From: a virus
Taxonomy: Duplodnaviria; Heunggongvirae; Uroviricota; Caudoviricetes
IMG/VR virus record: IMGVR_UViG_3300046047_000272
DNA: 64,000 bases
Reading direction: 5' to 3' (one strand)
Of the stretch, positions 1 through 64,000 are shown one piece after another. The position numbers and the translations under genes were made by a program. The notes under the pieces were generated by a model that worked only from the letters and a program-made list of their open reading frames with translations, did not search any database and had not been told where the DNA came from. The first letter of the stretch is position 1. Each line of letters starts with the position of its first letter.

Positions 1-471
1 CAAGCAGAATGATAAGGTGTTCGCTGGTGGTATTGCCAGTGATGATGACCGAGTGACATTATGGAAGCAGATGGTCTTCGCCGCGAGTAAGATCAGTGGC
101 TATAGGACATCTGCCGAAGAGGTCAAGAAGCTCGCTGAGGATGAGCATGTGACCCTGAGCGAGGATCAACTGGCTGACATTCTCTCGGCTAATGATGAGA
201 GCGCTCGCAATCGTTGACCCATACAGGAAGGATGAACAGTCCCTATGGGGGATAATTTTGTTGATGATTATGACTGCTGGTTCATGTGGCTTGTGGTGAT
301 GGTCGAACGATCATTGATATGATGCGTCTCTATTGCTAGCATGTGATATGCTAGTCGATCTGAGCGATATCTACATGTTATCAGCCATTGTTGATATGGC
401 GTAAGATACATCTTTTCCTATGATAACCTTACTTATAGTCTCTAGAGTCGTCACGCCATGAGCTATACGGA

Positions 472-1137
472 GTGATCAGTGATATTATGATGTGTATGCA
501 GAACGATTCATATTATGAGGAATTAGGAAGACGGCATGCTCGCATGTATGCTGAGATGAGCCATGATCCCCGACGGGCGCAGGCATCGTATACTTGTCTC
601 ATCGACGCGCTGACACGGCAATGGGAGGCCTTAGCGACCATTGGCTATCATTTCATCCTTGGTGACGATGTATACACGTCCTCACAGTCCATGTTCGATG
701 ATGTCACGAACGAGCATCGTCTCATCATTTTCGATACGCATCTCACTGATGAGAACATGCCTGAGGATCACCCCATGCTCGGTGTATCGGACATCACCGC
801 ACCACGAGAGGATGGCACCATCGCCAGATTAACGCATAACGATGTCTTCAGGGGCGTGCACGATCTACTGGGGCATTATCTACCGCGCAATCAGTTCGGC
901 CCGTTAGGTGAGTATCGTGCATGGCTAGCCCATATGGCCTCACTGCCAGAGGATAGCTGGATGGCCCTGTTCTGTGAGACTCGTGGACAGAATGCCTGGA
1001 CGAATTACGCTGATCAGCATCAGGAACTCTCATTACGATGTCGTCCTTTCCCTGAGCAGAAGGCCGGTTGGGTGGACATGGATGAGGTCTTCGCTGATAT
1101 GCAATGGCCTGCGTACAGTCATCATATCCTATCCTAA
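472..1137 (+). CDS. Conserved hypothetical protein with FRGVHDLLGH...GEYRAW motif (possible metal-binding enzyme)
   Basis: 221-aa ORF; HDxxGH motif of a type seen in phage/plasmid proteins. Confidence 0.6.
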   Translation: MISDIMMCMQNDSYYEELGRRHARMYAEMSHDPRRAQASYTCLIDALTRQWEALATIGYHFILGDDVYTSSQSMFDDVTNEHRLIIFDTHLTDENMPEDHPMLGVSDITAPREDGTIARLTHNDVFRGVHDLLGHYLPRNQFGPLGEYRAWLAHMASLPEDSWMALFCETRGQNAWTNYADQHQELSLRCRPFPEQKAGWVDMDEVFADMQWPAYSHHILS

Positions 1138-1155
1138 CAGTCATCATTGGCCGCG

Positions 1156-1737
1156 TTATCGGGTTATCTTACCGTACCTATGCGATGTCCGATGCTTGAT
1201 GGTTGTGTATACGATGCGTTGAAGGTCATCGATCCGTACATTGGCTGCTAGCACGTCCCATAGGATTGGCCGTGGCTTGGTTCTTACGCCCTTGTCCAGA
1301 TGGAGATCCTCCAGGATGCTGAGGGTCTCATCACGCCATAGGAGTGAGGAGATGCACTGCGCGTCTAGGGCTGGTGATGGCTGTGGCTCGCGGTGCTCTT
1401 CGAGTGATGTGATGCCGTCAGTGTCATGGGCAATGATGAGTCCCCAATAGTCCGGTATGATCCTCATGGCCGCTGTAACGTGAGCATCGGCAACAATAAG
1501 CGTGGCGTACCTGCAGAACTTGCTGTAATCCTCGACCTGCTTCGGCAGTCTGAGAAGATTATCAGACGCGCTCTTCAACTCGTAGCCATTCATATGGTCA
1601 TCGTGAATGGACACGATATCCGCGCGGCGGTCCCATAGGTTGAACTCATCCATGATGAATGGCTCTTGTCGTTGTGACAGGAGCTGGTGAGCGGCCACTC
1701 GGACATCATGGTCTTTCTGTGCATGATGTGACGTCAT
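1156..1737 (-). CDS. sce7726-family PD-(D/E)XK nuclease-like protein
   Basis: RADIV...GYELKSASDNLLRLPKQVEDYSK...WG motif; AGGAG RBS upstream. Confidence 0.75.
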   Translation of the reverse strand: MTSHHAQKDHDVRVAAHQLLSQRQEPFIMDEFNLWDRRADIVSIHDDHMNGYELKSASDNLLRLPKQVEDYSKFCRYATLIVADAHVTAAMRIIPDYWGLIIAHDTDGITSLEEHREPQPSPALDAQCISSLLWRDETLSILEDLHLDKGVRTKPRPILWDVLAANVRIDDLQRIVYTTIKHRTSHRYGKITR

Positions 1738-1793
1738 AATGATGCTCCTTCGATACGATGCCTACCTCTACGTGGTATGGTACCATGCATCAT

Positions 1794-2150
1794 ATGACTA
1801 CGTTACAAGACCTGATTCATCGTGATGATTATAACGATCAGAAGCGATTACTGATCGACGCCTTCCTCTGGGATTGCGCCCGCTTTGAGGATCATGAAGC
1901 CATGACGACCATCACTGGCGTCACATGGACGAGGACCGATGATCTCATTACCGGTGACGCGTCCGCGATTCCGTGGACGCGAGAACTGAATGATGATGAC
2001 GTGAGAGCAATCACATGGTGTCAGGAGCACTACGATCATCTGACTGACGACGAGCTTGCTGATATGATTCGGTCACAGGCGCCATGGCGTGGTGTGTCGT
2101 CTGGTGACACGATCCCATTAGAGCTCAGTCTATATCGTGAGAGTTTCTGA
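1794..2150 (+). CDS. Divergent Panacea (DUF4065/SocA)-like antitoxin domain protein
   Basis: C-terminal YDHLTDDELADMIRSQAPW...IPLE resembles the Panacea C-terminus. Confidence 0.45.
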   Translation: MTTLQDLIHRDDYNDQKRLLIDAFLWDCARFEDHEAMTTITGVTWTRTDDLITGDASAIPWTRELNDDDVRAITWCQEHYDHLTDDELADMIRSQAPWRGVSSGDTIPLELSLYRESF

Positions 2151-2316
2151 GGATCGTCAGTGAGGACATGATGACGATCAATGATGCTGACATGAAGATG
2201 GCCGATATTATGGCATACGATTAGCCGATATTCTGTTATGAGCGTTGCATCGTGGCTGATATGATGATACAGTCTATCGTATCAGTTCTATATACCGTCA
2301 TAGAAAAGAGCGCATC

Positions 2317-2640
2317 ATGACAGCAGTAGCATCGTCTATTCAGCATACGAAGCATGTGAACCATCCTGTCTATCTGATTCATCAACATCATCATAAGGGA
2401 TGTATTCCGAATATTCTGGTTGCTGAGATCATTACCGAGGTGCCCAATTTCCTGGTGTTCAGTGAGATTGCTGAGCTGGCGCATAATCCTTCGACGCATC
2501 GTTGGATATGGGAAGAGGACGATAGCTTGATTGATGTGAAGCGGATGATCCCCTACGATAAGATCGAATTGGTTGAGCGATACTCCGCGGATCAATTCGC
2601 CAAGCATTGGTCTGACATGATTGAGGATCACGCTAAGTAG
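2317..2640 (+). CDS. Hypothetical protein
   Basis: 107-aa ORF, operonic with 2658. Confidence 0.55.
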   Translation: MTAVASSIQHTKHVNHPVYLIHQHHHKGCIPNILVAEIITEVPNFLVFSEIAELAHNPSTHRWIWEEDDSLIDVKRMIPYDKIELVERYSADQFAKHWSDMIEDHAK

Positions 2641-2657
2641 TAGATAAGGATGGCATC

Positions 2658-3452
2658 ATGGCTCTTAAGCCAACCCCAGACATAGATACGCTACGAGCTG
2701 TGGCCAATGGTCAGACAGCTCATTACTCCGCTGATCCCACAACGGCTGATTATCCGATGATTGATCAACCGGATACGCTGGCCATGGCTTTTGATCCATC
2801 GGATGAGGACATTGCTGCTGGCACTCAATATGGTGCTGAGCGTCATGTCTCAGCGACGAATCTCGACGCTATCCTCGATGCGCTCTGCATCAGGGTCAGC
2901 GAGCATACACCAATCATTGATGAGCATCACGTCGCCGTGTCAGTGACCGACGATGGTCATATCCAAATCTATGGCCAATCCGATGCTCGTGTTCCTCAGC
3001 ATCGTGAACGGCGTCTTAATCGCTTGCGCATAGCTAGGAACATTGGACTATTCGCCATGTGGTTGGAGGCGATGAGTCTTCCCGTCGACGAGCAGTCCGG
3101 GGTGGGCAGCTCGGCATCACCGCAATGGCTGCTCGACCCTGCAGAGAGCTACTGGACGACTGTGCATATGACACCTGATGAAGCCGCGGCGCAGGATCGA
3201 CAGCGTAAGGCTATTAACGTGGCCATGAATCGGTATGCGGGAGCGTTGCTGATGCCAGCTGGTCGACTCCACGCGTGGGACACCTTCAGACAATCGAATC
3301 CACTCATTGGTGATGCGAATCTTGCTGGCGCCTTTGACGTGTCTTTGAATGCTCTTACGACACGACTCGCGGCCATTGGCCTACCCAACGACCAGCTGAG
3401 TCATACACTCGATGAGATTACACCAGAACGATTCATCAATAAGACGGCATAG
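2658..3452 (+). CDS. ImmA/IrrE-like metallopeptidase homologue lacking HEXXH
   Basis: RLRIARNIGL at the HEXXH position, NRYAGALLMP, LAGAFDVS...RL. Confidence 0.6.
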   Translation: MALKPTPDIDTLRAVANGQTAHYSADPTTADYPMIDQPDTLAMAFDPSDEDIAAGTQYGAERHVSATNLDAILDALCIRVSEHTPIIDEHHVAVSVTDDGHIQIYGQSDARVPQHRERRLNRLRIARNIGLFAMWLEAMSLPVDEQSGVGSSASPQWLLDPAESYWTTVHMTPDEAAAQDRQRKAINVAMNRYAGALLMPAGRLHAWDTFRQSNPLIGDANLAGAFDVSLNALTTRLAAIGLPNDQLSHTLDEITPERFINKTA

Positions 3453-3550
3453 TCCGCCTGTCCTCATGGATAAGACATCATCACATCACAATATGATCAT
3501 GCAGCACACAAGAACACGAATGAGTGATGGTCTTATGGTGACGAGAGGAA

Positions 3551-3643
3551 CAGAACCGCCGGTCTATCGGACGCGGAGCCAGTACTAGTATAATTACTGA
3601 TCCAGACCATGGCGTCCGAGGACGGCGGCTTAGCATCACGTCT
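3551..3643 (+). repeat. Repeat module A copy A1 (solitary hairpin module)
   Basis: CAGAACCGCCGGTCTATCGGACGC...TATAATTACTGATCC...GCGTCCGAGGACGGCGGCTTAGCATCACGTCT. Confidence 0.95.
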
Positions 3644-3695
3644 GTCATATACAGTGGTTTTCTGCACTATATGATCAAATATGCTCATTCACGCA

Positions 3696-4283
3696 TCATA
3701 CGACGTAGACGGAGCTATCTTTTGTTGGCAGTATTTGGTACATCACACCGGACAGCTCGAAGGCTATCGTTATCTTCGTGTCATCATCAATCGTTCCAGT
3801 GACGGAGAGATAGGTACGACGTTGCTGCTGCTCATAGGCCATGGTCACGACATGGAATCCAACATCATCAAGGGCACGAGAGACATTATCGATGAAACGG
3901 TGGAGCACTACGAGCATGACGTGACGATGATCATCAATGATGGCATGCGTCGGGTCCTCCATGGTGCCATGGTCACCGATATATGACATGTTGGTTATCA
4001 CATCAAGTCGGGTATTGGGCGCATCAATGGTACAGTCCTCAATAGTGAAGCTAATAGTGAATTGATGCTGATCGTCCTGGCTACGAGTGGCGATCATTCT
4101 CGGTCTGAGAAGACATGCTGGCGCATCATCGTCATTAGGTCGTTGCACGTAGTTCGTGACCAGAGGATAGATGTCCTCCCATATATGCTCCATGAAATCG
4201 GTGTTTATGGTGTTGATATACCTCTTAGTTGATTGAAGACGCTCAGCGATGCTGGACGTTAGTATACGCTGATTAGATGACAT
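3696..4283 (-). CDS. Hypothetical protein lying between repeats A1 and A2
   Basis: Long ORF; GGAG-like RBS before MSSNQ. Confidence 0.6.
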   Translation of the reverse strand: MSSNQRILTSSIAERLQSTKRYINTINTDFMEHIWEDIYPLVTNYVQRPNDDDAPACLLRPRMIATRSQDDQHQFTISFTIEDCTIDAPNTRLDVITNMSYIGDHGTMEDPTHAIIDDHRHVMLVVLHRFIDNVSRALDDVGFHVVTMAYEQQQRRTYLSVTGTIDDDTKITIAFELSGVMYQILPTKDSSVYVV

Positions 4284-4446
4284 GTACACTCCTATGATCA
4301 AAAGAATCGATGTGTAGGAGTATCATGGTACCGCAAAAATGGATCCAATGGCAATGACCATGACGACGTGGCGTTAGTAGCTTATGATTAATGATGGTCT
4401 CATGAGCGAGTGTCCATAAGTGATGGTCTTATGGTGATAAGAGGTA

Positions 4447-4996
4447 CAGAACCGCCGGTCTAACGGATGCAGACCCAGTACCCGTATAATTTACTGATCC
4501 TCGTGGCCGCGTCCGAGGACGGCGGCTTAGAATCATATCTAATGGTACCTTCATAGTATGACCTATATGTGGTCATCATGATGACCAAGGAGAGCCATCA
4601 TGGAATCAAGGCATCAGCGACGATTAGTGTCGTTAATGGGCGCGTTGACGGGGCAGTACGTGATGGCCTTAGGCGGGTATCATGATGCGCTCCTGCAGAG
4701 CGTATTCCTAGGATATGCTTCCTCGTGCACACGCTCTATCGTTGCAGTGCCGCGGTTCCTGAAAATCACTCCTGTACACTAGAACACGATGTTCTTCACT
4801 GGCTCTACGAAGCTAATAAGCGCTTTGGTCATTGCCATTCCATGGCTCTCACGTGATTTGCGTCCTCGTCGTTGAGGACAGCCGTGTAGACGGCAATGAA
4901 CCACGCAGAACCGCCTGTCTAACGGCCTGGACTATCGGGCTAGCATAATTCTCAATGATCCTCATGGATTCGTCCGAGGATGGCGGTTGTATCGTT
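4447..4996 (+). repeat. A2 (4447-4540) - variable - B1 (from 4689) - A3 (from 4906)
   Basis: Direct alignment of the copies by eye; B starts GCTCCTGCAGAGCGTATTCCTAGGATATGCTTCCTC. Confidence 0.95.
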
Positions 4997-5017
4997 AACT
5001 GATACTCAGATCATTGA

Positions 5018-5302
5018 TTATTTAAATTTGAGCAATCGTGTTGCGACCATGATCATGGCGGAGATGCTCATGGCTGTCAGTATCAGCATCAGATACATCG
5101 TTCCTGCAACATGTAGAATTTGTAGTGCTCTGATGCTGAATCCAAACATCATGACGCTGACGCCAATTAGCCCAATGGCCGTCAAGGAGACATTATATGG
5201 GAAGACGTCATCTTCGAGAGCCTTAGACCGGCGTATGCCGTCAATCGTGACGATCGCCACCGTCAGGGTCATAACGATGATGCATTCAAACAGTATATTC
5301 AC
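5018..5302 (-). CDS. Small membrane protein (about 3 TM) between repeat units
   Basis: Hydrophobic 94-aa ORF; GGAGGA RBS upstream. Confidence 0.65.
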   Translation of the reverse strand: MNILFECIIVMTLTVAIVTIDGIRRSKALEDDVFPYNVSLTAIGLIGVSVMMFGFSIRALQILHVAGTMYLMLILTAMSISAMIMVATRLLKFK

Positions 5303-5478
5303 GATTCCTCCAGTGTCCTGTGACTAATGAATAAATGATAGAATCAATAGTATACCGTAGGTGGGACATGGACCGGGTTATCGAGTGAGCGTGTTGTTTG
5401 GGTGGCATTCGGCTGGCCTTGGCGGTGGAACGAGGAATAGCTTAGGGCTGTGACGGCATTCAGCGGGGCGTGTGATGC

Positions 5479-6281
5479 GCTCCTGCAGAGCGTATTCCTA
5501 GGATATGCTTCCTCATGGACACGGTTTATCGTTGCGATTCCGCGGTTCTTGAACATCACCTCTGTACACTAAAACATGATGTATTCCACTAGTTCTACGG
5601 AGCCATTGAGTCTGCCGATCATTGCAGCTTCGTGGTTCTCACGTGATCTGAGGATGTAATGCCTAGGAATGACCATGAGATCATGGTGAGACGTACAGAA
5701 CCGCCGGTCTATCGGACGTAGACCTAGTACTAGTATAATTACTGATCCTCGTGGCCGCGTCCGAGGAAGGCGGCATAGCATCACGTCTAGTGGTTGGTCC
5801 ATATTATGGCTAGCTGGGTGTCATGCATCATGCTCGGAGCAGGACTAGCGATCGGCCAGTGCTAGCTCATCATTGAGGTCCATTGCAGTGGTGGGTGTCC
5901 GCATGGTCCAGTGGGTGCGGCTGGGTGTTGATCACTGAGGATAGGACAAGCCAGCGCTGCGTGGTTGGGTGCTCCTGCAGAGCGTATTCCTAGGATATGC
6001 TTCCTCATGGACACGATCTATCGTTGCAGTGCCGCGGTTCCTAAAAATCACTCTTGCACACTAGAATATGATGCTCTCTTACTGGTTCTACGGAGCCGGT
6101 GATCCTGTTGATCATTGCAGCTTCGCGGTTCTCACGTGATCTGAGGATGTGTTGCTGAGGAGTGATGGTAAGACCGTGTTGAGAGTCTCAGAACCGCCGG
6201 TCCATCGGACTCGAACCCTGTATCCGAGTAATTACTGACCATCTTGGTCGCGTCCGAGGAATCCGGCTTAGCATCACGTCT
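5479..6281 (+). repeat. B2-A4 (5479-5788) - variable - B3-A5 (5971-6281); period 492 bp
   Basis: Two tandem full units. Confidence 0.95.
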
Positions 6282-6294
6282 ACAGCCATGATGT

Positions 6295-6774
6295 CTACAG
6301 TAAAGCTTCACGTACCCAGGTCATCATAGATGATGCGTCATCGTTGGCATGGAAGGACTCGTCTTGATGATCAGGTTGTTCGTCAGCCGCGTCACTAAGA
6401 TCATAGACGGTCACACTGCCGTCATGCTCCACGTCAAACTCAATATCAATACTGTCAAATTCCACTATGAGGCTACCATCATCTCTTGGTGCTAGGAGGA
6501 TGATTGGCTCCTCGGATAGGTGATGGGGATAGGTTGTAAAGAGGTTCAGAATAGCCTCGATGATGGATTGCGTTTGCCTTATAGTCGCCCTAGACGCTTG
6601 CAGGCCGCGCTCATCTATCCAGCCGTCCTCGAGATTCGCTATTACTCTGAGTTGTTGACGCAATGCCAGTGTCTGTGGATTCATCTTCCATGGACACGGT
6701 GAAACTGGCTCTAAGAGTAATGATCCACTAGCTACGTCAGCATACCGGTTCCTGTGTTCATGCTGCATGGTCAT
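6295..6774 (-). CDS. Hypothetical protein (LEDGW motif)
   Basis: 159-aa ORF; ATG overlaps the TGA of the upstream NADAR frame. Confidence 0.6.
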   Translation of the reverse strand: MTMQHEHRNRYADVASGSLLLEPVSPCPWKMNPQTLALRQQLRVIANLEDGWIDERGLQASRATIRQTQSIIEAILNLFTTYPHHLSEEPIILLAPRDDGSLIVEFDSIDIEFDVEHDGSVTVYDLSDAADEQPDHQDESFHANDDASSMMTWVREALL

Positions 6775-7378
6775 ACCGTCCCTTCATCGATGTCTTCCTT
6801 ATGGTTGATCGTATCCGACTCTACGAGGAGATCGTCCCTGAGCCGCATGAGCGTGAATCCTAGGAGGTTCATGCCCCTCCATTGGAGGGGATCCATCCAT
6901 CGAGTATCGATGTCCCCTTGACGTGTGCGTTTGCCAAGTGGACACCCCATACTCGATCAAATGGTGACGCCTCTACAAGAACAGCGTCATGCGTATCCTG
7001 GAGATATGATCGGAGGACTGGGTCCTGCGTGTACTTGGCGTGGACGGCCAGGTACATCTTCTCCTCTCTGACGCTCCCCCAAGCGTCATCGTCGTAATGC
7101 ATGACCGCTCGACCTAATCGTTTGTAGTCAGATGGTTGCAATCCTGGCTCTAGGATGGCGTTCGCGGTCTGATGGTCATTGAAGAACATGGCCTTCTGAT
7201 ACATGAAGTACTGTTCAGATCAGGTAAAATGATGCTGATCGACCGTGAATGATGTCTGATGGACGTTGCTGAATGTCTGCTCTACTGGTGAGTCATTGTC
7301 ATCTCCCCAGAAACCGATGTACGTATGATGATGACCAGCGGCTAATGAGGCGGTCAACCACGATGTATCGTATCGCAT
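6771..7378 (-). pseudogene. NADAR (YbiA/DUF1768) family protein interrupted by an in-frame TGA (7220-7222) and a frameshift near 6914-6917
   Basis: GFWG...FT*SEQYFMYQKAMFFND, KRLGRAV, LVEASPFDRVWG; C-terminal WRGMNLLGFTLMRLR is in another frame. Confidence 0.85.
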
Positions 7379-7420
7379 GATGTCCTTTCATGACGCTATG
7401 ATGGATTGATGTAGTGGGTA

Positions 7421-7753
7421 TCAGGCGTAGGCGTCGATGTCTGCTGGCATGGTTATCGTGTGATCCTCTGGTCGGGGATCGGTGAAGCAGAATCGTACGC
7501 CACCGGTTGCATCAAGGAGCTTCGTAATATCCTCCTGACTGACGTAATCAGCGATATGATTGACCGTCACGGCGGTCTCCAGGGTGTCGCCATCCTCGCC
7601 ATTATCCCGCCATGCATACCGATGCCAACCGGATGGTAACCGGTCTGCTCGTATTCGAGCTGGACCCTCATAGGCGAGGATGTCCTGGAGATCGTGTCCA
7701 TGATCGTCCTGAATGACGATGCGGACAGGTTGCATGGTGATCGTGTTGCTCAT
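7421..7753 (-). CDS. LPD28-like (large polyvalent protein-associated domain) protein
   Basis: RIRADRLPSGWHRYAWRD...TLETAVTVNH pattern. Confidence 0.55.
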   Translation of the reverse strand: MSNTITMQPVRIVIQDDHGHDLQDILAYEGPARIRADRLPSGWHRYAWRDNGEDGDTLETAVTVNHIADYVSQEDITKLLDATGGVRFCFTDPRPEDHTITMPADIDAYA

Positions 7754-7800
7754 GCTGCGTCCTTCGATACTTGACCGATACGATTGATGCATCTAGTGTA

Positions 7801-8270
7801 TCATATAACGGTAGTCATGATCGTCTGAGGGTTGATCCTCTGATCTCCCTGATCCTTGGTGATTGACCATGCGGATCCAGGTGAGGTGAGCATTCTAGAG
7901 AGTTCTACTCCGGTAGACGAGCCATATCGTAGCCATATGTCGTTAATGATGGTTGAGATGAATGGTGATCGATGCTGATCGACGATATAGGTTGCTCTTG
8001 CTGATGCGTCAAGTTGGCTGATGGGCCGGCCATGATATCCTTTAAATTCGTCATATACGCTCATGAGCATTGGCCCATATCGACCGCAGACGAATAACTC
8101 AGCGATAGGGTTGTACCGGTTTGCCGTTGATATGAGCGCGCGACGAGGTAGAGCAGTCGTTGGAGGGTCATGGCGGTAATGATCGTGTTATGATCGTCAG
8201 CGAGTTTGATGATGGTGTTGACGATGGGTACGACACCTGCACCAGCTGTTGATATGCTTGTATCCCGCAC
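7801..8270 (-). CDS. Panacea (DUF4065) antitoxin-domain protein, split by a 1-nt frameshift near 8110
   Basis: ITAMTLQRLLYL...(shift) ELFVCGRYGPMLMSVYDEFK...YGSSTGVELSRMLT..GSAW. Confidence 0.7.
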
Positions 8271-8337
8271 GATATCATCCTTTGTAGAAATTGTTTAATA
8301 ACAACTATGATGACATCGTACCGCTCTGACGATTATT

Positions 8338-8379
8338 GCGCCAGCATGAACACAAATGCGTGTAGGTTCATGCTGGCGC
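8338..8379. terminator. 14-bp stem hairpin downstream of the 8399 gene
   Basis: GCGCCAGCATGAAC / GTTCATGCTGGCGC. Confidence 0.7.
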
Positions 8380-8398
8380 CATGACTGGATGGTTTGAT

Positions 8399-8839
8399 CT
8401 AGTATCGATCGTGTCCGATGATGCGAATGCAGTGGTTCTCATCCTCAGGTGTGGTCACGATGTACAGATCTCCGAGTTGTTCCTGAAGAGCGGCAATCAC
8501 GGCGTCACGCTGAGCGTCATCACGGAAGCTGTAGCTGATGTACACATCATCCCCGGCAATCTCCGATGGGATGATCGTATCGTTCTTCGTCACTGAACCA
8601 GATCCGTTGGAGGCGTTCTTGAAGAGGATGTATGAGTAGTTCTCATCCTTCGCGTGGATCTTACCCTCCTGGTCAATGGTGATGCTATCCTTGTTCCAGT
8701 AGCGCTTCGGGAAATCCTCAGGGCCGTAGCAGCATGAGCACATGTTCGGCTGATAGGTGTAATGAGCAAAGTCAAGACCGGTTGCCTCACGGATAGCCCT
8801 CAGATTGAGATCCCCGTAAGTACGTGTTTGATTGGCCAT
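8399..8839 (-). CDS. Hypothetical protein with CSCC motif
   Basis: AAGGAG RBS before MANQ; own promoter. Confidence 0.7.
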   Translation of the reverse strand: MANQTRTYGDLNLRAIREATGLDFAHYTYQPNMCSCCYGPEDFPKRYWNKDSITIDQEGKIHAKDENYSYILFKNASNGSGSVTKNDTIIPSEIAGDDVYISYSFRDDAQRDAVIAALQEQLGDLYIVTTPEDENHCIRIIGHDRY

Positions 8840-8906
8840 GATGACTCCTTCACTAGTTGTTTGCTTGATACTCTGATTATACGTGGACGAATGATTAGAC
8901 ACGCCG
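8840..8906 (-). promoter_or_regulatory. Repeated promoter/5'UTR cassette (also ~10720-10784, ~11209-11275, ~40045-40109)
   Basis: Minus strand CGGCGTGTC-N16-TATAATCAGAGTATCAAGCAAAC...GGAG...ATG in four near-identical copies. Confidence 0.85.
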
Positions 8907-8946
8907 TGAGAACGATAATTACTGAGGTGGTGTCCTCGTGAGGAAA

Positions 8947-9363
8947 TCAGATGGTTTTGCTGAGCTGGTAACGATCATGCTCCCAGTCAAAGCTGGCCAT
9001 ATTGCCGTCCTCGTCGTAATCATTGTAATCGTGATCATCACGATACGACCAGTCACGATTGCTCGTCTGAGCGAACGGTTGCTGTTCAAATCCTTCACCA
9101 AGACCATCGGAGCACTGACCACTGATCCAAGCCGTCAGAGCAGTTGACTCGGCTGCAGTGAGATCACGCACTGTCTCCACAGTGATGACACCATGATCCT
9201 CGTCCTCGAGACGCCATACCAGGCTTGATACGATGGGTGAAAGATTGTCCGGGAGGAATTGCGTCATATCGTATTGGTTCAGATATGCGTTAGCCGTCCT
9301 CACGACATCACGTCCCTCTTGAATAGGATTGACCAGATGGAATTCGGTTGTATAGCGTGTCAT
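8947..9363 (-). CDS. Conserved-looking hypothetical protein (WISGQCSDGLGEGFEQ motif)
   Basis: ORF with RBS and a GGCGTGTC-N16-TATAAT promoter. Confidence 0.7.
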   Translation of the reverse strand: MTRYTTEFHLVNPIQEGRDVVRTANAYLNQYDMTQFLPDNLSPIVSSLVWRLEDEDHGVITVETVRDLTAAESTALTAWISGQCSDGLGEGFEQQPFAQTSNRDWSYRDDHDYNDYDEDGNMASFDWEHDRYQLSKTI

Positions 9364-9450
9364 GATGATACCTTTCAATGTGGTGATGATAGTGTCATTA
9401 TAACGCCACGATGGTTACGACACGCCGATATGATGACTGGTCATACGCAT

Positions 9451-9492
9451 AAAAAGGACGAGGAGCATGGCGTTGAACATGCTCCTCGTCTT
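9451..9492 (-). terminator. Intrinsic terminator
   Basis: GACGAGGAGCATG inverted repeat followed by a T tract on the minus strand. Confidence 0.75.
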
Positions 9493-9518
9493 GCTCACAG
9501 GACGCCTGATACGATTGA

Positions 9519-9698
9519 TCACCCCTCAAAGTACATGATGACGTCAACGGGATCATTGAAGTTCTGATCCTCAAGCTCCTTCCGAAGAACGTCGAGTTTA
9601 TCAGCAGGCAGCTCGTTGATACCATCAAGAATACGGCCATATAGACCCTGTGACTTGGCGAGGGATTTAATGACATCTTTGATTTCGTCGAATTTCAT
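9519..9698 (-). CDS. 59-aa hypothetical protein MKFDEIKDVIKSLAKSQGLYGRIL... (absent from the ORF track)
   Basis: GGAG RBS, TTGACA-17-TAGGAT promoter and a downstream terminator. Confidence 0.75.
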   Translation of the reverse strand: MKFDEIKDVIKSLAKSQGLYGRILDGINELPADKLDVLRKELEDQNFNDPVDVIMYFEG

Positions 9699-9967
9699 AA
9701 TTGAACTCCATTCATAATGTGATAAGCATTGATGACTCTATCCTAATGCTACGATGGACTCCTGTCAATCATACTGGCGTGTTGGCGTGTCGTATGGATC
9801 ATACTCAGTGCAAGGATACGTCGTTCAGTGAAGCCCAATCCTGTTACAGGCCGGTAAGAAGCCGTTTACGGGCTCATAGACGGCTTACCGCTAATAGATG
9901 ATGTGATACTGTGGCCAGTATATCCGACAGTCTCGTGACCGTCTAATGGCTATACGCCGCCTTGAGA

Positions 9968-10314
9968 TCAGCTCTGATTTTCTTGACGATGCCTGATGTC
10001 GGTCAGCATGCTCATGGTCGTGTTGACAAGCTCGAGTAGATCCTGTCGATCGGTGTCCTCGTCCGAGAAGAAGTGATGCCTGGACAGGGCGTATCCATCG
10101 TATGATGAGTACACGACGAAGTGGTCATCATGATAGGCGATGACCACGTCGAAGTCAAGGTCGGCCTTCGATGCCTGGATGGTTACTTGGTCACGGTTTT
10201 CAGTGTCTACTGATGGAAGCACAGATACGATGTCGGCCTCCTTCATCAGGAGGAGCGATAGCGTAGCGTAGCGTTCACCATGATCCTGATGGCTTTGGTT
10301 GTGGTTATTGGCAT
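9968..10314 (-). CDS. Hypothetical protein, probable frameshift just after the start
   Basis: RBS+ATG at 10314 is out of frame with the 9968-10246 ORF. Confidence 0.5.
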
Positions 10315-10407
10315 GATTGGTGTCCTTTCCTATATTGCGGAGAACAATACATCATATAGATGTGGTTGATTGGTTATGGCGTGGCACGAAGCCTGTTGAT
10401 TGTATCC

Positions 10408-10719
10408 TTAATCCTCTGATGCTTCGATATAGAGGATGCCTGCATCATTGTCATGAGCATCATGGTGATCCTCTTGATGCTTTCGCCTTTGAGCGCGCCA
10501 GTACTCTTCTGAGTAGGCGTGGTGTTCAGCATTCGTGGCGATGGCCGCGTAATTGGCTGACACCGGAAGTACTCGAATCTCGTCATGCGTACCCTCAGCG
10601 CCAAAAGGACTTAGATAATGCTCACCAGTGTCATCATCCTGGACAATAGAGGCTAGTCGCAGGTCACCTGATAGCCTCTGAATTTGTTGTAATTTCTTAA
10701 TAAGCTCACTGATCCTCAT
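10408..10719 (-). CDS. Hypothetical protein (paralogue of 10914-11208)
   Basis: MRISELIKKL; repeated promoter cassette upstream. Confidence 0.7.
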   Translation of the reverse strand: MRISELIKKLQQIQRLSGDLRLASIVQDDDTGEHYLSPFGAEGTHDEIRVLPVSANYAAIATNAEHHAYSEEYWRAQRRKHQEDHHDAHDNDAGILYIEASED

Positions 10720-10913
10720 GATGACTCCTACTCGTTGTTTGCTTGATACTCTGATTATACGTGGATGGAGGATTAGACACGCCGGTTGATAGAACTATAC
10801 GAGCAAGTATGATATGGCATCATAGCTCATGGTTATGCCATGAGCTTAACTCGGTATATCAGTCGCAGATGACGCTGGGTGGATAAACGATGGATGACCG
10901 GCGACCAGTTATA

Positions 10914-11208
10914 CTACTCCTCGTCCTCCTCGTCATTCTTAATATCCTCACGGACATAATCACCGTGCTTGGCCGCCGTCACATCGTAGGCCTCAAAGTC
11001 ATCCTTCGAGCCAATCACCGCGTAATCCTTACCATCGTACACATTCCTCAAATAGCGAACGTCACCCGCTTCATCAGTATTCAACTCACCCAAGTCCTTG
11101 ATGAAGCCATCCCCATACTCGTGATCCTCATTGATAGACCCAACGACCACGTTGCCGTATTTTTTCTTCGATGATGCGCAGCTTCTCGATAACGTCGTTG
11201 ATCCTCAT
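10914..11208 (-). CDS. Acidic hypothetical protein, frameshift in the A6 run at 11160-11165
   Basis: MRINDVIEKLRIIEEK joins YGNVVVGSINED if one A is removed; N-terminus matches the 10719 gene. Confidence 0.65.
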
Positions 11209-11509
11209 GATGACTCCCTCACTCGTTGTTTGCTTGATACTCTGATTATACGTGGATGGAGGATTCGACACGCCGTCTAATCATGGTATATCCGACGCTT
11301 AGTGTCATACCCATGTTCATAATGCTCATCGGCTATTCTATATACGAGCAACGGCTATTCTTCATGAAGGTGTGATCGAGGTCATCACTAATCATTGATT
11401 CGTATATACATTTCACGATCATCAGCGTTCGTATTACGATATGAGTCTAATAAGCGTCGTAGCCGGCATGATGGTTCATGCCGGCTACGACGATGTGATA
11501 TTGACGAGA

Positions 11510-11809
11510 TTACATGGCTCCCCAGAAGAAGAAGAACCAGCCGATGCGTTCAGTGCCATTCTCAGCTTTCAGGGGGATAGCTCCAGCTTCCTCCCACTTC
11601 TCGACGTCATCCATGTGGACATCAGACCAGGCGTCCGCTTCATCGGCGGTCATCAGCTTGTCGGTCATCAGCTTGACGCCATTCGTCGTTGAGATGGATC
11701 CATTGTATGGGTCATCATCTTCAATGAGAGCTTCTTCCACCATTGCTTTGTATGCCCTATCCATGGTATCGGAACCAGTGTACGATATTGCTTGAAATTG
11801 TGCGCTCAT
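11510..11809 (-). CDS. Hypothetical protein (YNGSISTT...KW motif)
   Basis: ORF with TTGACA-17-TATTAT promoter. Confidence 0.65.
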   Translation of the reverse strand: MSAQFQAISYTGSDTMDRAYKAMVEEALIEDDDPYNGSISTTNGVKLMTDKLMTADEADAWSDVHMDDVEKWEEAGAIPLKAENGTERIGWFFFFWGAM

Positions 11810-12037
11810 GATGTTCCCCTAAATATTCGTTGATGTGTTGATAGCTCTAATAATACTACGACGCCATCATGCTGTCAAAGCGCTATGCGTTCGGGCGTGT
11901 CGAAAACATGGACGAGAGACTCGTGATGAAGCTGATCAGTACTTATTAGTCATCAAGGCCGTTTATCATGGGTTCTACCTATAATGAAGCCGCGTACGAT
12001 GCACAGGCAAGTCATACGCGGCGGTCATCCTGTAGAT

Positions 12038-14391
12038 TTAATAGAAGGCTTCACTAAGATTCTCAGCGAGCGCGACGAGATGATTAACCTCCGTGTTGGA
12101 CATGTGCTCAATCTCCTCACGAGTAAACGTCTCATGAATAGCGTAATCGGCTGTATACCAGTTCTCATCAGCGCCCATGATGTTCCGAGCGACAATAGGA
12201 TCATTCGCCTTACGATCATACTCGTCGTATGATTTCAGGACGCCATCCTTATAATCGTCTTCGATGGCTATGGTCTTCCCCTCAAGATTCTTCATGATGC
12301 TCCCTTTGATTGCGTATGCTTGCTGTAACGTTGATAGCATTGATAGTATCACCATATGATCATACCGGCAAATAGGTTATGATGCTGGCGCGCCGTCGAT
12401 AGTATCAGCGTCCTAGCGAATAACGAACTCATATCCACTAAGATCAGTCTTCTGCTCAATGCCTTGCTGAATACGGCGTGTCGTGTCCGTAATCCTCGTC
12501 ATGATATTGACAGGCTGATGAGCATAATTAGCCTCAAGTATGCTATTCGCTGTAGTCTTCATGCGGCCAAGTGCCGTTTGCTCATTCTCCATGTCAACTA
12601 TATCCACAGATTGACCATCTATTGCTTGCGCTTGTTCGACTAATTCCTTGAACATCGCTTGCACGAATCGGTAATCGTGCTCGTATGCTGGAGCGAATGC
12701 CCGTATACCTGAGAGGACGCCATAATAGTTAATGCGACCGCCCTTATCACGGATATCTCGTGCAAGTTGCTTGATGACGTCGATGAGCGCATAGGGATCA
12801 TGATATTCTGGTACGCCGACATGCAAGATCTGAGTATAGACGTCAGGGGCGGTTATGGTCAGATCCCGTTGATGATTCATGGTGACGATGATTGGTGTCA
12901 TGATGTGTCCTTAGGTCTTCTTGATATATGCGATGGATTACGCGTCCCGTTATCCTGAGCTATCAGGATAACGCTATCTAATAGAGTCCCTGTTCATAGG
13001 CCATCAGTTCATGCTGATCCTGAGCATACATCAGGTCAGCATATGCGGCATCAGCCTCATTGGCCATCTCCTCTTGCGTCACTCGCCCAGCATAATCACC
13101 GATGGAGAAGACGTCCTTCGTGAACGCGCTGAGCGCATGTTCAGCCCGTCCGATGGACGTATGCTGAACACCGAAAACGATATGCGTGGTCGCGTCACCA
13201 AGAACCTCAATGTACGATGCAGAGCATTGACCACGACCGTCATCAGCCTGCTTAATGGATTTGATGAGACCACGTTCGAGCGTCCACTTACTGTCGCCAT
13301 TGTTGTTGTTCATCATCGTCGCTTCCTGTTCATATGAGGGGGGATGCTGCATCCCATGTTTTTGCTGATAGTTCTATCATAACAGGATTATGGCCACCGG
13401 CAACGATCATGGTCACTGGCGTGTCGTCAATTCGAGAGCGTTCTGCCGGACGTTAATGGTGGCCATACTGACGTATAGACGCGCTTATCGCATATATCCG
13501 ACATCGTCGGTTATCTGCTCGATACCTGCTTCGCGTCCCATACGGCCTGACGATATCCACTCAGATAGGCATCGTCCAATTCCTGTGGTGAATACGCGCT
13601 TTGCGCATCACCGTTCTCATCTCCAACGACCTCATGGTATTGTTCGATGAGACGGGCAAGTCGGGTTGCAGTGGGTTCATCCAGTGTCATACCATATGGA
13701 CTATCCATAGGCAAGTATCGCTCCTCGGGGACTCCTGTGATGATTGTGTTCATGATGTACTCCTTAGATGTCGTGAGCGTTATTGATGGTTACTTGGTGG
13801 TAGCCGCCATGTCCTTATCGATGACGTTGAGTATCTTACGGTCGAGGAACACGATGAGTGCGTGCATATCGTTGATACTCTCACCGATGTCGAACAGCCA
13901 TTTCATGGTGACCATCTCGTCATCATCGAAGACACCGGTTCTTTTCAGTATGGATTTGATGTCCGTGGTGTACTCACCCAGGACATCGGCCTTACCGAAG
14001 GACACGTTCAGGTATTCGTTCATGACGCCGCAGTCTTCTCTGGTTATCCATTCAATATGGTTCAGATCGCTAATGACTTGAACCAGCATTTGCAGAATGT
14101 CCTCATTGTCCATAATTTCCATGATGATCTTCCTCTAGATTGATGGTCTTATTCACTGGCCGCGTTGATATGCACGTACTCGAGGAACTCGCGTTCCCTG
14201 ACGCTATCCAGCTTAGCGTAAGCCACACGAGCGGCGGTGGTGGCTTCGATGTCCTCACCCTCAGCAGTACCATCAATGGCGTGGCATGCATTGATGAATA
14301 GCTCGACCTTACTATTCACATAATCCGTATCGGGATTAGCGTTCGTGTAGGCGACGTCCGCGCCAGCTCTGATGATGATTTCCTTGACCAT
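12038..14391 (-). other. Run of six small minus-strand hypothetical CDS (12038-12295, 12413-12901, 12978-13352, 13511-13753, 13790-14122, 14149-14391)
   Basis: Co-oriented acidic ORFs, most with RBS, several with their own promoters or hairpins. Confidence 0.6.
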
Positions 14392-14909
14392 GATGTATCC
14401 ATTCCCTAGTGAACAACTAGATCTATTATATGTCAGTTGATCATCCAACACGCCAGCGTTGGTAATTGATTGGCTTACGCGTCCAACTTGCTGAATTTGT
14501 CAAGTCTAAATGCGATGATATTCTCCATCATCGCATCAACTATGAGCGTCACGTCAATGCTCTAGCCGAGCTTTCCAGGATGATTTGGTCGGCTAAGCGC
14601 ATGCCCATCATCACCTCTGAGGGCAATCCAATCCATCAATACGCCATAACCCAGGTCGACGACCTCCATCCGTCTGATATGAGTCTACGTCGATTCGAGA
14701 TGGCCATGGATGATCTACATCCTGGTCAATGGCGTGCCACCGTGAGGAATCAGACTATCGTCGTGTCCTTACAGGGCGACGCTGCTCAATCATGACGCCT
14801 GTGATGGTGAACATACGCTATCCATTGATATGATGCCAGAATTGTCTTCATCAAGACACCATGATATGATCATGACTAGGAATCATAATAAAGGAGCATC
14901 TGAGAAACT

Positions 14910-16576
14910 ATGCGACCATACACCATCGCAGTGGCCAAGAATGATAACGATCCGTCAGCATCACAGTACACGATATCAGATTACGACCAGGAAGATCTTA
15001 TGTCGCACTTAGAGGAGACGTTTGGCTCACAGTCTATACATGATCAGGCCGTACTCCACGATCAGCATCGCTCATATTACGTCATCGCCACGAAGACACC
15101 ACATATGATGTCCTTGAAGATCAATCCTTTCTCCGGCTATAATGGTTGGATCGTTTTTGAGGGATCCGTGCCAGGTGATCCCTTCAACCGTACCGTCGCC
15201 TACGAGGTCTCACCATCAAATCTCCTCGGTATCATTACTGGTGTTGACATGCATCATGGCGTCCTGTCTCCACAGCGATATGTCCTCACCAGCCGAGGCC
15301 GTCACATCAGCCTATCATATCATCATTAAGTCATTCCACCATCATCAAGGAGATCAGTATTATGTCACAAGATCGTAGAGATAGCATCGAGGAGATCATC
15401 AGGCAGACAGCCTGTCAACAACTTGGCTATGAGGAGACGTTGACCATTGACGGTGCACAATACGTGATGACCGTCATGACGAATGGTCTCCATGTCAGCT
15501 GTGATCATAGTATTGGTGCAGAATACGACAATGTCGAATGCTATGATTGGGCGTGGATTGACCAAAATCCTCACGCCGTCGCTGATACGATCATAGCTAT
15601 GGCTCATGCCGAGGAGATACCGAGCCTATTCCTTGAGGACATGTCAGCATGATCACCAATGTGACGATGAAAAAGGATTTGATATGACATATGAACCAAC
15701 GACTATGCTGAATATGGCCCTACGGGAAGCCATGGATGAGGACGAGAGGCCACATGGCTATCGTCGTATACTATTAACCATATGGTCACCCGAACAACGA
15801 GTCTACGCTGGTCGAGCATCAATGAGAGATATGGATTGGTGTGCTGATCATCATATTCGTGGTGTCCACTGGGCGTCACGTGAAGATATGACAAGGATCA
15901 TCAGGTCTATCCGATTCGGACCTGATGTGATGACGCTACAGCGTGGTCTACCCTATCGTACAGTGGCCGTAGATGATCTGATGATGACGTACGAGAAGGA
16001 TATGATCGTTCTATCATGATGATCAGTCGTCCAGTGACGATTCATGGTGGTTCTCGGCATCCTATGACCATGATTGCCATGAATCATGCCCAGGTCACAT
16101 GTAATGGTCGGCCAATCGCCATGTATGATGAGCATGGACTCAGATCAGAGGACGCGAATATGGCTCCTGTCATCATTCCCGTGATGGGTGATCAGGACGA
16201 CTTCCTGCACGAGGAATGGAATACCTGGTTGACGAGAGCGAATACGAGTGCACTTGGTGAGAGGAGAGATCAAGCCATTGCTAGAGTGCTGAGCACCGGT
16301 GATCATCACGCCGTTGAAGCTATGATGAACTCCTTGACGGACGATGAGTCCAGACTCGTCGCTGACAGGGTGCAACATGCCCATGGCCACGTCCGTGAGG
16401 AGATGATGCATGGATTGCATCGCCGATGGTTCGCTGATGACGCGCCTTCTGATTTCGACGCTGACATACCATGGCAGTCGACGACATCCTATGATGATCA
16501 GGGTAATGGGTATCAAGTGTCGAGGGATTGGATTGAGAGCATCGCCTACTCAGAGCGAATCGCCGGTACGGTCTGA
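14910..16576 (+). other. Operon of four hypothetical CDS (14910-15329, 15362-15652, ~15606-16019, 16016-16576)
   Basis: Closely spaced or overlapping ORFs with AAGGAG-type RBS. Confidence 0.55.
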
Positions 16577-16754
16577 TGGTGTCTGAGTCATGATGGCTAT
16601 GATGCAGCATATACGGGCGTAGAGGACGCCTTAGACGGATGCTCGTGAATGGCCGCATAATGCTGGCAATGACCAGTCAGCTCATCGTAGAGGCGGCCTA
16701 GATGACTGTTTACCGGCCTCTACTGGTGTATTCGCCCATGATGTGTATAGTAAC

Positions 16755-16900
16755 TCAAAAATGTTATCCTTTGTAACAACAAAACAAAACATAACATTCG
16801 AGGCGCGTGGTAGGATTCCTCCTACCACCGACCGGACCTACAAGCCGGCCGCCGTGTGACGTGCCAGCCATGCACCGCACGAAGCGCGGTGACGGTTCTC
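16755..16900 (-). ncRNA. Putative omega/reRNA scaffold at the tnpB 3' end (limits approximate)
   Basis: Hairpins GTGGTAGGA/TCCTACCAC (16807-16828) and AATGTTAT/ATAACATT (16760-16798); position typical of TnpB guide scaffolds. Confidence 0.5.
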
Positions 16901-18298
16901 CAGCACGTCATAGAGTGTTTTACGATGGGGCGCGCCCCGGCCCCTGGGTAGAGCATCGGAGGAACGTCCTCCGATGACGCGAGCGGCATTCACATCAGCG
17001 TTAAGCGCGCGTCCGCAACACGAGCACTTGAAGTGCGACTGATCCCTTCGATTCCTCTTATCAACATAACCGCACTTCGAGCACTGCTGGGACGTGTAGG
17101 CCGCATTCACCTTGGTGATGATGATTCCACGCTCCTCGCGCAGCGCCTGAAGCTTCTGGTTCAGGAACCCGCGACCCGACCTTGACAGGATACGGTTCAT
17201 CCTCTTGCTAAGACCGCCACCACGGAAGTCAAGATCCTCAACAATGATCTCCCTCGCGTCGGCTGCCAGAATGTTCAGCATGCGCCCAATCTCGTTCTCC
17301 ATGAGACTACGAGACCGGGACACTAACGAATCATAGCAGGAATCTCCCCTGAGCCTTAAACCCTTACTACTGAGCTCCTTGACACGATTCATGAGCATAG
17401 TGTCTAATCGTTTCAACTCAGCAAGGGCTGGCCTCCCGAGCATCCTCCCGTCAGGGAGCGTGAACAGGCTCACGAGACCCCAGTCGAATGCGATCACGTC
17501 ACCATCCTCGCGGAGCGGAGCGCATGGCTTCTCTATTACGGGTGACACGCTGAGCGTGTCACCCTTTAACGAGAGTTGGATATGATTCAGAAGTCTTCCA
17601 CCCCGTCGTCTCCTAGCGAAGAACCTGTTATCCTTTACTGGTATGAGTACGGGGTGACCCCTGTCAAGCGTGCTCGTCCGAAGCCACCATGAGAAGCCAG
17701 TCCCCCTGGATTCCTCGAGGACAGCGCTCTTCGCGTCTAGTTTCATCGTGATCTCATGCCCGAGGACTGGTCGGTGATTCACTCTGCGAGCGTGCTTCAC
17801 AATGCGACGCATGAGCCAGAGATGCTCACTACTCACGTGGATGAGCGTTGTCCTACCGGCTCTTCGTTCAGCTGTGGTAGGGTGGATAAGCGTGCCGTCA
17901 CTAGTGACCATCCAGTCGAGCTCGTAGGTCTTCGCGTGCCATGCCATATGATAATTCAGCCTGTAGAGGGTGTCCCTCGTGTACGGGTCGAGGGTGCTGA
18001 GCGTAATGATCCGCCGCACGGTACCCTGTAGGGAGCGGAGCCAGGAGGCGTAGGATTCCCTGGCCTGCGCGTAACAGGACTGGGTCTGCCGAGCGGAGAG
18101 GTGGATTATGGCCTTCGAGTTAGTGTACTTGCTGGGTGGCTTGGCGTCCTGGATGAGACGCTGATCCATGCTGGCTACTAGGATGGTGAGGCCGTGCTGG
18201 TACTCGTGGATTAGGTCTCGTATCCTGTTGATCTTACCCGCGTTAGCGGGTGATTTGAGCCTGTAGGAGCGAGTGTAGACTGATGGCTTACTGGTCAT
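16838..18298 (-). CDS. tnpB: RNA-guided endonuclease TnpB, 486 aa
   Basis: RuvC-I AFDWG, RuvC-II IVEDLDF, Zn finger YTSQQCSKCG...CSCCG, RuvC-III NADVNAA. Confidence 0.92.
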   Translation of the reverse strand: MTSKPSVYTRSYRLKSPANAGKINRIRDLIHEYQHGLTILVASMDQRLIQDAKPPSKYTNSKAIIHLSARQTQSCYAQARESYASWLRSLQGTVRRIITLSTLDPYTRDTLYRLNYHMAWHAKTYELDWMVTSDGTLIHPTTAERRAGRTTLIHVSSEHLWLMRRIVKHARRVNHRPVLGHEITMKLDAKSAVLEESRGTGFSWWLRTSTLDRGHPVLIPVKDNRFFARRRRGGRLLNHIQLSLKGDTLSVSPVIEKPCAPLREDGDVIAFDWGLVSLFTLPDGRMLGRPALAELKRLDTMLMNRVKELSSKGLRLRGDSCYDSLVSRSRSLMENEIGRMLNILAADAREIIVEDLDFRGGGLSKRMNRILSRSGRGFLNQKLQALREERGIIITKVNAAYTSQQCSKCGYVDKRNRRDQSHFKCSCCGRALNADVNAARVIGGRSSDALPRGRGAPHRKTLYDVLENRHRASCGAWLARHTAAGL

Positions 18299-18410
18299 CT
18301 ACTCCTCCTTCTCATCTTAGCGTATGATAATCACATTATACCATGGTCGTATTATTATTCATGGTATGTTTTACTTATTATAAGGAATACATGATACTGC
18401 AGATGATACT

Positions 18411-18512
18411 TCAATATATCAGGCGTCCGGTCGAATGGTTGGCCTCGATGATCTTCTTCTTGTGCTCAGCACGACGACGAGGGTACAATCTCGCGCATTC
18501 ACTGAGTTTCAT
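18411..18512 (-). pseudogene. tnpA: Internally deleted IS607 serine-recombinase tnpA (33 aa)
   Basis: MKLSECARLYPRRRAEHKKKIIEA = IS607 N-terminus MKLSE fused to the C-terminal CARLYxRR helix. Confidence 0.75.
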
Positions 18513-18633
18513 GATATATACATACGATTACATATTCAATCACTGGTATGTATACATATGTACACATCTCAATAGGAATAATGCCGGTATAACCATACCA
18601 TCATACAAAAAAATAGCTGTCGCCAGATCGTTA

Positions 18634-19134
18634 TCAATGTGACATTGACGCTTCAACAGGGGCTGGACGCCTATCCTGATTCCTATTCTCTCCGATGAAT
18701 GAGATGAGTTCATTTGGTGTTGGCGTCATGAGCTTGATCATGGTGTTAATATCGTCATTGTCCATAGCCATAATTGACGATACTGGCACACGATACGTGC
18801 GTCGATGGTCGTTGATCATCCAGAAATAAGGTGTCTCGTCAATGGTCGTCCGGTCAGCGTACTCCTCCATGATCTTCCGTACCGTTGATCGAGGATAGTT
18901 GGCTAGCTCAGTGGGCTCAACCTCTTCATGGAGAACGATCTTGTATGGCTTCTTCTCGAAGACGATGCCACCGTACTTCTGCTTCACTCTAGCATTGAAG
19001 CAGAATGTTACCCAGAGGGATGCAATCGTATCAGTCATGCTGAGTCTGATCATGTCGTATCCAATGAGGTCCTTGACCTTCGCGTCCCTGGTCACTCTGA
19101 GTTGCATGATCCCATTCGTCGTTATACCTGACAT
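18634..19134 (-). CDS. Hypothetical protein
   Basis: 166-aa ORF with GGAGG RBS. Confidence 0.65.
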   Translation of the reverse strand: MSGITTNGIMQLRVTRDAKVKDLIGYDMIRLSMTDTIASLWVTFCFNARVKQKYGGIVFEKKPYKIVLHEEVEPTELANYPRSTVRKIMEEYADRTTIDETPYFWMINDHRRTYRVPVSSIMAMDNDDINTMIKLMTPTPNELISFIGENRNQDRRPAPVEASMSH

Positions 19135-19489
19135 TTGAACCTCCTATGATCAGTTAATGTTGCTATAGACGATGAATCGTATCCACTACCTGTGATAGTA
19201 TGATGATACTATCATAATACGATGTTCCACACAATTGTCTACATGGTCATCGTGAGCTATTCTAGATACGATCATAGGCACTGTCATTGCGGTGCCTATG
19301 ATCGTAGAAGGAGCATCGAATCATTAGTTCATGGTTCCAGATAGATAATCCTCGACTGGGTCTAATACCTCCTCATGATACTTTTGGTAATCATTAAATC
19401 CAAGATAGATGGTCAATCGTTCAGGAGTAGTTCCAACATTGACAACCTATCATATGAAACGCACGTTCTAGTCTGCTCTTAGAAGGACG

Positions 19490-19620
19490 AAATCTAGTTA
19501 GGCTCAGAACATGAGTAAAGATTCATGTTCTGAGCCTATTCTGACTGGTACTGGGTATAAAAGCTCTCAGATGATACGTTATACTAGACGAGCTTAGAAT
19601 CGGGATTAGATGCGAGATCT
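19490..19620 (+). repeat. 131-bp repeat D copy 1 (MITE/REP-like)
   Basis: Aligns with 47066-47196 and 62791-62921; 40-nt hairpin at 19499-19538. Confidence 0.93.
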
Positions 19621-19656
19621 AGTGTCCTCATGAGCGCCCCTCTGTACGCATAAGAT

Positions 19657-21021
19657 TCACTGCTTGTGTCTGATCGTATAACAGGATCGACCACACGATA
19701 GGCATCTCCAGATGGTGAGTTCAGGATTCACGCAGTTCATGGCGCCATGGCGTACGCACAGTGGCTTACCAGTGGCTTCATCAAGCATGACGAAGCCCTC
19801 AGAGACGTCGTGAAGAGCATAATCTCCTCGTTCATTATTGGATACAGGATTGAAGGAGGGATCGTCAATCATGTCCTTGAGGTCGTCGCTGGTCAATGGC
19901 TGATATGAACTCATGATGTTTGATCCGTTCTACTCGATACGTCGTCCTGTTCTCGTGCTGGTGGGCACGGAGGTATCATGTGATGATTAGATGACGCTGG
20001 TGTTGCTACTGAATTAGACATAAGTGAATGACCATCTTCCTGATATTGGTGGTAGGTGACCGGATGAATGATTGGCACGAACATCGTGATTACTGATTCC
20101 TACGTAACCCATAATCACCGAAACAATACTCTTCACGATAATTCTCTGGGTCTGAGATCGTCATAGCGAACGGTACGATGGCTTCATCGTCATCATGATT
20201 CTGTAATGTGATCGCATACTTACCCTTAGCTTTCGGCTTAATGACGATATCCTGAGACCGCTTCTTCTCGTCAATACGGCCAATGCAGATATTCTGTCCA
20301 TTGGCTGCACCAGGATTAGCCAGATCGAAGATAGCCTCGTAGTTCAGAAGAATTTTCAAACTCTTGAGCACATCACTGATAGCATCATGATGCTTCGATG
20401 TGTAATCAACTGATAATACAAAAGAACCAGTCGTATTCTTAACAAGCTGATAGCGTTTGATGAGATCATCTATTCTAGGCAACGCGTATTGGGCTTCTGT
20501 AGGATCAATGAAATGAATAGGAGCGGTGACTGTGATATGAGTATATGACACCATGAATAGGCCTTTCCGTCAACACGATAATGCATAAACGATTATATCA
20601 TCATCTTACCACTTTAGGAATTGACAAGGAACATATGACCACATATGACATGCCGGCATGATCATCGATTGACGATGAACTGTCCTATGGATTGTATGCC
20701 GATCTGTATATCGTTCATGAGCTGCTGGAAGGTGAACGTGGACAGGTAGCCGCCAAGTCCGTCCAACATTGATTGCATCGCGTCGTTGAAGGCTATGGCC
20801 AAAGGCTTGATGACCGTGATAGCTGCAGGGGCAATGATCATAAGCAATACGGTCGTGGTCATCACAGCCATTATTGTGATGATGGTTTCGTTCATCGCAT
20901 CGGTGTCAAGAACACGACCAGTAGGATAGGCCGTCATATGTCCATCAGCTGACCTGACCATTATCGTACCGACTGGCTTGACGTACTTCGTGCTCAATAG
21001 TATAGTAATGATCATGTTCAT
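19657..21021 (-). other. Three hypothetical CDS (19657-19914 Cys-rich, 20090-20554, 20662-21021 membrane)
   Basis: ORF track; CxxC in the first ORF. Confidence 0.55.
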
Positions 21022-21135
21022 GGGATTGCTCCTTCGTTGTTACCTTGATAATAACATGGTTCAGGTAACGACACGCCGGATATATGGCCGACGATCAAGA
21101 GGAAACCTGACAGCTCATAGAACACTTATAAAGGT

Positions 21136-21438
21136 TTACAAATCATGTAAAAGCTGTTCTTCAGCTTTCGTAAGAGTAACCGCATCATGAGCGATTGCGT
21201 TAAGCCTTTCGTCGCGATTCTTTATGTTCGTGTCATATTCTTCAGTCGCTCGATTACGTTTCTCTAAATAATCATTCACATCTTTTGTTGTCGTATAACG
21301 CTTTGTACCAATTAGAGTGTACTTCAATAATCCACGATCCATGAGTTGACATACCAACTGACGGCTCACACCAATGATCCTGTCGGCGGCAGTGGTTGAT
21401 AATCCCTTATTCGTCTCCATAAGAGTATCATATCTCAT
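21136..21438 (-). CDS. Excisionase-like HTH_17 DNA-binding protein
   Basis: LSTTAADRIIGVSRQLVCQLMDRGLL...GTKRY. Confidence 0.75.
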   Translation of the reverse strand: MRYDTLMETNKGLSTTAADRIIGVSRQLVCQLMDRGLLKYTLIGTKRYTTTKDVNDYLEKRNRATEEYDTNIKNRDERLNAIAHDAVTLTKAEEQLLHDL

Positions 21439-22145
21439 TGGAGATTTGACTTACCCATGATTACTCCACTTTAGTTTTCGGATCAGCGCGGAGAGTTGTC
21501 GTCTCATCCCCATATCCTCGAAATCCTCAGGTACAGGCTCTCAAGACCATTCACCACGTCAGCAGGGTCAGTGCTGTCATCGTTCCACATATTAACGACA
21601 CCATGCTGATCATCGTAAATGGTGACGTGGGTCTGCTCAGCGTCGAATTCCACTTCAGCAGTCTCATGACGCCCAGCAAACGTCGTACAATCGTAGATTC
21701 TATGCTCATTGACCTCAACGTCATTCCGATTCCTAGACGCCTCAACGATAGTCGCCGTTCCCGTTACCATGATGCCACTCCTTCTGATCGCTGATGATGA
21801 TACTATTATAACCACATCTCATGCTCTAGCAAAGTCTGGGCGGGTCGTGGTACCATAGGACTACGTCATGAAGAGGGGATGAGGCCATATGCAAGATTAC
21901 AGGATCACGTATATTCATGAGATCGACTTCACCTTCATAGCCTACGAGACTGATCAGGTTACCATCGTCCGCATGATTTGCACCGAGCTGGATCGTTTGA
22001 GGTTCTTACAGCAAGCGGCCGATGGCTTACTACCAATCGCGGGTGATCAAGTCTTAGTGAAGGATGATGAAGGATTTGAAGCTACTAGATGGCGTCGATG
22101 TTAGATTCATCAAGCACTACCCATCATCCTCATAGGAGCAGCATC

Positions 22146-23318
22146 ATGGCTAGGACGCATCGTTACGGACAGGAAGCTGACGGATCATATAGTATCTGCA
22201 GAGCAAAGCCAGGCAATGAGGGAAAGCCACCCTGTACACACGTCATGGGTACACACGAGACCATGACCGAGTCTGAGTATCAGGACCGCATGGAGGCCAT
22301 CGCGGCCAAGACGGCTAGCAATAATCAGCCATCACTATACAAACATCCTCAAGGCGTCGCTATCTCGTCTACAGCAATCCTTGACCGTGGCCATAAGCTA
22401 GCCGAACGATTAGGACTCACAGGGTTAACAGGTGATGATAGGATAGTCAGAGAATACTTTACGAGCCAACACGATCAGAGGCGCTGCGATTATCATCATA
22501 TCAGTGGACCATTAGCTAAACGATTGACCCATGATGTTGCACCATGCTTCCCTGATGCAGCAGCCGTGTATCAGTCCGACAGGCCACTGGTCACGACGAT
22601 CATGCCGAAACCCGATAATGGTGTCAGGGGCTATTATCGTCAATACGTGGACAGACCACAGTACGAGCCAGTGACCTCATCGTCCCTCATATACGATGAC
22701 CTCGAACCAGGTGAAGCCATGCTTGACACCAATGGCGAACCAAGCATCGATCAGACGGGTAAACTGACCATTGATGGTCATCGAGTAAAGTTCAACCAAG
22801 CGATGCTGAAACAGGATGACGGCACGGTGATCACCGTATATGTACAGGGTCACCCGCGAGCGGACGATGATACAAGATACGTTACCAGTAAAGCCAAGCT
22901 GACCATCGTGAATGATTACGGTGATGACATTGAGTACCATGGCCCCGTGTACCAGGCTCTGAGTAAGACGACCATTGAGGCACAAGCGTCTGAGATAGCC
23001 GTTGTGAACACTGGTAACACCGCATTCAACCTGGATCGACTGACCCACGAGTACACGCATAGTCTTGTAGAGGGGAATACGACGCTCACGGATAGAGCCG
23101 TCAGCATGTTCAATGATCTCAAGGAGCATGACGGGTTCCCAAGGCTCGTTGAGGACCATCCTGAGTACATGGAGGAGAGTCCTGACGAGTTCATCGCTGA
23201 GGCATCATCAATGTTATTCCATCCATATGGTGAGCGAACCCTCCATAAACAGGATGAACGATCATTGAAGCTTCGTGATTGGACGTTAGGATACTGGGAC
23301 GCTGTTCAGCATGGCTAA
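22146..23318 (+). CDS. Zincin metallopeptidase-domain protein with N-terminal Cys/His module
   Basis: HEYTH plus downstream EFIAE; N-terminal DGSYSICRA...CTH. Confidence 0.65.
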   Translation: MARTHRYGQEADGSYSICRAKPGNEGKPPCTHVMGTHETMTESEYQDRMEAIAAKTASNNQPSLYKHPQGVAISSTAILDRGHKLAERLGLTGLTGDDRIVREYFTSQHDQRRCDYHHISGPLAKRLTHDVAPCFPDAAAVYQSDRPLVTTIMPKPDNGVRGYYRQYVDRPQYEPVTSSSLIYDDLEPGEAMLDTNGEPSIDQTGKLTIDGHRVKFNQAMLKQDDGTVITVYVQGHPRADDDTRYVTSKAKLTIVNDYGDDIEYHGPVYQALSKTTIEAQASEIAVVNTGNTAFNLDRLTHEYTHSLVEGNTTLTDRAVSMFNDLKEHDGFPRLVEDHPEYMEESPDEFIAEASSMLFHPYGERTLHKQDERSLKLRDWTLGYWDAVQHG

Positions 23319-23355
23319 TCTATTGATTAGATCCATGACATGAAGCGGCATCGTA

Positions 23356-23781
23356 TTATCTAATAGTCAGGATGGCCATGAAATTGGCTATAAAGATCAT
23401 AGCTGATATGATTATGCTGATCACGGTCTTCATGGTGGTCTTCGAGGAGTGTCTCAGGCTGAATTGAATGACCATATCAGCTATGAGCATGACGGATATA
23501 AAGACCATGATGCTCATTAGATACGATGGGGTCTTCATGGCCATCATCATAACGAGGATGACGATATTGACGACATTATGGATCATTGCTGGCAGCCAGT
23601 TCAGGGTCTTCGATGAGAACGCGTATCCAGGTAATGACACGCCATTGAGAACTGGCGGTACAAGTATCCTCGTACTCAGAACGCCATGCTCTGGATTCTT
23701 ATACAGGACTGATAACGATGCGATAATACTCAATATCTCGGTAATGAATATGATGGTGAAAACCATGGTTGACATCTGCAT
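23356..23781 (-). CDS. Membrane protein
   Basis: About 4 hydrophobic segments; RBS. Confidence 0.55.
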   Translation of the reverse strand: MQMSTMVFTIIFITEILSIIASLSVLYKNPEHGVLSTRILVPPVLNGVSLPGYAFSSKTLNWLPAMIHNVVNIVILVMMMAMKTPSYLMSIMVFISVMLIADMVIQFSLRHSSKTTMKTVISIIISAMIFIANFMAILTIR

Positions 23782-23859
23782 GATATATCCTCTCTACGAT
23801 ATGAATCATCATTGATGAGTGATTCTACATGCATCACTATATCATGTTCATGATCAATC

Positions 23860-24408
23860 CTATGCTACGGCGTGTCTAGTAGCCGCTAGCATGACGAGGA
23901 AGCTATAAGGATGACCCATACTAGCTTCACGTGATGCTACGACGAGCACGGGCATGGCCTCATGGATGGGTACCTGTTGCTCTACTGATAACACCGTCAT
24001 GGCTAGTATCGCTCCTAACCGTTTATTTCCATCAATCAGTACATGCATTTGATTCGCTGATCGTAGGAGCATAATGGCTAGTAATGACGATGGGATAGCC
24101 TCTCGCTGATCAGTCTGCATCGTCATCATAGCTGACATCACAGCAGACGAGAAGATGCGGTCAATGACATCATGCGTTGACGAGCCGTCCCTGGCTGCGA
24201 TGGTCATATTCACTACGGACAGACTGTCCATCACATCGTCTACCGTGGCTGGTCTTATCTGACGGTGATCAATGCTGGCAACGAGTGATGTATACAGGTC
24301 GTCTAATCGTTGATTAGCTTGCAATCCGGGATCATCATCGTCATCTGATGCTGATAGAAGTCCAGTCCAATCACGCATAGCGCTAACATCACGTTCGTCC
24401 ATCATCAC
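23860..24408 (-). CDS. Fic/Doc-like protein
   Basis: HVLIDGNKRLG variant of HxFxDGNKRxG. Confidence 0.7.
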   Translation of the reverse strand: MMMDERDVSAMRDWTGLLSASDDDDDPGLQANQRLDDLYTSLVASIDHRQIRPATVDDVMDSLSVVNMTIAARDGSSTHDVIDRIFSSAVMSAMMTMQTDQREAIPSSLLAIMLLRSANQMHVLIDGNKRLGAILAMTVLSVEQQVPIHEAMPVLVVASREASMGHPYSFLVMLAATRHAVA

Positions 24409-24449
24409 CCTCCTACTCTGTGTCCAATACTATCGTATCATTGATTGTA

Positions 24450-24920
24450 TCATGCGATAGCCGTCCTCACTGCGGCCGTGAAGGCATCTAGGAATGCTCG
24501 TGCCGTGGATTGGTTCTCAGGACCCCAGATGAGCGTGAAGTCATCAGCGTTATTTAGTAGGCGGTCATCAATGAGCTGGTTAATGATGGCCATAGCCTGG
24601 TCTCCAGTGATGATAGCTGCGGTGTCAGCGTTCGCATATTGCGATAAGTAATCGTTAATAGATGAGCCAGTCATCATGCCGTTCACATCGATCAGTGATA
24701 ATCCATCAATCGTAGTAACGTAAGCATGGATGAGCGTTGGCCGTGGGGTCGTCGTGTCCATCATGATGGTTACTGGGAGCCCGGTTACTCGATGCGTCTC
24801 AGAAGCGATGACGTTACACATGAGATTCATGCACGCTTCACGGAGATATGGCAGCTTGGTTGCATATGCGTCCGTTATCATAGCGATTGGGTCACTGGTC
24901 TCCGTCATGATGTTGTACAT
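24450..24920 (-). CDS. Hypothetical protein
   Basis: 156-aa ORF with C...HAY...ID pattern. Confidence 0.55.
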   Translation of the reverse strand: MYNIMTETSDPIAMITDAYATKLPYLREACMNLMCNVIASETHRVTGLPVTIMMDTTTPRPTLIHAYVTTIDGLSLIDVNGMMTGSSINDYLSQYANADTAAIITGDQAMAIINQLIDDRLLNNADDFTLIWGPENQSTARAFLDAFTAAVRTAIA

Positions 24921-25313
24921 GTGTCTAAGTATACATCTGAGGACGATTAGACACGCTAAGCGTAGTCATGAGCTGGATGATGATATAGGTAGTACTGGTC
25001 ATATGAAATTGGGCGATGAGTAAAGAGCAATATTCGATAGGAAGAAGGTGATGATGGTGACTAGGACAACGGTGAACAATCATCGTGGTCAGTGTATTGA
25101 CGATGACCATGGACATGAATATGGGTCTAATGGCGTGGTTACGGCTGAGCTGAATGGCATGAGACGAGCATATCATAGTGGATATGATATTCAGGATGAT
25201 GATCAACCATCATATAAGCGGAATCACGCTTATCGTGACATTATTTAGCATTGACTGATCATATCGTTCAAAGGCCGAGGCAGTATGTTGCCTCGGCCTT
25301 TCTGATCACCGCA

Positions 25314-27536
25314 TTATGCCTTCGCGGATAATTCATCCTTGAATATCGTCATGAGATGCTGATACCGCTTGACAACATCAAGCATAGCTGACATGCCAAC
25401 CGTCGCATCAATGCCCTGCAACCCATCATAATCGCCGGTCTCAGAGGCCGTCACAGCAGATAATAGCTTCACTCTAGCGTCATCAGAGAGCATAGACACG
25501 TAATCTCGAATATTGGCATGATCCTGCTCATCGTCATCTGGAGCATCGACTGGTGGCCATGATGTCTCTGATTGAGCAACAACCTGGACGTGACGCTTGA
25601 CTTCAGGATAATCGCCAGCGGAGTATTCTGACTCCTGATACTCAGTGAGCCCCTGTTCCCATGGTATAGCATAATAATGACCATCAAGATCTACAATCGT
25701 GGTGACTGTTCTTGACCACCGACGATCATCACCCTCGAATCGATCAACCTCGTATTCGTTCACGGCTAATTCTGCTTCTTTCTCCGTGAAATGCCTCGTT
25801 GCGGGCTGTGTCTTCCCTGTACTCATTCGTGATCACTCCTTTTCCGTTGTTGCTTCAGATGCATCAAAACTCGCCAGTACAGTCCTAGCCTGTTCCAGCA
25901 TATCGTCATATGAGCGACCATACACCATTGGCCAGACATCTGAGTCATAATTCAGCGTCCACTTCTTCGAACCATAGACGGGATAATGTGATATGGGCGT
26001 CCTACGTCGACGCCGATCTGATGGATACCTCGGTGACGTTGCACCATCATATGGGTGGACAAGCTCAGAAATACGATAACCGTCATGGATCATCACCGAT
26101 CCAATGGCATTCGGCTCAGGATTCGGACTATGATCGTTATAACCAAGAACCTCCTTGATCAGCAAGCCAAGTGACCTGCTGATTGGCTTGTTGGCCATGA
26201 TGTCAGCAACCGTACGAGTCGTCTTCTCAATGATTCGATAATCAACACGATCCGTGATCTCACGAGTCTCATCGACGCTGTACTTACTCTTCATGAAATC
26301 AGAAAGATCAGCATATTGCGTTGCACTGATGCTTGAAGGAAGGAGATGGTCATGGCTCTCAAGTTTATACGTCGATTGTTGCTTAGCTGTAAGATTCAAC
26401 CTATACGCAACGGCCTGTTCAAGAACTTGGTCTGTAACGTCATCGAAAATAAATCTAACTGGTAATGACGTCCAAGTATACTTGTTGTCCTGCGGTCCTT
26501 CAGCAAGCACACGACCATGATTATCAATCAGAGACATGCCAGCAACCTTAAACGCCTGATCCCAATCACTATTTGATGTTCCGACAATGACAACCGTGAT
26601 TTGATGATACTCACGATCCAATGAGATCACAGCCATATGGTCATCTGATGAATCGCCATGATCATGCACAGCATCAGAGGGGTCGGCTACTCTACTGAGC
26701 GTATCATCAGTAGCAGGATCAGCTGGTGCAGTATCGGTCGCCACGGCATCCTGATGCTGATCGTACAGATCATGATATGCTTCATCAAGACGTGCATTGA
26801 TGGTCGCTTCAATGGCCTCGTAGGACTCCTGCATCATGGTATGAGCTTTGATGACCTCGTTTCTAGGAGCATGATCACGGCCAGTCACAAGGTCAGCTAG
26901 ACGCGTATCTGCTGGCTTGTTCAATCCAATGACGTACTTATCCAGAATGCCGTCAGTCTCGCCCCAGGCCACGGTTAGCGCGTGATCCTTAGCATGGAGG
27001 GCCATGTACCTGTAGACAGCCTTCTCAGGAGCCACGACGATTCTATGGCGTGGATGACGTAAGCGCTCCTCTGTAGCCGTTCGGATGCTGCCATCGTCGT
27101 ACATGACGATTCTCGTACCCTGATCACCATCATCAATCAGTCGGCCAGCAGCTCGAAGAGGGACCTCGTTCCTCTGAGCGTAATCCGCCAGAAGCGTCTT
27201 AGGCATGATCGATACGTTCTTATCAATGAAGACGCCTTCACGCTTTAAGAAGGCCTGTCGATTAAAAGAATCGTATTGATATACTCCCGGTATCCACACG
27301 ACGCCATCTGAATAACCATCATAGTAGACCATCGTTTGCTGTTGACTCATGCTTATATTCCAATCGTAGATCACTGTATGACGAATACCTATATAACCAT
27401 TATATGTCTCAAATCCTGCGCTGTCAACAGTAACCATGAGCTGATATCGTGTATACATGGACTCCAGAGTCCCCGTGACTAGGGTCCTAGGATCGTCGAT
27501 GACCAACGATCTGCTTGATGATGCTGACATCATCAT
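25314..27536 (-). other. Two hypothetical CDS (25833-27536, 567 aa; 25314-25826) followed by a hairpin terminator at ~25270-25301
   Basis: Long ORFs; AAAGGCCGAGGCA/TGCCTCGGCCTTT. Confidence 0.7.
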
Positions 27537-27580
27537 GACATCAATAGGCTTCGGCCATAAGTAAAAAGAAGGACACCATT

Positions 27581-28303
27581 ATGCAGACCACGCATCAACA
27601 CACGATTCATTGGAAGACCGTTAACCGTCATCACGCAACTATAGGATTAGATAGACATCATGATAGCGCGTTCCTGGATGTCAGGAATTCGCACGCCATC
27701 ATCACAGGTGATCATATTCCAGACATCCTGGACACAATGCATCATCTCGTCAGCCAAATGTCTTCCTTAGGGAATATCATGACCGACGACATCATCAGCC
27801 TCTCAGATGTGATCGCCCAAGCAAAGAAGAGGATCATGGACGTCTACGAGTGGGCTACCGAGCACAGGAATCCAGCAACCAATGCTGTGTATACGGTCTT
27901 GCCATCATCAATTCGCATGAACTTCGTTATCATCAATATCTGCAATCATGTACAACCACTCAGTGAAGAGGACATGACTGATCTCTCGACTATTGCACGA
28001 TTAGGTAGATACGCGCGTGTCTTCCTCGTCATTGTGGCTCATACATCACAATTATCGAGTCTGGATAATGAGATCATCATGAATACGGCGAATCGAATCA
28101 TCGTAGGTCCGACGAACCTGCCTAGCGTATACGCTTTACTGCAAGGCACATCAAGCATGGACACACCACGGCAAGCAGGCATCCTCAGCGTGTATCGGAA
28201 GGAGAAGGGCTTCATCATACCAAGAGATGATCTCCCATGGTATGATCGGTCATGGAAGAGTAAAGGCCTGTTAGCAGAACCAGCCTCTCGACAAGATGAC
28301 TAG
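27581..28303 (+). CDS. Degenerate FtsK-like P-loop domain protein (no Walker A)
   Basis: IARLGRYARVFLVIVA, IIMNTANRI. Confidence 0.5.
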   Translation: MQTTHQHTIHWKTVNRHHATIGLDRHHDSAFLDVRNSHAIITGDHIPDILDTMHHLVSQMSSLGNIMTDDIISLSDVIAQAKKRIMDVYEWATEHRNPATNAVYTVLPSSIRMNFVIINICNHVQPLSEEDMTDLSTIARLGRYARVFLVIVAHTSQLSSLDNEIIMNTANRIIVGPTNLPSVYALLQGTSSMDTPRQAGILSVYRKEKGFIIPRDDLPWYDRSWKSKGLLAEPASRQDD

Positions 28304-28803
28304 CTGTTCAGATTCCGATTCACACTATATCGATATGGTAGCTGGTATCGCTGATTCAGCGTGGTCAGTCGAGCGCACAGATTCGGTGCATCGCCCTCAT
28401 TGATCGTCATATAAGGCATCTGATATCTGCCTACGACCTCATGACCCTCATACAGGGTGACACTGACCACATCACGGTATCCCAGTCTGGCAATGAACCT
28501 ATCGAAAGGCGTGTCGTAATCATGTTCTTCATCAGCATCGATATGATCACTCACTGTTGGTACACGACCATCAACCGCAGGATGGAGGGTGGCTCCCTGC
28601 CAGTCAAGGACGGTCGCATGATCATCCATATACAACTCGAATGACGAGCATGTCTGATTATTGGTCATGAAACCGTCTGACACGGTGATGTTCCGATAAA
28701 TACCCCTTATCTGAACTCGAGCATGATCATCGATGAGCACGCTGATGACCTCACCGTTCTCCGTGTGCAATTGGATACGATATGATGTGGTGTCATCAGG
28801 CAT
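28300..28803 (-). CDS. Hypothetical protein
   Basis: 167-aa ORF with GGAGG RBS. Confidence 0.6.
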   Translation of the reverse strand: MPDDTTSYRIQLHTENGEVISVLIDDHARVQIRGIYRNITVSDGFMTNNQTCSSFELYMDDHATVLDWQGATLHPAVDGRVPTVSDHIDADEEHDYDTPFDRFIARLGYRDVVSVTLYEGHEVVGRYQMPYMTINEGDAPNLCARLTTLNQRYQLPYRYSVNRNLNS

Positions 28804-29024
28804 GATAGGAATCCCTCCAATGGGTTAATCATTGACGCTGCGCAAGGATGATTACAGGCGTATGTCAGCATTATACCATCCCGGCCAGCGTCAGTATTTG
28901 TTCATATATACGATTACTCTACGGTCAACGACAGGCTACCGACTGTCGTCTGAGCGGCGGTAGGCCACATGGCGTCTATGCAAGGACGATTCAGCTCTCT
29001 TGATCTGCGACCATGACGCTAAGA

Positions 29025-29833
29025 CTAATGCCGCCAGTGCAGAGCATCCATGAGATCAATGTCTTCTCCTGGGGTAGCACCATCGACGAGTATCCAATCA
29101 TAATGATAATGATCATCAATGGTGAGGTAGAGCACGTCGCCATTCGTGAAGACGAAGGTCAATCCTTCCGGGATGATCGTTGGCTCGCGCTCATTGACCA
29201 TCTTATCCTCGGCCTCATTCAAGAGCCTATCCAGCGTCGTGGTGTAATGCATCCAACCGACCCTGACGACATCTTGCTCTTGATGGCCATTCTTAGTGAT
29301 GACTACTCGTAGGTACTCGTCTAATGGAATGACTCGACCATAGATCTTATCAGCAGTTTTCATCACAGGCCTCTCTCAATTGCACTACACGTTTTTTGTT
29401 GATATAAGCATCATATCATACACATGAATGAGACACGCCGAATCACCATGATCATCATTGATCAGGGTAATGGTTATCCTCATGACGCCCAGTTCAGAAC
29501 GTCCATGAGATCAATGTCCTTTCCTGTGCCCGCCCCCTTGACGACCATCCATTCAGGATGCTCGTTATCATACTGATCAGTAGTATGCGTTAGGAACAAT
29601 ACGTCCCCATTTGTGAAGACGAAGGTCAATCCTTCTGGTATGAGCATTGGTTCGTGCTCATTGACCATCTTATCCTTAGCCTCCTTCATGAGCCTATCCA
29701 GAGTCGTGGTGTAATGATTCCAACCGACTCTAATGACATCCTTCTCCTGGTAGTCATTATCGGAGATAATGGACCGCAGATACTCGTCCAATGGTAGCAC
29801 ATGACCGCCTATTTCGTATCCATACTTATCCAT
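29025..29833 (-). other. Tandem paralogous CDS pair (29025-29366, 29480-29833) duplicated together with their promoters
   Basis: Shared PLDEYLR...RVGW.HYTTTLDRL...IPEGLTFVFTNGDVL; ~47-bp upstream repeat at ~29428 and ~29892. Confidence 0.85.
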
Positions 29834-29949
29834 GATCATTCTCCTCTTCCTCATAATGGGTTTTATAATGATCATCCTATCATATAGATACATGAGACAC
29901 GCCGGATCACCATGATCATCATTGATCAGGGTAATGGTGAAAGAATGTG

Positions 29950-30129
29950 TGGAAGGCCGGAGGTGCTGTCCCGGGCACCGCCCTTCTTTACGCAACGATT
30001 ATCAGACATCAGGTATTTCAACCTAGGATTCATCCGCTGCATCCCTCGCTAAGGCCTTGCAATGCCGAGTAGCTTCATGCTGTGTGCATTCACGCGATGA
30101 ATTTCGATGCCCTATCCGTCGCAACCAAC
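29950..30129 (-). ncRNA. Candidate ~180-nt structured ncRNA
   Basis: TTGACA(30165-30160)-17-TATAGT promoter; no convincing ORF; nested stems with G-U pairs on the minus strand; terminal hairpin. Confidence 0.55.
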
Positions 30130-30254
30130 AAGAATGACTATACGTGGCCGCGGTCATCATGTCAACACGGCGTGTCGTCATACGCAGATCATGATAGATC
30201 AGACAATAGCCCCATATGATGTGGTGGATGGCCCTCAGCCACCTCTCAGACGCA

Positions 30255-31336
30255 CAGAACCGCCGGTCTATCGGATGTAGAGCTAGTACTAGTATAATTA
30301 CTGATCCTCGTGGCTGCGTCCGAGGACGGCGGCATAGAATCATTATTAGAGGAATGGTTACATCTTTCATCATCTCATCAATCGCTTGTCATGAGATCAG
30401 GGACGGTCTATTATTGTGTGGAGGATATGACGATAGTCCTATGAGTGAGGATTAATGACGATGGGTCTAGTGATGATGACTAGCGTATGTCCATGTCCAG
30501 GGGTGATGTGAGCAGGAGCTTGCTGTGTGGTTGCTCCTGCTGGATGGATGGACGCTCCTGCAAAGCGTATTCCTAGGATATGCTTCCTCTTGGACACGGT
30601 TTATCGTTGCAGTGCCGCGGTTCCTGAAAATCACTTCTGCACGCTAAAACATGATGTTCTCCACTAGTTCTACGGGGCCAATGGACTCGCTGATCATTGC
30701 CATTCCATGCCTCTCACGTAATCTGTGTTCTCGTCACTGAGGATGACCATATGATCGTGTTGAGAGGCACAGAACCGCCGGTCTATAGGATGCAGAGCCA
30801 GTACTAGTATAAAATTACTGATCCTCGTAGCAGCGTCCTAGGACGGCGGCTTAGCATCACGTCTATGGGTAGGTTCATATAATGATCCGCTTGGATTGAT
30901 TCATCATACTAGGAATAGGAGCGGGATTGCCTATCATTATCATTGAGGTGCTGCTTAGGGTATCATTGAGGTGCTGCTTAGGGTATCATTGAGGGTCAGT
31001 GACGGAGTGGGCCCTCGTGGCTGGGCGCTCCTGCAGAGCGTATTCCTAGGATATGCTTCCTCGTGCACACGCTCTATCGTTGCGATGCCGCGGTTCCTGA
31101 AAATCGCTTCTGCACTCTAGAACATGATGTTATCCACTAGTTCTAAGGAGCCATTGACCCTGATAATTGTTGCAGCTTCGTGGTTCTAGCATGATCTGCA
31201 TCCTCGTCGCTGAGGAATGACGGTGAGATCGTGTTGAGACGCTCAGAACCGCCGGTCTAACAGCCGCAGACCCCGTATCCGTGTAATTATTGATCCTAGC
31301 AACTCGATCCGAGGACGGCGGCTTAGCGTCACGTCT
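30255..31336 (+). repeat. A6 - variable - B4-A7 (30554-30864) - variable - B5-A8 (31027-31336)
   Basis: Alignment with the 4.4-6.3 kb copies. Confidence 0.95.
30938..30994 (+). repeat. 23-bp tandem repeat x2.5 inside a variable segment
   Basis: TATCATTGAGGTGCTGCTTAGGG repeated. Confidence 0.9.
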
Positions 31337-31478
31337 GTCAATAGCGTGAGTACATATCGTAGAGATAGCTTCACTGAGCGGATATGATGCTTATATGGTA
31401 TTATGATCATTGTGAGGAATGCGTAATCGTACGACCATGATGTCTTGACTGAGCTGAGAACAATGAAGGAGCGTTGAG

Positions 31479-31952
31479 ATGAGTAAGATTTTCGTCGCGT
31501 TGCATCGTCCTGATCTTAGGGATGATGCTATGATTGATGTCTTCATCGCTGGTGGCATATCAAATTGCGCTGATTGGCAGTCCACAGCGATGCGTGAACT
31601 CGATGGTGACGATGATGTGATCATCATGAATCCAAGGCGTCAGACAGGATTCGCTAAGACGGGTTCTTCCGCCGCTCAGCAGATTGCCTGGGAGCATGAG
31701 TATCTGAGTAAGGCGCGATGCATTCTCTTCTGGTTCCCGGCATCAAGTATCTGTCCAATAACGTTATACGAGCTTGGCTGGGCTATATCACAACCAGGAA
31801 AGAAGATCATCGTTGGCTATGAGCCTGGATATGCTCGATCCTTCGATATTCTCACGCAGCTTCACCTAGCCGCACCATCGATTCATGTTCACGATGATTT
31901 GCAGGATGTCCTTCAGGAGACGAAGGATTACCTCTCGTCTACGCATCGTTGA
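31479..31952 (+). CDS. Nucleoside 2-deoxyribosyltransferase-like protein
   Basis: FIAGGISNCADWQ, NPRR, QIAWEH, ILFWFP, PITLYELG. Confidence 0.85.
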   Translation: MSKIFVALHRPDLRDDAMIDVFIAGGISNCADWQSTAMRELDGDDDVIIMNPRRQTGFAKTGSSAAQQIAWEHEYLSKARCILFWFPASSICPITLYELGWAISQPGKKIIVGYEPGYARSFDILTQLHLAAPSIHVHDDLQDVLQETKDYLSSTHR

Positions 31953-32010
31953 TGATCGCGAGTTAACCGTCGGCAAGCGTGCCACCAATATGTACAAAGA
32001 AGGAGTCATC

Positions 32011-32568
32011 ATGCAGGATCGTTATGTTATTTTTGATTTAGAGGCCTCATGTGATCATGATAATTCGACAATGACGATGGAGACCATCGAGATTGGCGCC
32101 GTGGACACTGAAGGCCATGTCTTCGATAGTTTCGTGAAGCCGATCGTCAATCCTATCCTCACTGACTATTGTCAAGATCTGACGTCTATCACGCAGGCTG
32201 ATGTTGACGCTGCTGAGACGTTTCCACATGTCTGGCCGTCGTTCCTCGATTTCGTCGGATCATCTCCGATGCTGTCATGGGGTGCCTATGATCGTCGACA
32301 GCTCTTATCAGACCTCCACTTGCATCACATCACGGAGGGTGTGGATGTGGTCAATCATCAGCATATGAACCTGAAGGATTATTATCGTGTAATCATGCAT
32401 CGAAGGGCTAAGGGCATGGACGCTGAGCTGAGAAGATTACAGTTGCCATTAGATGGTGTCCATCATAGGGGCGTTGATGACGCGAAGAATCTGTTGAAGA
32501 TCTTCAACTATCTCCTCGACCGGTCTCACGGCGAGCTGCCAGATCGTCTTGAGATGGAAAGACCTTGA
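32011..32568 (+). CDS. DEDDh 3'-5' exonuclease (ERI-1/KapD-like)
   Basis: IFDLEA, IEIGAV, SWGAYD, HHRGVDDAKN. Confidence 0.9.
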   Translation: MQDRYVIFDLEASCDHDNSTMTMETIEIGAVDTEGHVFDSFVKPIVNPILTDYCQDLTSITQADVDAAETFPHVWPSFLDFVGSSPMLSWGAYDRRQLLSDLHLHHITEGVDVVNHQHMNLKDYYRVIMHRRAKGMDAELRRLQLPLDGVHHRGVDDAKNLLKIFNYLLDRSHGELPDRLEMERP

Positions 32569-32788
32569 CGTTATGATCGGTGGTGTACTGACATGGCCGT
32601 CAGTGCGTTAGCTCTATCGAGCCAGTCTGACGTAAGGTCAACTGTTAGAAGATGAGGTGCATCCTTATCAGTACTATCTTACGAGATGATCATATCAAGA
32701 CGACGTGTCTAATCCATGATTGAGGTGTGGTCGAATCGTCATCTATCGATATCTTGTCAATAGGATAGATAAGCGATAGGAGTATACG

Positions 32789-33268
32789 ATGATGATTAGT
32801 GTTAGTGTCCTCATGACGGTTGGCTGCATGATGGTCATCCTTGCAGCCATGGCTATCATGGTTGAGCGGCCACGGTCTATCGGATCTTATATAGTGAGTT
32901 GGCTCACGATCATAGGATCAATCGTCTGGTTGGCGAGCACAATGATGATCATCACCGATCCATTGAAGACGAATGTGAGCATTCCTGTGGCACTCATCAG
33001 TATCATAGGAGGATTAGCCTTCATGATGGCTGGTGTCGTCTTCATCATCATTGGCTGTCTCGCCATAGGATCAACCACGATGATCATGCATCGTTCACGA
33101 GAATCGAGTCATCAGTCAGCTTCCCGTTGGCTCCGAGCTATGATGATGCAAGCATTAGAAGTATGCGATCACCCCAGATCATATCATGTCGTTGACGCGG
33201 CGGCCTTCTATGACACCTATGGTGACATCACAATCACGCAGTGGGTTCGTCGGGGATTATCAGCATAA
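32789..33268 (+). CDS. Membrane protein
   Basis: Three hydrophobic segments; AGGAG RBS. Confidence 0.55.
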   Translation: MMISVSVLMTVGCMMVILAAMAIMVERPRSIGSYIVSWLTIIGSIVWLASTMMIITDPLKTNVSIPVALISIIGGLAFMMAGVVFIIIGCLAIGSTTMIMHRSRESSHQSASRWLRAMMMQALEVCDHPRSYHVVDAAAFYDTYGDITITQWVRRGLSA

Positions 33269-33477
33269 TAGTGATGGTGTCAGCATTCTCGGTATAATCA
33301 TCACATAGGCGTTTATTGGAGAGTATCAATCACATGGATACGATGATCATCATTGGATCAGTAGCTATTATGTTGAACATCATGGCCTTAGCATGGCTAT
33401 GCCTTACGGCTTATCGATGCCATAAGGATACGATTCATCATGTATCGTGATGAGCTCTATGTTTGATTTGATGATTG

Positions 33478-34538
33478 TTAATGCATATTAGACACGATCT
33501 GGTCGATGTGATAATTGATCCTCGACAAGGTTGACCGATCCGAGCTGATCGTCATATGATCCTGATTCAACGTGACGAGTTGATCGTGCATATGGACAAG
33601 ATGTCCAAGCATATCTCTCATACTTTTGATCACAATTGTTGACTTAGTATCGAGAGCATGATCGTGGGCATTCATAAGATCGTGTTGAAGGATCTTAATA
33701 TCGTCCTTTGTGGCATCATTCAATCCAATATTATCGATGAGTTGAAGATTGTCGTGAATTAGGTCAAGGCATTGATGATAGATGTCATCACTATGATTCC
33801 CATGATCAGCGAGTCTAGTAATGACCTCGTCTTTCCTAAGATCGTATTCTGGATTCAATGATGATAATCTCTTACGAGCAATGATAAAGAAACGATTCAC
33901 GATAATGTCGATTTGGTCATGCGATAATGCTATTGGTGACCATATGGTCAGATCCTGTAGATCGTGCTGGCGTGAATGATACTCGTATCCAAAATCATGT
34001 AGATCTGTCTCTCTAATATGAAGATGATCCGAGGTGTCCTGAGCATTCATCGTTGAGATAATAACGGTCTGTTCCTGATGCTGATCATTAAGAACGGTCT
34101 GCGTGGTGATATAGTCCTGAACGATGGTGTCATCCCTGGCGATATTATCCATTATGGTAATTGATGTCATCATGAGTATCCCAGGAAGCAGGAAGATGAA
34201 AGACGGTAATGCTGTTAGTCCAGCAAATATTGGTATGAATGCGCCTAATAGGGAGACGTCATAGATATAACCACGCCTACAGCAGGTATCAGGGAATCAC
34301 CCCAGCGTCCATATGACCGTATGATCTTCAATAAATATCGGCCTTTTCTATGAGCCATCATCCAGGTCATGAATCGTGACGTTCTAGAAGAAATCTTAGA
34401 TTTCATCCAACGCCAGATCGTATTGGTCTTATTGTTCTTACTATGGATGATTTTCTTCCGAGAATCCTCAGATATAGACGAATACGCTATTCTTTGTTGT
34501 CCAGTCAACACTTGGTGTAATTGTTGTAATGCGGACAT
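33478..34538 (-). CDS. Membrane protein paralogue of 34565-35659, split by a frameshift in a C run near 34250
   Basis: Shared YSSISE/DESRK, PSFI, TVIISTM, TIWSP, RLSSL motifs across both frames. Confidence 0.7.
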
Positions 34539-34564
34539 AGACGTCTCCTCTCCTATGGTTATGT

Positions 34565-35659
34565 TTATCCGTGTACTGCTGACGGTAAGGCAACATCATC
34601 TAATAGGTTGTCTATTTGGCGGTTCATGAGTGATAGATGTGATTGAGCATCATGGATGGACGTGTAATCCTCATTCAAAATGAGAAGTTTCTCATTCATA
34701 GACTGGAGTGTGTCCCTCATGCGTTCTAATTCACGAAGAGTAATCGTTGAGGACATGTTCAGACCATGAGTATTAGCATCACTAAGACACTCGGTGACGA
34801 CATTGAGATGCTCGCGCAGTGATTGCTGATCAAGGTGGTCAATCATCCTTCGATTATCAATGATGAGAGCAACGCATTGATCGTATACCGGTGAGCGTTC
34901 GTCAACGGGAAGATTCTTACTGACCTGTTGATAATGACGAATATCGTATTTGACGTCTAATGAGGACAGGCGACGCTGCATGGTGATAGCATCTCGTTCT
35001 GACAATACCCCTATCTGATCCTCGGTCAACGGTGTTGGTGACCAGATAGTCAATGGTTGTGTATCGTATTTCGTTCCACTGTAACTATGACCGATGGCCT
35101 CTAACGATGCCTCTGGTATACCAAGATGCTGAGCAGTGTCCTTAGCCGTCATGGTTGATACGATGACGGTATGCTCGTGCTGCTGGTCGTCATGAACGAT
35201 ATGCGTGGTGATATGAGATTGAAGGAGCGCTTGATCAAGAAGAAGATTAGTAAGATAGGGTATCAGAAACACAATGAAAGACGGCATCATCAGAGGAATG
35301 ATGTAACACATAATCATAAAACCGATACTGTCCGTATTATGAATAAGCGATAACGGAATGATCATACCAGATATAACCAAGACTATAGCAACTGGCGTAG
35401 CGACAAGATTGACATAGTCTAATGCTTTCTTATGATGCAATAAGCCACATAGTCTACGAAACCATCGATGCTTAAGCCGTTTCGATACGTGTCGTTCATA
35501 TAACTGCTTCACCATTACGGATAATCGTGATAGTCCAGTCTTCTTCTGACGATCTGTCAACGTATTTTTACGTGATTCATCAGATATCGATGAGTAGATA
35601 ACGCTAGGCGTGTCACTAATGGTCTGCTCAGCTAAGCGTTTCCGTTCCTGATTATTCAT
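34565..35659 (-). CDS. Two-TM membrane protein with coiled-coil tail
   Basis: 364-aa ORF. Confidence 0.7.
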   Translation of the reverse strand: MNNQERKRLAEQTISDTPSVIYSSISDESRKNTLTDRQKKTGLSRLSVMVKQLYERHVSKRLKHRWFRRLCGLLHHKKALDYVNLVATPVAIVLVISGMIIPLSLIHNTDSIGFMIMCYIIPLMMPSFIVFLIPYLTNLLLDQALLQSHITTHIVHDDQQHEHTVIVSTMTAKDTAQHLGIPEASLEAIGHSYSGTKYDTQPLTIWSPTPLTEDQIGVLSERDAITMQRRLSSLDVKYDIRHYQQVSKNLPVDERSPVYDQCVALIIDNRRMIDHLDQQSLREHLNVVTECLSDANTHGLNMSSTITLRELERMRDTLQSMNEKLLILNEDYTSIHDAQSHLSLMNRQIDNLLDDVALPSAVHG

Positions 35660-35674
35660 ATGGCCCTTCTCTCA

Positions 35675-36699
35675 TTAGTCATGACTAAGATCATCCCCAT
35701 CCTCAGTAACGATCAACCGGATCATCACACGATGACGATCATTACACCAGATTGACTTAATATCATCCCACGTGTAAGCCTTTGATGATCCAACGGCAGC
35801 CCACTCGTCATCATCACCGTTGAACGTTCGCTCGATCGCGTACTCTGAATACGATCCCGCTGGCTGCAATCTCTGGACGCTGATGACGTAAATGCCGTTA
35901 GCCTCTGGTTCATCCATGTCTGGAAGCAATGGTATTGGCTGATAATCAGATGGCTTTGGAATCATATCGTCAAGATACGTGGTGTTCGCACGGCGGAGGA
36001 CAGCGTTCACGGACTCGACGTACATGTCTAATCCGTATTCCTCCGTTAGCGTGTCCACCATCCGTGGCCAATCAACGTCTTGTTCATAATGCTGATAGGC
36101 TGACCATGCACCAGGCATACCTGAAATCATGGTAGCGAACGAGCCATCATAATGCGTCACGATATAATCATGGCTACCATCTGGCTCGTTCTGCACGCGT
36201 AGTACATCTCTCATGAATGACTCCTATCAGGTATCGTATATCATACGATTATACCACATCCTGACGAGTATGACGAGGAGCACTCTTAGAATTGGATTGG
36301 ATTCGTGTACGCGGGAGGATCAACAACGATAGCACCAAACATGCTATGACCCTCATATTGATTGCCGGAATATTCCCCATCGCCGTCATTGTCCTGATGA
36401 CGGCGTACAACGAAGCTGTCGTAATATCTTACGCTATGACTATTGATCACGTCTGAAAGATCGGCGTCATCGTATCCGAAGCAGACGATGTCATCAGGAC
36501 GACTATAAGAGGAGCCATTAAGGTCATTATTATTTGGCGCCTTCCTCAGTATCTTGAGTCCTGCGAATTCATTAAGATAGGATTCATCATTGATGCACTC
36601 ACAGAATTCTACATCGAGAGCATGACCCATCGCGGCCAGGAGACCCTTGATTCTTGGTTCATGATCCTCGATATTGAGTAGATCGTTAATGGTCAGCAT
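35675..36699 (-). other. Two hypothetical CDS (35675-36214, 36286-36699)
   Basis: ORFs with strong RBS. Confidence 0.6.
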
Positions 36700-36819
36700 A
36701 ATGATTCCTCCTAATGTGTACGATGATTATCGTATCATCATATTCAGGAGGACACGCTGGTTGGGTCACTTACTCATCTATGAATCATTTTCAAGATTGT
36801 GATACTATGACGTAATAGC

Positions 36820-37761
36820 ATGCTATACAGCATATGTAGGAGAAAGGACATGATGACGTCTATTAGGAATGGCGAATCAGGTACTCATGATCGTCATAGC
36901 TTACGAGGATTCGCGTCCCGTCAATGGACGCTGATTAAGCAGTATTACGTGAAGGGCGAGCGATTCGAGGAGAGCCTGCTCATTGGATTAGCCATGCTTT
37001 TCTCAGTCATCTATGGTGTTGATGTGCTCATGCCAATGCCATCATGGGCTCACATCGTTCTACGAGTGCTGCTCGGTGTCATATGGAGTGTCTTCATTGC
37101 TGATTACATCATGTCGTGGATCGTCTCCGATAGAACGAGGAAATGGTTCCTATCATCAATCCTCGATTTATTATCAGCCATCCTACCCATGATGAGAGTC
37201 TTGAAACTTCTGCACTTTCTAACGGCCTTCAGACTGTTGAAACGCACATCAAACATTGCTTTTAGGAGTAAGTTGACTGTGTATGCTCTTACAGGAGCCT
37301 CAATGATTACATTCCTAGGATCACTGGCTGTATACGATGTTGAACGAGGAGCTACTGGTGCTCGTATCACATCATTTGGTAAGGTTATCTGGTGGTCATT
37401 CGTGACCATCACAACCGTTGGTTATGGCGATTACTATCCTGTGACGATTGTAGGAAAGATCATTGGCGTGATCCTCGTGCTCTGCGGACTGGTTCTTACA
37501 GGTATCATCACAGCGTCCTTAGCCTTATGGATTGTGAATGAGACGTCTCGTCGGGAATTGAAACATAATAAGAAGCTCATGAGTCATACTGATGAGAAGA
37601 TCACTGCTCTTTCTCATGAGATCGCATCATTGAGACAAGTGATCATGGAGACGAGCATGGGGTCAGAGCATTCAGAGCATCTGACCCCATGTAAGCACGA
37701 TCATGTATTAGATCATGACGATGATCACACCCATCACGCCGAAAAGAATCCCGAAGATTGA
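36820..37761 (+). CDS. Potassium channel family protein
   Basis: WWSFVTITTVGYGDYYP selectivity filter; multiple TM segments. Confidence 0.92.
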   Translation: MLYSICRRKDMMTSIRNGESGTHDRHSLRGFASRQWTLIKQYYVKGERFEESLLIGLAMLFSVIYGVDVLMPMPSWAHIVLRVLLGVIWSVFIADYIMSWIVSDRTRKWFLSSILDLLSAILPMMRVLKLLHFLTAFRLLKRTSNIAFRSKLTVYALTGASMITFLGSLAVYDVERGATGARITSFGKVIWWSFVTITTVGYGDYYPVTIVGKIIGVILVLCGLVLTGIITASLALWIVNETSRRELKHNKKLMSHTDEKITALSHEIASLRQVIMETSMGSEHSEHLTPCKHDHVLDHDDDHTHHAEKNPED

Positions 37762-38079
37762 GAAGACGATGCCCCTACTCGTATGATGTCTCCTCATGGA
37801 GATGATGCTGATAGCTCCCAGCGCAATGGCCAAGGCAGACGCTCCTGAGAGCAATAAGAAGGATACGGCCGTGTAGACGATCATGCCATATAAGGATAAC
37901 ACGAGAGCACATAATCCTGCAACCATACTCAGCACAGCGATAAGACTGATCTTAGGTTTGATGGTTGATTCCACTGGTGTCGTGTCGACCTTCTTATTAC
38001 TAGCTTCGATAACAGTATGGCGTGGCTCCGCGTCCTCGTCTAATACGTCAAATGGTGATGGTATATGTTGATCGTTCAT
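37708..38079 (-). CDS. Small membrane protein (DUF4190-like)
   Basis: AVLSMVAG...ALGAISI...GIVFSIFGI. Confidence 0.55.
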   Translation of the reverse strand: MNDQHIPSPFDVLDEDAEPRHTVIEASNKKVDTTPVESTIKPKISLIAVLSMVAGLCALVLSLYGMIVYTAVSFLLLSGASALAIALGAISIISMRRHHTSRGIVFSIFGILFGVMGVIIVMI

Positions 38080-38238
38080 AACAGTGTCCTTACTTGCCAG
38101 AGAATGATGATATTTCCTACTTGGTAGATATCAGATCAAGGACAATGATCATGCCAAATAGCCAATCTAACTATCTAGTGATATAATGTTCTTAGTGACT
38201 ACAATATACAAATCATTACTAATTGGAGGAATGAAATC

Positions 38239-38293
38239 ATGAGCAACACGCTAACTCCTGATTAGGTATTTATTGTCTATCTACTTAAGGAGT
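38239..38293 (+). promoter_or_regulatory. Leader peptide MSNTLTPD* plus SD-sequestering hairpin
   Basis: GGAGG-9-ATG uORF (38239-38265); ACTCCT pairs with the AGGAGT SD of the next gene. Confidence 0.55.
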
Positions 38294-38301
38294 AATGAAT
38301 A

Positions 38302-38952
38302 ATGTCTAGAACTATCAAGGACACGCCATACCATGTAATTCATGACCGTGCTCGCGATGAGGACTATACTCGCAGATCAAATATCAACACTCGCTGGTAC
38401 GGATCTGGACGATACACCATGATGGTCATCAGCATTCCTGAGGATATGGATTACCTCATTCAGGATTGGTCTGATTGGATGCAGTCCATAGGACTCGATG
38501 TCTGCATACGTCGACATGAGCACACCGGATACGAGCGTCTCTTCCCTCGAATTCTCGTTACTAATCGTGCTGGACTAGCGTTCATGAATGATCTTGATGA
38601 CGAAGATCGTCCAGAGCGTCGAGCACTTGACCCGAATATGGTGATTGACGCGACGAGTATGGTCACCAAGATCGAGGGACATGCTAAGCCCTCAGAGGAC
38701 GATGAGCCCGCTGTTTATGAGTCCGTTGATGTTAATGAGTATGCATTCATCGATCATGAACATCGCAAGGATCGACACGTCAACGCTGGTCTTATCCGCC
38801 GCTGGTACAAGGATGAACGCTTCATGCCAGAACGATCAACCGTCAAGGATCATCTACGTCATGCTGTACTCAGATACAACGCGGATGAGGACCTTGATGA
38901 CTGGGACGATGACCTAGTCAGTCAGAGGAAGCCATACGTCCTACGCTGGTGA
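38302..38952 (+). CDS. Hypothetical protein (MSRTIKDTPY N-terminus)
   Basis: 216-aa ORF with AAGGAG RBS. Confidence 0.7.
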   Translation: MSRTIKDTPYHVIHDRARDEDYTRRSNINTRWYGSGRYTMMVISIPEDMDYLIQDWSDWMQSIGLDVCIRRHEHTGYERLFPRILVTNRAGLAFMNDLDDEDRPERRALDPNMVIDATSMVTKIEGHAKPSEDDEPAVYESVDVNEYAFIDHEHRKDRHVNAGLIRRWYKDERFMPERSTVKDHLRHAVLRYNADEDLDDWDDDLVSQRKPYVLRW

Positions 38953-38967
38953 CATGACCGCTTAATC

Positions 38968-39039
38968 AAGGCGCCAAATATGATATCTTATCGGGACTAT
39001 GTGAGATAAGATATCATATTTGGCGCCTTATCTTTTTTT
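38968..39039 (+). terminator. 25-bp perfect stem terminator
   Basis: AAGGCGCCAAATATGATATCTTATC inverted repeat followed by a T tract. Confidence 0.85.
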
Positions 39040-39069
39040 ATGATCAACGTCATCTACACCGTCATTCTC

Positions 39070-39631
39070 TGATGCTATACCAAGGATCAATAATTACTCG
39101 GACACAGGGTTCGAGTCCGTTAGACCGGCGGTTCTGAGCGTCTCAGTATGATCTCACCGTCATTCCTCAGCAACACATCCTCAGATCACATGAGAACCAG
39201 GGAATGGCAATGATTAGCAGGGTCAATGGCTCTGTAGAACCAGTGAAGAACATCATGCTCTAGTGTGCAGGAGTGATTTTCAGGAACCGCGGCACTGCAA
39301 CGATAAACCGTGTCCACGAGGAAGCATATCCTAGGAATACGCTCTGCTGGAGCGCCCAGCCATCAGGCAGGAACGATCCCCCAGCACACTCCTGATCACA
39401 TCACCAATGATCATGCACCAGCGATCATGCATGACGCCCATCACCATGCACCACTGCCGTCATGATCACTTAGATAGAGACCCATATGATTGATGGATGT
39501 ACGATTATGACAGTAGACGCAAATATGCGTCCATCTCTAGATATGATGCTAAGCCGCCGTCCTCGGACGCTGCTACGAGGATCAGTAATTATACGGATAC
39601 TGGGTCTGCGTCCGATAGACCGGCGGTTCTG
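39070..39631 (-). repeat. Inverted locus: A10 (39631-39539) - variable - B6 (from 39353) - A9 (3' arm deleted)
   Basis: Reverse complement of the A and B modules. Confidence 0.93.
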
Positions 39632-39717
39632 TTGTCTCTGAATATCCTTGTGGCCTGAATACAGGATTGTCCATATTCAGGCCACGGGTTCGTCAAGGAT
39701 AGATGACGATTGCAGGT

Positions 39718-40044
39718 TCACTCAGCATTGATGAGACGTTCATAGGATTGCGGTGCGTAGATAACCTCGGCTGCCGAGTATAGCGTGTGAATCAGACCGC
39801 GTTGATGATCAAGCATCTCAGCGTATCGAGTGATGTCGGCCTTCATAGCGTCTGAATCTGGCTGGTCGCTAATGAACGATCTGACTGCGGGGAGCCATTG
39901 CTGAGCAGGGAGCTCATGTTGATCGAGTAGGTCATTGAAGTCAGTTTCGATATCGCCATCGTAGACATCATGGGCTGTGAGGTGATGCTCCTCGATATAT
40001 GCCTTCATGAGCTCGTCGACGTGGTCTGATATGATGTTTGCCAT
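39718..40044 (-). CDS. Hypothetical protein
   Basis: GAGGAG RBS and repeated promoter cassette. Confidence 0.65.
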   Translation of the reverse strand: MANIISDHVDELMKAYIEEHHLTAHDVYDGDIETDFNDLLDQHELPAQQWLPAVRSFISDQPDSDAMKADITRYAEMLDHQRGLIHTLYSAAEVIYAPQSYERLINAE

Positions 40045-40155
40045 GATATGCTCCTCAACAGGTTTGCTTGATACTCTGATTATACGTGGCTTGTCGATAA
40101 GACATGCCGGTTACGAGCAATATGCGATAGGAGGAGCATCATTATTAATGACGGC

Positions 40156-41100
40156 TCATGCATCCATGATGGTCTTCTGATACGCTGGGCATCCCTCGAT
40201 GAAGGACATCATGTATGGGCTGAGACCAGATCTTTTGAGTCTGACAAGCTCATCGTTCATGAGATCTGCTGGCATGCCCCACATGGCCTCAGCAATAGCT
40301 CCACTCATAGCGCATTGCGTGTCAGCGTCTCCTCCCAGTCTGATGGTGTTCCTAAGTGTGGACACGTAATCAACACTGGTGGGATCGAGGAATGCACAGA
40401 TGGCTTCGGGGACTGATCCCTGGCATGAGACGTCGAATTCGTATCCAGTGTTGATGATGTCGTCAACAGTGCGATCAAGATCGTACTGGTAGAGGCCTTC
40501 CTCTGGGTGGAAGTTCATGTATTTCTCCACGATCTGCTTGACGCTCTTCTTATCATGGGTGGTTCTGGCGGCGAAGACGGCCATAGCGATGGCCACGGCG
40601 CCCCTGATGCCCTCTGGGTGATCGTGCGTGCAGGCCGCTGAGGTGACGGCATTCATGAAGATATCCTTCTCGTTGTCATACAGCCATCCGATGGGGCTGA
40701 CTCTCATAGCTGATCCATTACCATATGATCCGTATGGCTCAAGTCCAGATGGTGGCGTTGATGTCTCAGCGTGATCCAGTGATAACGTCTCCGAGCCATC
40801 TAAATTGCCCTTGACTGACCATGCGAGGAACCGTGATCCGTATCCTGAGTCCGGCCAGGTGAAAACGGCTCTGGCGAATAATGACGATAACGCATCAGCG
40901 AAGACGTCATGATCATGCGTGGGATCGAAGAGATCCCGATGGGCGAATGCGTGACCAACCATGCAGGTCAGTACGCTATCATCAGTGTAATCATACTCAC
41001 TCTTCCTGAGATCGTAACTTGGGTCATTCGCGTATGCCGGTGCGCCAGTATACTCCGATGGTGCGCCAGCGACATCTCCAAAACATGCTCCTAGGGTCAT
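40156..41100 (-). CDS. ADP-ribosylglycohydrolase (DraG/ARH family)
   Basis: GDVAG, YTDDS, GNGSAMRVSP, THDHPEG, GGDADT. Confidence 0.92.
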   Translation of the reverse strand: MTLGACFGDVAGAPSEYTGAPAYANDPSYDLRKSEYDYTDDSVLTCMVGHAFAHRDLFDPTHDHDVFADALSSLFARAVFTWPDSGYGSRFLAWSVKGNLDGSETLSLDHAETSTPPSGLEPYGSYGNGSAMRVSPIGWLYDNEKDIFMNAVTSAACTHDHPEGIRGAVAIAMAVFAARTTHDKKSVKQIVEKYMNFHPEEGLYQYDLDRTVDDIINTGYEFDVSCQGSVPEAICAFLDPTSVDYVSTLRNTIRLGGDADTQCAMSGAIAEAMWGMPADLMNDELVRLKRSGLSPYMMSFIEGCPAYQKTIMDA

Positions 41101-41340
41101 AATGCTCTATCTCCTTCTTTCGATTTACTGACATATCGTAATTGGATAGTCAGGTCTTGTCAAAAAAAGATATAATCATCGTACTGAAGCGATGCATCGG
41201 CATTGATATGATCATGTTTGGTTTGGTGAAGACATGATCATCAAGCGACGATACGCTGGATCTGGAGCCAGTAAGACGGAATATTCGGCTAAATAATCAT
41301 ATACATATATGTGATAGGATGATCCTAGAAGGAGGCCATC

Positions 41341-41622
41341 ATGGCTGTACAGGTGTCCACGGACTTGATGGACAGGATCAATGCTCTTCATGACGTTGAG
41401 CAGAGCACGGTCCGAGTAGATTTCTATGCTGATGACGACAAGATCCACTTAGAGGTCATTCACGGTGTCTTGACATATGTTGACCGTGAGGCTATTCAGG
41501 TGACGCCAAATGCCTATGATCATCATGATTATCCATCGGATTGGGTGGACACGACCAGTAACGACCATCCTCATATCGTGTCTATTCCCATGTCACAGGT
41601 ATACTCGGTCATGGCCGTTTAA
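41341..41622 (+). CDS. Hypothetical protein
   Basis: AAGGAGG RBS. Confidence 0.6.
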   Translation: MAVQVSTDLMDRINALHDVEQSTVRVDFYADDDKIHLEVIHGVLTYVDREAIQVTPNAYDHHDYPSDWVDTTSNDHPHIVSIPMSQVYSVMAV

Positions 41623-41722
41623 CGAACATCGAGGCTGTCGTCATATGAACATGATACAATAAGCCATTAGAAGGACTGAAGACGCATAGGCCTTGATGGT
41701 CAAATTCTAGAAGGAGACAGGT

Positions 41723-42442
41723 ATGAGCACCATCGCATTTAGGAACCGAGTCAAGGAGCGCCCATGGGTTGACGACCCTACTGTTGACGATCGTGAGGAC
41801 GATCCTTACGCGCTGATCATTATCGTCAAGGAGCTCAAAGATCCATCTACTGGACAGGAGATCGTACCAGAGGATCATTACGTTCGTGCGGCCAGCGATG
41901 CTCTAGTGGCCCTACTCGGTGAGTATGGTGATGATCATATTGTGACGAAGAGGCTTGACGCTTGGTTAGACACCCGCATCCGGAAGCTAGTGAAGAGGGC
42001 TAAGCCATCACGATTCGACGCTATCAAGAACGATCATACGCTATCCTTAGTGACGCGATCATGTCATGACGCTGAGGTCATGGTTCTAGCACCGTTGCGT
42101 CGTAGTGAGCAACCATTGTCTGTACGCAAGCTTCAAGTATCCGGTTTCACGACACGAACGAGAGCCTATGACGTCACGGCATCAGGCCCACATCTACATG
42201 TCATCGTGAATGGTGCCCTCAACATGACCACGGGGAAGATCATCGCTCAGTATGGGCATGCCGTGCAATTAGCGTTCCAGAGCCTATCCGACGATGATTA
42301 CGCTACTTGGATGGCGCATGGCTTTGCCACTGACTACGATCTTGCTGATCCATCACCTGATGATCCTATCATCGTACACGATGCTGGATACACTGAGATC
42401 GCGTCAAATTCATTCACGGCGTCTGCAACGATGATCGCCTAA
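41723..42442 (+). CDS. Peptidyl-tRNA hydrolase Pth2-like protein (actinobacterial two-domain type)
   Basis: NMTTGKIIAQYGHAVQLA and VHDAGYTEIA. Confidence 0.8.
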   Translation: MSTIAFRNRVKERPWVDDPTVDDREDDPYALIIIVKELKDPSTGQEIVPEDHYVRAASDALVALLGEYGDDHIVTKRLDAWLDTRIRKLVKRAKPSRFDAIKNDHTLSLVTRSCHDAEVMVLAPLRRSEQPLSVRKLQVSGFTTRTRAYDVTASGPHLHVIVNGALNMTTGKIIAQYGHAVQLAFQSLSDDDYATWMAHGFATDYDLADPSPDDPIIVHDAGYTEIASNSFTASATMIA

Positions 42443-42785
42443 TCGATGGCTTGCGCATCATGTCATCATCGACAACGGACACCATAAACGATGATGGTGT
42501 CCGTTGTCCTTTCTGATGTAGGCTTCACCATTCGAGGACATTCATACGCATGGTCGAACTCACCATGGAATCATAATGATGCGCAAGCCTTGACTGTTGC
42601 TTAGACGTCAGGTTACGACGAAGAGTAAGAGCCATTAGGTCAGCTTGATCGTATATATGTCATCGTGGTCGAGGCATTTATCAACAATGGCCGTGTGGCC
42701 ATTCAGTATGACGCTTCTATCAATGATCACAGGATTGGCGTGTCTTCTGTCCATATGATGATATGACGTGGTACGATGATCACCT

Positions 42786-43031
42786 ATGGATACGAATACG
42801 ATACATCAGCGTCTCATGACGATGACCGATGCTATGATCATGCTTCATATGAGTGAGAAGACTCTGCATCGAGTTATTGACGCGGGCCGATTGCACGTCG
42901 TAGTCAGTGACCGTCAGTCTTATCTTGACGAGGACGAGGTGCAGCGTTATGAGGAGATGAAGAGGCAGAGGCTACATCGAATCATACAAGCCTCTGATGC
43001 TAGGGACGCTCTAGAGCACGATAGCCGGTGA
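42786..43031 (+). CDS. Excisionase-like HTH protein
   Basis: MTMTDAMIMLHMSEKTLHRVIDAGRL. Confidence 0.65.
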   Translation: MDTNTIHQRLMTMTDAMIMLHMSEKTLHRVIDAGRLHVVVSDRQSYLDEDEVQRYEEMKRQRLHRIIQASDARDALEHDSR

Positions 43032-43152
43032 CCCGTCCACTGACTGAGTGATGACCGGTCCATTTCGATACATTGTCTTGACTGCGCATATACGACGGCG
43101 TGTCGTGATGAGGATGATGCTATGATCATGGATAAAGGCACGTAACATTACG

Positions 43153-43910
43153 ATGGGAGTCATCATGGACATGATCAATGAGTTGATAGCTAACGGGACA
43201 TACGATTTCAGTACTGATGAGGACCTGGATAACATCGAGTCCATGCAACGATTCCTCGATGACGCTGAGGCCGGTGATTGTGTTCACGATGATGCAGGCA
43301 CGATGGTGACGCTCATCGTTGACGAGGAATGGTTCAGATTAGACTCCTATGGTCTTGGCGACTTCTATCATCATCGTATAGAATGCACACCGATCACCCC
43401 TGACGGAGATGAACGATGACGGCATGACGCTCAGGCGGCGGAAAGCGTCAACAGCCATCCTAGAGCCTGTTAGACACGACAATGCGATTAGTCAGTCAAG
43501 TCCATGCTATGATCTGTTATGTCCATCATGCATAGCAAGGAGCCATCATGTCAACCATCATTCCATCCATTCACGCATTCATCACATCACATTATGATGC
43601 TCACCACGGTATCGTCGTATCACCGATCAGTGATAACGATTATAGTCTTAAAGATTGCATCATGATGCCTGATGGTCGTTCATATATGCTGTCCATCATC
43701 ATGTTCAATAGATCAGCGAACATTAGCTTTGGCCAATACATCGATGAGACCAAGAGGCCCTTCACCGCTGAGATCTTCCATGAATACGCCATTCCTCTTC
43801 CTGATACTGATGATGGTATCGTTGATATGGTGTCGACGATCATTGACCGCTTGATGCAAGCCATGATCATCATTCAGGATGTGCATAGGGATTATGCTCC
43901 CGTCCACTGA
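43153..43910 (+). other. Two hypothetical CDS (43153-43419, 43548-43910)
   Basis: ORF track; promoter or RBS upstream. Confidence 0.5.
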
Positions 43911-44015
43911 TTCATGCATCCTTGCTTTGTCCCGCTAATCATGATAGGATGATATTAACACGATTATTGGGTCATGATGAGACTCGTGATCATATAATCA
44001 CGACTGGAGGACGAA

Positions 44016-45063
44016 GTGGACAATCATCTATTCATGAAAACCATCGACGATGCCGCGGACATGACTGATAGGCTCTTCGATAATTTTGAGCGAGCCGAGA
44101 CGACGGACGAGGATCGTTTCGTGACGGTTCTGATATCGAAGCCTGGCGTTGGTAAGTCGTCTGTGGTGGCAAGGAAGGCTCGTGAGCGTGGATATGATCT
44201 CATTGATCTGAATCTTGCCTGCATTGAGCCTACGGACATTATTGGTCTTGGCGCGAGGGAACGACGTGATGATGGTACGTGGATGACTGTGCCAGCATTG
44301 CCATCGTGGGCAAATCTAGCATTACGTGGCCACACCATCATCCTTCGTGGATGAGTTTAATAACACGATGCCTGATACGCTGGCAGGCTTTCAGAAGATG
44401 TTCTCAGATTTCGTGATTAATGGTCATAAGCTTCCACGGACGACGCATATCATCGGAGCTTGCAATCCCCCTGGACCTGACGCTCTCTTCGCGGCGAAGA
44501 AACTCAGTGGTGCGTTTAGACGTCGTCTATGCATGATCCCCATTTACGATGATTACGCTTACGTCGAGAAGAAGCATCATGTGACTGTCCCTAGTAGTCT
44601 TAGAACCAGTGATTACACTGATATTGGTGATTACTGTGCCTATGATGGCTTCTCATCAGCCATAGCTGATAATGTCTGCACCATCGCAGAATATCAGGAC
44701 ATGTCCGAGGAAGATAAGACCTGTCTGATTGCTGGATTCGGTAAGCAGGCCATCAACTTTGCTCTTGAGAATGGTTTTATCACCTCAGACACTGTTGATG
44801 ATGCGTATGACGTCGAGTCTGATGACGATGATGGCATCACATATAAGACCTGGAAGAAGAATCCTAATGACGATGTGAATGAATTCCAACAGACACAATG
44901 GGTACAACGATCAATCAGCAATTCGAATAATTATAATCGTTCAAAACTCTTTGTCGGACGTATTAGCAATAAGACCATCTACAAGTTAGCCTATGGATTA
45001 TTGAAAAGTAAATTCCACGCTGAGTATCTTGCTGACGATATGAAGCTACCAGCAGAGAAGTAA
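44016..45063 (+). CDS. MoxR-like AAA+ ATPase, 1-nt frameshift near 44342
   Basis: Walker A SKPGVGKS, EPTDIIG, Walker B FVDEFN in the second frame, ACNP, AFRRR. Confidence 0.85.
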
Positions 45064-45133
45064 GGCCGTCAGGGATAGTCATATATGACCATCCCGCTAT
45101 GCTTACGATAACGATATAGGATATGGAGGTATC

Positions 45134-47032
45134 ATGCGAAAGACGTTCACCTATGGTGATTTCTGGCCGGTTTCTGATGAACACAATGTGATTGTCCGTG
45201 AAGGACCGGAGACGGTGATACAACCATCGGACATGACGGCAAATCGGTCTATCCTCCAATTCCTAAAGAATCATCGGTATCAGATTGTCCTTGATCCCGC
45301 CCTGGATACGATAGCGGTGACTGATGTTCAACAGCGGAAGATCTCGCTGAATGCGAATTATGATGAATCCGTCCTGAGAGCAGCTTTCATGCATGAGATG
45401 GGTCATCTTGTAGTGTTCAACGTGCATCAATTCTCATCGATTCACCCAGCGACGTATCGATCCATCATCAGTAAGTACATTTATACCTATGATCATGTCA
45501 TCACCTATGGGATGCCAACATTGCTATCCATTGAGAACATCGTTCAGGACATCGTCATTGAAACGATCAGTGACCATTGCGTCTGCGAGGAGTTATACAG
45601 AAGTCTTGGTTATCGATTAGGCGTGAAGCACGCATCGTCATTAGACGCATTATCCGTGGTCACTAAGGAGACGTTGCATCATCTGCTACCAGATCCTGAC
45701 CATCAACCAGACATGGCCATGACTGCATCAACCGTAGATCGCGTCGCATCAGCCGTGGACAGTCTTACACGTGATCTGCAAGCTGATATGGATAGTATCA
45801 CTGATGCTATTCAGAATCAAGAGGACAGTCATGCTCTGACGGCTAGGATCATCGCTCGGAACGCGAAGGATCCATATAACGCGAACGGTAAACCCCGAGA
45901 GGATCCGCGGCCGAACATTGATCATGAAAACATGTTGATTCAACGGCTGAGCAACCAATTAGAGGGCTTGAAAGACTTGCAGGACAGTGAGCCAGATGAA
46001 GAGCGTGCTGAGGCCATCAAGGAGATTACGGACACCCTTGACCAGATGACCTCTAAGGAGCATAGGAATGCATTAGAACAGGATTGGGAGGACAAGTATC
46101 AGAAGAATATTGATCGGTTGCGTGAGAGTCTTGAAAAGGATCGTGAGTTACTAGACGCCATCAAACGATCATGGGAACACGATCAACAGGATTTGCTCGA
46201 TAAGGATGCGAATCAGAGTATGGAGAATGATACTGGTGAGTCCTCAGGCAAGCCATATCTTCATGATCAGCAGGAGCAATTCTGGGATATTCATCTGCCC
46301 GCGCCAATCACTGGTACGAGGGACGAGCTTAGGGATCATGAGTCTATCGTCATCTCGCCGAGAGCTAAGCTCAATATTCGTAAGATCAGAATGTACGATA
46401 ATGATAACGATCAAATGCTTGGTGGTATGAAGCGTCGACCTGAACATGAATACACGTATTTCAAACCAAATAAGAAGGAGATCACGCCACAGGACATGTT
46501 GAAGGGTTCAAGGAAACTTCGCTCTACTGGTGTGAATGTCCTCATTGGATTAGACGTCTCTGGATCAATGACGAATATTTGGATTAACGATTATGAGCGG
46601 ATACGGGATATCGTCCTGCGATTGAAAGACCGTCTAAACATTACGAATGTCCATTATTTCACGTACACGGAGAGTATTGGTAGTCATTCAGATCATTACG
46701 AGGACCTGAGTATTGTTCCTGGTGGAGGCAATGCTTTCGGGTCAGTGTATCAGGAGGTTATGCAACGATGTCCTGTGGGCATGAGGAATGAGATCATTAT
46801 CGTCACTGATTGTAAGGACACGCTTGGCTTCAAGCTGAATCAAGCCTGCGAGATGGTCCGTAATGGTCGGCCGATTCATACGCATATCAGCGTCATCGAT
46901 ACGGAGAACACTGGATATTACGACCGGTCCAATCTTGAGGATCGTGATTGGCGGATCGTCGCGTCAAATAACGATCAGTTGCCAGACATCATCGAATCAA
47001 GTCTTGAGGAGAATATTGATTACGATGTCTAA
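45134..47032 (+). CDS. Metallopeptidase + vWA domain protein (DUF2201-like MoxR partner)
   Basis: HEMGH; MIDAS DVSGS; GGG; IIVTD. Confidence 0.8.
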   Translation: MRKTFTYGDFWPVSDEHNVIVREGPETVIQPSDMTANRSILQFLKNHRYQIVLDPALDTIAVTDVQQRKISLNANYDESVLRAAFMHEMGHLVVFNVHQFSSIHPATYRSIISKYIYTYDHVITYGMPTLLSIENIVQDIVIETISDHCVCEELYRSLGYRLGVKHASSLDALSVVTKETLHHLLPDPDHQPDMAMTASTVDRVASAVDSLTRDLQADMDSITDAIQNQEDSHALTARIIARNAKDPYNANGKPREDPRPNIDHENMLIQRLSNQLEGLKDLQDSEPDEERAEAIKEITDTLDQMTSKEHRNALEQDWEDKYQKNIDRLRESLEKDRELLDAIKRSWEHDQQDLLDKDANQSMENDTGESSGKPYLHDQQEQFWDIHLPAPITGTRDELRDHESIVISPRAKLNIRKIRMYDNDNDQMLGGMKRRPEHEYTYFKPNKKEITPQDMLKGSRKLRSTGVNVLIGLDVSGSMTNIWINDYERIRDIVLRLKDRLNITNVHYFTYTESIGSHSDHYEDLSIVPGGGNAFGSVYQEVMQRCPVGMRNEIIIVTDCKDTLGFKLNQACEMVRNGRPIHTHISVIDTENTGYYDRSNLEDRDWRIVASNNDQLPDIIESSLEENIDYDV

Positions 47033-47065
47033 TCATGGTGTCTGCATGATGGTCAAGACTGGATG

Positions 47066-47196
47066 AGATCTAGTTAGGCTCAGAACACGAGTAAAGATTC
47101 ATGTTCTGAGCCTATTCTGACTGGCGCTGAGCATAAAAGCCCTCAGATGATACGTTATACTAGACGAGACTAGAATCAGGATTAGACGCGAGATCT
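47066..47196 (+). repeat. 131-bp repeat D copy 2
   Basis: Bounded by AGATCT at both ends; hairpin at 47075-47114. Confidence 0.93.
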
Positions 47197-47215
47197 GTCG
47201 TACTGATTCAGGCCG

Positions 47216-47488
47216 TTACAATCTTATGCTACTGACGATAGTCGCCATGACGATACATCCACCGGCAAACCAGAATCCTGCGAGTATCCAGGGGAGATTG
47301 ACGACATGCATGATCGAGGAGAAGAATACGATAGCGAGGACGGCTGCGAGGACACCACAAAAGAGGAAGAGGCCGGCTATCCGTTGTTCGTGTCCGCGGA
47401 ACGCTCTGATGGATCCACGGATCATGACGCCAGCGCTTCCGACAAGCAGTGAACCAATGATGACTAGCATGGCTACGACGATGGACAT
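47216..47488 (-). CDS. Small membrane protein
   Basis: 3 TM segments; GAGGAG RBS; motif promoter. Confidence 0.65.
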   Translation of the reverse strand: MSIVVAMLVIIGSLLVGSAGVMIRGSIRAFRGHEQRIAGLFLFCGVLAAVLAIVFFSSIMHVVNLPWILAGFWFAGGCIVMATIVSSIRL

Positions 47489-47644
47489 GATGACTCCTCA
47501 CGTTGATTGATAGATTCATCATATCATGATATGATGGAGGACACGCGGGTCAAACGCTTATTGTGCGGGTTACATCGATATGATGATGACTCTAATCATG
47601 ATACGATGATAGACAGTACAAATCATGACTGAGGAGGTCAGAAC

Positions 47645-49030
47645 ATGTCTGATATTAAGAATTGGGGATCTGGGCGGTCTAAGCCCATGCACATGAGTAA
47701 TGATGGCGTCATTCGACCATGCACCAGTCAAAGCCAGGCGACCTGCCCGTATCGTCAACAGACCGATACGGCCATAACCAGTCCTGAGACCGATATTGAG
47801 TCTGGCATACTAGCCCAGACAGCAACATGGCTACACGATCAGTTAGACGCTCTGCCAGGGGATCATCCAGCTATACAGGATCTTCGTAGGAGGAGCATAT
47901 CACGATCATTACCCATCTTAGGATGGTGTCCCAGTGGTCGCAGTCTCATGAACATGCTACGATCCAACGGCTACGATGATCTTCACATCTTGAAGTCAGG
48001 ACTCTGTGATACGAAGCCAGGAAGCATAGCCCTGCAACCATTCACCAGTCATGCTCTGACCATTCTCCTGTCCAATATCAATGGCCGACCAGAACGCTTC
48101 TGGAGGAGGGCCTATGACACTGATCAGGGTCGTAGGAAGTATTCTAGTTCGCGGATCACGTCATACCATGATAGGAATGCGTCAGATCTCTTCTACACGA
48201 AGGAAGCCTCGGCCGCATGCCGTCAGCATCATGAGGTCATTGTGATGGAGGGTCAATTCGACGTTCTAGCCACACACGCGGCGGGCGTGAAGCAGACCAT
48301 AGCCGCATCTGGTTGCACGAAGTTCTATCAGGCAGAACTCGACGCTTGTCATCGCCTGTCGAATAATGGTCGTATCGTGCTCTGTCTTGATGACGATGAC
48401 GCTGGTCTGAAAGGCATGCTCATTCTAGGCAGAAGATTTCCTAATGAACCATTTGACGTCTGCCTGCTGCCATCTGGATACGATCCATGTGATTTACGGT
48501 CTGAACGAGGAGATCAAGTCTTGACGCAAGCTCTCCATCGCCGCGTGCCAATCGCCGATCTCATCGTTCAGAGAGGATCATATCAAGATGCGATACAGGC
48601 CATCCATCATCTCCATGGACATGATCAGGACAGATTGATTGCACTGTTATCAGAGAAGAGCGGTCAGTCAGAGAATCGTATACGGGAGCAGGTCAGCAAC
48701 GTGAAGCCATCCCATGTTGCTACTCAGCCAGCGGCCTATAAGGAGCATCGGCGCTGGGTGAAGGCTATGAGCGTGCCGCCAGACAATCATCAGAAAGCCA
48801 AGTCCATCACTGATCGAGCCCAATCATCAGAGTCCTACAATCTCCTTGCGCAACTTGCCGCGGCGTCATATCGTGAAGGCACGGACATTAGTCAGTATCG
48901 TCGAATCATGCCGGCAGCCCTCTTCCAGGAGGATCACAAGGATGAGGTCATGGCCTTAGACGAGCATCAATCCATAGACGATCTTATCGCTAAGGCGAGG
49001 AAGACCATCTGGCGAAAACTCGATCTGTAG
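47645..49030 (+). CDS. DnaG-like TOPRIM primase homologue without a canonical CHC2 finger
   Basis: VMEGQFDV, CLDDDDAG, LPSGYDP. Confidence 0.8.
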   Translation: MSDIKNWGSGRSKPMHMSNDGVIRPCTSQSQATCPYRQQTDTAITSPETDIESGILAQTATWLHDQLDALPGDHPAIQDLRRRSISRSLPILGWCPSGRSLMNMLRSNGYDDLHILKSGLCDTKPGSIALQPFTSHALTILLSNINGRPERFWRRAYDTDQGRRKYSSSRITSYHDRNASDLFYTKEASAACRQHHEVIVMEGQFDVLATHAAGVKQTIAASGCTKFYQAELDACHRLSNNGRIVLCLDDDDAGLKGMLILGRRFPNEPFDVCLLPSGYDPCDLRSERGDQVLTQALHRRVPIADLIVQRGSYQDAIQAIHHLHGHDQDRLIALLSEKSGQSENRIREQVSNVKPSHVATQPAAYKEHRRWVKAMSVPPDNHQKAKSITDRAQSSESYNLLAQLAAASYREGTDISQYRRIMPAALFQEDHKDEVMALDEHQSIDDLIAKARKTIWRKLDL

Positions 49031-49154
49031 ATTCGTCGGCTAGTATGATGAGTAATGGCGTCAATCTTTACGATTTGACGCCATCAGCTAATGACGATGT
49101 GGACACATTCCTATGCTCGTGATGGCACACGATCATGGTCGCCTATTCGTGTAT

Positions 49155-50129
49155 TCACGCCCAGCAATGATCCTCAAGACAACGACGCAGGGCCTTCCGC
49201 GTCATGTTCGGAGCCATGGCCATATGATACGAGCCATCACCAGTATACGACACTAGTCCAAATGTTCTTGGCATAGTGTTCACGATGCTTGTTGGGAAGT
49301 CCTTATCACCCTCAACGTCCTGGGGTCTCTGAGCACCGATGTAAACGGTGTTGACTGGCCCAAGCTGTCTGACCATATCGTTTCGATACGTGATATCCGA
49401 TGATATGATCATGACATAAACATGGGCGAGTTTTGCTATTCGTTCGGACAATAGGCAACGAACCGTATCATACACGCCTCCATCCTCGAAGAATGATGCA
49501 CGCCCCATGTCAAGGACGAGCAGGATACTGGGAACATGATCAAGCACATCTGATTCTTGTCCTAGAGCATGTTTTGCTTCATAATCAGCAATGCGTAACT
49601 GGGCCTCTTCATGTATTCTCAGAACATCACGCTCAAGATTATCAGACAACACGGCGTTCCTTGGCCTAGCGTCCCTGATGAATGACCACTCCGACGTTAA
49701 GCCATCGTCCTCGGCGTCGTACACGCATATAGACCACTCGTCAGGACACGCGCTGAGTGACGATACCACCCATTGAGCATAGTTTGTCTTACCCATGCCG
49801 TGCTCACCCTTGACGAGAATAAACGATGCATTGCGATGACGATCAAGATGAACATGCTGAATGTCCCCATAAACATCGTATCCTAATGGAATAGCCGTTC
49901 TACAATGATCACCACGATATGACTCGGCTTGTCTTGGCCCGCCTTTCTGTAACTTGCGCAATTCAACGCTACGTTTAAGATCGAAGTCCCGAACGCCCTC
50001 GCGTCCAGACATTAATAACCTCATCTCCGATATGAGTTGGAGATCCTCGTCACTATAATTCGGCTTGTCATCGTGAGGACGCAGCCTATACTGACTGTCG
50101 AGATAGTCTTTTGTTGATGAAAACAACAT
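49155..50129 (-). CDS. FtsK/SpoIIIE-like P-loop protein (divergent)
   Basis: IPLG, Walker A GEHGMGKT, ILLVLD. Confidence 0.55.
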   Translation of the reverse strand: MLFSSTKDYLDSQYRLRPHDDKPNYSDEDLQLISEMRLLMSGREGVRDFDLKRSVELRKLQKGGPRQAESYRGDHCRTAIPLGYDVYGDIQHVHLDRHRNASFILVKGEHGMGKTNYAQWVVSSLSACPDEWSICVYDAEDDGLTSEWSFIRDARPRNAVLSDNLERDVLRIHEEAQLRIADYEAKHALGQESDVLDHVPSILLVLDMGRASFFEDGGVYDTVRCLLSERIAKLAHVYVMIISSDITYRNDMVRQLGPVNTVYIGAQRPQDVEGDKDFPTSIVNTMPRTFGLVSYTGDGSYHMAMAPNMTRKALRRCLEDHCWA

Positions 50130-50151
50130 GATATAGTCCTTCTTTGCTACG

Positions 50152-50694
50152 ATGCATCAGTCTTCCCAATGCATCATCTACCCTCGTGCAATACGAGTAA
50201 CGCGAGGCCTTATCGAGAAGATCCGAATCCTTCCGAAGGCCACGATGGATAAGATCAAAGCTGCTTCGAATATCCATTTCATCTATGGTGATGATATTGA
50301 TGCGCAGATCGTCATGAGATCGTTGATAAAGAGCATGAGTAAGGATGATCGAGGTGTCCTAGTGACTGATCATGAGGCCTTCATATGGCCGGGATACGAT
50401 ACGCGTATATGTTCAATCGTCGGAACAGAGAAGGTCTACTCTCATAAGATCGACGTCATTGCTAAGCGTATGCGTGTTGACGCCATCTTCGTTGATGGTG
50501 TCTGGGATGAGGAGACCCTCCGGGCTCTCGTAGCAGCGTCATGCATGGGTATCCAAGTCTACGCGATCATACCGGCCTCCTCAAGAGATCAGAGCACCAG
50601 ACTGCTGCATATGATCTATCATGACGTCATTCGATACGATCATCGTGAATGGCTGTCTATCAATGACGTCATACCCGAGGGACAGGTTTCCTGA
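50152..50694 (+). CDS. Degenerate PilT/VirB11-like ATPase fragment
   Basis: RMRVDAIFVDGVWDEET...AASCMG resembles RxDPDxIxxGExRDxET...AAxTG. Confidence 0.35.
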   Translation: MHQSSQCIIYPRAIRVTRGLIEKIRILPKATMDKIKAASNIHFIYGDDIDAQIVMRSLIKSMSKDDRGVLVTDHEAFIWPGYDTRICSIVGTEKVYSHKIDVIAKRMRVDAIFVDGVWDEETLRALVAASCMGIQVYAIIPASSRDQSTRLLHMIYHDVIRYDHREWLSINDVIPEGQVS

Positions 50695-50758
50695 GCAAGA
50701 AGGCCGCTGATATGGACAGATGAGACCACCAAGTCATGTGTCCATATCACAAGAAGAA

Positions 50759-51331
50759 CAGAACCGCCGGTCTAACGGAAGCTGAGCCAGTACTAGTATA
50801 ATTACTGATCCTCGTGGCTGCGTCCGAGGAAGGCGGCTTAGCATCACGTCTAGGAGTAGGTTCATAGTATGGCCAACTGGGTCTTATGCATCGTGATCGG
50901 AGTAATAGAAGTCAGCTGACGTGGCTTGCTCGTGTTGAGGTGGTCGGCAAGGGTTGGGTGAGTGGTGCCGCTGGGTATCTCAAGGCTGAGTGAACTAAGT
51001 GAGGGTGACCTAGGCATGGGCGCTCCTGCAGAGCGTATTCCTAGGATATGCTTCCTCGTGGACACGGTTTATCGTTGCAGTGCCGCGGTTCTCTAAGATC
51101 GGTTCTGTACACTAGAACATGATGCTTCTCACTAGTTCTACGGAGCAAACAAGCCCTCTGATCGTTGCAGCTTCGCGGGTCTCACATGATCTTAGGAGGT
51201 ATTGCTGAGGTATGACGGTGAGATCGTGTTGAGACGCTCAGAGCCGCCGGTCTAACGCACGCAGACCTAGCGCTCGTGTAAATTACTGATCCTATCCATA
51301 GTGTCCGAGTATGGCGGATTAGGATCATGTC
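50759..51331 (+). repeat. A11 (50759-50851) - variable - B7 (from 51022) - A12 (from 51239)
   Basis: Alignment with the other copies. Confidence 0.95.
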
Positions 51332-51454
51332 AATCCTATATCTACCTTGTACACAGATGGTCCATTTCTATCACATCGTTAAGAAGGTCACAATGTCATT
51401 GAGGTTCAGAAAATATTAGCTCTTGTACTACTCGTAGCCGGTGTCATACTAGCC

Positions 51455-51712
51455 ATGACGCCGTATGCTTGGCTCGCCGTGATTGGTCTCACAGGTGTCT
51501 TCGTCGTAGGACTTATCTATGAGGCGTTATTCGATGATCATGGCACGATCCTGACCTGGATATATTTGACGCTGAGTTTAGTGGTGGCCGCTGCCTCTTC
51601 GGCTATGATCATGACGGGATGCGCATCGATATGGCTCGTCGTCATCGTTACGATGATCGCTCTGGCCGTCTTCTGCCCTTTACCAGCCAGTTCTACCACT
51701 GTCGAGTACTAA
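51455..51712 (+). CDS. Small membrane protein
   Basis: Three hydrophobic segments. Confidence 0.55.
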   Translation: MTPYAWLAVIGLTGVFVVGLIYEALFDDHGTILTWIYLTLSLVVAAASSAMIMTGCASIWLVVIVTMIALAVFCPLPASSTTVEY

Positions 51713-51741
51713 CAATGGTGGCCGGGTAGCATCATCCTGCG

Positions 51742-54471
51742 TCACACGCCACTGTACGAGTCGATCTCATGCTGTAGCTGATCTGCACGATGATGGAATT
51801 GACGATATGCCATCATGATGTCAGCGTTGGTGAACGTACTGATGATCTTATCCTTTGTGATCCTGTCAAATGATGCATCCTCATGTTCAGTTGTGAACTC
51901 GACCAGCCAGATCTCGTGGTAACGCTCTAATTCACCAGTGTTCATGTCCTTAAATCGATAGGCTGTATACTGGATGAGAGCTAGATGTACATAGGCGTAA
52001 TCTAATCCCCCTCCAAAGTCAAAACATGCTGATTCGATTGTTTGATATTGTGCCATGATTCTATATTCCTGTCCCTGTATAGATGATGATTGTCTGTTCT
52101 TGAATAAATTACTGTATATCATTGATCAGCAAGAGATCGTCAGCATGACGCCAAAAGGGGTCTAGTGCTCGACATTGTCTTCGTAGAGTATCCAATCTGA
52201 AAGTGAACTGAGCGTGAGCTTCGACAAGATCCCAATTCGTGACCTTATTGAGAATCATGTCCTCGGTAATGGTGTCAAACGACTCGTACTCATGGCCAGT
52301 GGTCTTCTCCACCAACCAGAACTCACTGAAATACTCTATATGGCCACTCGTACCCGGTCGATACGTCTCATACTGTAGACTCGCAAGATGCGTATACGAC
52401 GCATTAATGCCGTCACTAAAGGCAAAACAGGCTGATTCAACCAGTCGATATGGCGTCATGATATGTTCTTTCGTCATCAATCGTTCACGGACTCTATCGG
52501 GTGAGGATAGCAATTAGTCTACGAGTGGCTTCAATTCTCTGATCATAGGACATGGTTAGAATGTCATCATACATAGCGTTCAATATGAGGTCATGCTGAT
52601 AAGCCTTGATCATGTCAATGGCTTCTTGGACTGTCGTCTGAACGTAGTGATGAGACCAGGTATCCCATTTAAGAATGATGGTCGCTTGGCTGGCGATATC
52701 CTCAGCATGATCATCTTTCGTGATGACTTGAACATCGTTCATGACGACGCCGGGTATGACCTCGTCATCGGGCACATCACGATGTGGGCTTAGGATGAGC
52801 ACGTCACCATAATTCAGCGTAGCCAACGTCCCTGGTCGGCCTGCTGGCTCGATAGTATTATGGTCAAGATCATCAATCTCTGGCTCGGTGGCCATACTCA
52901 TGAGCAGGCTGCCAGCGTCTTCCTTCGTCAGACGGTCAAAATCGTTTGATTTAATGAACGCTGCATAAACCTGCTGATAATGCTTGATCATATCATCAGC
53001 ATCATCCGAGGAATACGGGTCCTCGGCGATCTCCTTGGAGAACGTGATAGCCGCTTGAATATCATAGAATCTCATGACGGTAATATTCGAATAATGATTA
53101 GGTGTCACTTGAATAATGACCATTGCTCCCTGATTTCCAAAGGCCAGTGGCGCGACGTCGATCGATACTCTTCCGGACATGATATTTCCCTTCTAATCAT
53201 ACTATGAACATGGTGCTCATATGATGGTTGTTACTGTTTACAGATTCCTACTCCGCCAGTCGTTCACATTATTGAGGACATCGCGAATCAGCTCGTGCTG
53301 GTCAATGGTCTCACCAAGGTGACGGGCGATATGGGTGCGGTAGGCTCTGACACCAGCATCAATATCTCGCTCGGTGACCTCGGTTACTCGTTCTGATTGC
53401 TGATGCATGCCTATCCTTCCGTTTTGACAGAATCAACTATATCACATGTCTCATCATGTATCGTATAGCGGGTCGTACGAACCGCTATCAGTAACTAGAT
53501 TAGCAGGTCTCCTGCACATCCCTCAGGAATGATGCACGCTCGTCATCTAATAATTGATCCGCATATTTACGGATGCCCTCTATATCAGCGAGTCTCGCGG
53601 CCGCGATAACAGACGCGATGTCGGCATCGGTGGCCTCTGTGAAGTCAACCTGTGGTATGATATGATCATGCTTATCCAACGCCATGCTCATGGATGCGGT
53701 ATATCGAGCATGAGCATCATGAAGGTCGTCAATCATACTATTAATATCGTACAGATCAAGAGATCCTTGTATACTGACCTCCTTATCGTTCGTAATGGTG
53801 TCATCACGAACGCACTCACCATTAAGCGTATGCGTCTTGGTCCTTCCACCCAGGTATCGCTCAGCGAAGGCGTCCTTCAGAGCGGGCATCGAGTACGGTC
53901 CATGGACAATGACGGCTGCGCAGGTGGTGTCATCGTCATCGTAGTCAGTTGTCCACAGGAAGACGACGGATGTCGTCGTATCTGAAGGTGTCATCTGCTG
54001 GCGTCCAGCGATCACATCCTTTTCATCATTCGTGAGCTTCATCTTTCTGGCCATATCGAGGAAGGTGTTGTACGCGTATCCGTGCTTATCGCCCGTGATC
54101 TTACTAGAGTAGGTCGTGTCAAGATAATCGTTGATCAATGCCTTGATCTTATCAGCTCCATGCATGGTCATTTGGACGTTCATCGAGTCGTCTGCTGGCT
54201 GATATTTGACGATATATAATGTTGACGATGCTGGAAAGTCGGCAAACTCAACGTAATCCCAATTGTAGATGGTGATGGTTGATGCATTCTGAATGCTCCC
54301 ATCAGATGCTAGCATCAACTTAGGCAATCCATGCTCCTCAGCAAAGTCAAGTAAGGTCGACTTGGGTATTTTCGTGTCGTTGAGATTCATCACGATGACA
54401 CTCTGATCATCAGTGTAGCTGGTGATCATGCTCATGGATCGTACATCGTTCAGTAATTTGGCGTCAATCAT
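51742..54471 (-). other. Minus-strand hypothetical CDS: paralogous pair (~51742-52056, ~52109-52459), 52494-53180, 53238-53408 (56 aa, not in track), 53500-54471
   Basis: The pair shares ESACF.F..G...Y.HLA..QY..YR...E.WLVE.TT.HE..SFD.IT.D. Confidence 0.65.
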
Positions 54472-54791
54472 GAAGGCTTCCTATCATCTGGCTGTTCTCT
54501 ATCGTCATAATCCATCATAACATTATCATCCGATAAGGCAATTAGACGATGCTACCTGTCAGAAGGCATATCTACCATAGGATTGGTATAGTAAGGAACA
54601 GGCTAAGGCTTGCCGATCTTCGACAGGAGGAGACGATATTCTATGCACGACGCATTACGATTATCCGATGACGACATCATGTCCGCGGTTCTACACAAGT
54701 ATCAGGGATCGTATTCATCCCAGGAGATCTACGATGCCGTTGATCGATGGAGATATGAGCAGCTTGCTCATCTGATTGGTGGTGATCGTTC

Positions 54792-56174
54792 ATGAACCAG
54801 CATCAACGCGAAGAGGATCGTATTCCTAAGACGGCCTACTGGGGTGAACAGACCCAACGAGCCATCGACAATTTCCATGTGACGGGTATCCCAATGTCCG
54901 CTCATCCTGAGTTCGTCACAGCCTACGCTATCGTGAAGCAGGCGGCGGCTGACGCGAATCTTACCACTGGTCGTATTACTCAAGATCAACATGACGGCAT
55001 CATCGAGGCTTGTGATGAGATCATCAATGGCCAGCATGACGACCAATTCCCGGTTGACGTTCTTCAGGGCGGTGCTGGCACATCAATGAATATGAACATG
55101 AATGAGGTCATAGCAAATATCGCTCTCGAACGATCTGGTCATCGCAGGGGATCATATGAGGACATGCATCCTAACGATACGGTGAATGCTAGCCAGTCCA
55201 CGAACGATACGTATCCAACGGCCATGAGATTGGCCATGATCTATCTCTGCCAGGATCTATCTGATGAGCTGGGCGCGTTGATCCTGCGATTAGAGAGGAA
55301 GGCTGATCATCTTAAGGACGTTGTGACCATTGGCAGAACGCAGCTCCAGGACGCTGTGCCAATGACGTATCATCAGGTTCTGATGGCGTATGCTGACAAT
55401 CTTCAGAACGATCAGTATCGTATCGACAAGGCAATACAACGATTGCAGAACGTATCCCTCGGAGGCACGGCCATTGGCACTGGTATCATGGCTAGCCCCG
55501 CCTATCAAGATGAGGTCATCCTTGCGCTTAGGAAGCGCTCATTGCTTCGGATACAGGGCGTAGAGAATAGGATAGCGGCCACATCAGATATGAGTGATTT
55601 TCTCTATGTGTCGTCAGTCATGAAGATTGTGTCGACGCATTACGGGAAGATGGCCGATGATTTCAGATTGCTGGCCAGTGGTCCTATGGCCGGCCTACAG
55701 GAAGTGCATTTGAAGCCCGTGCAAGCAGGATCGTCAATCATGCCGGGTAAGGTGAATCCTGTCCTATTAGAGGCTGTTGATCAGGTGATGTTTGATGTGA
55801 TCGGTAAGGACGCGTCAATCACGGCGGCCTCCATGCATGGCCAGTTGCAGTTGAACGCCTTCGAGCCATTGATTCTTCACGCTACACTCACTGGATTGCA
55901 TCGTCTGATGGAGGCTACTGGACTGTTAGATACGACGATTCGAGATTTGACCGTCAGGGAGGATGTGGCTGCATCATATGCGAATCGCTCACCGAGTATG
56001 GCCACCGTGCTGATTCCAGTGATGGGATACGATGCAGCTTCATTAATAGCCAAGCAGGCTATTGCCCAGAAGAAGAGTGTAGAGGACGTGGTGAAGTCCA
56101 TGGACGCTGATACGATCGCGTCAATCATGGATACTGGCGTGTCGTTTGATCCTCGTAGCGTGACCGGTGAGTGA
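54792..56174 (+). CDS. aspA: Aspartate ammonia-lyase
   Basis: YWGEQTQRA, QGGAGTSMNMN, SQSTND, GRTQLQDAVP, GSSIMPGKVNP. Confidence 0.92.
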   Translation: MNQHQREEDRIPKTAYWGEQTQRAIDNFHVTGIPMSAHPEFVTAYAIVKQAAADANLTTGRITQDQHDGIIEACDEIINGQHDDQFPVDVLQGGAGTSMNMNMNEVIANIALERSGHRRGSYEDMHPNDTVNASQSTNDTYPTAMRLAMIYLCQDLSDELGALILRLERKADHLKDVVTIGRTQLQDAVPMTYHQVLMAYADNLQNDQYRIDKAIQRLQNVSLGGTAIGTGIMASPAYQDEVILALRKRSLLRIQGVENRIAATSDMSDFLYVSSVMKIVSTHYGKMADDFRLLASGPMAGLQEVHLKPVQAGSSIMPGKVNPVLLEAVDQVMFDVIGKDASITAASMHGQLQLNAFEPLILHATLTGLHRLMEATGLLDTTIRDLTVREDVAASYANRSPSMATVLIPVMGYDAASLIAKQAIAQKKSVEDVVKSMDADTIASIMDTGVSFDPRSVTGE

Positions 56175-56208
56175 CGTTTGATCCTATGATATAATTAATC
56201 GTATATGA

Positions 56209-57717
56209 TTGTCCTCGGAGGGGAGATTGGCTATGACGAAGAGTAAGGCTCGATGGATCATTCAGAGTGGTCGTGGTGAGGATGGTGGATTCGGTGATTA
56301 TGCGAGTCCATCGTCTTGGCATCAGTTGAGGTCATCTGATGGTTCGTTGATCTGGTTCTCCACGATTGAGGACGCTGAGAAAGTGGCAGTGACGTTAAGA
56401 TCCCGTGCCTCAGGGGCGTTCTATCATCATGGCGATCATGATGCCTATGATGGATCGTTTCCTGTAGAATATGAGGCCATCGAGCTGCCTGATTATGCTG
56501 ATCAGCCAACTGATCCAGACGATTACATTGACAGGATCACCGCGTTGAACACTGATTCCTGGTCTGCCGCCTCTGCCATTGACGAGGAGCAGGTTCAGCT
56601 GACGAAGGACTCTAATGCCCGTATCCTCGGATCGGACAATTATCAGGGCGCGATAGACGATTTTACGGATTTCTGTAGGGGCGCATATACGCTTCTTCGT
56701 CCTTTCACGGAGGATCATATTCGTGTCAGTATGCTTAGACCTAATAAGTATCATGCTCTTGACCAGCTCACATTAGAATATTATCCATATCAGGGCATTG
56801 AGAAGTCATATTACAATCAACCTGCATCCTATTGGGTCTATGAGTACGATCGGGATAAGAACACTCTCGTACTGGCTCAGAGGAAGGATGATGACCCCGT
56901 GGAGTATGGTAATAGCTGCGTGTGCAATCAGACCGATAATCGTTGTCTACGCTTCGTGAGGACCCTGGAGGACATGAGAGATATCGATGACGAGGATATC
57001 GTTTTCATCGGCTCTGTTGACCGTGATGGTCAGCTTCACAAGAATGACGCCATTGATGATGTCTACAGACTGCCTGATAAACGATACGGGTATACTCCTG
57101 AGGACTTCTTAGAGGTGTCAATGATGGCTGCTGATCTTCAGGATATTACTCGGCGCATTCATCAGAAGCTGCAATCATGAATGTCATCATGACCAGCATA
57201 TCAAGTGGCACTGGCAGGACGATCATGCCTTCATCTCCTCATGCAATCTAGGGATGGCTGTCAGAATGACGGTGAGCATCATCATGTCTGGTCAACGTTG
57301 ACTGACGAGGATCAGCAGGATTACTGGATTGCCGATGCTAACATCGCTAAGCGCGTCTTAACCACATTGCATCAATTATCAACGCAAGCGTTCTTACAGG
57401 CCGGCCAATCAGATGATGATGTCCTTGATGGGATTCATCCAGCAGAATATCGTCTTGCACAGATTGATGACACTCAGATTGAGTTGCTGGATAGACATCT
57501 TCAAACGGACCCTATTGTTGATGTTGACGATTTCATCGATCATATGGCTGATGTGAATGAGCATTACTGGCCGAGGAGCATAGCCGTTGATGATTTAGAG
57601 GAGAAACGTCTGGCCATAGCGAAGGGATTGCATGATCAATGGGCATCCAGGCACGATCCTATGCAAGCATCATGGATCATTCAGGATCTTCGGGATCTAG
57701 GAGATCAGACGGCCTAG
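56209..57717 (+). other. Two related hypothetical CDS (56209-57180, ~57205-57717)
   Basis: Both share QS.., A.GAF/QAF, EY, DDY/FID..A.N...W....A.D segments. Confidence 0.6.
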
Positions 57718-58725
57718 CGCGTTAGATGGGAACTCCTCGACCCATGAGCGCGCCGCGATATTCGGAACTGATTTGATGACATCGTCTCCATCACCAAGAA
57801 TCACGTAATCACCGGCCTTACATGGACCCCATAATGCTTTCGTTGACGTTCTATTCTGCTCGTCACTGATCAGACTGATCGCCGTTCCCCCGTCATATCG
57901 GACGGACATGATCATGTAGACCTGACGATGGGACAGTTCTGCCGACCATGTAAGCGTCTCATAGCGTCTTGCCAGCATGTATCGAACAATCTCAAGGGTA
58001 CTGGTCATGCCAGATACGAGGAGCCATCCACAGGTGACGATGAGAGTGTCTGATGATTGGTATCCTGGTACGAGAGCCATGACTGGTGCCGTGATGATCG
58101 CACTGACGAGCAATAGGATAGCTTGTCCTGATCGTCCATGGACCATTTGTATCATGAGATAGATGATCATAGCGAAGAAGACGGCGATCCAGGCGCATCT
58201 CATGATGGGATGATTTGGTAGCACGCTGATTGACGGTATGATGGTGAGTACTTGTGGTGTGACGACGAATGCGCTGATGATGGCTAGGACGCTGATGATC
58301 GTAGTGATGATCATGAATTTGAAGCTGATGCGTATCGCTGATGATCTCGGTTGCTGATTGGCCGTTGATGTTAGATGGTCACTTGGCTGTGATGCTGGCT
58401 TATCATTCGATGGGCTTGTCGTGTGATAAGCTTTCGGCTGATGGTACTCCTGTTTAGACTGCTGATTATGATTCTGTTGGTTTTCTGGGCGCTGACTGTC
58501 CGAGGCCGTATTGATGCCTGCGGCGAGTTGTTGATCATACTCTGCTCGTTTCTGCTCATCGGTGAGCGTGTCATGGATGAGATTCAGATACTCGGTCACT
58601 GGTCGGCCATCCTCACCGACCACATCTGGGTGATACCGTTTGATCATGACGCGATAGGCCTTATTGATCTCATCTGTCGTCGCGCTCTGCGAGACACCAA
58701 GGAATTGATAATAGCTGAATTGCAT
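57697..58725 (-). CDS. J-domain (DnaJ-like) membrane protein
   Basis: YYQFLGV...AYR...YHPD...RAEYD followed by several TM segments. Confidence 0.85.
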   Translation of the reverse strand: MQFSYYQFLGVSQSATTDEINKAYRVMIKRYHPDVVGEDGRPVTEYLNLIHDTLTDEQKRAEYDQQLAAGINTASDSQRPENQQNHNQQSKQEYHQPKAYHTTSPSNDKPASQPSDHLTSTANQQPRSSAIRISFKFMIITTIISVLAIISAFVVTPQVLTIIPSISVLPNHPIMRCAWIAVFFAMIIYLMIQMVHGRSGQAILLLVSAIITAPVMALVPGYQSSDTLIVTCGWLLVSGMTSTLEIVRYMLARRYETLTWSAELSHRQVYMIMSVRYDGGTAISLISDEQNRTSTKALWGPCKAGDYVILGDGDDVIKSVPNIAARSWVEEFPSNALGRLIS

Positions 58726-58824
58726 GATACCTACCTTATCTATTTTTCGTGATCATCTAATAATTAGATATGGTTAGACTACGGTTCTTGCATCAATTGA
58801 TCGTTACTGGTATAATGGTTTGTC

Positions 58825-60255
58825 ATGGCTGACAAGAAGAAGACTCCAAGGATCAGTGTCCGGCGATGGACCATGCCTAGACACGCGAATCGTTGGATGC
58901 AGAAGCGGTCAGTATTACGACCGATTGCTATGATCGTATTGTTCATCCTCGTATTCGGCGGCGCGATGGCCGGTGCGACGCTCTGGGATATATCCACGAG
59001 GATCCAGAAGAATACGACGCCGATCATTGTGAAGGGCAAGGTTAAGGAATCAACCGATCTCGTTGATCCTAATGCTGGTAAGACGATTAACGTGCTGATC
59101 CTCGGACAGGATACTCGTGATGGTGCGTCTAATGCGGCCATAGGTGGATCTGATATGGCTGACGAGCATCAGTCGGACACGGCTATGGTCATGCAGATAT
59201 CTGCTGACAGATCGTATATCAACCTGGTGTCCATTCCCCGTGATTCACTGGTTGACGCACCCGCCTGTAAAACGCCTAATGGAGAGATTCCCGTGCAATA
59301 CAAGGTCATGTTCAATTCCATCTTCTCAACGGCATGGCATCGTGGTGGTGGATTGTCAGCTGCGGCGTCATGTACGCTTGACGCGGTGAATGCGTTAACC
59401 GGTCTCACGATTGACAACTTCATTGTTGTAGACTTCCATGGTCTTCAGAATATGATTGACGCTATAGGAGGTGTTGATGTCTGCCTACCATCAGATACGA
59501 AAGATGCGTATACGAGCCTCGATCTGAAGAAGGGATTGCAGCATCTTGATGGTCTTACGGCCACGCAGTACGCCAGGATGCGGCATGGCACGGGAACCGA
59601 TGGCACTGACGTCATGAGGACAACCCGTCAGCAATACCTGATCAAACAATTATTAGATACAGCCATGCAGAAGAATCTCCTCACGCAGACCAGTCAGCTC
59701 TACCAGTTGGGTAGAACCGCTCTTGACTCTCTGAACATTAGCCCTGGATTAGCCGACGCGACCACTCTTGGAGGATTAGCCTTTAGTTTGAGGAATATCC
59801 GTATGGATCACGTCTACGCTCAGACGATACCTGTCAAGGAGGCACCATCTGATCCTAATCGTAGGGTATGGGCGTCATCGGCATATCAGGTATGGAATCG
59901 TCTGCAGGCTGGTCAGCCATTATCAACCATGTCCACAGACACGCCAGCATCAACGACTGATCCAAGTCCATCGGACGCCGCCAGTACATCAGCGTCAACA
60001 ACTGATGCATCAGCACCACCAAGTCCATCCAACACCACTGATGACCCATCATCTGATACATCATCCTCAGCATCATCGTCAACGGTTGATCCAAGGACTG
60101 GTGTCATCACATCATCTGATGGTAAGCTTATTGATCCCACGACGCATGGTGTCATCGACCCGTCGACAGGATACATTAAGGATCCTTCTACCGGTGAGTA
60201 TATAGGCGTAGCCCAACAGTATTTGAACGTGACGGTCTGCGGCTTGACACGCTAA
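58825..60255 (+). CDS. LCP (LytR-CpsA-Psr) family cell-wall glycopolymer transferase
   Basis: TM anchor, ILGQDTR, SDT, SIPRDS, YARMRH, RQQ; Ser/Thr linker and IDP repeats. Confidence 0.92.
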   Translation: MADKKKTPRISVRRWTMPRHANRWMQKRSVLRPIAMIVLFILVFGGAMAGATLWDISTRIQKNTTPIIVKGKVKESTDLVDPNAGKTINVLILGQDTRDGASNAAIGGSDMADEHQSDTAMVMQISADRSYINLVSIPRDSLVDAPACKTPNGEIPVQYKVMFNSIFSTAWHRGGGLSAAASCTLDAVNALTGLTIDNFIVVDFHGLQNMIDAIGGVDVCLPSDTKDAYTSLDLKKGLQHLDGLTATQYARMRHGTGTDGTDVMRTTRQQYLIKQLLDTAMQKNLLTQTSQLYQLGRTALDSLNISPGLADATTLGGLAFSLRNIRMDHVYAQTIPVKEAPSDPNRRVWASSAYQVWNRLQAGQPLSTMSTDTPASTTDPSPSDAASTSASTTDASAPPSPSNTTDDPSSDTSSSASSSTVDPRTGVITSSDGKLIDPTTHGVIDPSTGYIKDPSTGEYIGVAQQYLNVTVCGLTR

Positions 60256-60324
60256 TAGCGAATTGCGTCATGATCATCATGATGATACCATGATCGTAGC
60301 ACGTTAACCAGAAGGGATGACATC

Positions 60325-60924
60325 ATGCCAAATCACGTTACGACTATTGTTCAGGCCGCGCCGAAGGTTCTTCAGCGAATCCTATCCGTCGAGGATGGTG
60401 AGCAGGCCGTCAATTTTAAGACCATCATCCCGATGCCAGACACGGTCTTTCAAGGCGAACTGTCATCTGAGGACGAGCAAAAGTATCCTGGCGATTTGAA
60501 CTGGTATGACTGGTCGATCAATCATTGGGGAACGAAGTGGAACGCCTATGAGACCGTGATCATCGATGACGACAAGCTGAGTTTCCAGACGGCCTGGTCA
60601 GCGCCATGGCCAATCTTCGAGGAATGGTCACGGCAATGCCCAGAAGAGGTGATGACCATTGCATTCGCTGACGAGGATCTTGGGAGCAATCTTGGCATGT
60701 TCCAGATGAAGGATGGCGTCATCGTCAAGGACAGTGGCATTCAGAATCAGGATGATGCTGTTCGCAGGGAATTCGCGTCCTATCTCATCTTCGGATCATC
60801 CTATGAAGACGTGTGCTCTGACTACGATGCTGACGACAGTATTGGTCTTGATGGTCTCAAGGCTCTGCCTGACTGCAACCCACAACGAATCATCGATTTG
60901 CGAGGATCATCTATCACTGATTGA
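60325..60924 (+). CDS. YubB/DUF1281 ferredoxin-like domain protein
   Basis: MPNH, WYDWSINHWGTKWNA, FQTAWSAP. Confidence 0.8.
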   Translation: MPNHVTTIVQAAPKVLQRILSVEDGEQAVNFKTIIPMPDTVFQGELSSEDEQKYPGDLNWYDWSINHWGTKWNAYETVIIDDDKLSFQTAWSAPWPIFEEWSRQCPEEVMTIAFADEDLGSNLGMFQMKDGVIVKDSGIQNQDDAVRREFASYLIFGSSYEDVCSDYDADDSIGLDGLKALPDCNPQRIIDLRGSSITD

Positions 60925-60954
60925 TGACTCGATGATGACAAGGAAAGAGGAAGT

Positions 60955-61881
60955 ATGGTGAAATTACTGAAAGACGTTCAGGATGGAGACATCTTTGAGG
61001 GTGTAGCTCTGGTGCATCGAGTGTCTATTCGATCATCAAAGAACGGCGAGTATGCTATGGGGGTCATATCCCGTGCTGATGGTGATCTAGATATGAAGAA
61101 ATGGCAGTGCGGCTCCCTGGAGGAGGGTGTGTACGATATTGAGGGCAGATGTCAGGTCTATAATGGCCTGAAAAGCATCATCGTCTCGTCACTGACACCA
61201 GTAGAAGCTAATCCAGATGATTATCTCTACTCTCCATATGATCAGACACTCGACGCCTCCGTTTCAGCCTTCGTCAAGGACTTGCATCCTCAAGCCCGTG
61301 AACTCTTCAAATTGCTCCTAGGTGGCGGCGAGCGAGCACCGAAGCTCAACGCTGGATTCAAGCATGAATACGCGGCGTTATGGCATCATGACGCTTATCC
61401 TAAAGGCTTGCTTGCCCACTCTTTCAAAGTTGGCCGACTAGCCAAGCAGATGCTCTCAGATCCCCTGTATGCCGGTTTGTACAAGATTGACGACGACATG
61501 AAGGACATCATTATCGTCTGCGCTCTCCTCCACGATCTTGGTAAGGCTTTAGAATACGATCATGGTGTTATCAGTCATGTGGGCAGGATGGTCAGTCATC
61601 GTACCTTGATGAGTGAGCGTCTCGCTCTCCTCAAGGATGACATCATTAGCCTGTATGACGAGGACGCCTACTGGGAGATGCATTCGATCTTCACGCAGCA
61701 TCATGGCCAATATGAGGAGACACCACGAACAGTCGCGGCGTTCATCGTTCATCTAGTCGACGATTTCGATGCTAAGATGACTGATCTATCAACGATGATC
61801 CAGGATCCTGACCCTGAGGGCCAAATTACCATCAAGGAGCCATCACCAATGATGAAGCTGCTCTGTCCTCCAACGGACTAA
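60955..61881 (+). CDS. YhaM/Cbf1-like OB-fold + HD 3'-5' exoribonuclease
   Basis: HHDAY..GLLAHS, LLHDLGK, QHHG, HLVDDFD. Confidence 0.85.
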   Translation: MVKLLKDVQDGDIFEGVALVHRVSIRSSKNGEYAMGVISRADGDLDMKKWQCGSLEEGVYDIEGRCQVYNGLKSIIVSSLTPVEANPDDYLYSPYDQTLDASVSAFVKDLHPQARELFKLLLGGGERAPKLNAGFKHEYAALWHHDAYPKGLLAHSFKVGRLAKQMLSDPLYAGLYKIDDDMKDIIIVCALLHDLGKALEYDHGVISHVGRMVSHRTLMSERLALLKDDIISLYDEDAYWEMHSIFTQHHGQYEETPRTVAAFIVHLVDDFDAKMTDLSTMIQDPDPEGQITIKEPSPMMKLLCPPTD

Positions 61882-61890
61882 GGATGCATC

Positions 61891-62748
61891 ATGAACATCA
61901 AGCATCAACTAGAGCATAATCGATGGGAACGTCGTAGAGATCAAGAATTGCCAGGAATCATTGTTCCGAGGATACAGTCAACTATTCTGTCCTGCATTGA
62001 GGATCGATATCATGACTATACGTCGTGCTCAGAAGACGTCTTAAAGGATGCATCAATCATCATTCCGTGCACTTATGTGTCTAACGATTATGATTGGGTG
62101 AACAAGCGTTTTTCGTCTACATCGTATTCATATAAGGATAGTCAATATCGTATCAGCATTATTGATGCGATTCAACGTCATTATTGGAGTGACACAGGAT
62201 GCATCCAATTCCTCATATCATGTGGCATCTTCAACGCGTCAACTCAGAATTATAGATTTAATAAATCCACGCCAATCATCATTAATGGCGTCCAGGTACC
62301 TAATGCAACGATTAAAGATTTTGTGATCTGCGACATCCCAATGACCAGAGACCCAGTTGAATCACTAATTACCGGTCTAGGCACCACGTCACCGGGAGGA
62401 TACGCTCTCAGCACGCTCGTGGATACGATGCTCAATCTAAACGATCCTGAGATCACATGGTCATCTGAAGACGAATTGTCATATGCATGGTATGACACCA
62501 GCAAAGTGGATGTGATGATGTACACTCACATGAGCATATTCGATATCATTGACACGTACTGGACGCTACAGGAATCCTTGGCGTGGATGCTAGCATATGG
62601 TCATGCGCAGTCCATCAGATTAACGGTGAAGGATCATCATGATTGTCCATCGTGTCTTGAGATAACAGCTGACACCATTAATAGAGGCCTGCCATCGACC
62701 GTCACATCAACCAATGATTTGATTGACTTGACCATGATCATGGTATAA
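61891..62748 (+). CDS. Hypothetical protein
   Basis: 285-aa ORF in operon. Confidence 0.65.
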   Translation: MNIKHQLEHNRWERRRDQELPGIIVPRIQSTILSCIEDRYHDYTSCSEDVLKDASIIIPCTYVSNDYDWVNKRFSSTSYSYKDSQYRISIIDAIQRHYWSDTGCIQFLISCGIFNASTQNYRFNKSTPIIINGVQVPNATIKDFVICDIPMTRDPVESLITGLGTTSPGGYALSTLVDTMLNLNDPEITWSSEDELSYAWYDTSKVDVMMYTHMSIFDIIDTYWTLQESLAWMLAYGHAQSIRLTVKDHHDCPSCLEITADTINRGLPSTVTSTNDLIDLTMIMV

Positions 62749-62790
62749 TCATACAGTAGAACCGATATTCAGTGACGGATCGACGTCCTT

Positions 62791-62921
62791 AGATCTAGTT
62801 AGGCTCAGAACATGAATCTTTACTCGTGTTCTGAGCCTATTCTGACTGGCGCTGAGCATAAAAGCCCTCAGATGATACGTTATACTAGACGAGACGAGCA
62901 TCAGGATTAGACACGAGATCT
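62791..62921 (+). repeat. 131-bp repeat D copy 3 (hairpin core inverted)
   Basis: AGATCT ends; hairpin at 62800-62839. Confidence 0.93.
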
Positions 62922-62955
62922 ACAGTGATTGTGGCCAGTGTGATACACTTGACGT

Positions 62956-63336
62956 ATGGACACCATATCATCAGATCAAACGCATCATCAGAATGATCGT
63001 ATTATCTCAGCGATACAGCGAGAGGCAAGCGAGCTATCCTCTGATGAGAGCATTATTGTGTACACGCCTACACAGCGCGTCATCATCATGAATCATCGTG
63101 GAGAGCCATTAGGTGACCCATCTCATGGATACACTGACGGATCTAGGATCGACTATCTCAGACCGGTAGCGTCATTGGATGACGCGGAGAACATTCTTGG
63201 TCAAGACGACGGTGATCTAAGCGATCTTGAGGACATCCTTAATGAGGAGTATGGCTTGTACACGATCAGTGACGACTGGGAGGAATTGACTGGTCTCGAT
63301 AACTGGTTGTTCATGCGGGTAGGCGTCATATCGTAA
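62956..63336 (+). CDS. Hypothetical acidic protein
   Basis: 126-aa ORF. Confidence 0.55.
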   Translation: MDTISSDQTHHQNDRIISAIQREASELSSDESIIVYTPTQRVIIMNHRGEPLGDPSHGYTDGSRIDYLRPVASLDDAENILGQDDGDLSDLEDILNEEYGLYTISDDWEELTGLDNWLFMRVGVIS

Positions 63337-63390
63337 GTCATCATCATTGTCCTGTTAGATGATGGATAAGAGTGGAATAGAGGAGGACTT

Positions 63391-64000
63391 ATGGCCTATG
63401 TTGTCGTTGATGGCGTCGTGAAGACTTGCCGAGCACGCGATCCTCAGCATTGTCAATATCATGGTGAACAGACGCCACATTACACGTCCCTACAAGAGGC
63501 AGATCATGCTGCGGAGGAGATGGCCTCAGATCAGCATCGATATGGCTGCCAAGCCCAGGAGTACACCATGGCTATTCCCGCTGATTATGATCGACCTATT
63601 CGAGATCTCTCAAGAGTAGGATTACCGTTAGTCGTTGGTGGCGCGGTGAGGGATTCCTTCCTTCATGCTGATAATAAGGACATTGATTTAGAGGTGTACC
63701 ATGTTGACATGGATGACATGATCGCCTATTTGAAGTCTAAGGATTATCAGGTCAATGAGGTCGGTAAACGATTCGGTGTGTTGAAGGTCACGGGTAATGG
63801 TGTTCATGACCTCGATGTAGCTGTGCCTAGAAGTGAGAATAAGGTGTCCGCGGGTCATCGTGGCTTCCATGTGCAGACGGATACGAATATGACGGTTCCA
63901 GAAGCTGCTTCTCGTCGAGATTACACGATTAACGCCATGGCCTACGATCCGGTGCGTCATCGTCTCATTGATCCGTATCATGGGGCACAGGATATGACGC
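63391..64000 (+). CDS. Class II CCA-adding tRNA nucleotidyltransferase/poly(A) polymerase, runs off the window end (not in ORF track)
   Basis: GAGGAGG RBS; VVGGAVRD, DIDL, RRDYTINAMA, LIDPYHG. Confidence 0.9.
   Translation, partial: MAYVVVDGVVKTCRARDPQHCQYHGEQTPHYTSLQEADHAAEEMASDQHRYGCQAQEYTMAIPADYDRPIRDLSRVGLPLVVGGAVRDSFLHADNKDIDLEVYHVDMDDMIAYLKSKDYQVNEVGKRFGVLKVTGNGVHDLDVAVPRSENKVSAGHRGFHVQTDTNMTVPEAASRRDYTINAMAYDPVRHRLIDPYHGAQDMT

Follow-up and report, generated by a model that had tools for sequence, protein, structure and literature searches.

What kind of element is repeated at four intergenic loci of this genome, in units that share two conserved modules and no conserved reading frame? 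The window analysed here (the whole stretch of DNA under study, 64 kb) contains 12 copies of a module of ~95 nt (A) and seven copies of a module of ~220 nt (B), which together form units of ~480 nt consisting of an A, a weakly conserved spacer, a B and the next A (Table 1). We find that the B-A family is real, non-coding, multicopy and modular. Our best explanation, which we put forward tentatively and with somewhat less than even confidence, is that every unit is transcribed into a non-coding RNA whose start lies inside one A and whose end lies in the next, the two half-A's clamping the RNA ends.

Organization of the repeat arrays

Three search methods (self-BLAST, motif look-up and nhmmer) agree on the inventory and reproduce the copies and coordinates listed by a first-pass annotation of the same DNA; none of them detected further copies of A or B within the 64 kb. 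All A copies score E <= 2.4e-18, the next best match within the window having E = 0.067, and all B copies score E <= 1e-92. As the annotation had claimed, each B (7/7) runs directly into an A and has another A upstream, and the usual A-to-A spacing, given there as 460-515, is found in six of eight distances (896, 459, 790, 493, 515, 474, 495 and 480; 6/8 within 459-515).

The A-variable-B-A anatomy proposed in that annotation stands as far as the modules are concerned, but its division into parts does not: the repeat is the whole unit of ~480 nt, and A, judged from its sequence, is itself composite, with an ascending arm that would belong with the upstream B, and an apical TATAAT box and descending arm that would belong with the downstream unit. 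Solo A copies retain 6-30 nt of the B 3' end (nhmmer; ~30 nt in the case of A1), as expected if the arrays are phase-shifted tandem units.

The neighbourhoods of the arrays differ. The 800 nt after A1 contain a 201-aa ORF on the opposite strand; A3 is followed by a 94-aa membrane-protein ORF, likewise on the opposite strand (5018-5302), and then by spacer v2, which extends to 5474; and the terminal A5 lies directly against the 3' end of a 159-aa ORF that converges on it (6295-6774, minus strand). A promoter-type motif, GGCGTGTCG, lies near A6 at 30169-30177 (plus strand). A10 and A11 each lie downstream of a co-oriented ORF, A10 at 80 nt from a 108-aa ORF with a promoter of its own and A11 at 65 nt from a 180-aa ORF.

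Table 1. Modules and spacers of the repeat family in the 64-kb window. Minus-strand A copies start at 39136 and 39631.
Feature	Position	Strand	Description
A1	3551..3645	+	solo A; intact GTATAAT box, 3588-3594
A2	4447..4542	+	first A of the B-bearing stretch, locus 1; GTATAAT, 4484-4490
Spacer v1	4543..4684	+	poorly conserved
B1	4685..4905	+	most diverged of the B copies
A3	4906..5000	+	degenerate internal A; box is CATAAT
B2	5475..5695	+	B copy, locus 1
A4	5696..5790	+	internal A; GTATAAT, 5733-5739
Spacer v3	5791..5966	+	homologous to v7 and v5; 19-aa hydrophobic ORF, 5806-5865
B3	5967..6188	+	B copy, locus 1
A5	6189..6283	+	terminal A, locus 1; box lost (GAGTAAT), loop diverged, ascending arm retained 22/24
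A6	30255..30349	+	first A, locus 2; GTATAAT, 30292-30298
Spacer v4	30350..30549	+	3' 59 nt 75% identical to v6
B4	30550..30769	+	B copy, locus 2
A7	30770..30866	+	internal A; box is TATAAA; double C-G to A-U stem change
Spacer v5	30867..31022	+	spacer, locus 2
B5	31023..31243	+	B copy, locus 2
A8	31244..31338	+	terminal A, locus 2; box lost (GTGTAAT); 13/19 stem pairs left
A10	39537..39631	-	first A, locus 3; GTATAAT, 39588-39594 (-)
Spacer v6	39358..39536	-	spacer, locus 3
B6	39137..39357	-	B copy, locus 3
A9	39042..39136	-	terminal A, locus 3; box lost; descending arm decayed 13/20; 12/19 stem pairs left
A11	50759..50853	+	first A, locus 4; GTATAAT, 50796-50802
Spacer v7	50854..51017	+	16-aa hydrophobic ORF, 50869-50919
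B7	51018..51238	+	B copy, locus 4
A12	51239..51334	+	terminal A, locus 4; box lost (GTGTAAAT)

Searches for known families and partner genes

The annotation did not recognise the family, and neither did our searches: the covariance models of Rfam 15 gave no match at the gathering score anywhere in the window, and at E <= 10 loci 1 and 2 gave only four weak matches, at 15-20 bits against the 35-54 needed. Blastn against phage and plasmid collections returned no match to the family, and the 19-26-mers and gapped patterns tried were absent from viral, genome and metagenome collections. A tRNA or tmRNA origin was rejected, as ARAGORN reports no genes in the window and the A copies do not conserve an alternative cloverleaf-like fold. 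The family, which matches nothing known among the Rfam, tRNA, phage and plasmid searches, is likely undescribed.

The loci likewise have no shared partner gene, recombinase or reverse transcriptase as neighbours, in agreement with the earlier statement that no dedicated protein gene sits beside the repeat. A scan of 92 window ORFs for recombinase domains (Phage_integrase, resolvase, HUH) found none. A retron or another RNA associated with a defence reverse transcriptase was discarded as a candidate (no RVT domain and no PADLOC hit of such kind among 87-92 ORFs), as was a classical MITE: the unit ends are direct repeats (A...A), and the alignments contain no terminal inverted repeats.

These searches also bear on a derivation from a non-autonomous IS200/IS605-type relative (PATE), in which A would supply subterminal end hairpins and B would be the remnant of an omega RNA scaffold overlapping a lost transposase-accessory gene. 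Similar hairpins do stand in direct orientation at both unit ends, one frame of B stays open in 7/7 copies until a stop at a shared position, like the remnant of a gene end, and the window contains a TnpB/Cas12f-like ORF (16838-18298). That ORF, however, has no A- or B-like flank and its locus shares no sequence with either module; no Y1_Tnp domain, the mark of a Y1 HUH transposase, was found among the window ORFs scanned; neighbouring units share one A instead of being discrete copies with their own left and right ends; the A hairpin is much larger than the hairpins of the IS200/IS605 family; and neither HEARO nor any other Rfam model matches, even at E <= 10. We consider such an origin very improbable.

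Conservation and coding potential

Conservation is distributed unevenly along the unit. Columns 1-100 of B average 89% identity between copies, the rest of B is ~70-73% identical, and the spacers score close to shuffled sequence; this contrast places the family far beyond chance, and its occurrence inside single units points to constraint and not to a recent duplication. Between loci the spacers show distant homology, the most similar ones being found at different loci and not next to each other. Variant blocks of B appear in recombinant combinations, and the B1-A3 copy is visibly decaying.

A six-frame check found stops in all frames and pN/pS values of 0.55-1.0 with no preferred frame, which upholds the annotation's claim that no ORF is conserved; since none of the six frames carries a coding signal, a decayed-gene origin found no backing either. 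The best candidate frame of B lacks a start codon in 2/7 copies, and ORFs inside the units have no Pfam match.

Coding potential also bears on a relation to type I toxin-antitoxin modules (LDR- or Ibs-like), in which a small hydrophobic peptide would be encoded on a highly folded, end-paired mRNA and countered by a cis-antisense antitoxin RNA. The tandem intergenic repeats of ~480 bp resemble a known feature of the ldr-rdl and ibs-sib loci (PMC2887945). Directly after A, the homologous spacers v3 and v7 carry ORFs for hydrophobic peptides of 19 and 16 aa, which differ by synonymous or conservative changes; a stem between the 5' and 3' ends of the RNA is predicted; and the predicted RNA of one interval would run antisense to the 94-aa membrane-protein gene enclosed there. 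Only 2/7 units have the small ORF intact, however, and it lies within the least conserved part; peptides of 16-19 aa are shorter than most known toxins; no frame of B has a coding signature; and the antisense ORFs are variable in length and of low complexity. A toxin-antitoxin function seems to us quite improbable.

Promoter-like box and decay of terminal copies

Module A is an imperfect palindrome of 17-19 bp with two one-base bulges (86.5% of stem cells paired), and its apical part carries a promoter-like box. The heptamer GTATAAT occurs 16 times in the window, six times inside A copies. Eight of the ten other occurrences sit 8-70 nt upstream of the start of a same-strand ORF (ORFs >=100 aa), and the remaining two precede, respectively, a Shine-Dalgarno sequence with ATG and another structured repeat. 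TATAAT or TATAAA is present in all seven well-preserved non-terminal A copies (A1, A2, A4, A6, A7, A10 and A11), whereas the box is altered in 4/4 array-terminal copies and reads CATAAT in the degenerate internal A3. Other GTATAAT sites of the window have TG directly upstream or GGCGTGTCT ~15 nt upstream; the boxes in A have neither of these signals, and no -35 element was seen for them.

Decay of the terminal copies is asymmetric. Their ascending arm matches at 21-22/24 positions, the same as in other A copies, whereas the loop matches at 7-11/17 (13-17 in other copies) and the descending arm at 13-17/20 (18-20 in other copies); A copies that stand first in an array have both arms intact. Position at the array edge could by itself account for this loss.

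Fold, covariation and strand

The stems named in the annotation are present, and its observation that G-U pairs fall on the B-to-A strand holds: the A hairpin has 29 G.T cells and 6 A.C cells, and the B-A consensus fold has 78 and 24, a count biased by the prediction of that fold on the B-to-A strand itself. The compensatory change reported for A7 is real (C-G to A-U, alignment columns 18/73); it is compensated within its own A and would leave a mismatch in each of the two predicted RNAs that flank it. For the alternative offered there, a folded ssDNA site, no strand preference emerges: taken as DNA, the A hairpin folds no better on one strand than on the other.

The proposal of a structured RNA survives in part: stems exist and favour the B-to-A strand, but selection for structure and exceptional folding energy do not emerge. 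The covariation score was reached by 21/500 shuffles for A and 8/500 for B-A, and five B-A pairs show changes at both partners; the signal is marginally above shuffles, yet within the tool's range for unstructured related sequences, and all aligned copies come from one genome, so they are not independent. The consensus energy is -47.7 on the plus strand versus -41.8 on the minus strand, and column-shuffle z values of -1.1 to -1.9 across both strands mark the folding energy as not exceptional; two of three full-length predicted RNAs fold unremarkably (z -0.56 and -0.20). Taken as predictions, these folds weakly support a structured RNA.

Pairing between neighbouring copies is as good as pairing within them. 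Across all copies, 16.3/19 stem pairs form within an A and 16.2/19 between neighbouring A's; in terminal copies, the ascending arm pairs at 15-17/19 positions with the descending arm of the upstream A versus 12-16/19 with its own. A stem joining the 5' and 3' ends is part of the minimum-energy fold in 3/3 predicted full-length RNAs.

Weak structure statistics are among the observations that a neutral history would explain, in which an intergenic segment duplicated selfishly or neutrally in tandem, local gene conversion kept the copies similar, and neither RNA nor DNA has a function. The decay of B1-A3 fits such a history, as does the restriction of the family, on the k-mer and pattern searches above, to the present organism, an uncultured bioreactor microbe in which further copies lie outside the window. 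It fits poorly with the sharp change of conservation between the 5' part of B and the near-random spacers of the same unit, with the greater likeness of spacers from different loci than of adjacent ones, and with the asymmetric decay of A. Contig depths over B in the source sample moreover sum to 582, versus a single-copy level of 25.8 (~22x), which argues that a high copy number is maintained. We regard such a selfish or neutral origin as improbable.

Proposed transcription unit and possible DNA-level recombination

We return to the reading that each unit is a non-coding transcription unit, for which we infer promoter, transcript ends, terminal pairing and any function from the repeat anatomy and conservation. 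The GTATAAT in the apical part of non-terminal A copies would be a likely -10 promoter element firing on the B-to-A strand. The RNA would start in the descending arm of the promoter-bearing A, cross the spacer and the conserved core of B, and terminate within the following A, in its ascending arm; pairing of the two half-A's could then produce a terminal stem of 17-19 bp that closes an RNA of ~450 nt. On this model a single A would close one RNA with a 3' clamp, supply a promoter and open the following RNA with a 5' clamp. The A copies are direct repeats, so that recombination between them would lead to the gain, loss or exchange of units. In two of the A-to-A intervals there is an ORFan gene on the opposite strand, so that the predicted RNA would be antisense to that gene. 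The most likely function, as a prediction, is that of a regulatory or protein-binding RNA of the present genome.

A DNA-level alternative overlaps with this reading and is compatible with it: A would be a stem-loop-plus-promoter repeat serving as a regulatory and recombination site, comparable to the PeSL motifs of T4-type phages and, more loosely, to integron attC sites, A-A recombination would shuffle the intervening DNA, B would be conserved cargo or an accessory part of the site, and any RNA product would be inessential. The bulged palindrome of A would suit such a site, and A flanks the two ORFan genes as well as the non-coding units. Behind four opposite-strand ORFs, the reverse complement of A appears within 10-95 nt, which is the order of gene cassettes. 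The arrays lie between operons, with convergent gene ends at 3/4 loci; the shuffled variant blocks of B are of the kind that recombination would leave; and loose ends of sample contigs reveal at least four further A junctions, with the left edge 0-7 nt before the A start. PeSL motifs were shown to recombine into mini-circles without a dedicated recombinase (PMC2839356). Against a cassette stand the absence of integrase, resolvase and HUH domains from the 92 ORFs scanned, the left edges of solo A copies, which vary from -6 to -30, unlike a site-specific crossover point, and the short contigs, in which no excision or array-length variants are readable. It also leaves the 5' 100 nt of B, the most conserved part, unexplained. 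By eye, the outer ends of A match the attC core consensus only in GTT and AAC and lack the purine/pyrimidine runs. We judge the DNA-level reading unlikely, while giving it serious weight.

Comparison with known systems

In integrons, each cassette is followed by an attC site, an imperfect palindrome of ~60-140 nt with bulged bases, whose cores are complementary (R''/R', RYYYAAC / GTTRRRY) and which carries extrahelical bases. The present family resembles integrons in its palindromic site with bulges, its cassette spacing of ~500 bp, and its arrays at several loci with no integrase nearby, as in CALIN elements. It differs in that a tyrosine integrase (IntI) is absent from the 92 ORFs of the window, the sequence of A is far more conserved than that of most attC sites, and B is tied to A in 7/7 copies. 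With HEARO/omega RNA, ROOL and GOLLD the family shares conserved non-coding sequence of at least 300 nt that is multicopy per genome and lies in a mobile- or hypervariable-looking region; unlike them, it has no Rfam match, significant covariation or associated protein.

LDR units of E. coli are ~500 bp long. LDR (ldr-rdl) and SIB (ibs-sib) are tandem type I toxin-antitoxin repeats of E. coli in which, as here, repeats of a few hundred bases stand in one intergenic region, with extra copies elsewhere and with similarity extending beyond the ORFs (Fozo et al. 2010, PMC2887945). In both systems the RNAs would be expected to fold with their ends paired. In the present family, by contrast, no hydrophobic ORF is conserved across units (2/7), and the most conserved part has no coding signature.

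The promoter-early stem-loop (PeSL) cassettes of T4-type phages are likewise built on short repeated intergenic modules that join a stem-loop to a promoter box (Arbiol et al. 2010, PMC2839356), a combination that A shows in silico within one repeated intergenic motif. Like PeSLs, the A copies border ORFan genes in variable regions, and both systems provide direct repeats for recombination that needs no dedicated recombinase. The PeSL stem-loop precedes a full sigma-70 promoter, whereas the -10 box of A lies inside the apical part of a much longer hairpin; most cassettes here carry a 220-nt non-coding B core instead of an ORF, and the two ORFs that are flanked by A lie on the opposite strand. 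The host here also looks actinobacterial, not a T4-type phage, and there is no sequence similarity between the two.

Pneumococcal BOX elements, finally, are modular intergenic repeats of the form A-Bn-C. Distinct sub-elements, intergenic position and predicted stem-loops are common to both, whereas the present units are larger by several times, contain a promoter-like box and form head-to-tail arrays in which neighbours share one module.

Results

Copies and anatomy of the repeat units

The first-pass annotation listed 12 copies of a hairpin module A and seven copies of a conserved non-coding module B in four arrays. Repeat finding, self-BLAST with one B-A unit, motif look-up and nhmmer agree on all 12 A copies (A1-A12; all E <= 2.4e-18; next best match within the window, E = 0.067), and each of the seven B copies (B1-B7) is contiguous with the A that follows it (E <= 1e-92). 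The A-to-A distances are 896, 459, 790, 493, 515, 474, 495 and 480 nt. All stems named in the annotation were likewise found, as were their G-U pairs (B-to-A strand) and, in the internal copy A7, the double stem change.

The spacers between A and B align between the arrays (loci 1-4): v3, v5 and v7 (loci 1, 2 and 4) are 62-68% identical across 110-147 nt; for v4 and v6 (loci 2 and 3) the figure is 75% across 59 nt. The repeating unit is thus the full ~480 nt, made up of A, spacer, B and the next A. The most similar spacers come from different loci, not from adjacent units, and the majority of spacer pairs have an identity close to that of shuffled sequences. Mean identity is 89% in columns 1-100 of B and 69-73% in the remainder, and 6-30 nt of the B 3' end are retained beside solo and first-in-array A copies. 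Three of the four arrays run up against a convergent gene, at its 3' end, and three of four start 65-100 nt downstream of a co-oriented gene. The coordinates of these and other features are collected in the table.

The 3' half of B (alignment columns ~150-195) occurs as two variant blocks, one of which includes a 7-nt word of the other in reverse complement, giving a local hairpin; B5 and B6 are recombinant for these blocks. Between the homologous hydrophobic mini-ORFs, which directly follow A4 and A11, the changes are synonymous or conservative; in the remaining units the mini-ORF is disrupted.

Features of the repeat arrays and of the rest of the window
Feature	Position	Strand	Remarks
A copies A1-A8, A11, A12	starts 3551, 4447, 4906, 5696, 6189, 30255, 30770, 31244, 50759, 51239	+	
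A copies A9, A10	starts 39136, 39631	-	
ORF, 201 aa	A1-A2 interval	opposite to A	
ORF, 94-aa membrane protein	between A3 and B2	opposite to A	good ribosome-binding site
B variant blocks (examples)	5650-5665; 4863-4878		
Hydrophobic mini-ORF	5806-5865	+	19 aa, after A4
Hydrophobic mini-ORF	50869-50919	+	16 aa, after A11
TnpB/Cas12f-like ORF	16838-18298	-	486 aa
Second repeat family, three copies	19485-19631; 47061-47207; 62786-62932	+	~135 nt
Promoter + leader cassettes	8837-8907; 10715-10785; 11206-11276; 40040-40110	-	
Tandem paralogous ORF pair	29025-29366; 29480-29995	-	65% identity; just upstream of array locus 2
Tandem paralogous ORF pair	33478-34173; 34565-35659	-	36% identity
Tandem paralogous ORF pair	56209-57180; 57205-57717	+	30% identity
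NADAR ORF	6869-7204	-	
Fic/Doc-like ORF	23860-24408	-	weak match
ADP-ribosylglycohydrolase ORF	40156-41100	-	
PTH2-like ORF	41723-42442	+	
PolyA_pol-head ORF	63391-63999	+	

The A/B units match no described family, encode no conserved protein and have no partner gene

The A/B units are genuine, non-coding and previously undescribed. The annotation had recognised no known RNA family, and Rfam returned no match at the gathering score over the whole window; at E <= 10, two loci gave four matches only, all far sub-threshold. ARAGORN found no tRNA in the window. Several candidate identities were set aside: a tRNA-like cloverleaf for A (no tRNA by ARAGORN; a cloverleaf-like alternative fold not shared across copies), a group II intron domain V for the invariant hairpin of B (too short, no bulge, no Rfam match), hammerhead and other self-cleaving motifs (no Rfam match), and a parS-like site in B, which has just an 8-bp core in common with parS.

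That no ORF is conserved was also borne out: all six frames are interrupted by stops, and pN/pS ranges from 0.55 to 1.0 with no outlier frame. One + frame of B is open in all seven copies to a common stop, two of them being without any start; the antisense ORFs are of variable length and low complexity. Read-through under another genetic code was rejected, the first in-frame stop being TAG or TAA depending on the copy and later ones TGA. Pfam gave no match for any ORF inside the units.

No protein family recurs beside the arrays, as the annotation had stated of a dedicated protein gene; no recombinase, HUH enzyme or reverse transcriptase was found among the 87-92 ORFs of the window by Pfam, PHROGs (scanned on a subset of 34 ORFs) and PADLOC. 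Elsewhere in the window, a TnpB/Cas12f-like ORF has a Cas12f1-like TNB domain, matches to transposase PHROGs and its own TG-GTATAAT box, with no TnpA beside it; neither the ORF nor its flanks resemble A or B.

Module A combines a promoter-like box with split conservation

What is newly found here, and most informative, is that A combines a promoter-like box with two arms that are conserved differently. A forms an imperfect 17-19-bp palindrome, interrupted by two bulges of one base each, with an apical region of ~45 nt: 86.5% of its stem cells are paired, vs. at most 46% when the partner is slid; the long hairpin lies within the minimum-energy fold of 8 of 12 copies; and, as DNA, A folds equally well on both strands. 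Its apical region carries a perfect GTATAAT, a heptamer found 16 times in the window, six of them within A. Eight of the ten occurrences outside A lie 8-70 nt upstream of a same-strand ORF of at least 100 aa, and the other two precede a Shine-Dalgarno-plus-ATG and another structured repeat, respectively. As GTATAAT mostly precedes genes, it behaves as a -10 box in this genome. The A boxes are without a TG directly upstream and without GGCGTGTCT ~15 nt upstream, the two signals at other GTATAAT sites of the window. Over the whole window the 9-mer GGCGTGTCT is enriched (34 observed vs. 12 expected); within the units, we found no promoter of the window's own GGCGTGTCT class, and a generic sigma-70 and terminator scan gave no conserved match.

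The box is intact in all seven well-preserved non-terminal copies, reads CATAAT in the degenerate internal copy A3, and is altered in all four array-ending copies (A5, A8, A9 and A12). These terminal copies keep 21-22 of 24 positions of the ascending arm, the same as other copies; they keep only 7-11 of 17 in the loop (vs. 13-17) and 13-17 of 20 in the descending arm (vs. 18-20), whereas the first A of every array has both arms intact. Edge decay alone hardly accounts for this left-right asymmetry, which suggests that the ascending arm works together with the B that precedes it, and the box plus descending arm with the unit that follows.

Evidence for RNA structure and strand

The annotation interpreted the units as a structured RNA. 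Its stems are present and the interpretation is plausible but unproven. The B-A consensus fold pairs 90.5% of cells and contains five pairs changed on both sides. Its covariation score was attained by 8 of 500 shuffles, and that of A alone by 21 of 500; neither is significant, and the tool cautions that values of this size arise in 5-25% of trials with unconstrained related sequences. Against column-shuffled alignments, the seven copies gave z = -1.3 on either strand (-1.1 on + and -1.9 on - without the decayed copy), and three predicted full-length RNAs gave z = -0.56, -0.20 and -3.44. The RNA-structure claim for the A/B units is weak. The evidence for the B-to-A direction is modest: the A stem has 29 G.T vs. 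6 A.C cells, 11 of the 29 from one invariant pair, and the consensus folds reach -47.7 kcal/mol on the + strand vs. -41.8 on the - strand.

Relatives, sample distribution and host

Exact and gapped A and B patterns had no match in viral, genome or metagenome contig collections, nor had one B-A unit by blastn in phage or plasmid collections; protein-anchored searches with the neighbouring primase (viral and metagenome contigs) and a 567-aa ORF (viral contigs) found none, and a protein-space search with a spurious A-frame ORF across the repeat returned nothing. The same search with a likewise spurious B-frame peptide returned only the window's own ORF and one more copy, in an 88-aa "hypothetical protein" (P0004) on a 491,046-nt contig. 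P0004 contains this peptide and is not encoded in the window, so the family has members beyond it, in this genome or in one closely related to it.

The runs listed for the locus are five DNA metagenomes of bioreactor sludge and include no RNA run; the locus is near-complete in one of them, which may be its source, and partial in the other four. Summed contig depth in the best run is 582 over the conserved part of B vs. 25.8 for single-copy flanks, and this ratio suggests roughly 20 B copies in the sample, vs. 7 in the window. Loose contig ends include at least four A junctions whose flanks match no upstream side of the window's A copies; contigs of four runs are too short to span the arrays, and the listed joints represent other copies and cannot be read as excisions.

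The majority of the ORFs of the window are without a family. Its LCP-family protein resembles actinobacterial clusters and its aspartase-like lyase reaches at most 46-48% identity to Bifidobacterium proteins; on these similarities, the host is probably an uncultured member of the Actinomycetota, or an element living in one.

Other features of the window

The copies of a second repeat family contain a 16-18-bp near-perfect hairpin (strong folding scores, z -3.6 to -5.7 on +) and may be a terminator or a further small RNA gene; the third copy has its hairpin tip reverse-complemented relative to the others (a loop flip) and is preceded, at 37 nt, by a GTATAAT box. The four promoter and leader cassettes, each before a different small ORF, are near-identical and consist of GGCGTGTCT, ~15 nt, GTATAAT, a conserved leader, AGGAG and ATG; a second promoter class has TG immediately before GTATAAT. 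NADAR, ADP-ribosylglycohydrolase, Fic/Doc-like, PTH2-like and PolyA_pol-head ORFs are scattered among ORFans, a gene content typical of large mobile elements and huge phages. Genes beyond 54.8 kb have a more chromosomal look (lyase, DnaJ, LCP, HD).

Discussion

Our comparison of A copies leads to a model in which transcription would start a few bases past the box of A(n). The RNA would comprise the descending arm, the spacer and B, and its 3' end would lie within or beyond the ascending arm of A(n+1); the half-A's at either end would pair to form the terminal stem of a ~450-nt predicted RNA. This terminal stem occurs in the minimum-energy fold of all three predicted full-length RNAs; the ascending arms of the four terminal copies pair better with the descending arm of the upstream A (15-17 of 19 positions) than with their own (12-16 of 19); and around an antisense ORFan the A1-A2 interval has kept the box, the descending arm, a B remnant of 30 nt and an ascending arm, exactly the parts that the terminal-stem model requires. 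Against the model, the double change in A7 is compensated within A7 itself, and mean pairing within A (16.3/19) is on a par with that between neighbouring A's (16.2/19).

It is conceivable, although we consider it improbable, that the units constitute a novel modular RNA cassette, A providing the promoter and both clamps around a ~450-nt B-core RNA, with capture of antisense cargo and recombinase-free, A-by-A spread. The split hairpin A would then be universal and the B core invariant; the same A clamps could take up other cargo, namely antisense RNA against ORFan genes; and multiplication and movement would proceed by recombination of A with A, with no dedicated recombinase. Such an arrangement would amount to an integron-like system with RNA genes as cassettes.

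The family is found in one organism only, and the sample data suggest that a little-known, ORFan-rich genome of at least 491 kb, probably actinobacterial, contains ~20 copies. If transcribed as predicted, the units would be a new family of large (~450 nt) non-coding RNAs of unusual build, one hairpin serving as the 3' end of one RNA, the promoter, and the 5' end of the next; they would open a way into the gene regulation or plasticity of ORFan-rich genomes, and offer a test case for the recombinase-free spread of non-coding cassettes. If untranscribed, they would be a further intergenic repeat restricted to its lineage, and of modest interest.

Among known systems, the nearest to A in mode of action are the promoter/stem-loop cassettes (PeSL) of T4-type phages, which flank ORFans and form mini-circles by recombinase-free recombination (PMC2839356). 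The tandem ~480-bp intergenic A/B units, with their predicted paired RNA ends, resemble the LDR/SIB type I toxin-antitoxin repeats (PMC2887945), although a small hydrophobic ORF is intact in just 2 of the 7 units. Integron attC sites are similar in forming arrays with a bulged palindrome after each cassette; however, no integrase was found in the window, and by eye the outer ends of A share only GTT and AAC with the attC core motifs. None of the PeSL, LDR/SIB and integron attC families fits the A/B units in full, and so we place them with modular regulatory and non-coding repeats.
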